This document shows positions 1 to 64,000 of a stretch of 64,000 nucleotides of DNA, one piece after another. Position 1 is the stretch's first letter. Each line of letters opens with the position of its first letter. Location: positions 744,001-808,000 of the forward strand of contig BQFW01000010.1 of assembly GCA_020891255.1 (NCBI GenBank), given 5' to 3'. A model generated the notes under the pieces. The model did no database searches. It was not told the DNA's origin and was given only the letters and a program-made list of their open reading frames with translations. The position numbers and the translations under genes were made by a program. Source of the stretch: Entomortierella parvispora E1425. Lineage: Eukaryota; Fungi; Mortierellomycota.

Positions 1-748
1 GGTTATAACGTGGGAGGTAGTGCGTCGAATTCTGCATGTGCCAAAAAAAAAACAATTAATTGAATTACTTGCTCTAATTCAGCCCATGTGAGAAAAATGG
101 TCGTGGAAAAAAAATCGGTATCCGACAAAGACAAAATAAGGGACTGAGCACTTCATCCTTGACGGTTGGAAGAGGTTGTAAAAGGATGGAATGACGCGAA
201 AGGAGAGAAGGAGAAAGAAGGCGAGTGTTCAAGGTGGACAATGGGTCGAAAAACAGCAGTGAAAGACGAAAATGCTGTGGCTCAGCTAATACTCAGCGGA
301 TTTCAAAACAAAGGACGGTTCTGGAATCTTCTCGAAGAACGAACATAAGAAGGTACCATTCTTAAGGTAGCTCATAACAGAGTGTGACTGCTCCGAAATG
401 TTCCGAATGGAGAAAAAAATGAAATTAATTCAGATCCGAGATCTCAATTCGGGTGCATGCGACCACAAATGAACACAAATGAACACGAATGAAGACGAGA
501 TTTGTTGAGGAAAATACCGGGAAGTATTATCCTCAGCAGAGGGATAGGGACGAAAGCGGAAAGAAGACGCGGGGGGCAAAGGAGTGAAAAAAAAAAAAAA
601 AAAAGAAAAAGAAAAAAGAAAAAGTCCAAGAGGGCCGGACGGGGACCATATAAACAAAAGTGCACACAGTGAAGTGGACCTCTGTCTATATCCTCTTATT
701 GCAGTACCCAGCAATGGTTGCCCAGGTTCTCCACCATTTTCGTTCGGG
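1..748 (-). mobile_element. Internal 5' leader of a family-B LTR element; the body continues off the left edge
   Basis: Follows the LTR-B 3' end (…GCAACACCACA) on the minus strand. Starts CCCGAACGAAAA-TGGTGGAGAACCTGGGCA, the same PBS as family A. No credible ORF in 748 nt. Confidence 0.75.
721..736 (-). promoter_or_regulatory. Primer-binding site (tRNA-Ala-like), family B
   Basis: TGGTGGAGAACCTGGG is the complement of a tRNA 3' end …CCCAGGUUCUCCACCA, with U70 and A73 as in tRNA-Ala. It lies 12 nt from the LTR end. Confidence 0.65.
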
Positions 749-1257
749 TGTGGTGTTGCTACAATGGGTTGGGGATCGGTCGTAGCTCAAGGAGAGAGGG
801 GCTGGTCACAAGTGATCAAGGGAAAGGGGATTGCTTGCGAGGGGGAGGATAGACGTTGCAGAATCTCACTGTCTAAACTGTGTGAACCAAGTATCAATAA
901 AGATCTCAGTCGGGTGGAAGCTCAAGACTTGTACGAAGGCAAGCTTGATCGGCAGAACAGGGTCTGTGATATCCAAAGGTAAAGGGGGGGGAGGAGGTTA
1001 GACTAGCTACTAATAGTCTCAGCAATCGGAATTAAGGCGTCGATCTTGCTGCTGCTGCAAAGGGGATATCGGGCAGGAAGTGGGGGGGGGGGAATGTGTA
1101 TGTGTTCTGTAACGATCAAACAAAAGCAAACGAAAAAGTAGGGAAGGAAGCGACCCAGAGCAATTACTGCTCTGAACACGAAATTATATTAACGCAATCT
1201 TTTAAGGGTATCTAAACTGACTTCTACAAATGTGTGATCTGTATCTACTACACCACA
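749..1257 (-). repeat. LTR-B (509 bp), 5' LTR
   Basis: TGTGGTGTAGTAGAT…GTAGCAACACCACA termini. Near-identical copies at 15634-16143 and 20994-21717. Confidence 0.9.
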
Positions 1258-1367
1258 GTGGCAATGGTGGCAATGGTTGTAGTTGACCCTTTGTTTGTGG
1301 CTTTGTGAGTGAAGGCGCTGCACGGTCAGTCTGATTTGACTGTTGCACGAGGTCTATTTGTTTGCAC
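1258..1367 (-). repeat. Partial LTR-G, truncated by LTR-B
   Basis: Matches the right half of 37084-37316. Confidence 0.75.
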
Positions 1368-2196
1368 GAGATCTCCAACGGCAAAGTCTGGTTGTGGCTG
1401 GAATCGTTTGTTGTAGTTGCGTTCTTGGTTTTCTTGCGCTGTCTTGATATAGAATTGCAAGTCTTCTTGGATGCGTTTCAGCTCTTGGAGGCGGTCCTTT
1501 GCGAAGGGGCTGCTAGCCGCGACCCGAGGGACGTTGACGCTGAAACGAGGGTGGTAGCCTTGATGAGCAAAGAAGGGAGTTTGCTTTGTGGTTGCTTGCA
1601 CTGAATTGTTGTAACAGAGTTCGGCCATCGGTAAGTGGCTACTCCAGTCGTCCTGTTGATAACTTGTGAAGCAACGAAGATATTGCTCCAGAGTGGCATT
1701 GGTGCGCTCCGTCTGTCCGTCTGTCTGTGGATGATAGTGTCACGGTCGGACAAGGCAGGAACAAGAGAAAGAGGGAAGGTATGGTTTATTGGGAATTGTG
1801 AATTGCAGACTGGGGAATACAGCTATGAATCAAGGGGGTTTTTATACTAGAGAGAGGTGCGGGCCTGGACCTTGTCTGCGTTGTGTCAGGGAGGGCGCCG
1901 GGAAGTATAATCATAAGCTCGACCTATGAGTTGGGTCGTAGATGGCGACAACGGTGATGAAGGAGGAGATGGAGGTCCAAATGGGTGCAGCCGACGGATA
2001 TATATCAATGATAGATAGAACATCCGAAGTCTAGACCCTGGAGGACTCCAATGGGTTTGACCCTAGATCCTAGGTTCGGATCCTTTATCAAGCAAGACGC
2101 GTTCCGACAATGGGTGGAATGGAGTGACCAATTGGTGCCCAGCACGGCACGTGACAGATCGCGGCTGATATCTGACGGTTCGTGACAATCCTCCCC

Positions 2197-5100
2197 CTAG
2201 GAGCGAGCTCCGCGAGCGACTGGGGATGGACTTGGCTTGAGTGGGAAGCGAGAGTGGAAGCCGGCAACAAGTTCTGGCGAGTTCTCTGTGTTGACTGCAG
2301 GTTGCCATTCCGGATCTGGGTAACCTTTGAATTTGACCAAATACCAAAGTTGTTTTCCTCGAAATTTAGAGTCCCAAATCTCCTCAACTTCGAATTCGTC
2401 ATTACCATCGATCTCGATAGCGGGAGGTGGTGGGGCTGTGCGACCAGGTATTGTGTTGGCACGATAAGGCTCCAGGAGAGAGACGTGAAAAACTGGATGA
2501 AGACGAGACATAGTGGGCGGAAGCTGAAGGCGAACCGATCTAGTGTTGACTAGCTCGGTAATCTTGAATGGACCCAAATTCTTGACATCCAATTTACTGG
2601 AGGGTCGGGTGGTCTTGATGTTTGTGCGCTTTAACATGACGAGATCTCCAACGGCAAAGTCTGGTTGTGGCTGGAATCGTTTGTTGTAGTTGCGTTCTTG
2701 GTTTTCTTGCGCTGTCTTGATATAGAATTGCAAGTCTTCTTGGATGCGTTTCAGCTCTTGGAGGCGGTCCTTTGCGAAGGGGCTGCTAGCCGCGACCCGA
2801 GGGACGTTGACGCTGAAACGAGGGTGGTAGCCTTGATGAGCAAAGAAGGGAGTTTGCTTTGTGGTTGCTTGCACTGAATTGTTGTAACAGAGTTCGGCCA
2901 TCGGTAAGTGGCTACTCCAGTCGTCCTGTTGATAACTTGTGAAGCAACGAAGATATTGCTCCAGAGTGGCATTGGTGCGCTCCGTCTGTCCGTCTGTCTG
3001 TGGATGATAGGCTGTTGATAGATTTTGAGTGATTCCTAGCGCTTCCATTGCTGACTGCATGAAGGAAGAGGTGAAGACAGAGCCTCGGTCGGATACGATA
3101 TCATCGGGTAGTCCGTGGTAGGCAAAGACTCGAGATAGGAACAGATCTAAAGTGTCGCTTGCGGTGACATCATCTGTGGTTGGGATGAAGTGTGCCATTT
3201 TCGTGAGACGATCGACGACGACCAGAATAGCGGTGTAACCTTTGGAGTCAGGTAGCTGGACAATAAAATCCATTGATATTGAGGACCAGGGGCTTTCAGG
3301 GATCGGTAGCGATTGCAGTAGTCCGAAAGGCTTGTGATGAGAAGTTTTGTTTCGTTGGCAGGTATCACAGGTCAACACAAAAGACTTGACGAAGTCTCTC
3401 ATACGGGGCCAGTAGTAGGTGCGACTCACAAGCTCGAAAGTCTTTGTGATTCCACCATGACCGGCGGCAGGATCATCGTGGCAGCTTGAGAGGATATCTC
3501 GCTGGAGGGTCTTGTCGTCAGGAACCATAATTCGGCCGTTAAAAAATAACACTTCGTCATCGAGGCGGTAGTCAGGGTTGAGATCGGAATTCTCTCGCAT
3601 TTGATCCAAGACCTCCTTGATGGTATCATCCTCTTGGTAGCCTTGTCTAATACGATCGATAAGGTCTTCAGCGTTCTCGACTCGAAGTACTTCGTCGATT
3701 TCTGCGACTGTGAGTGAACGGAGCGAGATCGGCATCGGCAAGATGGCGTCGCACACTGGACCCTCCTCCCCTTCAGGAGTATGCATACGGGAGAGAGCGT
3801 CGGCAGCGCCATTATGGACACCAGGGCGATAAGCAAGTACAACCTTAAACTTGGACAGGCGTTCGGCATAGCGGATCTGGCGCTCACTTAGAGCCCGCTT
3901 CTCAGAGAAGTACTCGAGGTTCTTGTGGTCTGTAAGGACAAGAGCAGGGTGTTCAGAGTAGGCAAAATAATGGCGCCAGTGCTCCAGACCCTCGATTACA
4001 GCCAATAACTCGGTGTCATGGATATGATAATTCCGCTCCGGCGGCGTCAGAGACCGAGAGAGGAAAGCAACCGGATGAAGCACACCCTTATCATCAGGCT
4101 GGCTACACACATTGCCGAGAGCAAACTTGGAGGCATCTGGTTCCAAAACACAAGGACGAGAGGGATCAAAGTGAACCAACATTGGTTCAGAACAAAACGC
4201 GAGTTTGAGGGCCCCAAACGCGGCTTGAGCGGCAGAGTCCCACTTGAAGGGGACGTCTTTCTTAAGGTAGCGTGTCATTGGTCCCACTAACTTTGAGAAA
4301 TTCTTGATGAAGCGACGATAGAAATTGGCAAAACCAAGGAAGACCTGGATATCTCGAACACAGGTGGGAACAGCCCAAGAGGTGATGACAGCGACCTTGG
4401 CAGGATCCATGGAGACCCCTTCAGGCGAGATAACGTAGCCAAGGAACTCCACTTTTTCAACACCAAACTCGCACTTTTCAAGGTTGACTTGAAGCTGAGC
4501 ATCAGACAGGAGTTGCAAGACACGGCGTACATCGGCAGTGTGAGTTGCCTTATCTTGAGAGTAAATCAGGATGTCGTCCAGGTAAATGACCACGACTGTG
4601 TCCAAACATTCACGTAAGACATCGTTGAGAAAGGCTTGGAACGTAGCGGGGGCGTTACAAAGACCAAAGGGCATGACCAGGAACTCAAAATGGCCATAAC
4701 GCGTCCTAAACGCCGTTTTCCATTCGTGTCCTTTGGCAATGCGGATTAAATTATATGCACCCTTCAGATCGAGCTTGGTAAAGATCTTTGCCTTTCGGAG
4801 ACGCTCCAAGGTCTCTGAGATGAGCGGCAAGGGGCATCGGTTCTTGATAGTTAACTTGTTGAGTGCGCGATAGTCCACACACATACGCAACTCGTTATTT
4901 TTCTTGGGTACAAAGAGGACAGGAGCGCCGGCAGGGGATTCAGAGTGGCGGATGAAACCTTTTTTCAAGTTATCGTCAAGGAACTCTCGAAGAGCTTCCA
5001 GCTCCTTTTCAGAGAGGTTATACAAGGGACCAAAGGGGGCAGTAGCATCCGGTTCGAGAGGGATCGTGTGATCAAAAGGGCGATGAGGCGGCAGGGTGCC

Positions 5101-5832
5101 AGTCGCGCGATCTTTAAAAAGAGGAGCAAAGTCAGCATACTCCGGGGGCAATACAGGGACAGATTTTTCTTCAACAGAATTCAGGGACAAGGAAGGATCA
5201 GAATGCTCGCGGATCACCTCAAGATTGCGGCAAAACAAAGAAACGAGTTGTAATGAATACAAATCGTCAACAGAGAGGTCAGAAGACTCTACATTAATAG
5301 AGTCAAGGTCAAGATCAAGATTGGTGAGAGACAGATCAGGAGAGTAGTGAGAAAGGCAACGTTTATTGCAGTGCTCGTCACGAAAGGAAACAAGGTGCTT
5401 TTTCCAGTGGATATGAGGGTTGTGGGTATGCAACCAATCAATTCCAAGGATGACAGCATGAGATTGGAGAGAGGTGACATGACAATTGAGCGTCTCATGA
5501 TGGGTGTCTGAGATGGTAAAGCTCAATGGACAGGTCTTGGTGACGGGACCCGAGGTGCTTGGGGATCCATCAGCCATTTGTAGACGAACTGGGCGGCCAA
5601 GGTCCGAGGTAGGGAGGGATAATTTCTTGACGAAGGCAGCGTCAATAAAAGATTTTTGTGCGCCCGAATCGAGGAGAGCGTTGGTTTTGATAGGAGGTCG
5701 GTCTGGGAGGTGGACAGTGATAGGGATGAGAAGACAATAACGAGGAGGCGGGGGCTGGCCCGGAGGGGTAGGTGCAGCAAGGACTTGGCCTAGGATCCAA
5801 TCCTCGGTGGGATCTAGGCCGACTCGTTTTCC
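2197..5832 (-). CDS. pol: Pol (PR-RT-RNaseH-IN-chromodomain), reached by -1 frameshift
   Basis: The -1 frame from GGAAAAC (5826-5832) reads through LLDSGA (protease) into the 1126-aa ORF. Motifs: YLDD, EPDAS, HHCC, SMDF/SDRG/GQTER, GPF, and a C-terminal chromodomain (FEVEEIWDSK…YLVKFKGY…EW). Confidence 0.92.
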   Translation of the reverse strand, partial: GKRVGLDPTEDWILGQVLAAPTPPGQPPPPRYCLLIPITVHLPDRPPIKTNALLDSGAQKSFIDAAFVKKLSLPTSDLGRPVRLQMADGSPSTSGPVTKTCPLSFTISDTHHETLNCHVTSLQSHAVILGIDWLHTHNPHIHWKKHLVSFRDEHCNKRCLSHYSPDLSLTNLDLDLDSINVESSDLSVDDLYSLQLVSLFCRNLEVIREHSDPSLSLNSVEEKSVPVLPPEYADFAPLFKDRATGTLPPHRPFDHTIPLEPDATAPFGPLYNLSEKELEALREFLDDNLKKGFIRHSESPAGAPVLFVPKKNNELRMCVDYRALNKLTIKNRCPLPLISETLERLRKAKIFTKLDLKGAYNLIRIAKGHEWKTAFRTRYGHFEFLVMPFGLCNAPATFQAFLNDVLRECLDTVVVIYLDDILIYSQDKATHTADVRRVLQLLSDAQLQVNLEKCEFGVEKVEFLGYVISPEGVSMDPAKVAVITSWAVPTCVRDIQVFLGFANFYRRFIKNFSKLVGPMTRYLKKDVPFKWDSAAQAAFGALKLAFCSEPMLVHFDPSRPCVLEPDASKFALGNVCSQPDDKGVLHPVAFLSRSLTPPERNYHIHDTELLAVIEGLEHWRHYFAYSEHPALVLTDHKNLEYFSEKRALSERQIRYAERLSKFKVVLAYRPGVHNGAADALSRMHTPEGEEGPVCDAILPMPISLRSLTVAEIDEVLRVENAEDLIDRIRQGYQEDDTIKEVLDQMRENSDLNPDYRLDDEVLFFNGRIMVPDDKTLQRDILSSCHDDPAAGHGGITKTFELVSRTYYWPRMRDFVKSFVLTCDTCQRNKTSHHKPFGLLQSLPIPESPWSSISMDFIVQLPDSKGYTAILVVVDRLTKMAHFIPTTDDVTASDTLDLFLSRVFAYHGLPDDIVSDRGSVFTSSFMQSAMEALGITQNLSTAYHPQTDGQTERTNATLEQYLRCFTSYQQDDWSSHLPMAELCYNNSVQATTKQTPFFAHQGYHPRFSVNVPRVAASSPFAKDRLQELKRIQEDLQFYIKTAQENQERNYNKRFQPQPDFAVGDLVMLKRTNIKTTRPSSKLDVKNLGPFKITELVNTRSVRLQLPPTMSRLHPVFHVSLLEPYRANTIPGRTAPPPPAIEIDGNDEFEVEEIWDSKFRGKQLWYLVKFKGYPDPEWQPAVNTENSPELVAGFHSRFPLKPSPSPVARGARS

Positions 5833-6935
5833 GAATCTGAACCGTTAAGGCCAGATTCAAAGGAGACCGCAGCGAGACGGGCCTTCTTGGCAGGACAGTC
5901 GCCAGCAAAGTGGTTCTTTCCTCCGCAGTAGAGGCAGAGCTTGTTATCACGGCGACGTTGTTTTTCCTCGGCGGTGATGTGTTTAACACGGACAGAATCA
6001 AGGTCCATGTCACCGGAGGAAGCGGCGGCAGAGGTGGTGGCCATGGCAGTGGGCCTGCGGCCCCAATTGTTGTTGGAGTTTTGGTTGCGATGGCCAAAGC
6101 GTTGGTCGCGGGTGCGCGAGACATGGTTCTGGTAGGCAGTGGAGGCGGCTGCCTGAGCTTCACGAAGGGTCTTGAGGTTGTGCATCTGGGCCGTCAACAG
6201 AGACTTGACGTCGGAGGACAGACCATCCTTGAAACGGGCTAGAAGAGCAGCTTCGTTCCAACCTGACTGAGAGGCAAGAGGTTGGAACTTGGCGATGTAC
6301 TCGGAGACGGTGCCGTTTTGGCGGAGACGGATGAGTCGGTTGTTGACATCGTCGACATGAAGATGATTGCCATACAGATCGTTAAGTATTTCGGTAAAGG
6401 ATAACCAGCTGGTCAAGAAGCCTTGGGTGTCTTCGGCGTGACCAATCACATACGGGGCGAAGAATTCTGCGGGAGTACCATCCATAGACTGTAGGGCCAG
6501 ATTGATCTTGTCAACGTCGGTAACGAACGAACGAGGATGTCTTTTGAAAACAGTACTGAGTTGAGACATAAACTGGAACAGCGACATGCCATTGGGGTCA
6601 CCCTTGAACTTAGTAGTGAGGGCACTCGGAACAGGGACATGGGAGGCGCGGTTGGCCAGGGTGGTCAGAATCTCTTGAAATTGGCGATGAGTTTCTTCCT
6701 GCTGAGACCGGCCTTCAGAGAGGATGTGGAGAGCATCGGTAATGGAGGAGGGCGAGGAAGAGTTCTTGGTGGCCTCGGTCACAGCAGCCATTTGCTGCTG
6801 CAGCAAATCTACGGTGGCCATAGTGGATTGCAAGTGCTGGATAACGACACGAGCATCGATCTCAGGGTTCTCGGCTTGTTCAGCGATGTTGTGCAGGGTG
6901 TAGATACCCTGTTGGTCGTGTTGGTTGTGGTCCAT
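5814..6935 (-). CDS. gag: Gag (family E) with CCHC zinc knuckle
   Basis: 373 aa. Retrotransposon gag region (LRQNGTVSEYIAKF) and CLYCGGKNHFAGDC. Confidence 0.92.
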   Translation of the reverse strand: MDHNQHDQQGIYTLHNIAEQAENPEIDARVVIQHLQSTMATVDLLQQQMAAVTEATKNSSSPSSITDALHILSEGRSQQEETHRQFQEILTTLANRASHVPVPSALTTKFKGDPNGMSLFQFMSQLSTVFKRHPRSFVTDVDKINLALQSMDGTPAEFFAPYVIGHAEDTQGFLTSWLSFTEILNDLYGNHLHVDDVNNRLIRLRQNGTVSEYIAKFQPLASQSGWNEAALLARFKDGLSSDVKSLLTAQMHNLKTLREAQAAASTAYQNHVSRTRDQRFGHRNQNSNNNWGRRPTAMATTSAAASSGDMDLDSVRVKHITAEEKQRRRDNKLCLYCGGKNHFAGDCPAKKARLAAVSFESGLNGSDSENESA

Positions 6936-8371
6936 GGTGACGGGAGTGAAAAAGGAACAGGGAGAAAACAGATTTCGGTGGTGTCAGAAATGTGGAGAAA
7001 TAAGCTTTTTTAAAGATTTCCTGTGCGCGAGCAATGTAAAATTTGCGGGCCAAGAGGAGCAGGAAATGGGCAAGAAAAAAAAAAACGGTGGAGGAACAAG
7101 AAGTCGACCAGTTTACTTCATCAACGCGAATGACCCCGGACGGTGGATTGCGGACAGTAACCCTGGGACAGGTGGACTATTACTAAAAGGGGGTTGCTGC
7201 AAATGGGAGCAGCAAGAAGGAGGGATGTGTCTGGAAGAGGAGGGACAAGGAAACAGGATGTGTAGAGTCTGCAATGTCACGGTCGGACAAGGCAGGAACA
7301 AGAGAAAGAGGGAAGGTATGGTTTATTGGGAATTGTGAATTGCAGACTGGGGAATACAGCTATGAATCAAGGGGGTTTTTATACTAGAGAGAGGTGCGGG
7401 CCTGGACCTTGTCTGCGTTGTGTCAGGGAGGGCGCCGGGAAGTATAATCATAAGCTCGACCTATGAGTTGGGTCGTAGATGGCGACAACGGTGATGAAGG
7501 AGGAGATGGAGGTCCAAATGGGTGCAGCCGACGGATATATATCAATGATAGATAGAACATCCGAAGTCTAGACCCTGGAGGACTCCAATGGGTTTGACCC
7601 TAGATCCTAGGTTCGGATCCTTTATCAAGCAAGACGCGTTCCGACAATGGGTGGAATGGAGTGACCAATTGGTGCCCAGCACGGCACGTGACAGATCGCG
7701 GCTGATATCTGACGGTTCGTGACAGATAGGCCGTTGATAGATTTTGAGTGATTCCTAGCGCTTCCATTGCTGACTGCATGAAGGAAGAGGTGAAGACAGA
7801 GCCTCGGTCGGATACGATATCATCGGGTAGTCCGTGGTAGGCAAAGACTCGAGATAGGAACAGATCTAAAGTGTCGCTTGCGGTGACATCATCTGTGGTT
7901 GGGATGAAATGTGCCATTTTCGTGAGACGATCGACGATGACCAGAATAGCGGTGTAACCTTTGGAGTCAGGTAGCTGGACAATAAAATCCATTGATATTG
8001 AGGACCAGGGGCTTTCAGGGATCGGTAGCGATTGCAGTAGTCCGAAGGCTTGTGATGAGAAGTTTTGTTTCGTTGGCAGGTGTCACAGGTCAACACAAAA
8101 GACTTGACGAAGTCTCTCATACGGGGCCAGTAGTAGGTGCGACTCACAAGCTCGAAAGTCTTTGTGATTCCACCATGACCGGCGGCAGGATCATCGTGGC
8201 AGCTTGAGAGGATATCTCGCTGGAGGGTCTTGTCGTCAGGAACCATAATTCGGCCGTTAAAAAATAACACTTCATCATTGAGGCGGTAGTCAGGGTTGAG
8301 ATCGGGATTCTCTCGCATTTGATCCAAGATCTCCTTGATGGTATCATCCTCTTGGTAGCCTTGTCTAATAC

Positions 8372-11300
8372 TGTCGCATAATTTGGTGGCGCAGCGGCAA
8401 ATGATGCTGCTGGCAGCAAGGCACAGTCACGGAGGCAACGGTCAGGATAATATCCTGACCGGTTCAATAAAACAGAGATCCCTCTCTTATTCTCACTGAC
8501 TCCGTGTGCCATATACTTTTCATTTTTTTCAGTGAAGAGAAGAAGATCTCGCAGGATCAGGAACATAACCGACATTCACAACCGGCATTCACCTCCATTC
8601 AACCGCACTCGTCAGCACTCGACCGATCAACAGCATTTCTTCACTGTCTGCGACGACATTCACCAGCATTGACCTGCATCTCACATTCCGCAAGTTAATT
8701 CCACTCGATTTAACTGAGATCAACTTTGGAACGCCAATTCACCCGTCAATCCGACCCATCCATCTAAACGGAACACAGCATCGCTTTCAGGACCCTTGAA
8801 AGTTACCAAAACACCACTTACTGCACGCAAGCCACCGCTCATGGACTTTGGTGAACTTTTCGACATTCAGTTCATTCCGGCATTAACTCAATTCAGCTGG
8901 GAAAAATTTTTCGCGACATGGGCAAAGTGAATCTCAACTGCAGTTGTTATACCTGTTGCACAAGCCGCCAACGCGCGCGCCACTGCCTCCAACTCTGGAG
9001 AACCCACCAACAATGGCGGAGACTTGGCCACTGTAGCCACACACGAAGGATCCATCACAGAAGAGATGGATGTGGACGAGGAAACCATTCCATCCACCAG
9101 CTCTGGCACCAGAAGTGGACTGACGTTTGAAGGACTACCACCGTCACAGTTGCCATCTATTCCAAGAAAGGATAGTCCTACATCGGTCGTATCAATCACC
9201 AGAGCCTTGGCGGTACCTACCCATACTGCCCTGCCTGACATAACAGATGCGGAAATAGAGGCAGACATTGCGGCAACGTACGCACAGATGGAAGCTACTC
9301 GGCTCACCAATGTAAGACTCCTTTTACATATCTCACGTAACAAAAGAGTCACCCATGCCGGTACAGCTCCCATGGACCTCACACCGGAAACAGACAAGAT
9401 GGAGGAAGAACATAAGCGCAACGAGGACTTCCTCAGCAGTATGGAGCAAACATACAATGCTCTTCACGCAGCTCGCCGCCCTGTACCAGCACAATGGGCA
9501 TATCCAAATCAGTCCACCGTAGACCGTTATCAAGAGCAGGATCGAAGCGCAAGCAACCATGCTCCACAAGCGCGATCTGAGGCAGGATTTCCTGTCAAGC
9601 CTCTATCCACATGGCTTCGATTCGGATCATCAGGATCCCTATCGGCATACGACTGGTGGGCGCACTTCGAACGAGAAATCGCGCCGTATGTGGGGGGAGC
9701 AAATCATAGGAAGTCATGGAGACAAATACCTCCTGTACCTGGTCCACAACGACCACTTTCATGCCAATCTGAAAGAGAAGTTCAAGGCACCCAAGGAGGT
9801 GCTGACAGTGGACTATCTCGAGAGGACGTTCTTCGAGACATGTTTAACAATCGAAGAGCGAGAAAACGCTGTTACCACGCTCACCAAATTTGGACGACTC
9901 GCAGGAGAGCCATATAGTCACTACGCTCATCGGATCGCAAGAGCTACAAAGCTATTCCGAGTACAAGACAACAACGATGTGGTTTTGACTCTGCTCCGAC
10001 AAGGACTTGCATCATCTGAAATGGACACAGTCAACACGCGATTCCAATCGCAATACGTACTGGACAACCCACAAGCAACATCAGTGCCAGACACTCCAAT
10101 TGCTATCGCTGATTTTTGCATCGCACTGGGCAAGCTAACAGGACCAGCTGGAGCTCGCGAAAACTTTAGCGCTCCAGTAATGCCCACCACCAACTCTCAC
10201 GCCGCCAAGGCTGAGTCGAAGCAGATGTGGTGTGATAAATGTAACAAGAACGGCAACCACGTTTCCAAGGACCATATCAGCTGCGACTACTGCAACAAGC
10301 TAGGCCATAAGAAGGACGCCTGCCGTGCGCGCCAGAACGACGAACGACGACGCAATGAACACTCGGAGCGTAGCTCACACAACTCAGACGATCGACAAGA
10401 CCGTTCCCACCGCGGATCAAGCCGCTTCGGGCCATATCAAGCTGACAATCGCCAGCGCAGAGACAACAGGGATAGCCACAACTCTCGTGAGCGCAATTAC
10501 AGTAAGGACCCTCTTCATATACTACGCTCTCGTAAAAATGTGTGGCAAACATACCACGATCTTGATATCAACTTCAACGCACTCACTCTTGCGTCCTACT
10601 CCTCTCAGACTAGAGACATGCCGCCAGTGTCAGATAAAGAATTCATAGAGTCTGTTCACTCCACAGATTCAGTCCTGGCACATGCGGGGAGGGAAAGTAG
10701 AATGTCACAAGACATACCACAGGAGCACATGACAATAAACGATGAGCAATCACACATGTTTGAAACACTTATATACAATGAAATGGGTGACCAGAACGAC
10801 AATGACAAGAGACTTGTAGTACCGATCTACTTCGAAGGCCTTCAATTTGAAGCACTAATTGATTCTGGAGCCACGAAGTCATTCATAGACAAGTCATTAG
10901 TAGAAGCTCTGAAAATTGAGGTCAGCAAAGCACGGGGAAACATCTTCCTCGGGCACAAGAAAATGCATGTAGCAAGAACAGGAGTAACAGAACATATAGA
11001 AGTAGAATGCAATGAACATTCGCTTCTCGCCTCATTTGAACTGTTTGACCTACAATACCCATTTGTCATTGGCATGGACCTATTTAACAAACTAGGGTTC
11101 TCAATCGGAGGCATTGCAGACGGACGAGCAAACGCACAGACTCTGCCAACGCCAACACCAGATGAAAAAGCCATCCGTGTTACCATTGGAAACACCAATC
11201 GAAGAACTTACTGACAAGTTCAAGAAACTCAAAGCACAATTCACGAGTGAAATCCAAGACTCGATAAAGGACAACGCACAGATACCGCTAGACAGCTACT

Positions 11301-14300
11301 GCACTCTACCAGAGATGCACGTGTTCTTGGATGTTCCTGAGGGCACGACTATTTATCGCAGACCAAGGACGTTTGCTGAACAGCAACAGCATATTTTCGA
11401 CGAACAAGTTGACAAATGGCTTAAAGATGGAGTTATCACACTTGCTCCGGCCAACAATCGGCACAATAACACGCTAACTCTCGCGGCCAAGAAAGATCTC
11501 CTCGGCAATAAAACGAAATGGCGGGTTTGCCTAGACCCACGTCCTCTGAACAAATTATTAAAGGATGACAACCATCCAGTACCATTAATATCGGACATCT
11601 TACAACAGATAGGTGGCCACATGATTTATACAACGCTCGATTTGACACAAGCATATCACCGGTTACCTATCGAAGCAGGACATCAACCACTCACTGCATT
11701 CATGCACCGAGGAACTCAATATATGTTCCGACGAGCTCCATTCGGACTTAAGCCACTGTCAAGCATATTCCAACGCGGAATGACACGCATCTTGGGGGAC
11801 TTGCCCTTTGTCCTGGTGTTCATTGACGACATCGTTATTTTCTCCAAGACCAAGGAAGAGCATGCAGCGCACGTCAAGTGTGTAATCGAACGCCTAACAG
11901 AGGCAAAGCTTATTAGCTTATTATCAACCCAGAAAAATCACACTTCTCAACACAGATTGTACTCCTCGGCTTTGTTATCGACTTGGCTGGAAAACGGGTA
12001 GATCCTACCAAGCTAGCCAATATCGACCAGTGGGTTCCACCAACCACAGGCACTCAAATTCAGTCCTACATGGGCACATTCAATTTCTTCCAAGAATTCA
12101 TCCCGCTGTTCAGTACATTGGCAGCGCCACTGGATAAGCTGAGGCATGAAACAAAAGCGTTCAAACTCAATGCAGACGAACTCGATGCTTTCAATACATT
12201 CAAGAAACTGCTAAGCCATGCACCAATCTTGCACTTCCCTGACTTCGGTCTGCCGTTCTACGTCGCCACTGACGCATCCAACGTAGGCATTGCATCGGTC
12301 CTTTACCAGAAAGTCAGGAATGAATCCAAGAAAAAATGGGAGAACAGATACATATCCTTCATGGCACGCTCTCTACAAGACAGAGAACGACGGTATTCAG
12401 CCACACAAAAAGAATTGCTAGGAATCGTGTTTGCACTCACGAAATTCCACTACTACCTCTGGGGAAGACACTTTACACTGTATACAGATCACCGAGCACT
12501 TACGTTCATTCACTCGCAGAAAGAGTTAAACTCCATGCTCACTGGCTGGCATGAAACAATCCTGAGTTATGACTTTACGGTCGAATACCGACCTGGAGTG
12601 ATGAATGTGTTGCCAGATCACTTGTCTAGACTGTTCCCAGCCTCCATCCAGACTCGCTACGACTCCAACCATGGGCACATAGTCAACGCTTACATGCACA
12701 TCATGCAAAACAAAAGACACAATGTTAGAAGTCGTTCATGGCAAAAAGAAGCAGGACGATATATTGTACAAAACCCACGCCCTCGGCCACCTTGGAGCGA
12801 ATGCAATGGTCCGGTCTATACATGCGGAACAATACACATGGCCCCATCTCACAGATGACTGCTTGAATTGGGTTAAGAAATGCTCGGAATGTCAGAAGTA
12901 CAATATTAGTATCAAAGGCTATCATCCATTAAAAGCTATCCACGCAAACCTGCCAGGAGATCATATGGCTATGGATTTAGCGGGACCGTTCAAACTCTCA
13001 AAGAAAGGCAATGAAATCCTTCTTATCGTAGTCGACGTATGCACACGCTTCGTCTTCTTAAGAGCGCTCCCTGATAAACAAGCAAACACTGTCGCTAAAG
13101 CCCTGTTTGATATATTTTGTACCGTTGGCTTTCCTCGCGTTTTACAATCCGATAACGGCAGGGAATTTGTGAACCAAGTCATGCTTGCAATGACCTCTGA
13201 ATTTAACGTTGACCACCGGCTACTTACGCCGTATCACCCTCGAGGAAACGGCGTTGCTGAACGACATGTCAAAGTCGCAGTCGACATCCTCAAGAAAGAA
13301 CATCATCAGAAACAAGATACTTGGGACCTTCATGTACCCATGGCACAGCTTGCAATGAATACAAGAATCGTTGCTCTCCATAATTCATCACCGTTCTCTC
13401 TCTTCTTCGCTCGCAAGGCCAATGGCTTCCAAAATTACTCCAAATCTACCAAGAACGTCATGACCCACAAGCAGCTCTGTGATCGTCTCGCATACATGAC
13501 TGAAATTGTCTTTCCAGCGATTGACAAGAAATCAGAAGAGACTCAAAAGAAAATGATCGCCCGATTCAATGCCACAGTTCTGCATAATGAATTCCCTGAT
13601 GGCGCAAAAGTCATGACACTTGATCCCATCCGCGGTAATAAACTTACGCCACGGTATGAAGGCCCGTACACAGTAGTGCGCCGCACGACCGGTGGATCTT
13701 ATGAGCTCAGAGATGGTACAGGCGAGTCGCTCAGTCGCAACTATGCCCCATCCCAGCTCAAACTCGTACTCGAGGATTTAAATACGCTGCCTATATTCGA
13801 GATCGAGTACATTCTCGACCACCGTCCTCATCCTTCTCGAAAGGGGGGAGTGGGAATACAAAGCAAAATGGGCTGGCTACTCCAAAGATGACTACACTTG
13901 GGAACCTGAAGAAAACTTTATTGAAAAACAATGTATCAGAGAATACTGGCAACTTCTCAAAGAAAATAAGCGACCACAGGATCAAAGATCGAAGAGATAC
14001 CAAACGAGAACGAGGAACTAAAACGCTACTACGCAAAGAAGACCTAACAGGCAAAGAGGTTTTTTACCACATGGTTTTCCTCAAAGACAAGAGGTTTTTC
14101 ACTTTTCCTCAACCATAACATTTTCATAGAGGTTTTATTTTTTACCCTCTCACTGACCAGTAGTGTCAACCCGCGCTTCGCTCTCCATGGGAGGGGAAGT
14201 TCTGTCGCATAATTTGGTGGCGCAGCGGCAAATGATGCTGCTGGCAGCAAGGCACAGTCACGGAGGCAACGGTCAGGATAATATCCTGACCGGTTCAATA

Positions 14301-14353
14301 AAACAGAGATCCCTCTCTTATTCTCACTGACTCCGTGTGCCATATACTTTTCA
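8372..14353 (+). mobile_element. Ty3/gypsy chromovirus, family D, inserted in E2 pol
   Basis: Identical 151-bp LTRs 8372-8522 and 14203-14353 (TGTCGCA…TTTTCA). TSD AATAC. PPT GGGAGGGGAAG just before the 3' LTR. Confidence 0.95.
9024..14021 (+). pseudogene. Single-ORF gag-pol of D, broken by frameshifts
   Basis: Zinc knuckles (CDKCNKNGNH, CDYCNKLGHKKDAC), LIDSGA, FIDD, ATDAS, integrase, chromodomain. 8-bp duplication at 11908-11923 plus homopolymer shifts. Confidence 0.88.
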
Positions 14354-15633
14354 AATACGATCGATAAGGTCTTCAGCGTTCTCGACTCGAAGTACTTCGT
14401 CGATTTCTGCGACTGTGAGTGAACGGAGCGAGATCGGCATCGGCAGGATGGCGTCGTACACTGGACCCTCCTCCCCTTCAGGAGTATGCATACGGGAGAG
14501 AGCGTCGGCAGCGCCATTGTGTACACCAGGGCGATAAGCAAGGACCACCTTAAACTTGGACAGGCGTTCGGCATAGCGGATCTGGCGCTCACTTAGAGCA
14601 CGCTTCTCAGAGAAGTACTCGAGGTTCTTGTGGTCTGTAAGGACAAGAGCAGGGTGTTCAGAGTAGGCAAAATAATGGCGCCAGTACTCCAGACCCTCGA
14701 TTACAGCCAATAACTCGGTGTCATGGATATGATAATTCCGCTCCGGCGGCGTCAGAGACCGAGAGAGGAAAGCAACAGGATGAAGCACACCCTTATCATC
14801 AGGCTGGCTACACACATTGCCGAGAGCAAACTTGGAGGCATCTGGTTCCAAAACACAAGGACGAGAGGGATCAAAGTGAACCAGCATTGGTTCAGAACAA
14901 AACGCGAGTTTGAGGGCCTCAAACGCGGCTTGAGCGGCAGAGTCCCACTTGAAGGGGACGTCTTTCTTGAGGTAGCGCGTCATTGGTCCCACTAACTTTG
15001 AGAAATCCTTGATGAAGCGACGATAGAAATTGGCAAAACCAAGGAAGACCTGGATATCTCGAACACAGGTGGGAACAGCCCAAGAGGTGATGACAGCGAC
15101 CTTGGCAGGATCCATGGAGACTCCTTCAGGCGAGATAACGTAGCCAAGGAACTCCACTTTTTCAACACCAAACTCGCACTTTTCAAGGTTGACTTGAAGC
15201 TGAGCATCAGACAGGAGCTGCAAGACACGGCGTACATCGGCAGTGTGAGTTGCCTTGTCTTGAGAGTAAATCAGGATGTCGTCCAGGTAAATGACCACGA
15301 CTGTGTCCAAACATTCACGTAAGACATCGTTGAGAAATGCTTGGAACGTAGCGGGGGCGTTACAAAGACCAAAGGGCATGACCAGGAACTCAAAATGGCC
15401 ATAACGCGTCCTAAACGCCGTTTTCCATTCGTGTCCTTTGGCAATGCGGATTAAATTATATGCACCCTTCAGATCGAGCTTGGTAAAGATCTTTGCCTTT
15501 CGGAGACGCTCCAAGGTCTCTGAGATGAGCGGCAAGGGGCATCGGTTCTTGATAGTTAACTTGTTGAGTGCGCGATAGTCCACACACATACGCAACTCGT
15601 TATTTTTCTTGGGTACAAAGAGGACAGGACCGC

Positions 15634-16143
15634 TGTGGTGTTGCTACAATGGGTTGGGGATCGGTCGTAGCTCAAGGAGAGAGGGGCTGGTCACAAGTGA
15701 TCAAGGGAAAGGGGATTGCTTGCGAGGGGGAGGATAGACGTTGCAGGATCTCACTGTCTAAACTGTGTGAACCAAGTATCAATAAAGATCTCAGTCGGGT
15801 GGAAGCTCAAGACTTGAACGAAGGCAAGCTTGATCGGCAGAACAGGGTCTGTGATATCCAAAGGTAAAGGGGGGGGGAGGAGGTTAGACTAGCTACTAAT
15901 AGTCTCAGCAATCGGAATTAAGGCGTCGATCTTGCTGCTGCTGCAAAGGGGATATCGGGCAGGAAGTGGGGGGGGGGGGATGTGTATGTGTTCTGTAACG
16001 ATCAAACAAAAGCAAACGAAAAAGTAGGGAAGGAAGCGACCCAGAGCAATTACTGCTCTGAACACGAAATTATATTAACGCAATCTTTTAAGGGTATCTA
16101 AACTGACTTCTACAAATGTGTGATCCGTATCTACTACACCACA
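15634..16143 (-). repeat. Solo LTR-B in E2 RT
   Basis: Full-length match to 749-1257. Flanks CCGC / CGCA, followed by ~94 nt of unassigned DNA. Confidence 0.9.
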
Positions 16144-17646
16144 CGCAATAAAAACTATCGCCCTTCGCGAAAGGATTACAAAGCATTCACAGCTGGCCCG
16201 CCCTGATTTTGTTGAAGCAATGTAGTGATCAAAGGAAGCGTTGGCAGGGGATTCAGAGTGACGGATGAAACCCTTTTTCAAGTTATCGTCAAGGAACTCT
16301 CGAAGAGCTTCCAGCTCCTTTTCCGAGAGGTTATACAAGGGACCAAAGGGGGCAGTAGCATCCGGTTCGAGAGGGATCGTGTGATCAAAAGGGCGATGAG
16401 GCGGCAGGGTGCCAGTCGCGCGATCTTTAAAAAGAGCATCAAAGTCAGCATACTCCGGGGGCAATACAGGGACAGATTTTTATTCAACAGAATTCAGGGA
16501 CAAGGAAGGATCAGAATGCTCGCGGAGCACCTCAAGATTGCGGCAAAACAAAGAAACGAGTTGTAATGAATACAAATCGTCAACAGAGAGGTCAGAAGAC
16601 TCTACATCAATAGAGTCAAGGTCAAGATCAAGATTGGTGAGAGACAGATCAGGAGAGTAGTGAGAAAGGCAACGTTTATTGCAGTGCTCGTCACGAAAGG
16701 AAACAAGGTGCTTTTTCCAGTGGATATGAGGGTTGTGGGTATGCAACCAATCAATTCCAAGGATGACAGCATGAGATTGGAGAGAGGTGACATGACAATT
16801 GAGCGTCTCATGATGGGTGTCTGAGATGGTAAAGCTCAATGGACAGGTCTTGGTGACGGGACCCGAGGTGCTTGGGGATCCATCAGCCATTTGTAGACGA
16901 ACTGGGCGGCCAAGGTCCGAGGTAGGGAGGGATAACTTCTTGACAAAGGCGGCGTCAATAAAAGATTTTTGTGCGCCCGAATCGAGGAGAGCGTTGGTTT
17001 TGATAGGAGGCCGGTCTGGGAGGTGGACAGTGATAGGGATGAGAAGACAATAACGAGGAGGCGGGGGCTGGCCCGGAGGGGTAGGTGCAGCAAGGACTTG
17101 GCCTAGGATCCAATCCTCGGTGGGATCTAGGCCGACTCGTTTTCCGAATCTGAACCGTTAAGGCCAGATTCAAAGGAGACCGCAGCGAGACGGGCCTTCT
17201 TGGCAGGACAGTCGCCAGCAAAGTGGTTCTTTCCTCCGCAGTAGAGGCAGAGCTTGTTATCACGGCGACGTTGTTTTTCCTCGGCGGTGATGTGTTTAAC
17301 ACGGACAGAATCAAGGTCCATGTCACCGGAGGAAGCGGCGGCGGCAGAGGTGGTAGCCATGGCAGTGGGCCTGCGGCCCCAATTGTTGTTGGAGTTTTGG
17401 TTGCGATGGCCAAAACGTTGGTCGCGTGTGCGCGAGACATGGTTCTGGTAGGCAGTGGAGGCAGCTGCCTGAGCTTCACGAAGGGTCTTGAGGTTGTGCA
17501 TCTGGGCCGTCAACAGAGACTTGACGTCGGAGGACAGACCATCCTTGAAACGGGCTAGAAGAGCAGCTTCGTTCCAACCTGACTGAGAGGCTAGAGGTTG
17601 GAACTTGGCGATGTACTCGGAGACGGTGCCGTTTTGGCGGAGACGG

Positions 17647-18684
17647 TGTGGTGTAGTAGATGTGGAGTCCCGGTCCACATCCATCGGAGTAGAGATATAT
17701 TTTCAGTAGCATTTATTATTTTGTATAGTTTCAGTTTTTTTTTTCTATAAAGAAGGGAGCAAAATCCATTTTGCTCCTGGTTGCCTTTTTCCTTTACGAT
17801 TCCTGCCAGTACACTTTTGTTGAACCCTTCAGAACACAAACACACATCCCCCCCTTCCTGCCCGATATCCCCTTTGCAGCAGCAGCAAGCTCGACGCCTT
17901 AATTCCGATTGCTGAGACTATTAGTAGCTAGTCTAAACCTCCTCCCCCCCTTACCTTTGGATATCACAGACCTATTGCGTTCTGTTGATCGACCTTGTAC
18001 ACTCACAAGTTACGATCTTCCCCATCCTCGACAAGTCCCGTCAAGAACCTCGGCCAACCAGTTCTCCGTGTCCTTGCTCACTTACGAGGTACCAACAATG
18101 TCTTGTCTCTTTTGAGTGGACTTGTACGATCTTGGCATCCCATCCTGAGGCCTTAACTGGCGCTTGGGCATCCTGAGGCCTTAACTGGTGCTTGGGAACC
18201 TCCCTTATCTTCTCGTCGCCTTCCCTCGAGTCCCTCCTGAACCCTCAGTTAGGCGGCCTTGTCCCTTTCCTGGATAGAATATTTCTGGCCGTGCTCTTAC
18301 TGATTAGATCCCTTCAATCCTCCCTTGTTGTTGTTGTTAGTTAGTATAGTACCTAGTGTTCGCCTCCGTAGTTGTTTATTCTCCTGTTTGGTTACCATTA
18401 GGACGTGCTTAGCTCATTGGTATGTCCTTATTAGTCTCCTTTCAGTTTCGTTCCTGCTTATATCGTGATCCTGTTGCTCATTCTCCTCCTCCTGTCTATC
18501 CAGTTCATTCTCTCGAGATTGTATCTAATCATATAGCAGTGCTGTGCTTGATCCTTGTGGCACAGAGAGCAAAGTCCCTATCATATGTAAGCAGCGAGCT
18601 TTGTTCGTTATTATTCTTTTCGTTATCATTTTCACCTCCAGCCTTTGCTGACGTTAGACTATACTTACTTTAGACAACATCACA
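17647..18684 (+). repeat. Solo LTR-A (long form, ~1,038 bp)
   Basis: TGTGGTGTAGTAGAT…GACAACATCACA. Same sequence as the LTRs flanking A1 and A2. Confidence 0.92.
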
Positions 18685-18747
18685 CCAGTCACGGAAGACT
18701 CTTAAACATCGGAGAAGTAAAAAAGGACTGCGACTCAGGACTGGCGT
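18685..18747 (-). repeat. 63-bp internal fragment of LTR-F
   Basis: Exact reverse complement of 21217-21279. Confidence 0.9.
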
Positions 18748-19786
18748 TGTGATGTTGTCTAAAGTAAGTATAGTCTAACGTCAGCAAAGGCTGGAGGTGA
18801 AAATGATAACGAAAAGAATAATAACGAACAAAGCTCGCTGCTTACATATGATAGGGACTTTGCTCTCTGTGCCACAAGGATCAAGCACAGCACTGCTATA
18901 TGATTAGATACAATCTCGAGAGAATGAACTGGATAGACAGGAGGAGGAGAATGAGCAACAGGATCACGATATAAGCAGGAACGAAACTGAAAGGAGACTA
19001 ATAAGGACATACCAATGAGCTAAGCACGTCCTAATGGTAACCAAACAGGAGAATAAACAACTACGGAGGCGAACACTAGGTACTATACTAACTAATAACA
19101 ACAACAAGGGAGGATTGAAGGGATCTAATCAGTAAGAGCACGGCCAGAAATATTCTATCCAGGGAAAGGGGACAAGGCCGCCTAACTGAGGGTTCAGGAG
19201 GGACTCGAGGGAAGGCGACGAGAAGATAAGGGAGGTTCCCAAGCACCAGTTAAGGCCTCAGGATGCCCAAGCGCCAGTTAAGGCCTCAGGATGGGATGCC
19301 AAGATCGTACAAGTCCACTCAAAAGAGACAAGACATTGTTGGTACCTCGTAAGTGAGCAAGGACACGGAGAAGTGGTTGGCCGAGGTTCTTGACGGGACT
19401 TGTCGAGGACGGGGAAGATCGTAACTTGTGAGTGTACAAGGTCGATCAACAGAACGCAATAGGTCTGTGATATCCAAAGGTAAGGGGGGGGAGGAGGTTT
19501 AGACTAGCTACTAATAGTCTCAGCAATCGGAATTAAGGCGTCGAGCTTGCTGCTGCTGCAAAGGGGATATCGGGCAGGAAGGGGGGGATGTATGTTTGTG
19601 TTCTGAAGGGTTCAACAAAAGTGTACTGGCAGGAATCGTAAAGGAAAAAGGCAACCAGGAGCAAAATGGATTTTGCTCCCTTCTTTATAGAAAAAAAACT
19701 GAAACTAAACAAAATAATAAATGCTACTGAAAATATATATCTACTCCGATGGATGTGGACCGGGACTCCACATCTACTACACCACA
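18748..19786 (-). repeat. Solo LTR-A, inverted relative to 17647-18684
   Basis: Reverse complement of 17647-18684 with only a handful of differences. Confidence 0.92.
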
Positions 19787-20854
19787 ACGGGAATTAAACA
19801 ACGGCATACTTTTGACGATGAAGGATGCAGTTCGGGAATCAGAATCTTGGATGGAAGGCAGGTTCATCGAACCACGGTCCAGCGCAATCTCAAGGACTTC
19901 GGGGTGAAGGCATGGGTCAAACCAAAGAAACCAAAACTTGAGCCGCATCAGCGACAAGCTCGGTATGCATTCGCTCGGCGACATGAGAAGTGGACGATTG
20001 ACCAATGGAAGAACGTAATGTTCTCAGATGAGTCGAGTATAAGTCGCATAGGGTCCTTCGGAAGACAGTACTTTTACTCCGATAGGGAGCACAAGCGTTC
20101 AGAGCCTCATCAAGTCAAGGAAACCAAGCAGAGTGGCGGAGGGAAAATTATGGTCTGGGGTTGCATGACCTACTACGGCCTTGGTGACCTTTCTTGGATC
20201 CCGGGAAAGATCAATTCGGATCAGTACATTACTGTGCTCAAGGATTATGTCCTCCAAAGTCGCGACTGGTTTGGCATGGACAGAGAGACATTCATCTTTC
20301 AGCAGGACAATGCCAGCATTCACACTGCGCGTATTATCAAAGACTATTTTTCAGAGCAACAACTCACCGTTTTGGAGTGGCCAGCCAATTCGCCGGACCT
20401 CAACCCTATAGAAAACCTCTGGGCAATCATAAAACGACAACTGGATGAGTGTAAAGTTCGCCCAAAGAACTTTGACGAGCTATGGGAGAATGTCCAACAA
20501 ATTTGGGAAAAAATAAGTTTGGAGGACATTCAGAATCTTTATGACAGTCTTCCCAATCGCATACAGCAAGTGCTAAAGCGTAAGGGAGGTCATTCTGACT
20601 ACTGAGGGGACCTCTATCAACGTTGCAGCAATAAAGGCAAAAAAATGCAAAAGTGATCAAGTGGACATGGGCGAATTGGGTGGCCATTCATTTCTCATTG
20701 CATTTATTGATCTGAACTCAAACCTAAACTAACTATGTGAAAAATACCAAGGAAACGTTAGTAGGGAGGGGGTAAGGTGAAACTAGATGGAGGGAATGCA
20801 AATGGCATTCATGTCGAAATCAGCAAATCATCTGATCATTTTTGCACAGCACTG
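19787..20854 (+). mobile_element. 5'-truncated Tc1 DNA transposon (DD34E); coding remnant 19787-20605
   Basis: Motifs FSDES, MVWGC, QQDNA, WPANSPDLNPIENLW, with 34 aa between the second D and E. Right TIR …TTTTGCACAGCACTG (Tc1-like CAGTGCTG) followed by TA at 20855-20856. Confidence 0.9.
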
Positions 20855-20993
20855 TATCAAAGGCTATCATCCATTAAAAGCTATCCACGCAAACCTGCCG
20901 GGAGATCATATGGCTATGGATTTAGCGGGACCGTTCAAACTCTCAAAGAAAGGCAATGAAATCCTTCTTATCGTAGTCGACGTATGCACACGC
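20855..20993 (+). pseudogene. Fragment of family-D integrase (target of Tc1 and LTR-B)
   Basis: Near-identical to ~12910-13048. Confidence 0.9.
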
Positions 20994-21717
20994 TGTGGTG
21001 TAGTAGATACAGATCACACATTTGTAGAAGTCACTTTAGATACCCTTAAAAGATAGCGTTAATATAATTTCGTGTTCAGAGCAGTAATTGCTCTGGGTCG
21101 CTTCCTTCCCTACTTTTTCGTTTGCCTTTGTTTGATCGTCATAGAACACATACACATCCCCCCCCACTTCCTGCCCGATATCCCTGTGATGTTTAGCACT
21201 AGGTATGGGGTTCAGGACGCCAGTCCTGAGTCGCAGTCCTTTTTTACTTCTCCGATGTTTAAGAGTCTTCCGTGACTGGCACCCGCCGGACTATAAAAGA
21301 CCTGCTGGTGCCTGTCTTTAATAAAACCCTCTCTTGTTCTCGTTGACTTCTATTGACTGTTATTGTTTGTAAGTAAGACCCCACGAGAATATCACAATCC
21401 CCTTTGCAGCAGCAGCAAGATCGACGCCTTAATTCCGATTGCTGAGACTATTAGTAGCTAGTCTAACCTCCTTCCCTCCCCCCTTACCTTTGGATATCAC
21501 AGACCCTGTTCTGCCGATCAAGCTTGCCTTCGTTCAAGTCCTGAGCTTCCACCCGACTGAGATCTTTATTGATACTTGGTTCACACAGTTTAGACAGTGA
21601 GATCCTGCAACGTCTATCCTCCCCCTCGCAAGCAATCCCCTTTCCCTTGATCACTTGTGACCCGCCCCTCTCTCCTTGAGCTACGACCGATCCCCAACCC
21701 CTTGTAGCAACACCACA
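20994..21717 (+). repeat. Solo LTR-B carrying a solo LTR-F
   Basis: LTR-B termini. Flanks ACGC / ACGT, but the right-hand DNA is not family D. Confidence 0.88.
21185..21396 (+). repeat. Solo LTR-F (212 bp)
   Basis: TGTGAT…ATCACA termini, 5-bp TSD ATCCC, internal TATAAAA and AATAAA. Confidence 0.85.
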
Positions 21718-21845
21718 ACGTAAACAATAATATGTTGTTTTGGGACTCAGCCAACAAAAACAAAATCAGTGATATGGGCGACAACAGTTGCTGGACTCAC
21801 TGCAGTGGATCAACCTCTGAACAATGGATCTAGAGTAACACTGGT

Positions 21846-24800
21846 TGAAAAGTATATGGCACACGGAGTCAGTGAGAATAAGAGAGGGATCTCTGTTTTA
21901 TTGAACCGGTCAGGATATTATCCTGACCGTTGCCTCCGTGACTGTGCCTTGCTGCCAGCAGCATCATTTGCCGCTGCGCCACCAAATTATGCGACAGAAC
22001 TTCCCCTCCCATGGAGAGCGAAGCGCGGGTTGACACTACTGGTCAGTGAGAGGGTAAAAAATAAAACCTCTATGAAAATGTTATGGTTGAGGAAAAGTGA
22101 AAAACCTCTTGTCTTTGAGGAAAACCATGTGGTAAAAAACCTCTTTGCCTGTTAGGTCTTCTTTGCGTAGTAGCGTTTTAGTTCCTCGTTCTCGTTTGGT
22201 ATCTCTTCGATCTTTGATCCTGTGGTCGCTTATTTTCTTTGAGAAGTTGCCAGTATTCTCTGATACATTGTTTTTCAATAAAGTTTTCTTCGGGTTCCCA
22301 AGTGTAGTCATCTTTGGAGTAGCCAGCCCATTTTGCTTTGTATTCCCACTCCCCCTTTCGAGAAGGATGAGGACGGTGGTCGAGAATGTACTCGATCTCG
22401 AATATGGGCAGCGTATTTAAATCCTCGAGTACGAGTTTGAGCTGGGATGGGGCATAGTTGCGACTGAGCGACTCGCCTGTACCATCTCTGAGCTCATAAG
22501 ATCCACCGGTCGTGCGGCGCACTACTGTGTACGGGCCTTCATACCGTGGCGTAAGTTTATTACCGCGGATGGGATCAAGTGTCATGACTTTTGCGCCATC
22601 AGGGAATTCATTATGCAGAACTGTGGCATTGAATCGGGCGATCATTTTCTTTTGAGTCTCTTCTGATTTCTTGTCAATCGCTGGAAAGACAATTTCAGTC
22701 ATGTATGCGAGACGATCACAGAGCTGCTTGTGGGTCATGACGTTCTTGGTAGATTTGGAGTAATTTCGGAAGCCATTGGCCTTGCGAGCGAAGAAGAGAG
22801 AGAACGGTGATGAATTATGGAGAGCAACGATTCTTGTATTCATTGCAAGCTGTGCCATGGGTACATGAAGGTCCCAAGTATCTTGTTTCTGATGATGTTC
22901 TTTCTTGAGGATGTCGACTGCGACTTTGACATGTCGTTCGGCAACGCCGTTTCCTCGAGGGTGATACGGCGTAAGTAGCCGGTGGTCAACGTTAAATTCA
23001 GAGGTCATTGCAAGCATGACTTGGTTCACAAATTCCCTGCCGTTATCGGATTGTAAAACGCGAGGAAAGCCAACGGTACAAAATATATCAAACAGGGCTT
23101 TAGCGACAGTGTTTGCTTGTTTATCAGGGAGCGCTCTTAAGAAGACGAAGCGTGTGCATACAGTACGTCGACTACGATAAGAAGGATTTCATTGCCTTTC
23201 TTTGAGAGTTTGAACGGTCCCGCTAAATCCATAGCCATATGATCTCCTGGCAGGTTTGCGTGGATAGCTTTTAATGGATGATAGCCTTTGATACTAATAT
23301 TGTACTTCTGACATTCCGAGCATTTCTTAACCCAATTCAAGCAGTCGTCTGTGAGATGGGGCCATGTGTATTGTTCCGCATGTATAGACCGGACCATTGC
23401 ATTCGCTCCAAGGTGGCCGAGGGCGTGGGTTTTGTTCAATATATCGTCCTGCTTCTTTTTGCCATGAACGACTTCTAACATTGTGTCTTTGTTTTGCATG
23501 ATGTGCATGTAAGCGTTGACTATGTGCCCATGGTTGGAGTCGTAGCGAGTCTGGATGGAGGCTGGGAACAGTCTAGACAAGTGATCTGGCAACACATTCA
23601 TCACTCCAGGTCGGTATTCGACCGTAAAGTCATAACTCAGGATTGTTTCATGCCAGCCAGTGAGCATGGAGTTTAACTCTTTCTGCGAGTGAATGAACGT
23701 AAGTGCTCGGTGATCTGTATACAGTGTAAAGTGTCTTCCCCAGAGGTAGTAGTGGAATTTCGTGAGTGCAAACACGATTCCTAGCAATTCTTTTTGTGTG
23801 GCTGAATACCGTCGTTCTCTGTCTTGTAGAGAGCGTGCCATGAAGGATATGTATCTGTTCTCCCATTTTTCTTGGATTCATTCCTGACTTTCTGGTAAAG
23901 GACCGATGCAATGCCTACGTTGGATGCGTCAGTGGCGACATAGAACGGCAGACCGAAGTCAGCGAAGTGCAAGATTGGTGCATGGCTTAGCAATTGCTTG
24001 AATGTATTGAAAGCATCGAGTTCGTCTGCATTGAGTTTGAACGCTTTTGTTTCATGCCTCAGCTTATCCAGTGGCGCTGCCAATGTACTGAACAGCGGGA
24101 TGAATTCTTGGAAGAAATTGAATGTGCCCATGTAGGACTGAATTTGAGTGCCTGTGGTTGGTGGAACCCACTGGTCGATATTGGCTAGCTTGGTAGGATC
24201 TACCCGTTTTCCAGCCAAGTCGATAACAAAGCCGAGGAGTACAATCTGTGTTGAGAAGTGTGATTTTTCTGGGTTGATAATAAGCTAATAAGCTTTGCCT
24301 CTGTTAGGCGTTCGATTACACACTTGACGTGCGCTGCATGCTCTTCCTTGGTCTTGGAGAAAATAACGATGTCGTCAATGAACACCAGGACAAAGGGCAA
24401 GTCCCCCAAGATGCGTGTCATTCCGCGTTGGAATATGCTTGACAGTGGCTTAAGTCCGAATGGAGCTCGTCGGAACATATATTGAGTTCCTCGGTGCATG
24501 AATGCAGTGAGTGGTTGATGTCCTGCTTCGATAGGTAACCGGTGATATGCTTGTGTCAAATCGAGCGTTGTATAAATCATGTGGCCACCTATCTGTTGTA
24601 AGATGTCCGATATTAATGGTACTGGATGGTTGTCATCCTTTAATAATTTGTTCAGAGGACGTGGGTCTAGGCAAACCCGCCATTTCGTTTTATTGCCGAG
24701 GAGATCTTTCTTGGCCGCGAGAGTTAGCGTGTTATTGTGCCGATTGTTGGCCGGAGCAAGTGTGATAACTCCATCTTTAAGCCATTTGTCAACTTGTTCG

Positions 24801-27800
24801 TCGAAAATATGCTGTTGCTGTTCAGCAAACGTCCTTGGTCTGCGATAAATAGTCGTGCCATCAGGAACATCCAAGAACACGTGCATCTCTGGTAGAGTGC
24901 AGTAGCTGTCTAGCGGTATCTGTGCGTTGTCCTTTATCGAGTCTTGGATTTCACTCATGAATTGTGCTTTGAGTTTCTTGAGCTTGTCAGTAAGTTCTTC
25001 GATTGGTGTTTCCAATGGTAACACGGATGGCTTTTCATCTGGTGTTGGCGTTGGCAGAGTCTGTGCGTTTGCTCGTCCGTCTGCAATGCCTCCGATTGAG
25101 AACCCTAGTTTGTTAAATAGGTCCATGCCAATGACAAATGGGTATTGTAGGTCAAACAGTTCAAATGAGGCGAGAAGCGAATGTTCATTGCATTCTACTT
25201 CTATATGTTCTGTTACTCCTGTTCTTGCTACATGCATTTTCTTGTGCCCGAGGAAGATGTTTCCCCGTGCTTTGCTGACCTCAATTTTCAGAGCTTCTAC
25301 TAATGACTTGTCTATGAATGACTTCGTGGCTCCAGAATCAATTAGTGCTTCAAATTGAAGGCCTTCGAAGTAGATCGGTACTACAAGTCTCTTGTCATTG
25401 TCGTTCTGGTCACCCATTTCATTGTATACAAGTGTTTCAAACATGTGTGATTGCTCATCGTTTATTGTCATGTGTTCCTGTGGTATGTCTTGTGACATTC
25501 TACTTTCCCTCCCCGCATGTGCCAGGACTGAATCTGTGGAGTGAACAGACTCTATGAATTCTTTATCTGACACTGGCGACATGTCTCTAGTCTGAGAGGA
25601 GTAGGACGCAAGAGTGAGTGCGTTGAAGTTGATATCAAGATCGTGGTATGTTTGCCACACATTTTTACGAGAGCGTAGTATATGAAGAGGATCCTTACTG
25701 TAATTGCGCTCACGAGAGTTGTGGCTATCCCTGTTGTCTCTGCGCTGGCGAATGTCAGCTTGATATGGCCCGAAGCGGCTTGATCCGCGGTGGGAACGGT
25801 CTTGTCGATCGTCTGAGCTGTGTGAGCTACGCTCCGAGTGTTCATTGCGTCGTCGTTCGTGCGCGCACGGCAGGCGTCCTTCTTATGGCCTAGCTTGTTG
25901 CAGTAGTCGCAGCTGATATGGTCCTTGGAAACGTGGTTGCCGTTCTTGTTACATTTATCACACCACATCTGCTTCGACTCAGCCTTGGCGGCGTGAGAGT
26001 TGGTGGTGGGCATTACTGGAGCGCTAAAGTTTTCGCGAGCTCCAGCTGGTCCTGTTAGCTTGCCCAGTGCGATACAAAAATCAGCGATAGAGCAATTGGA
26101 GTGTCTGGCACTGATGTTGCTTGTGGGTTGTCCAGTACGTATTGCGATTGGAATCGCGTGTTGACTGTGTCCATTTCAGATGATGCAAGTCCTTGTCGAA
26201 GCAGAGTCAAAACCACATCGTTGTTGTCTTGTACTCGGAATAGCTTTGTAGCTCTTGCGATCCGATGAGCGTAGTGACTATATGGCTCTCCTGCGAGTCG
26301 TCCAAATTTGGTGAGCGTGGTAACAGCGTTTTCTCGCTCTTCGATTGTTAAGCATGTCTCGAAGAACGTCCTCTCGAGATAGTCCACTGTCAGCACCTCC
26401 TTGGGTGCCTTGAACTTCTCTTTCAGATTGGCATGAAAGTGGTCGTTGTGGACCAGGTACAGGAGGTATTTGTCTCCATGACTTCCTATGATTTGCTCCC
26501 CCACATACGGCGCGATTTCTCGTTCGAAGTTCGCCCACCAGTCGTATGCCGATAGGGATCCTGATGATCCGAATCGAAGCCATGTGGATAGAGGCTTGAC
26601 AGGAAATCCTGCCTCAGATCGCGCTTGTGGAGCATGGTTGCTTGCGCTTCGATCCTGCTCTTGATAACGGTCTACGGTGGACTGATTTGGATATGCCCAT
26701 TGTGCTGGTACAGGGCGGCGAGCTGCGTGAAGAGCATTGTATGTTTGCTCCATACTGCTGAGGAAGTCCTCGTTGCGCTTATGTTCTTCCTCCATCTTGT
26801 CTGTTTCCGGTGTGAGGTCCATGGGAGCTGTACCGGCATGGGTGACTCTTTTGTTACGTGAGATATGTAAAAGGAGTCTTACATTGGTGAGCCGAGTAGC
26901 TTCCATCTGTGCGTACGTTGCCGCAATGTCTGCCTCTATTTCCGCATCTGTTATGTCAGGCAGGGCAGTATGGGTAGGTACCGCCAAGGCTCTGGTGATT
27001 GATACGACCGATGTAGGACTATCCTTTCTTGGAATAGATGGCAACTGTGACGGTGGTAGTCCTTCAAACGTCAGTCCACTTCTGGTGCCAGAGCTGGTGG
27101 ATGGAATGGTTTCCTCGTCCACATCCATCTCTTCTGTGATGGATCCTTCGTGTGTGGCTACAGTGGCCAAGTCTCCGCCATTGTTGGTGGGTTCTCCAGA
27201 GTTGGAGGCAGTGGCGCGCGCGTTGGCGGCTTGTGCAACAGGTATAACAACTGCAGTTGAGATTCACTTTGCCCATGTCGCGAAAAATTTTTCCCAGCTG
27301 AATTGAGTTAATGCCGGAATGAACTGAATGTCGAAAAGTTCACCAAAGTCCATGAGCGGTGGCTTGCGTGCAGTAAGTGGTGTTTTGGTAACTTTCAAGG
27401 GTCCTGAAAGCGATGCTGTGTTCCGTTTAGATGGATGGGTCGGATTGACGGGTGAATTGGCGTTCCAAAGTTGATCTCAGTTAAATCGAGTGGAATTAAC
27501 TTGCGGAATGTGAGATGCAGGTCAATGCTGGTGAATGTCGTCGCAGACAGTGAAGAAATGCTGTTGATCGGTCGAGTGCTGACGAGTGCGGTTGAATGGA
27601 GGTGAATGCCGGTTGTGAATGTCGGTTATGTTCCTGATCCTGCGAGATCTTCTTCTCTTCACTGAAAAAAATGAAAAGTATATGGCACACGGAGTCAGTG
27701 AGAATAAGAGAGGGATCTCTGTTTTATTGAACCGGTCAGGATATTATCCTGACCGTTGCCTCCGTGACTGTGCCTTGCTGCCAGCAGCATCATTTGCCGC

Positions 27801-27822
27801 TGCGCCACCAAATTATGCGACA
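21846..27822 (-). mobile_element. Second family-D copy (D'), inverted relative to D; gag-pol remnant 22178-27170
   Basis: LTRs 21846-21996 and 27672-27822. Flanks CTGGT / TTGGG do not match. Shares the 8-bp RT duplication (24278-24293) with D. Confidence 0.92.
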
Positions 27823-28203
27823 TTGGGAATCAACCGAGTACAAGAGCGGAACTCACTGGTGTAAGTGGCTACAGATCGTTTGCCCTGGGTGACAGTAGTG
27901 AGTTTTCGTCGGGCAGCGTGGATGGCGTCAGGGGGGGTGAATCGTTTTTCAAACTTGTCGCGGAACGTGTCCCAATCTGTTGCTAGGGTGAGACCAGAGA
28001 CGCGCCACCACGAGCGGGCCTCGAGGGTGAGGGCGAGGACGGTAACTTTTACCCACTGGCTTTTGTCCAGGCCGACAATCTCAAAGTACTCCTCGTAGCT
28101 GTCCAGGAAATTGAGGCAAAGGTCGGCGTCGATTTTGCCAGTGTATGGTTCGGGTTTCTGGGGTTTCAGAACAGCAGCGAGTGTTCGTACACGATCGTTC
28201 GTG
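27823..28203 (-). pseudogene. Gag fragment of another Ty3 family (H)
   Basis: KPQKPEPYTG…ARSWW…WDTFRDKFEKRF…QGKRSVATYTSEF is a retrotransposon gag signature. Confidence 0.8.
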
Positions 28204-28310
28204 TGCAATAGGAGTATCGAGGGTGGAGTGGAGACAAGAAGTGAGTTTTATTATATTGCAAGTTTCTAGCTTTTGTAGGTACACATCGCGTGATGTCACC
28301 GTATTCCTGT
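28204..28310 (-). repeat. LTR-C copy missing its last 4 nt (cut by LTR-A)
   Basis: Matches 37322-37428. Confidence 0.9.
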
Positions 28311-29457
28311 TGTGATGTTGTCTAAAGTAAGTATAGTCTAACGTCAGCAAAGGCTGGAGATGAAAATGATAACGAAAAGAATAATAACGAACAAAGCTCG
28401 CTGCTTACATATGATAGGGACTTTGCTCTCTGTGCCACAAGGATCAAGCACAGCACTGCTATATGATCAGATACAATCTCGAGAGAATGAACTGGATAGA
28501 CAGGAGGAGGAGAATGAGCAACAGGATCACGATATAAGCAGGAACGAAACTGAAAGGAGACTAATAAGGACATACCAATGAGCTAAGCACGTCCTAATGG
28601 TAACCAAACAGGAGAATAAACAACTACGGAGGCGAACACTAGGTACTATACTAACTAATAACAACAACAAGGGAGGATTGAAGGGATCTAATCAGTAAGA
28701 GCAAGGCTAGAAGTATTCTATCCAGGGAAAGGGGACAAGGCCGCCTAACTGAGGGTTCAGGAGGGACTCGAGGGAAGGCGACGAGAAGATAAGGGAGGTT
28801 CCCAAGCACCAGTTAAGGTCTCAGGGTGCCCAAGCACCAGTTAAGGTCTCAGGGTGCCCAAGCGCCAGTTAAGGCCTCAGGGTGGGATGCCAAGATCGTA
28901 CAAGTCCACTCAAAAGAGACAAGACATTGTTGGTACCTCGTAAGTGAGCAAGGACACGGAGAACTGGTTGGCCGAGGTTCTTGACGGGACTTGTCGAGGA
29001 CGGGGAAGATCGTAACTTGTGAGTGTACAAGGTCGATCAACAGAACGCAATAGGTCTGTGATATCCAAAGGTAAGGGGAGGAGGTTTAGACTAGCTACTA
29101 ATAGTCTCAGCAATCGGAATTAAGGCGTCGAGCTTGCTGCTGCTGCAAACGGGATATCGGGCAGGAAGGGGGGGATGTGTGTTTGTGTTCTGAAGGGTTC
29201 AACAAAAGTGTACTGGCAGGAATCGTAAAGGAAAAAGGCAACCAGGAGCAAAATGGATTTTGCTCCCTTCTTTATAGAAAAAAAAACTGAAACTAAACAA
29301 AATAATAAATGCTACTGAAAATGTATATCTACTCCGATTGATGTGGATCGGGACTCCACATCTACTACACCACACCGATCCCAGGGTCTCTTTCTCACAT
29401 CCTCCTATGTGAGAGCAAGCCAGTGAGTGTCTCTGGTGGGCTGATCCCCATATCCTA

Positions 29458-32400
29458 CTAGGTCGTTCGTTTATACGGTCTAAGGCGACTGTGGTTAACG
29501 GGTCGACCTCCATAATATCGATGCCATTGTCCATCGATCTTTTCACTCAATCGATAGGCTCCTCCGGGCAAAGCTTCAACAATAACGTAAGGTCCCTTCC
29601 ATCTGGGTGAGAGCTTACCGCTCCACTGCTTGAGAAGCGCGGATTGATGTACTAGTACCTCATCTCCAACTTCGTACTGTCGAGGGGGAGGGAGGTCGGC
29701 TGCATCGGTGGACCATTTGTGCTCATTTATGATCCTTTGATGAACCTCCGCGCGTAAAACTCCCAAGATTTCCCGTCTCTCCTCATCCACCTCTTCACGT
29801 TCTTCCAAGTCGATGTTGTGGTTAAGATCGATATCCCAGGGAAGGCGGGCTCGTTGCCCAAAAAGGATCTCGAACGGTGAAACCCCCCGGGTCTGTTTGA
29901 TCTGGGTCCTCCAAGTCCAGGTAACACGATCCAGAATGGTAGCCCACGCATTCTCTGGTAATCCATCGTGCTGGATGATACGGGCGACGCACCATGAAAC
30001 CATTATACCGCTCTACCATTCCGTTGGTCTGTGCATGATATGCAGAAGCTGGATCCAGATCGATCATATGCTTGATACACCATGCTTTGAAGACTCCTGC
30101 GGACAACGATGATCCATTATCCGTGATGATACGTTTAGGATGGCCATATTGCATCGCCCAATGTTTTTCAACTGTTCGCAAGACTAGGTTTCCAGCCAAG
30201 GATGACAATGCAACGGACACAACCCATCCGGAGAGATAATCCACCATGTTTAAAACGAATCTCTTTCCATTGGACATTGGCAAAGGTCCGACGGCATCTA
30301 GTCCCACAGTCTCAAAGATAGTTCGAGGCGGAGGTATGCGATGGAAACGATATCGGGTGGGGTCTCGTGCCTGATACCGTTGACATGCATCACAGCTGGA
30401 TAAGTGTTCCTTAACGTCCTTGTACATCCCAGGCCAGAAGTATCCCTCGGCGATGAGAGTATAGGTCGAAACTACGCCCAGATGCCCGACGATGGTGGAT
30501 CCATGAGCGCGTTCTAACACCCTAGATACTTCTCCAGGCGGCACGTATTGGCGAGGCATGCCGCCAGGCGTGCGCTTGAATAGACGACCTTGAGCAACAA
30601 ATACTTGGGTAGCATGCTCATAATTTTGCCCCTTGAATTTTTGTCCAAATAGGTCAAAGGATCTCCTTGTAACGCAGCCACAATTGAGACGAATGGCTCT
30701 TGGTCCTCCGAGATGAGCAAAGTGCTCATCAACCTCTTGTTTTCTTGTATCTCAATGGCTTCCTCCACCCCAAGGTCCGGTAGATCCTCCCCAGTGACAT
30801 TCTTGTGATGGATGCGAGATAAAGGATCGGAGTCTTTCATGTCCCGCCCGGGTCGATGATGAATGGTAACCCGGTATTGGGCGATGATTAATGTCCACCG
30901 AGTGAGTCGCGCGCTCCTCGAAGAAAGGTTATGCATGTATAACAACGCCCGATGGTCGATGAAGACATGAATCTCCTTCCCTTCTAACAGATGACTGTGC
31001 TTGACGAGGCAATACACTAGTCCTAGCAATTCGCGCTCCGTGGCAAAATAACGAGACTCGGCCCCCGATAATTTCCGGCTTCCAAAAACAATGGGCTGAT
31101 ATTTGACGTTGATATCGATCCGATCGTCATCTTCTGGGTTCAGACAATGAGCAACCACATGCCCTGTGGCGAAATCCGACGTGTCAGCGGATATAATAAC
31201 CGGTCTCTTATGGTCCATCATAATTAGAACTGGAGCGGTGACCAGAGCAACCTGAATATCGCGGAAGGCTTTCATATATTTGGGATCTGACATCCATTTT
31301 TCCACAAAAGCGTTTGGATCCTTGTGCAATTTGTACAGAGGAAACAATGGGGCAGCCATTGCAGAAAAAGTTGGATATGAAATCACACAAAAATAAAGCA
31401 AAACCAACGAAGCCGCGTAGTTCAGTGACATTCTGAGGCACGGGCCAATATTCCATCTTGAATAGCTTCTTGGGGTCCGCAGAGATCCGACTATCTCCTA
31501 CAATCCTTCCCAAGAACTCGCGCTGTTTGACAAAGAACGCCGATTTCTTGCCTGAAAACGAACCGTTGAACATATCCATGCGGGCTAGCACTTCTTCAAC
31601 GGTGCGGAAATGGAGATGAAAGGTGCCGTCGCCTGTAGCCATGTCGTCCACGAAATTCCCTAGTCGTTCCTTGATTGTGCTGAAGACCTCGCCCATGTGG
31701 CGAGTATACCATTGCATAGAATCGATCAATCCCATAGGCAATACGTTATACTCGTATAATCCATCCGGAAAGGCGACGGCGGTGAGGAAGCGACTGTCTT
31801 CGGCGATAGGTGATTGAAGATACCCATCTTTGCAATCCCAAAATGACAAAAACTCGCATCCTTGCAACTTGTATATCTCGGTGATGGGATCCGGTAGCGG
31901 CCATGCCATAGGTGCAATCAACTTGTTGACTGGTATGAAATTAACGCATACCCGATAGGAGTTATCCTTCTTTTGTATTAAGAGCGGATTGCAGGAGGCA
32001 GGAGAGCTGGATCGCCTCATCTTTCCAGCCTTGACCATTTGATCGCGATATTCACATAAAGTGGTTATCTGACCCGGTGAATATTTCTTGTTGTACGCAC
32101 GCGGAAACTTTGAGCCAGGCTTGAGGTGGAAAGAAGCGGGTGCTTCCAACATATCAGCGTTCAGAGTCCTTGACATCTCGCCCTCCTTTGGAAAGCATTC
32201 CTCATGTTTCTGGAAAATACGTCGAATTTCTGATAAATTATCATGCACCTCCGGTATGTCTCCCACATACACTGATCGTTCCTCCAAACCAGGCAGCAAC
32301 ATGACCGGAGTGTTAGTCAACCGGTCTCGGCAACGTGGTGCTTCCAGGTGGAAACCATAGGAGTCATTCACCATGATCGGAGAAGCGTCGAAGATAGAAC

Positions 32401-34150
32401 TGATTTCAGCAGATGGTGACGGGTGGGAAGCATCCACAACGGAGAGACATGATACAGGTTGACGACCATCCGGAATAGGGGGTTCTGGGAAAACCGCTTG
32501 CAAAAACCAACAATTGACAATGTCTCCCTTGGCATCGTCCTGCTTGAGTTGTTCCACGGTAGTGCGCTCTACCCTCCCTTCCTGGATGTTTCGAATAAGG
32601 AGGGCGTATCCTTCATCCCCATCTTCTTTTTCGCTGGTGGAGGACGCTTCGTTATCGGTACCTGAATCCTCGGACGTGTCTTCGCTGAGTTCGGCTTCGG
32701 ATTCACTCGTATCGTCTTGGTTGTCAACGCGAGAAACGATCGGAAGGGTGCGGGCGCGACCATCAATTGTGACCTTGAATCCTTGGACATGCAAGGTAGT
32801 GATAGCAGTAGACCAATTTGTGTATCCGCTGCAAGCCTCGAGAAATGGGCGGCCCCAACAAAATATCGAAGTCGACAGAGTCCACAATCACGCAGCCCGC
32901 TGGAATCATGATACCTTGAATGTCGATAGGAACGCCCGGAGCTTCTCCAGCAACTCCAGCGTTTCCAGTCAAACCTTTCAACGAAAATGACGAGTAAGGT
33001 GTGTGGTTGGTTATCCCGATTTGATCGAGAAATCCACGACGGATAACATTGACACAGGAGCCACCATCCAACAAAATCTCGCACTTGGTTCCCATGATGG
33101 CAGCTCTGAATCCATGGGTGTCGGTTTTGGATCGTTCCACTCGGTTCAGAAAAACACGTAGCTCTTCTATTTCGGACTCGCCCAGTAATAACGAGGGATA
33201 TTCTTGAGTGAGTAGGACTCGCTCCTCGCGCGGCACAGTTTTCAGCGAGGCTTGTACAGTCCGTCTAATGCTGGGTGACAACTCCATCAGTTGCCCGATG
33301 GTTAAGCCTTCGACTTTGGTGGTTCGTAAGCACTGACGGATGTCAAAAGGTTTCTGCTTCAACTGCAACACGATAGGATTGGGTAACGACTTCAAAAACG
33401 CCTCATCTGACTCGAGGGTAAGATCCGGTCCGTCCGTTTTTTTTTTCTTTTGCTCCCCTTTTTTGTCGTTCTTGCGGCTCTCTTTTTTCTTTTCGGGCGA
33501 GGGTGGCCGTGACTGGTCTTTTTTCCTCCCATGTGATCTTCTTGGCCGATGACGCACGCATGCTCGTTCCATCATCTCTTCCTCCATTCACTTTTCTTGT
33601 CTCCATTACTTTTCGACTTTCCTTCGGCGGCACCATCATCCTTCGTAATCCGCCATCTGAGTCGTCCGCCTCCATCTCATCTCGCCCATCTCTCTCAATT
33701 CCCTTCGTTGCCTTGATTGCATCTTGTGCAGCGATGGTTCGTTCGAGCCGGGCCAAGTTTTCCGCAGCAGATGGACCTTCAATGGAACTTGGGACACTCT
33801 CCTTGGGCTTGATGGGAATCTCCACTGCGGTCATCATCTCTCGTCGAGGAGGAGGATCGACATCCATCGAGCGAGCCTTGGCCGCAGCATGTTGGAGGGC
33901 TTTGACATGCGACATGGCAGATGGGCCAACACGTGTAGTCATGGCAGGTGGTCTTTTCAGGACTTGGGTGGCAGCGTTGGGGCGAGGCACTCCTCGAGGC
34001 GGCGGCGCTTTTGCATACGGTAACGAGCTGGTAGGGTTGCGGGTAGTGGGACGAGTAGCAACCAGTACGCTTACTTCTTCTGTGTTTTCTCCATGGATAG
34101 GGTCAGGGGGTTCATGGTTTGGAGTCTCTCCATGGTCCCCTTCTAAAAAT
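29458..34150 (-). pseudogene. pol: Pol of A1 (PR-RT-RH-IN, no chromodomain), several frameshifts
   Basis: LLDGGS, FVDD, SADTS, HHCC, GLDAVG/ITDNG/MVERY, WKGPY. Confidence 0.85.
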
Positions 34151-35688
34151 CCACTTCGACTTCAACAAATCCGAAGAAATAACAGCGAACGTCGAAATCC
34201 TCAACTCCAGCGCCTTCATCGATCCTGGCTTCGACCAACAAAGTTTGAGGTGTCTTCTGCGCGGGGCAATCTCGGGCTATATGTCCCAACTGTTGGCAAT
34301 TGTAACACTGTCTCTCAGACATGGGGTTCTTCTCGCCTGAGTACCGAGTGGTGGGCGGTCCAGCCGGTCTAGGAGTAACTCGATTACTCTTACTGATGAG
34401 GATTTTCAGGCGGTCCAGCTCCTGAGTGACAGCTTCGATGTCGTCCTTGGAAGCTAAATTCTTCTGAGTCGAGTTGTTTTTGGCAGAGGTAAAGGATTTG
34501 GTGTCGCGTTTCACGGACGGGGAGCCGACGGCCTTTGATTCAGATTTGCCACGGTCATCTAACGGGTCCTTCTTCTTTTGCTTGTCCTTAGCAGTCGGGT
34601 TCTTATCATCGTCATCATCGCTGGACTCGCTTTCATCATCGGTATCGTCCGTTTCCTCGTTATGTCGTACCAGATACAACTCGTACATCTTGCGAGAGCA
34701 TTTATGGGCCTCCTCCATCATATCCTCAAGCTTGTTCTGGTGATGGACCTCCTTGGCAATGTCAGGAAGGAACAAGTTCTTGAGATAAGCTTTGCGTACG
34801 CCTGCTTCATCATACACACCAAGTCCTTGTCGAGTAGCCTGTTGATATTGTTCGTTTAGGATCCTAAAACGGATGTTGAAGGCCTGGACCGACTCTTTTC
34901 TTTGTCTGCTTGCACTTGTCCAACTGCGCCAAGGATCCTGAGAGCAACTGATCACGAACGGACATGAAGGTATTGCGGAAATCCTCGTAGAGGCCTTCGG
35001 GGCGAACCTCCCGGTTATTTTCGAGAAAGTATACAAACCATGCCTGTGTTTCGTCTGTTCCCATGGATGCTCCAAACGATTCGATGGTACGAGAGGCGGC
35101 CGTATGTGGGTTCATGTTGGTAAATTGCGTTCCAGCCCACAATTGGTACTGATGCAGCCATACCTCTGCTTTATGTTTCTTAGGATTGAACTTTCCAGCC
35201 GAACATACACGAGGTTCTTTCTTGCCATGGAAGTCGTTGGGAGGCGTCCGATACTGATCATGAGGGCGTTCGTCACGTGACCAAGGACGTTCGAGTCGTT
35301 CTCGACTCCTTCCGTCGGCAAAGTTAGAGGGCCTGTAGGGGGTCGAGAAATGGCTGGTTGGCTGGGTCGTCGGTAACGAGGGAGTAGGTTCAGGGATTGG
35401 TCCTGGATCGGCAGTTTGAGCGTACTCAGGATGACGATTAGCGGCTGCTAATTCCGTACGCTTCAGCACGTTCAACAGCATGCTCTCCATCCTGCTAAGG
35501 GTGCTTTCCATCAGCCATTTCTCTCTGTCCGTGGCTACAAACACTTCAGGTGTGTTTTTGAGGTGACCTGGGATCTCTCCTTCTAGGCGCATATCTGGCA
35601 CACTACTCTCCATGCTGCTAGTGGATGCGGCAGGGGACCGGTCCGCGGAGATACTATCGGAGCTGCGCAGGGTCATGTTGGGATCCAA
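34143..35688 (-). pseudogene. gag: Gag of A1 (one frameshift at the A-run ~34895-34900)
   Basis: Near-identical to the 514-aa gag of A2; CYNCQQLGHIARDC. Confidence 0.85.
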
Positions 35689-36832
35689 TGAAGACTGGTT
35701 TCAAATTGATATCGGAAAGAAGAAGAGTTTCTCTTTAATCTCAGACGGGAGGGCTTGTAACTGCCCAGGTTCTCCACCAAATTGGCTTCGGGTGTGATGT
35801 CGTCTAAAGTAAGTATAGTCTAACGTCAGCAAAGGCTGGAGGTGAAAATGATAACGAAAAGAATAATAACGAACAAAGCTCGCTGCTTACATATGATAGG
35901 GACTTTGCTCTCTGTGCCACAAGGATCAAGCACAGCACTGCTATATGATCAGATACAATCTCGAGAGAATGAACTGGATAGACAGGAGGAGGAGAATGAG
36001 CAACAGGATCACGATGTAAGCAGGAACGAAACTGAAAGGAGACTAATAAGGACATACCAATGAGCTAAGCACGTCCTAATGGTAACCAAACAGGAGAATA
36101 AACAACTACGGAGGCGAACACTAGGTACTATACTAACTAATAACAACAACAAGGGAGGATTGAAGGGATCTAATCAGTAAGAGCAAGGCTAGAAGTATTC
36201 TATCCAGGGAAAGGGGACAAGGCCGCCTAACTGAGGGTTCAGGAGGGACTCGAGGGAAGGCGACGAGAAGATAAGGGAGGTTCCCAAGCACCAGTTAAGG
36301 CCTCAGGGTGCCCAAGCGCCAGTTAAGGCCTCAGGGTGGGATGCCAAGATCGTACAAGTCCACTCAAAAGAGACAAGACATTGTTGGTACCTCGTAAGTG
36401 AGCAAGGACACGGAGAACGGGTTGGCCGAGGTTCTTGACGGGACTTGTCGAGGACAGGGAAGATCGTAACTTGTGAGTGTACAAGGTCGATCAACAGAAC
36501 GCAATAGGTCTGTGATATCCAAAGGTAAGGGGGGGAGGAGGTTTAGACTAGCTACTAATAGTCTCAGCAATCGGAATTAAGGCGTCGAGCTTGCTGCTGC
36601 TGCAAAGGGGATATCGGGCAGGAAGGGGGGGATGTGTGTTTGTGTTCTGAAGGGTTCAACAAAAGTGTACTGGCAGGAATCGTAAAGGAAAAAGGCAACC
36701 AGGAGCAAAATGGATTTTGCTCCCTTCTTTATAGAAAAAAAAAACTGAAACTAAACAAAATAATAAATGCTACTGAAAATGTATATCTACTCCGATTGAT
36801 GTGGATCGGGACTCCACATCTACTACACCACA

Positions 36833-37083
36833 ACGGCATGGCAGGAAACCATTCTGGATTATACATTCAAGGTCGTTTATCGCCCTGGAGTGTTGAACGT
36901 GCTGCCAGACGCGCTGTCGCGACAATTCCCTCAGGAGCTGTGGTTGAACAGGACTGGGGAAAGAAACGCAGCAAAGATCTACAGTTACATTCACTTAATT
37001 CAGGACAAAGATACCCCTAAAGAGACGGTGAAGTTGGCCAATCGCAATAAGATAGTGAGCGATGCACATGCAATGGGCCATAT
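36833..37083 (+). pseudogene. RNaseH-integrase junction fragment of a D-related Ty3 family
   Basis: WQETILDYTFKVVYRPGVLNVLPDALSR…HAMGH is similar to, but diverged from, D (WHETILSYDFTVEYRPGVMNVLPDHLSR…HALGH). Confidence 0.8.
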
Positions 37084-37316
37084 TGTGCAATAGTAAAGGC
37101 CAAGGGAAGAGCACGAAGATTGAATGATGTTTATTGATATGAAGTTCGGGGTATTTATACTAAAGGTTGCGGTGGTGGCAATGGTGGCAATGGTGGTAGT
37201 GGTTTTAGTTGACCCTTTGTTTGTGGCTCTGCTGTGAGTGAAGGCGCTGCACGGTCAGTCTGATTTGACTGTTGCACGAGGTCTATTTGTTTGCACAAGG
37301 TCTATTTGTTTGCACA
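37084..37316 (-). repeat. Solo LTR-G (233 bp)
   Basis: TGTGCAA…TTGCACA termini; TATAAATA and AATAAA on the minus strand; a partial copy at 1258-1367; no TSD match. Confidence 0.7.
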
Positions 37317-37442
37317 AGTACTGCAATAGGAGTATCGAGGGTGGAGTGGAGACAAGAAGTGAGTTTTATTATATTGCAAGTTTCTAGCTTTTGTAGGTAC
37401 ACATCGCGTGATGTCACCGTATTCCTGTTACACCTTCCCCTT

Positions 37443-40400
37443 TTAAAAAATGATACCGTGCTGCTCTTTGAAGGTTGTGACCAAGTCCATGCAGTTGTCC
37501 AAGTTGCTTACTGGGAGCCATTCGTCAGCTTCTCTGCCGTAGCCTTTGAATGACACTAGGAACTGGTGTTGTCTGCGGTAGAAGCGGTACTTTAAAATTT
37601 CGTCCACTTCATACTCCTCTTCGCCGTCAATTACAGTGGGATCCACGGGGGCAGGAGCTCGAATGCCGAGTGACTCCGGGGACGGCAAATAGGGTCGAAA
37701 GGTATCAACGTGGAAGACGTCATGGATTTTGTAGAATGGTGGCAGCTCGACGCGGAAGGTGACAGGTGAGTGTTGCTCCAAAAGTGTGAACGGGCCAAGG
37801 AATTGAGGTCGAAGTTTATCGGCTGGTCTGATACTGTCGGCAGGGATGGTGATATTGGTGGCACGCAGCAGGACCTTATCGCCAACCTTGTACTTGTGAT
37901 CCCGTCGTCGCTTGTTTGCCTGTTGCTCCTGATGATCCTGAGCACGCTGCAGAGCATCCTGGGCCAGGGCAAGGGTGGTCGCCTGCTCAGTCAGGAAGGT
38001 ATCGACAGTGGGGACTGAGCTGCTGGGTTTACCGAGGAGAGCGGTGGGGGAGACGAGGGTGCTGGCCAGAGTTGAGGAAGAACGGCGAGTATCCCGTGGA
38101 TGCATTGACAGCGTTGTTATAGGCGAATTCCAGTGACGGAAGGAGCTGGTCCCAGTTAGACTGCTTGTTGTCAATAAACGCTCTCAACATAGTCTTCAGC
38201 GTCTTGTTCATAACCTCTGTCTGCCCATCCGTCTGTGGGTGGTAGGCGGTTGACAGTGCAAGTTTGACATCCATTAGCCTGTGCAACTCTTGCCAGAATC
38301 TACTAGTGAATCGAGTGTCGCGGTCCGAGATGATGGATGTTGGTGTGCCATGCAGCTTAAAGATGTTGTCAAAAAACTGGTGGGCGACGTCGACGGCTGT
38401 GGCAGAGGTAGTACTGGGGACGAAGTGAGCTTGCTTGGTCAGCTTGTCGACAAACACTGTGATGGCGTCAAAATTTCTAGCTGTGGGCGGAAGAGGGCCG
38501 ATGAAGTCCATGGTGACTACCTCCCAACGTTGCGAAGGAATGGGTAGCGGTTGCAAGAGTCCAGCTGGTCGATCCTGTGAGTCCTTGTTCCTTTGACACT
38601 TCTCGCAGGTTGCTACATACTGCTGGGTATCCTTGGCGATGTGGGGCCAATATACGAAACGGCGCAGGTTGTCGTAAGTCTTTTGAAAACCAAAGTGTCC
38701 AGCAGTGGCAGAGTCGTGAGCGTCGTGCAAGAGAGTGAGGCGGATCGGGGAGTGCCGAGGGATGGCCAGGGTGGTTGCTCCACGTCGGGTAAAGTAGAGG
38801 AGGTTGTTCTGGAATGAATATCCATTGGCAACCTTCCCATCCAGGCAATCCTTGTAGATGGGTCCAAGTCGAGGATCGTCGTTGTAGTCCTGGACAAGCT
38901 GGTCACGGACGTCCGGGGACAGGGAGACGCTGAGGTTGTATAGCTCAACAGGGTCAGGCTCGCGGTAGTCCGGTCGTCGGGAGAGAGCGTCTGGGACGAT
39001 GTTGTCAACTCCTCGCTTGTACTTGAAGTCAAAGTCGTATTCCTGAAGCAACTCCATCCAGCGAGCCTGTCGACGAGTGAGTTTGGGCTGTGTGGGGAAG
39101 TGGCGGAGGGTGGCGTGGTCGGTGTGGACGCTGAACTTGGTTCCATCGAGGTAGTAGCGCCAAGTGCGGAGCGCATGGATGACAGCCAACAGTTCCTGCT
39201 CATGGACAGGGTAGTTCCGCTCAGCTGACTGCATTTTCCTGGAAGTGAATGCGATGGGATGGGTATTCCCTTCCCGGTCAGTCTGCAGCAGCACTGCACC
39301 GATGGCGAAACCGGATGCATCTGTTTCGACAAAGGTGAGAGATCAGGGTCGAAGATGCGGAGGACGGGGGCGGAGCAGATGGCGCGTTTGAGCTGAAGGA
39401 ATGCAGATTGTTGTTCGTCGGTCCATTTGAAGGGAGTGTTGTTGGCGAGGAGGGAAGAGAGAGGGAGGGCAATCCCTGCAAAGCCCGATACGTACTGTTG
39501 ATAAAATTGCGCAAGCCCCAAAAATTGCTGGACGTCCTTTGTGCTCTTGGGGGTGGGCCAGTCACTGATGGCTTTGCTGAGCCCGGCCGATGTTTTGATC
39601 CCGTCCTTCGTGATGGTGTGGCCCAAAAATTCAGTTTCGTCTTGCATGAAGGAGCACTTGCTCAATTTCGCGTACAGACCGTTCTTGCGGAGGAGAGCCA
39701 GGACGCTTCGGAGATGCTGCAGGTGTTCTTTCTTTGTCTTGGAGTAGATCAACAGATCGTCGAGATACACGACAACCCATTTGTCCAAGACTGGATCGAG
39801 CACTCGCAACATCATATTGGAGAACGAAGCAGGAGCGTTAGTAAGGCCAAAGGGAACAACATTGAACTCAAAGTGACCATAGCGACAACGGAAGGCAGTC
39901 TTGTGTGTGTGTGGTTCAAAGATACGCTGCTGATGATAACCGGATAACAAGTCCAACTTGGAGTAATAGCGTGCTCCACGGAAGCGGTCAAGAAGCTCGT
40001 CGATACGGGGCAACGGGTGTCTGTTCTTCCTGGTGATCTTGTTGAGGCCACGGTAGTCGACGCACATTCGGAGTGTGCCGTCCTTCTTCCGCACAAAGAG
40101 CACGGGGGCGCCATAGGGAGAGGTACTGGGTTTGATAAAACCTGCTGCTAGCAATTGGTCCAGTTGTTTGCGAAGTTCGTCAAGCTCGGCGATTGAAAGT
40201 CTAATGACAGGGCGGAAGGGTGGGTCGGCTGTCGGGTCGGTCTCGATCTTCATAGCATCACCACGGTCTGGGGGCAGGCCGTCCGGGAGTTTCTCCGGAA
40301 AGACATCAGCGAACTCTTCCATGACAATGGACCGCACCTCTGGGGGTCATATCGGGAATTGTACGCGGTTGGTCAGTTTCTTCAGAGGGCTCTGGGGTGT

Positions 40401-41259
40401 TGCGAATAAGGGCCAGGAACACCTCCGAGCCGGGCAGGGTTGCCATGGAATGAAAGTGCATGTGTGTGAGGAGGAGTCCTTTGGTGCGGCTTTGGATGTG
40501 ATCGGCCTTGAAGCCGCGGCAGCTCCATTTGACATCGATTCCATTGTGAGTGAAATGAAGATCGTTGGTGCGCCAATTGATGCAAGGGTTAACTTTGGTG
40601 AGCCAGGGTTTGCCAAGGATGAGGTCGTATTTGTTGAGAGGATAGAGAATAGGGTTGAGCGAATCGGAGTAGTCGCTGCGGTTGAGGGTGATGGGGACGG
40701 TGTGTGATGTGAGGGAGGAAGAGCCATTGGGGAGGAGGATGGGGATGGGCAAGCATTCAGTGCGGAGGAGCTGGTGTCGCTTTTGAAAAGACGAACTGAT
40801 AATATTACCTTCTGCACCACCATCAATCAGGATTCTGGCAGCGTGGCCATTGACAGAACCGATGAAAGTGAGCAGTTGGCTCTCTGCCTTTTGGACAGTG
40901 AATTCGTGTAGGCGAATCGCACGACGCTTCAACTTCTTCAACTGACTTTTGGACAGAGGTACACTAGGTGCCGGCGGTACAGCGAGAGGGTCCGGTTCAT
41001 CTGTATCGGAGGATCTAGGTAGAGGAGCGGACAGGGCAACTGGAGCGGGCGAGGCAACAGGTTTTTTGGTTTGGTTTTGGTTTCGGTCCGATAGAACAAC
41101 CAGAGCATCGTGGATGTGAGTTCGCTTGTCATGATTGGAGTCATGTTTCTGAGGTGTAGAATCAAGTGAAGTTTTATTTGAGGTACTTAGCTCAGGGTTG
41201 TTGGCTACAGTTTCGACAACTGGGGTCCGGACCGACCCTAGTTGCCGGAGGCTTTTCCC
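37443..41259 (-). pseudogene. pol: Pol of C (PR-RT-RH-IN-chromodomain), -1 frameshift at GGGAAAA, two single-base breaks
   Basis: LIDGGA, YLDD, TMDF/SDRD/GQTE, chromodomain YEVDEIL…FLVSFKGY…EW. Breaks at ~40345 (C-run) and ~39338. Confidence 0.88.
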
Positions 41260-42158
41260 GAATCAGGGGATTCACCCGCGGTTACTTGATTAATTCCTCG
41301 GCTGCCGTTGCCGTACTTAGGGCAATTGGGACTGATGTGACCCAATTCGCGGCAGCGGAAGCAGCCACCGTTACGTACAAGGTACTCTCGGTCGGCGGCG
41401 GTCAGGGGTGCGGGGCGATCTCGAGAAGGGTTGTTAGTACCGTTGGTGGGGCGGTTCTGTAAGGAGCGGTGAAGGGTGCCGAGTTGCTTGTGGATATTGT
41501 TGAGTTGGATATGAATATTGTCCACTTCCATTGCGTTGGGGTCGGTGATACCAGCAGAGGATCCCGAGGCAGCCAGTGCTTTGGCACCGAGTGATGGGTC
41601 TTCAGTGTGGAAGATACGACCGAACTCCTCCGCGGCCTTAAAGAGTCTGGGCAGATCTATGGTGTCGTTGCCTGCATTAACAATGGCCACTTCCAGCATC
41701 TGGCGAAGCTGAGTAGGTGCACCACTGAGAAAGGCAGTGCGGATAGTATCGTTGAGAACTGCGTTGTCGGCGTAGTAAGACTGGAGGAGTAGGTGGTATT
41801 CACGGGCTTTGGTAATATAGGCCATGACGTTGGAGATGTTCAGTGGCAGTGTCATTTTCATTTGCATTGTGAGGGCGAGAATGTGCTCCTTAAACTTCGC
41901 AGGGCTGAACTCGGCGGCAAGGAGCTCGCTGAAATCCGGGAATGAGGTGTCGGATGGCTTGTTTAAGAGTGCCCACCAGCCGATAACCTCATCGCCGGCA
42001 AAGGCAAGGGTAACCCCGACCTTGCGAGATTCGGCAATTCCAGCGCCATCGAAGAAAAAGGTCATGCGTTTCAGAAAACCGAGAACAGAGAATCCGTCGC
42101 GCTTGCCGTTGAACGGTGTTGGATGAGGGAATTTGAATGACGGTGTCGCGGAGTCCAT
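41238..42158 (-). CDS. gag: Gag (family C)
   Basis: PHPTPFNGKRDG…, CFRCRELGHISPNC knuckle. Confidence 0.9.
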   Translation of the reverse strand: MDSATPSFKFPHPTPFNGKRDGFSVLGFLKRMTFFFDGAGIAESRKVGVTLAFAGDEVIGWWALLNKPSDTSFPDFSELLAAEFSPAKFKEHILALTMQMKMTLPLNISNVMAYITKAREYHLLLQSYYADNAVLNDTIRTAFLSGAPTQLRQMLEVAIVNAGNDTIDLPRLFKAAEEFGRIFHTEDPSLGAKALAASGSSAGITDPNAMEVDNIHIQLNNIHKQLGTLHRSLQNRPTNGTNNPSRDRPAPLTAADREYLVRNGGCFRCRELGHISPNCPKYGNGSRGINQVTAGESPDSGKASGN

Positions 42159-42612
42159 GTTGGGTGAATTGTCGAGGGAGAGTTGATCGAAGAGGGATAC
42201 GAGGGGGTCCAGGGTGTGAGTGTGTCGGAGGGTCAGTGGGTCAGTGAGGTCAGTGGATCGAAAACCTTTGCTACCATGCAATAGGAGTATCGAGGGTGGA
42301 GTGGAGACAAGAAGTGAGTTTTATTATATTGCAAGTTTCTAGCTTTTGTAGGTACACATCGCGTGATGTCACCGTATTCCTGTTACAAGTACAGTGTACA
42401 CCTCCGTCTTTTTTTTTTATCAAGTTTAATATGTATAATATTCGTTTTATTGTGCCTTGCACCCAAAAGTGACCCTCCGATTTTATTCTATTCGGATGCA
42501 GAAACTAATCGGAGTAAAAGTACCATGAGCACAGTCACGTCAAAGTTGAGCGCTGGCGATGAAATAAAAGAGTCTGCAGAGTTTAAAGACAGCTCTGCCA
42601 TTCCTCATTCTC

Positions 42613-43548
42613 ATGTCTGCCCAAACGAGTACCCCTTCCCCTCCGCACTCTTCCTCCCAATCCCCTACAGGTGATGTCGAATCAGATGATGATGGTCTTC
42701 CAGAGAACATCACCATTCAATTGAATCTACGGAAGCTACCCGCTCTTGCTGCTCACAATCGGAAAATCGGTGATTTACCTGACCCGCCACCATGGCAGCA
42801 CAAATGGAAGAGAGATTCCTACCATCAAATTTGTGCGCGCATTCGAGAGTCCATTCCGACTCGTCTACCTGGTGTGCGCTGGCCAGCTGATGCCAGTCCA
42901 TATGTCAAACCGTCCAAACACTCCTCAGCAAAGCTCTTCCAGATCTTGGAGGAGAACACCTATGAAGAAGCTATTGAAAGAGCATGGCGCATGGAGCGGA
43001 AGCGTGGAGTAGATCCAGGGCAGATTGTTGTCCATCTGTTCGCTTATTTGACCTACCCAGAAACTCGTGCCTCAGGAAACAGCGGTGGCTCAGGATCGAC
43101 AATCCAGCGAGCAACAGCATCACGGAAAGCGGCGGCGGTTCAGAGGATTCAACAGGCAGTCGAGGATGGACAGATACAACCTCCAGGACCAATTACAAAG
43201 ATTTTGTTTACGCAGAGACTTGCCCAAGATGCTCGATTGCCGGATCCAGAGGAACCTCTAGAGATGCCAACAACCGCCACTTTCGTTCAAGCACAGCACT
43301 TAGATTCACAAATAGCACAGGAAGATAGACGGCGACGGACTCAAGAAGAGGTTGATGGAGCACAGTTCAAACGGATTCGATTAAAGCTTGAGGACTCAAT
43401 AGTTTCTCTTCTTGTGGATGTGGAGAGCCTACGGACGGCTCTTAACCTCCCACAGCATGGCTTGAATGGCCTTGTCCATCTACAACAGGCTGCTCTCCCT
43501 CGCCCGCGGGAGAATATGGAAGATCTTGATCACGCAGATTCTGATTGA
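42613..43548 (+). CDS. Hypothetical 311-aa protein, convergent with the transposase
   Basis: Uninterrupted ATG-TGA ORF inside the putative TIRs; no domain I can assign. Confidence 0.7.
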   Translation: MSAQTSTPSPPHSSSQSPTGDVESDDDGLPENITIQLNLRKLPALAAHNRKIGDLPDPPPWQHKWKRDSYHQICARIRESIPTRLPGVRWPADASPYVKPSKHSSAKLFQILEENTYEEAIERAWRMERKRGVDPGQIVVHLFAYLTYPETRASGNSGGSGSTIQRATASRKAAAVQRIQQAVEDGQIQPPGPITKILFTQRLAQDARLPDPEEPLEMPTTATFVQAQHLDSQIAQEDRRRRTQEEVDGAQFKRIRLKLEDSIVSLLVDVESLRTALNLPQHGLNGLVHLQQAALPRPRENMEDLDHADSD

Positions 43549-44351
43549 CACGTTGTGGTGTAGTAGATGTGGAGTCCCGGTCCACATCCATCGGAGTAGA
43601 GATATATTTTCAGTAGCATTTATTATTTTGTTTAGTTTCAGTTTTTTTTTCTATAAAGAAGGGAGCAAAATCCATTTTGCTCCTGGTTGCCTTTTTCCTT
43701 TACGATTCCTGCCAGTACACTTTTGTTGAACCCTTCAGAACACAAACATACATCCCCCCCTTCCTGCCCGATATCCCCTTTGCAGCAGCAGCAAGCTCGA
43801 CGCCTTAATTCCGATTGCTGAGACTATTAGTAGCTAGTCTAAACCTCCTCCCCCCCTTACCTTTGGATATCACAGACCTATTGCGTTCTGTTGATCGACC
43901 TTGTACACTCACAAGTTACGATCTTCCCCGTCCTCGACAAGTCCCGTCAAGAACCTCGGCCAACCAGTTCTCCGTGTCCTTGCTCACTTACGAGTTAGTA
44001 TAGTACCTAGTGTTCGCCTCCGTAGTTGTTTATTCTCCTGTTTGGTTACCATTAGGACGTGCTTAGCTCATTGGTATGTCCTTATTAGTCTCCTTTCAGT
44101 TTCGTTCCTGCTTACATCGTGATCCTGTTGCTCATTCTCCTCCTCCTGTCTATCCAGTTCATTCTCTCGAGATTGTATCTGATCATATAGCAGTGCTGTG
44201 CTTGATCCTTGTGGCACAGAGAGCAAAGTCCCTATCATATGTAAGCAGCGAGCTTTGTTCGTTATTATTCTTTTCGTTATCATTTTCACCTCCAGCCTTT
44301 GCTGACGTTAGACTATACTTACTTTAGACAACATCACACCCGAAGCCAATT

Positions 44352-44367
44352 TGGTGGAGAACCTGGG
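44352..44367 (+). promoter_or_regulatory. PBS (tRNA-Ala-like), 13 nt downstream of the LTR
   Basis: TGGTGGAGAACCTGGG; the same in A1 (35764-35779) and B (721-736). Confidence 0.65.
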
Positions 44368-44442
44368 CAATTACAAGCCCTCCCGTCTGAGATTAAAGAG
44401 AAACTCTTCTTCTTTCCGATATCAACTTGAAACCAGTCTTCA

Positions 44443-45987
44443 TTGGATTCCAACATGTCTCCGCACAGCTCCGATAGTATCTCCGCGGACCGGTCCCCAG
44501 CCGCATCCACTAGCAGCATGGAGAGTAGTGTGCCGGATATGCGTCTAGAAGGAGAGATCCCAGGTCACCTCAAAAACACACCTGAAATGTTTGTAGCCAC
44601 GGACAGAGAGAAATGGCTGATGGAAAGCACCCTTAGCAGGATGGAGAGCATGCTGTTGAACGTGCTGAAGCGTACGGAATTGGCAGCCGCTAATCGCCAT
44701 CCCGAGTACGCCCAAACTGCCGATCCAGGACCAATCCCTGAATCCACTCCCTCGTTACCGACGACTCAGCCGACCAGCCATTTCTCGACCCCTTACAGGC
44801 CCTCTAACTTTGCCGACGGAAGGAGTCGAGAACGACTCGAACGCCCTTGGTCACGTGACGAACGCCCTCATGATCAGTATCGGACGCCTCCCAACGACTT
44901 CCATGGCAAGAAAGAACCTCGTGTATGTTCGGCTGGAAAGTTCAATCCTAAGAAACATAAAGCAGAGGTATGGCTGCATCAGTACCAATTGTGGGCTGGA
45001 ACGCAATTTACCAACATGAACCCACATACGGCCGCCTCTCGTACCATCGAATCGTTTGGAGCATCCATGGGAACAGACGAAACACAGGCATGGTTTGTAT
45101 ACTTTCTCGAAAATAACCGGGAGGTTCGCCCCGAAGGCCTCTACGAGGATTTCCGCAATACCTTCATGTCCGTTCGTGATCAGTTGCTCTCAGGATCCTT
45201 GGCGCAGTTGGACAAGTGCAAGCAGACAAAGAAAGAGTCGGTCCAGGCCTTCAACATCCGTTTTAGGATCCTAAACGAACAATATCAACAGGCTACTCGA
45301 CAAGGACTTGGTGTGTATGATGAAGCAGGCGTACGCAAGGCTTATCTCAAGAACTTGTTCCTTCCTGACATTGCCAAGGAGGTCCATCACCAGAACAAGC
45401 TTGAGGATATGATGGAGGAGGCCCATAAATGCTCTCGCAAGATGTACGAGTTGTATCTGGTACGACATAACGAGGAAACGGACGATACCGATGATGAAAG
45501 CGAGTCCAGCGATGATGACGATGATAAGAACCCGACTGCTAAGGACAAGCAAAAGAAGAAGGACCCGTTAGATGACCGTGGCAAATCTGAATCAAAGGCC
45601 GTCGGCTCCCCGTCCGTGAAACGCGACACCAAATCCTTTACCTCTGCCAAAAACAACTCGACTCAGAAGAATTTAGCTTCCAAGGACGACATCGAAGCTG
45701 TCACTCAGGAGCTGGACCGCCTGAAAATCCTCATCAGTAAGAGTAATCGAGTTACTCCTAGACCGGCTGGACCGCCCACCACTCGGTACTCAGGCGAGAA
45801 GAACCCCATGTCTGAGAGACAGTGTTACAATTGCCAACAGTTGGGACATATAGCCCGAGATTGCCCCGCGCAGAAGACACCTCAAACTTTGTTGGTCGAA
45901 GCCAGGATCGATGAAGGCGCTGGAGTTGAGGATTTCGACGTTCGCTGTTATTTCTTCGGATTTGTTGAAGTCGAAGTGGATTTTTAG
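44443..45987 (+). CDS. gag: Gag (family A), ~510 aa; first ATG at 44455
   Basis: Open ORF with a CCHC knuckle, ending G GAT TTT TAG. Confidence 0.9.
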   Translation: MDSNMSPHSSDSISADRSPAASTSSMESSVPDMRLEGEIPGHLKNTPEMFVATDREKWLMESTLSRMESMLLNVLKRTELAAANRHPEYAQTADPGPIPESTPSLPTTQPTSHFSTPYRPSNFADGRSRERLERPWSRDERPHDQYRTPPNDFHGKKEPRVCSAGKFNPKKHKAEVWLHQYQLWAGTQFTNMNPHTAASRTIESFGASMGTDETQAWFVYFLENNREVRPEGLYEDFRNTFMSVRDQLLSGSLAQLDKCKQTKKESVQAFNIRFRILNEQYQQATRQGLGVYDEAGVRKAYLKNLFLPDIAKEVHHQNKLEDMMEEAHKCSRKMYELYLVRHNEETDDTDDESESSDDDDDKNPTAKDKQKKKDPLDDRGKSESKAVGSPSVKRDTKSFTSAKNNSTQKNLASKDDIEAVTQELDRLKILISKSNRVTPRPAGPPTTRYSGEKNPMSERQCYNCQQLGHIARDCPAQKTPQTLLVEARIDEGAGVEDFDVRCYFFGFVEVEVDF

Positions 45988-48900
45988 AAGGGGACCATGG
46001 AGAGACTCCAAACCATGAACCCCCTGACCCTATCCATGGAGAAAACACAGAAGAAGTAAGCGTACTGGTTGCTACTCGTCCCACTACCCGCAACCCTACC
46101 AGCTCGTTACCGTATGCAAAAGCGCCGCCGCCTCGAGGAGTGCCTCGCCCCAACGCTGCCACCCAAGTCCTGAAAAGACCACCTGCCATGACTACACGTG
46201 TTGGCCCATCTGCCATGTCGCATGTCAAAGCCCTCCAACATGCTGCGGCCAAGGCTCGCTCGATGGATGTCGATCCTCCTCCTCGACGAGAGATGATGAC
46301 CGCAGTGGAGATTCCCATCAAGCCCAAGGAGAGTGTCCCAAGTTCCATTGAAGGTCCATCTGCTGCGGAAAACTTGGCCCGGCTCGAACGAACCATCGCT
46401 GCACAAAGATGCAATCAAGGCAACGAAGGGAATTGAGAGAGATGGGCGAGATAGAGATGGAGGCGGACGACTCAGATGGCGGATTACGAAGGATGATGGT
46501 GCCGCCGAAGGAAAGTCGAAAAGTAATGGAGACAAGAAAAGTGAATGGAGGAAGAGATGATGGAACGAGCATGCGTGCGTCATCGGCCAAGAAGATCACA
46601 TGGGAGGAAAAAGACCAGTCACGGCCACCCTCGCCCGAAAAGAAAAAAGAGAGCAGCAAGAACGACAAAAAAGGGGAGCAAAAGAAAAAAAAAACGGACG
46701 GACCGGATCTTACCCTCGAGTCAGATGAGGCGTTTTTGAAGTCGTTACCCAATCCTATCGTGTTGCAGTTGAAGCAGAAACCTTTTGACATCCGTCAGTG
46801 CTTACGAACCACCAAAGTCGAAGGCTTAACCATCGGGCAACTGATGGAGTTGTCACCCAGCATTAGACGGACTGTACAAGCCTCGCTGAAAACTGTGCCG
46901 CGCGAGGAGCGAGTCCTACTCACTCAAGAATATCCCTCGTTATTACTGGGCGAGTCCGAAATAGAAGAGCTACGTGTTTTTCTGAACCGAGTGGAACGAT
47001 CCAAAACCGACACCCATGGATTCAGAGCTGCCATCATGGGAACCAAGTGCGAGATTTTGTTGGATGGTGGCTCCTGTGTCAATGTTATCCGTCGTGGATT
47101 TCTCGATCAAATCGGGATAACCAACCACACACCTTACTCGTCATTTTCGTTGAAAGGTTTGACTGGAAACGCTGGAGTTGCTGGAGAAGCTCCGGGCGTT
47201 CCTATCGACATTCAAGGTATCATGATTCCAGCGGGCTGCGTGATTGTGGACTCTGTCGACTTCGATATTTTGTTGGGCCGCCCATTTCTCGAGGCTTGCA
47301 GCGGATACACAAATTGGTCTACTGCTATCACTACCTTGCATGTCCAAGGATTCAAGGTCACAATTGATGGTCGCGCCCGCACCCTTCCGATCGTTTCTCG
47401 CGTTGACAACCAAGACGATACGAGTGAATCCGAAGCCGAACTCAGCGAAGACACGTCCGAGGATTCAGGTACCGATAACGAAGCGTCCTCCACCAGCGAA
47501 AAAGAAGATGGGGATGAAGGATACGCCCTCCTTATTCGAAACATCCAGGAAGGGAGGGTAGAGCGCACTACCGTGGAACAACTCAAGCAGGACGATGCCA
47601 AGGGAGACATTGTCAATTGTTGGTTTTTGCAAGCGGTTTTCCCAGAACCCCCTATTCCGGATGGTCGTCAACCTGTATCATGTCTCTCCGTTGTGGATGC
47701 TTCCCACCCGTCACCATCTGCTGAAATCAGTTCTATCTTCGACGCTTCTCCGATCATGGTGAATGACTCCTATGGTTTCCACCTGGAAGCACCACGTTGC
47801 CGAGACCGGTTGACTAACACTCCGGTCATGTTGCTGCCTGGTTTGGAGGAACGATCAGTGTATGTGGGAGACATACCGGAGGTGCATGATAATTTATCAG
47901 AAATTCGACGTATTTTCCAGAAACATGAGGAATGCTTTCCAAAGGAGGGCGAGATGTCAAGGACTCTGAACGCTGATATGTTGGAAGCACCCGCTTCTTT
48001 CCACCTCAAGCCTGGCTCAAAGTTTCCGCGTGCGTACAACAAGAAATATTCACCGGGTCAGATAACCACTTTATGTGAATATCGCGATCAAATGGTCAAG
48101 GCTGGAAAGATGAGGCGATCCAGCTCTCCTGCCTCCTGCAATCCGCTCTTAATACAAAAGAAGGATAACTCCTATCGGGTATGCGTTAATTTCATACCAG
48201 TCAACAAGTTGATTGCACCTATGGCATGGCCGCTACCGGATCCCATCACCGAGATATACAAGTTGCAAGGATGCGAGTTTTTGTCATTTTGGGATTGCAA
48301 AGATGGGTATCTTCAATCACCTATCGCCGAAGACAGTCGCTTCCTCACCGCCGTCGCCTTTCCGGATGGATTATACGAGTATAACGTATTGCCTATGGGA
48401 TTGATCGATTCTATGCAATGGTATACTCGCCACATGGGCGAGGTCTTCAGCACAATCAAGGAACGACTAGGGAATTTCGTGGACGACATGGCTACAGGCG
48501 ACGGCACCTTTCATCTCCATTTCCGCACCGTTGAAGAAGTGCTAGCCCGCATGGATATGTTCAACGGTTCGTTTTCAGGCAAGAAATCGGCGTTCTTTGT
48601 CAAACAGCGCGAGTTCTTGGGAAGGATTGTAGGAGATAGTCGGATCTCTGCGGACCCCAAGAAGCTATTCAAGATGGAATATTGGCCCGTGCCTCAGAAT
48701 GTCACTGAACTACGCGGTTTCGTTGGTTTTGCTTTATTTTTGTGTGATTTCATATCCAACTTTTTCTGCAATGGCTGCCCCATTGTTTCCTCTGTACAAA
48801 TTGCACAAGGATCCAAACGCTTTTGTGGAAAAATGGATGTCAGATCCCAAATATATGAAAGCCTTCCGCGATATTCAGGTTGCTCTGGTCACCGCTCCAG

Positions 48901-50679
48901 TTCTAATTATGATGGACCATAAGAGACCGGTTATTATATCCGCTGACACGTCGGATTTCGCCACAGGGCATGTGGTTGCTCATTGTCTGAACCCAGAAGA
49001 TGACGATCGGATCGATATCAACGTCAAATATCAGCCCATTGTTTTTGGAAGCCGGAAATTATCGGGGGCCGAGTCTCGTTATTTTGCCACGGAGCGCGAA
49101 TTGCTAGGACTAGGGTATTGCCTCGTCAAGCACAGTCATCTGTTAGAAGGGAAGGAGATTCATGTCTTCATCGACCATCGGGCGTTGTTATACATGCATA
49201 ACCTTTCTTCGAGGAGCGCGCGACTCACTCGGTGGACATTAATCATCGCCCAATACCGGGTTACCATTCATCATCGACCCGGGCGGGACATGAAAGACTC
49301 CGATCCTTTATCTCGCATCCATCACAAGAATGTCACTGGGGAGGATCTACCGGACCTTGGGGTGGAGGAAGCCATTGAGATACAAGAAAACAAGAGGTTG
49401 ATGAGCACTTTGCTCATCTCGGAGGACCAAGAGCCATTCGTCTCAATTGTGGCTGCGTTACAAGGAGATCCTTTGACCTATTTGGACAAAAAATTCAAGG
49501 GGCAAAATTATGAGCATGCTACCCAAGTATTTTGTTGCTCAAGGTCGTCTATTCAAGCGCACGCCTGGCGGCATGCCTCGCCAATACGTGCCGCCTGGAG
49601 AAGTATCTAGGGTGTTAGAACGCGCTCATGGATCCACCATCGTCGGGCATCTGGGCGTAGTTTCGACCTATACTCTCATCGCCGAGGGATACTTCTGGCC
49701 TGGGATGTACAAGGACGTTAAGGAACACTTATCCAGCTGTGATGCATGTCAACGGTATCAGGCACGAGACCCCACCCGATATCGTTTCCATCGCATACCT
49801 CCGCCTCGAACTATCTTTGAGACTGTGGGACTAGATGCCGTCGGACCTTTGCCAATGTCCAATGGAAAGAGATTCGTTTTAAACATGGTGGATTATCTCT
49901 CCGGATGGGTTGTGTCCGTTGCATTGTCATCCTTGGCTGGAAACCTAGTCTTGCGAACAGTTGAAAAACATTGGGCGATGCAATATGGCCATCCTAAACG
50001 TATCATCACGGATAATGGATCATCGTTGTCCGCAGGAGTCTTCAAAGCATGGTGTATCAAGCATATGATCGATCTGGATCCAGCTTCTGCATATCATGCA
50101 CAGACCAACGGAATGGTAGAGCGGTATAATGGTTTCATGGTGCGTCAAATGGCCCGTATCATCCAGCACGATGGATTACCAGAGAATGCGTGGGCTACCA
50201 TTCTGGATCGTGTTACCTGGACTTGGAGGACCCAGATCAAACAGACCCGGGGGGTTTCACCGTTCGAGATCCTTTTTGGGCAACGAGCCCGCCTTCCCTG
50301 GGATATCGATCTTAACCACAACATGGACTTGGAAGAACGTGAAGAGGTGGATGAGGAGAGACGGGAAATCTTGGGAGTTTTACGCGCGGAGGTTCATCAA
50401 AGGATCATAAATGAGCACAAATGGTCCACCGATGCAGCCGACCTCCCTCCCCCTCGACAGTACGAAGTTGGAGATGAGGTACTAGTACATCAATCCGCGC
50501 TTCTCAAGCAGTGGAGCGGTAAGCTCTCACCCAGATGGAAGGGACCTTACGTTATTGTTGAAGCTTTGCCCGGAGGAGCCTATCGATTGAGTGAAAAGAT
50601 CGATGGACAATGGCATCGATATTATGGAGGTCGACCCGTTAATCACAGTCGCCTTAGACCGTATAAACGAACGACCTAG
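45978..50679 (+). pseudogene. pol: Pol of A2 (long linker-PR-RT-RH-IN), with homopolymer frameshifts
   Basis: ORFs 46140, 46409-48922, 48699-49610 and 49510-50679 concatenate into one Ty3 pol that ends without a chromodomain. Confidence 0.88.
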
Positions 50680-51590
50680 TAGGATATGGGGATCAGCCCA
50701 CCAGAGACACTCACTGGCTTGCTCTCACATAGGAGGATGTGAGAAAGAGACCCTGGGATCGGTGTGGTGTAGTAGATGTGGAGTCCCGGTCCACATCCAT
50801 CGGAGTAGAGATATATTTTCAGTAGCATTTATTATTTTGTTTAGTTTCAGTTTTTTTTCTATAAAGAAGGGAGCAAAACCCATTTTGCTCCTGGTTGCCT
50901 TTTTCCTTTACGATTCCTGCCAGTACACTTTTGTTGAACCCTTCAGAACACAAACATACATCCCCCCCTTCCTGCCCGATATCCCCTTTGCAGCAGCAGC
51001 AAGCTCGACGCCTTAATTCCGATTGCTGAGACTATTAGTAGCTAGTCTAAACCTCCTCCCCCCCTTACCTTTGGATATCACAGACCTATTGCGTTCTGTT
51101 GATCGACCTTGTACACTCACAAGTTACGATCTTCCCCGTCCTCGACAAGTCCCGTCAAGAACCTCGGCCAACCAGTTCTCCGTGTCCTTGCTCACTTACG
51201 AGTTAGTATAGTACCTAGTGTTCGCCTCCGTAGTTGTTTATTCTCCTGTTTGGTTACCATTAGGACGTGCTTAGCTCATTGGTATGTCCTTATTAGTCTC
51301 CTTTCAGTTTCGTTCCTGCTTACATCGTGATCCTGTTGCTCATTCTCCTCCTCCTGTCTATCCAGTTCATTCTCTCGAGATTGTATCTGATCATATAGCA
51401 GTGCTGTGCTTGATCCTTGTGGCACAGAGAGCAAAGTCCCTATCATATGTAAGCAGCGAGCTTTGTTCGTTATTATTCTTTTCGTTATCATTTTCACCTC
51501 CAGCCTTTGCTGACGTTAGACTATACTTACTTTAGACAACATCACAACGTTTATTGCTGGATCAAGTGTAAATAAAGTCAATGCTCCAAT

Positions 51591-52665
51591 CTATGCACCG
51601 AAATTCTCCTTCAGCCCATCGGCGTCATAGCCACAGTGCGAAAACAAATTGATGGCTATAGGCCCTGTTTTTGCACATGCCTTGAATGCAAGGTCTAGAA
51701 CGATTTCCGGTGCCTTGGCATAAACAAGATTTGCATTCTTTTCAATGAAGCGTTTGGTTAGAGAGAAACCAACCTCAATTGGGTTCAGTTGGGGAGAATA
51801 GGGAGGAAGAAAAACAAGAAATGCCCCCCGACTTTCAATTGCTTCGCGGAATTCGCTATACATATGAATGCGAGCATTGTCTATAACCACAAGTGAGTTT
51901 GGTAGAGGGTAAGGTTGAAGGTGGGGTAGAATCTTGTCGACAAATGCATCATGAAACGATTCCCGTGTGAATGTTCCAGTAGTGAATTCCCAGGCAAGAA
52001 AACCTCTGTAGTTAAAAGCAGCCAGTGCCGAGACACGGATCCCCCGTGAGAAAGGAACGTTTACAATAGCTGGCGTATTGACTGTGGAATAGGCGTACGA
52101 TCTCAAAGCCGCTCGTCCGTCCTTGCTCGTCTCATCAATAAACACAATCTGCTCTGGAAAGAGGTACAGTTCCTTCATGTTTTGTCGAAACCACTCGATT
52201 TCCTGTGGATTTGACTCGTGTGCTCGTTTCTGCAACTTTTTTCTTGTGAGATTCAGATCATTTCGTAAAGCACGGCAAATTGTGGAGACTGACGTATTCT
52301 GCAGATCTGGAAATTCACGCCTAAGTTCCTCTTGTAGCTCCTCAAGGAAGAAGCAAGGATGGTGTTTGGTATATGACTCGACAAAAGTCAACACATCTGG
52401 CGGCCATCGAGAAGAGCTTTTGCGCGTATGTTCAATGTGAACGTTCCCTGTGTTATTGAAATGACCTGTCCATGTCAAAAAAAAAAAAAAAAAAAAATAA
52501 GAAAAAAAACGCGAAGGCGACGCGACTCAACAACGCTGACTTACGAGACCATTTCGTGATCGTGTGTTGCGAAATGCCTAGCAGCACTGCCACAGCAGAC
52601 CTGGGCAGGCCCATTATATTGTAGAGCTTAATGGCGCACCAGCGAATATCGTCTGAAAAGGTCAT
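51591..52665 (-). CDS. IS630/Tc1-type DD34E transposase, 2 exons (52665-52545, 52465-51591), 331 aa
   Basis: N-terminal HTH (DDIRWCAIKLY…LLGISQHTITKW). A 79-nt GT-AG intron joins the exons in frame (WSR/HFNNTG). FIDETS, IDNARIH, LPPYSPQLNPIE. Confidence 0.88.
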
Positions 52666-53188
52666 TGGGGTGTGGGGTGATGTTTGAGAAGCAACACACA
52701 CGTTGCAGTTTAAATACTGCGGTCCGAATAGCTGTTTCTCATCTTTTTACCCATTCTGAATGCGTAAAAAGTTCGCAAATATACTACAAATAAACGGATG
52801 CCAGGTAAAATACGAACATACCCATGCTTTTTCGAACCACACGCAGAAACTCCTTGTCAGTGCGGTTCCAAAACGCACCCTACGCTTTCTGATATTTTAT
52901 TTATCCTGCGTCCTTGTTCACGTGCCCGCCTTGTCACGTGCATTTAGCATACCAAATTTCCAAGTTAACCGGAGTGACTGTTCATTGATATATATTTTAT
53001 CATCATGATATCTGCAAGTTTATTTTTTTTTAGGTGCAAAGCACAATAGTCCACATGTACTTACGTCATTTCGTTACTATGTGTATACTGCACAGTAAAA
53101 AAAGTCGACCAATGTCTCAAAGTTTGCATTTCAAATATCGAATCAAACACAGAAGTAGTTGCAAGAGCTTACGACAAGAGCTTTTATT

Positions 53189-55259
<2,071 letters not shown>

Positions 55260-55423
55260 CCTGTAAATGGAGGGAAGAGGCTGGGATGGATCAATAGACA
55301 ACAAAGTGCCGTGCCCTCAATGCAGGCGCAATCACACCCACCATCAGCAGACAATCTGTAATTGACAGAGTGTTTTTCTATCTGCACATGTGATTTATTC
55401 GATATCACGTGGGGTTGAAATTT

Positions 55424-58400
55424 TCATTTGATTTTTTGAAGAAGAGCTTTCAAAGCGGAGACAACGGCCACACGTCGCAGACCAGTTGCAAGAGGCAGAC
55501 AGCCCATAAGCGCCTGCTTTTTCTGGTCCTTGGTCCAGTTGGAAGCTAAATCCACTCGTTGGATCTGCCCTAAGATGGCTTCCTCATTGTAATCTAGGCA
55601 AGGGATCAAAAGGTGGCGGTTAGAGACTCAGAACAAAGATTACAAAGCACGTCGACATAGTGGGGTATACCTGTTCTCGTCTTCTTCAGCTCCTTGACCA
55701 AATGAACCTTGAATTCCTGCGGCGACTCCTTCAAAGCTGAATGATCAGTCTTTCTATGCTCATGTATATCCGGGTTCGTAGCCGAATTTGCAGTCACTGT
55801 TGCGTCCATAGGCTGCTTAGAGGGTGTTATCTGCCATGCCAGTACATTAGCATCTGGAGTGGGCGGCGCAGATTCTTTTTGGATATCATTCCATGACCCC
55901 TCCGTAAGCGTGTTATTGCCCAATTCAATCCCAGTAGCAGCCAGATCAATCTCTCTTGGAGTAGCTGTGTCTATGTCTTCGTTGGATAATGTCCGTGAAT
56001 GTAATTCTGCTAGCAACGGTAGAGGAGTCGACAGTCCACCAAACTCAGGTTGTTCCGGCGGAAGAAGATAGGGAATAGGAACAAGGCCTTGCTGAGGATG
56101 GGTTTGCTCCATCTGTTTCGGAATCTGTTTAGGCACTTCTGTCATTATTTTCTGACCAAAAATATCAGGTCCCTGTAGTGATTCCTCTGAGTGAGACGGG
56201 AAGGTTCGAGGAATAGACTGAAGTTCCATAAGAGCTGACGGATCATACACTAGGCTATCGAAGACGGTCGAATTGGTCCCATGAAGATGCTCTAGGTCTT
56301 GCTGGACGCTCTCGCGGTGCCTTTTGAAAATTTCGTCATCGAGTGCCGTTGCTGATGGCCTCCTCTTTGGGTTCGACTCATTGTCCAGTTGCTCTTGAAT
56401 ATCCTCCATAGTAATTGTAGTGAGAGGTTCCGGTATCATATCCTGCGCGTGTTGAAGTTCACTAGCCTCTACGTCGTCGTCATCGAGGCCTATACCGCCT
56501 GGCATTGGCGTATCAGCTCTCAGGCGTGCGGCGTCATCATCACCATCCAGTTCCATTTCGTCCGAGTTAAACATTGCCCGCCTAAAGTCATCATCCTCGT
56601 CATCCTCATCTTCTCCGTCGTGCATAACCATGTGTCGATCTGGTATGTCGTCAGATGTTGATACTTTCCCAGAGCTGTCCTTAATCATGATGCCCAGCGA
56701 GGGTGCGGCGGTATCGATCGCAAGAGTCCCAAACAACACAACTTGAACTTTGCCTGTCGAACTGCGGTCACCAGGCGCAAGCCCGGGAATTCTTTCGATT
56801 TGAAAGTGAGAGGGTGATATGGAGCGTCTTCGTGGCTTCCTTTTCCGCCCCAAGATAGAAGACAGAGATGTACCTCCGGAACTCCCAGTAGACGGGACCG
56901 ATTGATCTGCTGCAGAGGCCTCATCCTCTTCATCGATTGATACCTTCTTGTCCTGTTTGTATGGATTCCCAAACATTGTTCTCTGTAGTGATCGTGATGT
57001 CTCTTCGTCTCTGAAGGGGTCTCTCAAATTTTCCTGCTGAAGTTTCTGCATTCGATCCTGGTAAATTCCCATGTCTGCAATTGGGAGTGAGTGAAGTTCA
57101 TCAGAGTCTAACAAAGACTCCATCTTCGAAGGGCTTCTCATTGTTGTGCCCATTGGTTTTGGCGCAGTTAATGCCAGCGGAAGGGAAGGGTCGGTGGCTG
57201 ATACCATGGTTGTCGCTGGAGAAGAAATGTGCAGTTCTTTGAAAAATGCTTTTTTGAGTTCAGTCAATACAGACACGAGTTCTGATCGAGGTACATCAAA
57301 TGCATTTGCGCAAAGTGTCTTTTTTTTTGAAACTGAAGCATCCATCGACGGACGTACTTCCGTTACCAGGAATCTTTCAAGATCCGACGCTGCCTAGAAA
57401 GTGATAATGTATGCACAGGCTATAGTGTCAGGGTACATCTTTTAGATCAATGAGATCAGTCCTAGTTACGTACCAATATCTTGTTTTTAGCAAGTGTTTT
57501 GCTTATTCCTTGGCTTAAAAGGGCGCCACTCTGTTCTAACGGTAGAATATTGAAGATGCCCATACGCTTGAATGCGTTTCTCAATGGCTATGGGTTGGAA
57601 ACGAAAATTAATAAGTTTTATCTAAATTCGATATAGCAAGTGTTGATTCTGCTTACAGTGATGTAATATGTTGGAGTGTGACTTAGATATTCCTCAAAGT
57701 CACGTAACCACTCTGGTGTTGGACTCCTTCCTGGGATCGAGTTCAGGTTCACTAATGCGAATCCAAATAGAAATTAGTAGAGTGTCCTTTGGAGTAGTTC
57801 GTGCATGTGATGGTGTTCAGTACTATACCCAAAAGCGTGAATAGTGCAGGGTAGTTGTAAGCAACTACAGTCAACGTGACGGCATTCTTTTGAGTACTGG
57901 CTTTGAGGAACCCGAAAGGAAACCCAAATCCCTCAGTCTTGTAACTGTTCTTGACGTACACCTACAAGGGTGAGATAGCCCATACAGAATATCAGGGTTT
58001 GGAAAAAAGGGGCATGTTGATCGTTCCAGGCCATCCTTTGCCTAAGATGAAGCCTAAACTTACAGGCCAGCATGATCCTGGTGGTCGTGTTAGTAGCTCC
58101 TGTGTCATTGGGCTTGGGGCGACAACATACTTGTCATAAGGGAAGCCTTCTGGAATGTCGACGCTTTTTTCTTCCTTTGTGTGGTAGTGTATTGTTGGTT
58201 GAGCATTCCGTGTGGGTAGCCTTTGTGTGTCAGTTTCCGGCCAGAACGCCTCTGGTAACGGGAAAAATCCTGCGTGTCGCGGAGTGTTTAACCATGTTGG
58301 ATTGACATAGACAAGCTGATGGTGATTCGCAGTGCTTGGTCTTCGTGGGTCTACTACTCAAAATGAACCTCTGGATTAAAACCTGTTCATGGGAAGGAAG

Positions 58401-59672
58401 GGGGTGTCGTTATATGTAGTGAGAGATACTATGCACTCACCAATCAAGTCTTCAAAGTTGACAACCACGCCGTATATATGAAGAACGGCTTGTGGCGAGT
58501 ACTGTGTAGGAGGGATTTTGCTGATCCCAAGCATGCAGTCAATTGCCTGAAGCATATGACGCAACGTGCGTACGCGATAACATGCACCTGCGACAGCAAA
58601 CGGGGTGTACGAGTCGGTGGAGCTTAGTCATCGTGATCTATTTTCAACTTCAAATTAGTTCCCTCACATTGACATACCTCCCATGACGGTGCTAAGGACA
58701 CCAAGCTGCTGATCGACCATATCTGCATTGGGTTCCAAGAAAATGGTATAAAGTCTCTGGTCCCAGCGAAATGGCTCATGATAGTAATCCACTCCTGCAG
58801 AGGTGATTCCAGGAATATTCAACTAAACGTCGATGGGCGAGATTTCATTAGCTGGTGAGTTATTGTTGATCGACAGGGTCCATAATCAGCCCTAAGAATT
58901 TCACGTACTCTTTCCAATTGACTTGTCGCAGAGGCCTGCTTGCCTCCGTCTGTGAACCACAGTATAATGGAGGGTTCAATTGTACCAGGAAAGCGTCCCT
59001 GTTGGAGTATAGATCGGTTGGACTATTAGAGGCAAACCTTGCGCACAAAATTCTCCGCTCATCACCGTGGTGCTTACAGTAGCGGGGGTATCAAGTCCAT
59101 TGTGGACACGGTGCGCATTTAAAAAGTCGAATATTGTCGACAAAGATGCACCTGGATTCGACAAGTCGTTCGCCTTGAGCATCTTTAGTTCTTTCAACAG
59201 GCTCGAGAGCGGGTCCTTGAGCGTAGACTACAGCAGTGATAGACTGTTAGGGACACACATTTCTTCCATGCAGTTTCGCTAATTATCAGAACACTTGCCT
59301 TGATGCAACCCAAGCCGTCATCGTATGTGACTAGCATGTACTTGTCATTGTGCTTGTCGACCGGTTTAACCTGAGGGAGATGCTGTTCAATGCGGAGGTC
59401 AGAAAGGGAAATCAGAGAAAGAAATTTGTGATGTCAATATCCTCGGTCTTATGAGGCTTCAATGTCGCTCAAAGCATTGCATGAGCCGCAAGCTTTAACA
59501 GATAGGTCCTGCAACTATTTCAAGTCGTCGTCGGTCCGACCCGGGGAGACGATCGACGTGGTACCTTGATAAGATGTTCGATTCCCGACTTTGTACACTC
59601 CAGAGCAGACATGCCATTCGAAAAGGAATTGTTCATGGACGCACTGGTGTCGACCAGAAATATGATGATCAT
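55424..59672 (-). CDS. INTS6: Integrator complex subunit 6-like VWA protein (multi-exon)
   Basis: IIFLVDTSASMN (MIDAS-like), DKYMLVTYD, KELKMLKA, EPFRWDQRL all match INTS6 N-terminal motifs, followed by a long acidic C-terminus. Confidence 0.78.
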
Positions 59673-59855
59673 GTTGACGATACTGTAATCACTGAGAGTA
59701 TCTTCAACAGTCGGCCAGGACGATGATGGAGAGAGCAATCATGCAAGGCGCGACTGATGCGCGCAACCGCAACCTGGTTGCCACCAATGCACACTTTGCT
59801 CAAAAGCCAAGCCACTCAAAGTTGAGTATTTTATTCATTTTTTCACAAAAAACAC

Positions 59856-61781
59856 TTATCCCTGGCTTTCTGCCGGTTGAGAAAGGGTATTGGTTTCAAC
59901 TATCGCGGCTACGGCTGCCACAACCGATTCGGGCGTTGGTGGAATGTCCAGAATATGATTCGAGATGAATGTTGGCTGCTCATGAGTAGACGACCTTGGC
60001 TTTTGATCGAGGGTAGCCACTTTCGAATCCTCGTGCGCCAGCAGCTCCGGATCGACCGTTCTTTCTGTGGGGCTCGATCCTTCACCGCTCTCTTGCGCCT
60101 TCTCCATGAGGGCCTTATATGTTTGAATAAGTCGAACGGAGCGATCTACGATGTGATGTGGGTCCTGACTGAACTGCAAAGCGGCAATTTTCTTCATAAG
60201 TCGACCAATTTTAGTGTCCTGTGGGTTTTAAAAAAGGCTTTAGCATTCCTTTACTCGCAGAGTGCTGCACAATATCCTCCTTGAAAAAAATAATACCTTA
60301 AGCATCTGTAGGTCAATCTCAAAGGACTCAACTTCCGCGAGTATAGGATCTGCTCTCTGCAAGTTCTGTGCTCAATAAAAGGCGTATAATGATGAGTTAG
60401 AATGCGTTGTAGGAAATATAATCCGAAAGTTGGCGATAATTAGTCCGTATTTTTAGAGTAATACCTGGACCAAGACCTCGTCCGAATGGCCTTCCACAAG
60501 CAAAAGCTTTTGCAGTTTGTGACGCAGCTTAAGTAAGCGCTCATTGGGTTGACCACCTATTACGATTAGTGTCGAGATAAATAATGTTGGAAATCAACTT
60601 TGGCGAGAAATCGCTCACTTCAATATATGACAGAACGTACTTCGAATCTTTTTCTTGACACGGCTATGATCACCAGAGTCTCCAGCGTCCTCGTCTGATC
60701 TCCGGCGATTGGGGTTCACATCTGTAGCGCTGGGGTCGTCATCACCACTCCTCTTGTCAGATTCTGTTTGACTTCGACCAACAATGCTTGCACGCTTCTT
60801 TGGCTGCATAGAGCACAGCTGTTATTAGTAAACTGATACCCTGATGAGTAATGTCCACGCTTCATATTGTGTCTCTCACCTTTGGTGCATCATCTTCGTC
60901 ATCGTCATCGTCTGCAGCGATAGCTCTCTTTGCCGGTTTGCGCTTTGCAGATTCATCGGTGGTTGATCCTTTCTTTTTCTTCTCTGACGTGTCGGCCTTC
61001 GTTTTCTTTGGTTTTGCAGCCGCCTTCTTGCGAGGTATGGGTTCCTGACTGAAGGCATCGTCTTCGTCGTGGTCGTGATCATCGTCCTCTTCCAAGACAA
61101 CGGTTGACGCCCTGTGAGCAATAAGGGAAGGATCCAACGCTTCGCTGAGAGCTGTCCGTAAAGCATTCCCCTTTTTGAGAGACGACTTTGCTTTTTCAGC
61201 CGAAGCAGGATCAAAAGCCTTCAGCTCAGAAGGGCCAAACCAGCCACTAGTATAGAAATACGAATATATTAGAGAAATGAATGGTTGTGTCTCAAACGGC
61301 AGTACCACTGAGCTCCACTGCATTCCGTTCGCTTGATAATGACAACAGCTCTCCGAGCTCCTGATAGTATGTTGTTCGTGAATCAGATATAGGTCGACGG
61401 CATATTGTTCACTTTGGCCAATTCTCGGAAGGACGGCACAGAACGTCGATTCTTGAACCACAAGGTCATTTCCAGCAGAAAGTTATCAACGAAATAATCA
61501 TCTGAAGGCCTGACAGCACCAGAACTTACTAGTCATACGACCCAAAAAAGAAGACTGGCCAGATTGGGCGCTGTTTGGGTTTTTTGCTGCTAACGTTGTC
61601 AGGAAGATCCTCTGGGGCCTCGATCTATTGAGGTATGCAAAATCTGTCAGTGTATAGAAAGGAGCAGCAAGTCCCGTGGGAACAAGGTCATGACTGGTTC
61701 GGCTCTCTTTACACGCGCTGGCCACCACGGATAGCCTTTAAGCTTGGCGAAAACAGTGGTTCCGGTCGGAAAGTCGGTCAT
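59856..61781 (-). CDS. PWWP-domain protein with a C-terminal TFIIS-N/IBD-like helical bundle (Pdp3/LEDGF-like architecture), multi-exon
   Basis: The first exon is missed by the ORF track: MTDFPTGTTVFAKLKGYPWWPAR. Later exons: GWFGPSELKAF, LLKLRHKLQK, TKIGRLMKKI. Confidence 0.8.
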
Positions 61782-62649
61782 GACTAATGAGTAATGATAT
61801 GATCACGTATGGTATGTTGTTTGGTAGGGTCGGTCGATAGGCTATGGGTAGCGCGACTTTCTGCTGGCAGCGGGACTGAATCGGATCCAGCAAGCGGTGA
61901 TGTATGAATGGATTGAGGGTGAGAGAGAAAAAGAGAGGGAAAATAGAAAGAAAGAGAGAGCGCGCGTTCCGTGTATGAGTAATTCGGGCAGAGGGTGATG
62001 TTCTCCAGTGGTCCTGTCTGACGTTCGAGGCGGAGATGGTGCGTCCGTGGTCGTCCTGCAAGGATGGGAGAGTGGTTCAGAGAAGAAAAGAAGAAAGAGG
62101 AGAGAGAAGGGGGGAGAGAGTAAAAAAAAAATCTTTTTCTTGCGAGCCGTGTGTCGGTGTCGGTGTCTGTGTGTGCTCTCGTTTGCGTGCTCTGTCTGGG
62201 TGCCCTGCATTGAACTGGACTGCGAGGCACAATCCCTCCCCGTCCTGGCCTGTCTTTTCATCCAGAAGAGCCTGTCTCTAAGCCACAATGTCGCTGCAGT
62301 GTCGGCGATTAATCTATATTCTATCACGTGAATGCTAACTAAGACTAAGGGGTGGGGGAGGGGGATTTCGACTGTTTTGTGGCGGTTTACGGTGTGTGGT
62401 GTGCCGTGGTACGCCCTTTTGCTGGTTTGCATCTCTCTTTCTCTTCGTTGCATCCATTCATTGCTTCTTCCCTGCTACCTACCCCTCTTCTCTGTCTGTC
62501 TTGTCTGTCCCATGCCCTCGGTTGAGGTGAATTCTTTTGATCCGATTCTCCCTCCATCTCATTCCCCCTCTTCACTCATCGCATCTCTCTTGTCCTTGTT
62601 GCTTTGCTCATACTCCGTCGTGCTGGCGTCGTCGTAGGATATTGCAGTT

Positions 62650-64000
62650 ATGACCGGACTCTCTCAATCCACAAGTGGCAGGATTACTTCTACCGAATTA
62701 AAAGATGGCACTGTCATATCTATCAATGGTAAGCACTCTTGTCATCATAACAGCGCTGTTGTCAGCCAGACTGGTTGACAAAGAGCGGAACCTCGGGGAC
62801 AACCCAGCGTCCTAGTGTTTCTCAACTGAATGACAGCGTCGCAGCATCTGTGAGACTGGGATACAGGACCTTTCGTCCATTTCCACTTATTTCCTATGTT
62901 CTAATCGACTGCTGGATGCATAGATCATGTATACATGGCTTCAGAGTTCACTGGAGAGTCATATTATATTGGACGAGTAATGGAGTTTGGAAAACTGATC
63001 AAAGGGAAGCCCCTTCAAGTGAGGGTGGGCTGGTACTATCGCCCTAAAGATGTAATGGCAAGGAAGAACCATGACCCTCGACTCCTCGTGGCGACCATGC
63101 ACTCTGATATGAACCCCGTTTCTAGCATCCGTGGCCGTTGCACTGTCCTCCACCAGGCTTACATTTCAGATCTGGATAGCTACAAAAAAATCCCGGATCA
63201 TTTTTACTACAATCAGCTTTTTGACCGATATATCCATCGGTTCTACGACGTGCTCCCTGTAGAATCCGTACGTAATCTACCATCAGACGTGGCAGAAGAG
63301 CTTGGTAGACGGTATCAGTATATCGTGGTTGAGGCTGGAACTGCTTCAGAATATACAGACGCTCACAGGGTTTGTCTGATCTGCAAGCGTTGGTGTGCAA
63401 GGTACTTACGAAGTTCTAAACTGATGGAGGAGCGCAGTTGCTCAAATATTGAGGTTTATTATGAAATCCTCAAATCTAATGAGCCCTGAGACTGAATCAT
63501 ACCTTCGCTATACTTATCGCACACTCTCCACTCTGACATAGTGGCGAGGCGCTAAAGTGTATCATGTGCCATGGATTCCACCATATGTTATGCATTAACC
63601 CACCTATGCTTCGAAAGCCTTCTAAAGGGTTCGCTTTTCAGTGTGCAGTCTGTACAAAGCTCGCCATGGAATCCCCCTCCTTGCCGCCAGGGCCGAAAAC
63701 ATCTGCCAATAACAACAGCAGCAACATCAACAGCAGTAATGGTGTCACCGTTGGTTCTAGCGCTTCATCTGGACAAAACTCGCCTCGAGGATCTCCCAAG
63801 CAGACATCTGTATCCACTCTAACGGTCATTCCGACTGCCAATGGTCACTCTGGTGGCCCAAACTCACGCACCAATTCTCGAATTGGGTCAAACGCTATTT
63901 CGTTCACTACTGCTCCACAGGAAGAAAAAATGTCCCACATGTGGCCATTTCGATACTTTGGGACACATGCAGACATCCGTGACATTTTCGGTATGGTTTT
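62650..64000 (+). CDS. SNT2: SNT2-like BAH-PHD chromatin protein, 5' part (runs off the window)
   Basis: BAH (YYIGRVMEF…VGWYYRPKD…LLVATMHSD…IRGRC…FYYNQLFDRYIHRFYDV), followed by a PHD (CIMCHGFHHMLCINPPMLRKPSKGFAFQCAVC). Confidence 0.82.

Follow-up and report, generated by a model that had tools for sequence, protein, structure and literature searches.

Retroviruses, like LTR elements that end in TG...CA, are considered to have integrases with only a weak preference for local sequence. Insect errantiviruses are the only elements for which strict target motifs have been reported, and a review calls sequence-specific integration exclusive to them (PMC5408687). Among the Drosophila errantiviruses and their two-ORF derivatives, the targets are TATA for gypsy, ATAT for the Idefix group, and CGCG for the ZAM group (PMC5408687, PMC3276498). 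The consensus for prototype foamy virus is KWK\VYRBMWM, in which T is disfavoured at TSD position 0 and A at position +3, and the retroviral use of a central YR step, up ~63% over a 22% background, is a weak preference (PMC4422553). Here we describe a family of Ty3/gypsy elements, A, in the early-diverging soil fungus Entomortierella parvispora, whose choice of insertion site is unusually strict for an element with TG...CA ends.

The window, by which we mean the whole stretch of 64,000 nucleotides that was analysed, comes from contig BQFW01000010.1, one of 19 in assembly GCA_020891255.1, and was studied together with 37 more loci from this genome. Without redundancy, the sample amounts to 728 kb out of 38.7 Mb. 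This sample was chosen around A-family and G-family genes, without genome-wide coverage, and the insertions counted are those surviving in one assembly. LTR tips were defined by aligning element copies to one another. Internal junctions (PPT ...GATCGG/TG and CA/CCCGAA, with the slash marking the junction) were identified and left out of the flank counts. The window features discussed below are:

1-1257, minus strand: C element, 5' part, with non-coding interior (1-748) and 510-bp 5' LTR (749-1257)
8372-14353, plus strand: Ty3/gypsy family D, 151-bp LTRs, 5-bp TSD AATAC (8367-8371 and 14354-14358)
15634-16143, minus strand: solo LTR of C, within chromovirus copy E2
17647-18684, plus strand: solo long LTR, 5' flank ACGG (17643-17646), 3' flank CCAG (18685-18688)
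18748-19786, minus strand: solo long LTR that faces the one above, with GCGT (18744-18747) and ACGG (19787-19790) as its plus-strand flanks
20994-21717, plus strand: C' solo LTR, a 724-bp variant, 5' flank ACGC in a D fragment
28311-36832, minus strand: second full-length A copy, LTRs 28311-29374 and 35793-36832, 96.3% identical
37322-42387, minus strand: chromovirus G, 111-bp LTRs, 5-bp TSD AGTAC (37317-37321 and 42388-42392)
43550-43553, no strand: left TSD copy of A2, ACGT
43554-51546, plus strand: A2, autonomous A-family Ty3/gypsy element, LTRs 43554-44338 and 50763-51546, 99.7% identical
44352-44369, plus strand: PBS-like sequence of A2, TGGTGGAGAACCTGGGCA, 13 nt past the 5' LTR
51547-51550, no strand: right TSD copy of A2, ACGT

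The A element is ~8-8.5 kb long with LTRs of 785-1070 bp, and it belongs to Ty3/gypsy (Metaviridae) by its domain order (PR-RT-RNaseH-IN), upstream gag, LTR ends, PBS, and purine tract. In A2, gag carries a zinc knuckle (zf-CCHC) and Pol (PR-RT-RNaseH-IN) is spread over three reading frames. Pfam places Peptidase_A2B at 754-841, RVT_1 at 1128-1285, RT_RNaseH at 1382-1495, Integrase_H2C2 at 1606-1664, and rve at 1692-1775 of the intact protein P0105 (1,968 aa). The integrase portion, the C-terminal ~390 aa of P0105, corresponds to P0098. A first-pass annotation of the window had described family A as lacking a chromodomain, and the Pfam scan agrees: no Chromo match was found in the A2 integrase ORF or in P0105, and the same scan detected Chromo in the pol of both E and G. 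There is no room for a third (env) ORF, since the integrase ORF stops 84 nt before the 3' LTR, which is preceded by the purine-rich tract AGGAGGATGTGAGAAAGAGA. The PBS-like sequence begins with TGG and is common to A2, the non-autonomous C elements, and relatives with ~55% pol identity (L039-L041); the contigs of these relatives each hold one collapsed LTR without flanks, with PBS and LTR tips conserved. The A and C tips have the form TGTGG...CACA, that is, ordinary TG...CA ends. The 5' tip is TGTGGTGTAGTAGAT in the 785-1070-bp and 510-bp LTRs alike, and the 3' tip is ACATCACA in the former and GCAACACCACA in the latter. Identity within sampled LTR pairs is 98.1-99.9%, and two copies retain a gag-pol of 1,968 aa without interruption; the A family is young and recently active, and it is probably still active today.

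The group labeled A/B does not consist of two autonomous families; it is one autonomous element and a non-coding, non-autonomous partner, C. The C element is ~2.6 kb long with 510-bp LTRs and 1,547 bp of internal DNA of its own, in which the longest ORF has 104 aa. A tblastx comparison of this internal region with A gave no match, and the internal similarity to A is confined to the first 31 nt after the LTR and the polypurine end. What the two have in common are the LTR tips, the PBS, and the polypurine end; the LTR bodies have diverged, with a core of ~167 bp keeping ~89% identity. One locus with 510-bp LTRs (L007:14-7645) was considered as a chromovirus with a 4-bp TSD and rejected, as its chromodomain pol, which shares 24% identity with A pol, is part of a nested G. 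This nested copy occupies L007:810-5874 and is 99.9% identical to the G of the window. In a second C element, G has inserted independently and elsewhere in the element.

Read on the plus strand, the 13 outer LTR ends attributed to A/B in the window are flanked by GTGG (1258), CCGC (15630), CGCA (16144), ACGG (17643), CCAG (18685), GCGT (18744), ACGG (19787), ACGC (20990), ACGT (21718), CTGT (28307), ACGG (36833), and ACGT (43550 and 51547). All 13 four-mers reported by the first-pass annotation were recovered on re-reading, as was the ACGT that it gave as the TSD of A2, which is present on both sides of 43554-51546. The centre is CG at nine ends, CA/TG at three, and GC at one. Counted as independent ends, 8/12 have a CG centre against a background of 5.0% (p = 1.6e-8). 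The flanks represent target DNA and not element DNA, because empty paralogous sites carry them: the ACGG flank recurs at 6327-6330 in E1, the ACGC flank recurs at 13046-13049 in D1, and an empty site in a G LTR reads ...CCTGT/TACA. The CCAG and GCGT flanks both fall within one unbroken C' LTR stretch (21217-21279).

Matching flanks were found in the window for A2 only (ACGT/ACGT). The second full-length A copy has CTGT on its left, inside a G LTR, and ACGG on its right, at a CCGT site also used at L002:3784; because these plus-strand flanks differ, this copy is a chimera of two insertions. The C' solo LTR at 20994-21717 likewise has flanks from different insertions, because its 3' flank, ACGT, is not D sequence. 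For the solo long LTR at 17647-18684, the 5' flank lies within chromovirus copy E2 and the 3' flank lies within a C'-LTR fragment. Treating this LTR and the one that faces it as a single unit (17647-19786) with an ACGG TSD was rejected, given that the DNA past 19790 does not continue E. The ACGG shared by the two has a chance of ~1 in 9 under the motif. The strict motif accounts for the sharing of flanks by unrelated insertions, as with the ACGG seen three times in the window, and pairing LTRs by TSD in the E. parvispora genome must allow for it. The C solo LTR at 15634-16143 has CCGC (15630-15633) on its left and CGCA (16144-16147) on its right, with 89 bp of unassigned DNA after the latter. 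The junction at 16144 is irregular. Next to the C element at 1-1257, the outer flank GTGG (1258-1261) is part of a GGTGGCAAT repeat that belongs to a different repeat family (compare 37184). Across the sample, 13/24 solo LTRs have non-matching flanks, which we ascribe to ectopic LTR-LTR recombination, and one reciprocal product was found (L036).

A TSD of 4 bp had been proposed from A2, and it is exact in 19/19 insertions with matching flanks. A 5-bp TSD, ACGTT, was also considered for A2; A2 alone is compatible with it, and no 5-bp reading fits across the 19 insertions. The length is thus 4 bp, because 18 further insertions elsewhere in the genome fix it. The 19 perfect TSDs comprise eight different 4-mers (ACGT four times; CCGC, CCGG, and GCGG three times each; ACGC and CCGT twice each; ACGG and CCAG once each), and 18 are CG-centred. 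Single LTR ends beyond these have a CG centre in 28/41 cases. Together, 46/60 independent events are CG-centred, compared with central CG in 5.0% of background four-mers (p about 1e-47). The loci outside the window contribute 17/18 TSDs and 22/31 single ends, or 39/49 events (p about 1e-41). The suggestion that the bias is specifically toward CG, and not toward flexible pyrimidine-purine steps in general, was therefore borne out on loci that had not been seen when it was made, with CG enriched 15-fold, CA/TG enriched 1.5-fold, and TA found in 0/60 events in the 728-kb sample. A YR step is central in 59/60 A/B/C sites, the non-CG ones being CA/TG, and CG makes up 78% of YR-centred sites versus 22% expected (p = 5e-20).

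The target motif of the A/B/C elements is V-C-G-B. Reading half-sites outward from the LTR tip (n = 79), base 1 is A28 C31 G18 T2, base 2 is C73 T5 G1, base 3 is G69 A9 C1, and base 4 is G32 T30 C14 A3, such that T is nearly absent at base 1, A is nearly absent at base 4, and base 2 is C some 15 times as often as T. Positions 2 and 3 of the TSD hold 1.6 and 1.4 bits in this palindromic, high-information motif, with a total of ~3 bits in the 4-bp target. The same TCGG and CCGT positions were each struck independently in separate copies of host repeats. This reuse suggests preferences beyond 4 bp, part of which is captured by a weak signal at positions 5-7. The CG centre is found in 25/34 events for autonomous A and in 21/26 for C, with identical TSD length. 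Because length and motif are the same, C appears to be a parasite mobilised in trans by A, whose integrase most likely inserts the C elements.

Family G provides a control in the same DNA. Analysed as for A/C, its 31 exact 5-bp TSDs include CG in just three (Fisher p = 1.3e-9) and show no CG bias. The earlier statement that the chromodomain families here make 5-bp TSDs holds for G on these 31 examples. D leaves a 5-bp TSD as well, yet has no chromodomain by Pfam. Copies of G are also scattered next to genes, which is not the case for A/B/C elements.

Our preferred reading, to which we assign a probability of about 0.8, is that the A integrase complex cuts its target with a 4-bp stagger, reads the bases directly, and accepts nearly only 5'-V-C-G-B-3', with a symmetric choice made per half-site. 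The same integrase would insert the non-coding C elements in trans. The restriction to TE islands is unexplained by the motif and belongs to a further level of targeting or selection. The statistics on surviving insertions suggest that it is most likely the integrase itself that reads the target bases. Direct base reading is likelier than bendability alone because C-G is favoured even though T-A and C-A steps are more flexible. By sequence, the closest solved integrase is that of prototype foamy virus (E = 4e-23), followed by Ty3 (1e-18). Where foamy virus has Ala188, the aligned A integrase has Ser, and the C-terminal domain compared with solved structures gave a weak MLV match around RWKGPY (E = 0.18). 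In the foamy virus complex, the base contacts made by Ala188 and Arg329 fall outside the central pair (PMC4422553), and the C-G requirement is thus not explained by any known contact.

The first-pass annotation had gone further in proposing that a CpG preference serves as a route into silenced chromatin, and this part found no support. Pieces with and without these elements have the same density of CpG (49.5 vs 50.7 per kb) and of VCGB (22.8 vs 23.6 per kb). Because these densities are equal, the motif cannot account for the TE-island restriction, which needs another cause. A-family elements were seen just in ~10 TE islands, with none in 350 kb around dispersed G copies, and within the islands the flanks do not exceed random VCGB sites in repetitiveness (77% vs 86%). 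This confinement despite equal motif density does call for more than bare sequence, and it could be explained if the integrase preferred methylated CpG and the CG-centred TSD reflected insertion into silenced TE chromatin marked by 5mC. A weak sign in this direction is that, from one TE copy to another, CpG transitions run at ~3.4x the rate of other transitions (24/115 differences), and the next commonest centres, TG/CA, might fit as well, as T bears the same 5-methyl group as 5mC. We nevertheless consider this explanation unlikely: CpG observed/expected is ~0.82 in TE islands and gene-rich loci alike, which gives no sign of heavier methylation-driven decay in the islands, and reviews describe 5mC as near-undetectable or scarce in early-diverging fungi (PMC13297926, PMC11258239), with Mortierellomycota among those in which it is near-undetectable (PMC13297926). 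A related and quite improbable idea is that the integrase complex senses how the central CpG is modified (5mC, or hemimethylation after replication), which would unite base choice with the confinement to a single TE island on each contig. The TE island of each contig would, on this idea, possibly be centromeric. If true, A would be a chromodomain-less LTR element that reads DNA methylation and not histone marks.

The need for a regional factor could also point to a host protein of the TE islands, CpG-binding or chromatin-related, that tethers the integrase complex and leaves the central CG as its footprint, and tethering is the rule for Ty1, Ty3, Ty5, Tf1, MLV, and HIV (PMC5408687). However, tethers usually yield a range of positions without single-base register, and here CG always falls exactly at TSD positions 2-3 with symmetric V and B on either side. 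This dyad geometry fits an integrase complex, as in the VYRB of foamy virus (PMC4422553), and makes the tether very unlikely as the source of the motif. Least probable of all, to the point of being nearly dismissed, is an artefact or survivor bias arising from misplaced LTR borders, element-derived flanks, or selective retention of CG insertions. Our reads do cover surviving insertions of one assembly and include the irregular junction at 16144, but the TSDs vary among eight different 4-mers, the flanks match unbroken paralogous copies of host repeats, internal junctions were recognised and excluded, and the same analysis reveals no CG bias for G in this DNA. There is also no known selective reason to keep CG-centred insertions.

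This family is a tractable system for asking how an integrase complex reads central target base pairs. The genome supplies experimental material in the form of two intact-coding A copies, C as a possible reporter, and a related unbiased control family, and A offers a concrete, cheap test of whether DNA modification plays a part. Hi-C data for the species exist from the Darwin Tree of Life project (bioRxiv 10.64898/2026.07.21.739809). Among known systems, A is in the same superfamily as the fungal chromoviruses (Tf1/MAGGY type) and is nested with G and E in TE islands. Unlike chromovirus G, with its 5-bp TSD free of CG bias, A has no chromodomain and a 4-bp CG-centred TSD. C resembles LARD/TRIM-type elements with an autonomous partner in having no coding capacity while sharing the cis signals and TSD signature of A, although its LTR bodies have diverged from those of A. 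With the errantiviruses, A shares Ty3/gypsy membership, 4-bp TSDs, and high-information palindromic target motifs; the GC-rich target in particular recalls the ZAM group, which resides in heterochromatin (PMC5408687, PMC3276498). In contrast to the errantiviruses, which have AGT...AnT ends and often an env ORF (PMC5408687), A has TG...CA ends and no third ORF. Its centre is CG where the ZAM target CGCG has GC, and its host is an early-diverging fungus and not Drosophila. In geometry, A parallels the foamy virus and gammaretroviral integrases, which likewise combine a 4-bp stagger with a symmetric site, a YR centre, and disfavour of T at position 1 and A at position 4. The V-C-G-B of A is a strict subset of the foamy virus VYRB, and A/C are far stricter in its use, with YR in 59/60 sites and CG in 46/60.

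Self-comparison resolves the window into nested LTR retrotransposons, among them the autonomous Ty3/gypsy family A, with long LTRs, and the C elements, with 510-bp LTRs (724 bp in the variant C'). The 5′ tip of A and C LTRs reads TGTGGTGTAGTAGAT, and the 3′ tip reads ACATCACA in the long LTRs (785-1070 bp) and GCAACACCACA in the 510-bp LTRs.

A and C elements in the window
43554-51546, plus strand: A2, full-length A copy
28311-36832, minus strand: second full-length A copy, its LTRs only 96.3% identical and its flanks non-matching
17647-18684, plus strand: solo long LTR, facing the solo LTR at 18748-19786
18748-19786, minus strand: solo long LTR, facing the solo LTR at 17647-18684
749-1257: short-LTR copy
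15634-16143: short-LTR copy
20994-21717: short-LTR copy

By Pfam, A2 encodes gag with a zinc knuckle, followed by protease, reverse transcriptase, RNase H and an integrase with a zinc-binding domain, a catalytic core and a weak MLV-type C-terminal domain; a chromodomain is absent. The pol of A2 is spread over three frames. Two copies of the family encode an uninterrupted 1,968-aa gag-pol (P0104, P0105), and the two LTRs of full-length copies share 98.1-99.9% identity. A DDE_3 ORF (Tc1/mariner-type transposase; 51594-52478, minus strand) lies beside the right flank of A2, so that A2, too, neighbours a transposon, and another (19721-20602, plus strand) lies beside the right flank of the solo LTR ending at 19786. 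Segments of chromovirus E repeat in altered order at 100% identity (1366-1737 in 2639-3010, and 1738-2187 in 7275-7724); these reordered segments (1366-3010 and 7275-8381) point to a recent rearrangement or else to an artefact of assembly.

The first-pass annotation had proposed that these elements, jointly named A/B, integrate with a 4-bp TSD centred on CpG. All 13 of its outer-end four-mers were re-read identically, and its tally of nine CG, three CA/TG and one in neither class is borne out. The flanks represent target DNA because they recur in paralogous host-repeat copies that carry no interruption: ACGG in the chromovirus copy E1 (6327-6330), ACGC in D1, a copy of the Ty3/gypsy family D (13046-13049), and CCTGT|TACA in an LTR of chromovirus G; CCAG and GCGT lie 55 bp apart within one intact C' LTR stretch. 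CG occupies the centre at 8 of 12 independent window ends against a central-CG background of 5.0% (p = 1.6e-8). The 63 bp between the facing solo LTRs (18685-18747) match C' LTR positions 21217-21279 at 100% identity, so two A-family insertions occurred 55 bp apart in one short-LTR copy whose outer portions on either side have since disappeared. The lone four-mer in neither class, CGCA (16144), lies at an irregular junction where 89 bp of unassigned sequence (16144-16232) separate a C solo LTR from the resumed chromovirus copy E2. A CCGC copy minus one base would be one possible explanation of CGCA. Each side of the 89 bp carries the host sequence AGGAGCGC(C), and the stretch may be an older short insert with a TSD of 8-9 bp.

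By exact sequence look-up, the A2 integrase ORF belongs to a cluster of Entomortierella parvispora proteins; the window is of fungal rather than human origin. The E. parvispora genome assembly, based on Nanopore plus Illumina reads, comprises 19 contigs and 38.7 Mb (PMC8759367). With members of the A-integrase cluster and the chromovirus G gag as handles, 37 more loci were taken from it and merged with the window into 727,860 non-redundant bases in 27 pieces, or 1.9% of the genome, picked around TE genes; the fetched locus L001 (GCA_020891255.1, BQFW01000010.1) is identical to window 39510-60679. Tip queries of 60 nt found 108 LTR tips in the 27 pieces, 81 of which border host DNA. Nineteen insertions have equal four-mers on both sides (8 full-length copies and 11 solo LTRs), and 41 single ends were kept after removal of those with an identical 12-nt flank. 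Target sites were read only from insertions surviving in one assembly, and the TSD data are from E. parvispora alone; contigs of relatives in other samples end without flanks.

Target-site composition in the 27 pieces
4-bp TSDs (n = 19): ACGT 4, CCGC 3, CCGG 3, GCGG 3, ACGC 2, CCGT 2, ACGG 1, CCAG 1
Half-site position 1 (outward from either tip): A 28, C 31, G 18, T 2
Half-site position 2: A 0, C 73, G 1, T 5
Half-site position 3: A 9, C 1, G 69, T 0
Half-site position 4: A 3, C 14, G 32, T 30

The claimed 4-bp TSD was found in 19/19 insertions with matching flanks, across which there is no consistent 5-bp reading. The single ends divide into 28 CG, 12 CA/TG and 1 GC. Excluding the window, CG centres are present in 17/18 TSDs and 22/31 single ends (p about 1e-41). 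The proposed bias toward CG specifically also holds: enrichment over background is 15-fold for CG and 1.5-fold for CA/TG, TA centres are absent among the 60 events, and non-YR centres account for 1/60 events versus 77% of background. The A/C target motif is V-C-G-B, to which positions 5-7 add weak preferences. Chromovirus G, analyzed identically in the same DNA, produced 31 exact 5-bp TSDs with CG in just 3 (Fisher p = 1.3e-9). The accompanying statement that chromodomain families here make 5-bp TSDs is correct for G. TSD length does not follow from the chromodomain, since family D, with no chromodomain by Pfam, also has a 5-bp TSD (AATAC).

Flanks do not match in 13/24 solo LTRs, which we ascribe to ectopic recombination, although just one reciprocal pair of products turned up (L036:1588-2607 and L036:4002-4508). 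These are inverted 510-bp solo LTRs (plus and minus strand, respectively) with swapped flanks (5′ TCGG and 3′ TCGT in the former, 5′ TCGT and 3′ TCGG in the latter), the pattern expected from inversion via recombination between both LTRs. Both inferred original TSDs are CG-centred, and L036:1588-2607 contains a nested solo LTR with TSD CCGC.

The C element is a non-autonomous partner of A. Minus nested G, it is ~2.57 kb long. Within its interior of 1,547 bp no ORF exceeds 104 aa, and similarity to A is confined to the first 31 nt, which include the primer-binding site TGGTGGAGAACCTGGGCA, and to the polypurine end CTGGGATCGG. CG-centred events make up 21/26 for C and 25/34 for A. Given this non-coding interior, the common cis signals, and the same TSD length and motif, the A integrase would most likely be what inserts C elements. 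One 7.6-kb copy flanked by 510-bp LTRs (L007:14-7645) at first looked like a chromodomain-pol encoder, a reading that was rejected since this pol is that of a nested G element. G inserted independently in two C elements (L007:810-5874; BQFW01000002.1 about 2223738-2231373), once in the interior (TSD GAATC) and once in the 5′ LTR (TSD TCTAA), and the composites are almost equal in length (7,632 and 7,636 bp). Relatives with ~55% pol identity, from one sequencing-run assembly and one JGI metagenome, keep TGGTGGAGAACCTGGGCA (L039:149, L040:1119, L041:6711), starting 9-11 nt past LTR ends ...CATCACA or ...CACCACA. Cis signals are conserved through the wider clade.

A/B/C tips are confined to about ten TE islands, with a single island on each sampled contig and two of the islands at contig ends; no tip is found in 16 pieces (350 kb) around dispersed G copies. 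The first-pass annotation had suggested that CpG preference provides a route into silenced chromatin. The motif, however, does not cause the island restriction, because pieces with and without these elements are alike in CpG (49.5 versus 50.7 per kb), VCGB (22.8 versus 23.6 per kb) and CpG observed/expected (about 0.82 in both). Inside islands, flanks are no more repetitive (62/81 tips) than random VCGB sites (345/400). Targeting of methylated CpG by the integrase is possible with a low prior: CpG transitions among near-identical TE copies (24/115 differences, with a rate ~3.4-fold that of other transitions) are suggestive at most, whereas CpG observed/expected does not differ between piece sets and, according to reviews, early-diverging fungi have scarce or near-undetectable 5mC, Phycomyces being among the exceptions (PMC13297926, PMC11258239). 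Tethering or selection is at least as likely as methylation to underlie the regional restriction. NDC10_II-domain genes lie near islands (L004:3941-4587, L014:2217-4634); the islands may represent centromeres. Next to one G element is a gene of 624 aa carrying a TnpB/Fanzor-like domain, Cas12f1-like_TNB (L014:14991-17038), and dispersed G copies in L021, L034, L020 and L030 adjoin NACHT/NB-ARC (NLR-like) and Crinkler-domain genes.

Preferences beyond 4 bp are suggested by reuse of the same nucleotides. A TCGG site was used twice, in two host-repeat copies with 99.4% identical flanks (L036:1588 versus L002:14569), by the 5′ tip of a short-LTR element and the 3′ tip of an oppositely oriented long-LTR element. 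A CCGT site was also used twice (window 36833 versus L002:3784), in host copies that have diverged much further from each other (~90-94% identity) than have the two LTRs (98.2%).

Among solved integrases, the prototype foamy virus enzyme is nearest in sequence (E = 4e-23), followed by that of Ty3. The foamy virus integrase likewise makes a 4-bp TSD; its consensus is weak (KWK\VYRBMWM), with T/A disfavoured at TSD positions 0/+3, and the central YR step of its target is bent and unstacked (PMC4422553). The fungal V-C-G-B is a strict subset of this consensus. We argue that base reading, and not flexibility alone, would set target choice, because C is preferred over T about 15 to 1 per half-site and TA, the most flexible step, is never used. 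Drosophila gypsy-group families all have 4-bp TSDs, with mostly AT-rich motifs (PMC3276498), and errantivirus targets are strict (TATA, ATAT or CGCG), a specificity that a review deems exclusive to errantiviruses (PMC5408687). The fungal A family differs from errantiviruses in its TG...CA ends, the absence of a third ORF and its CG-centred motif (the errantivirus CGCG has a GC centre), and we file it as having a VYRB-type 4-bp-stagger integrase with an unusually strict C-G requirement.
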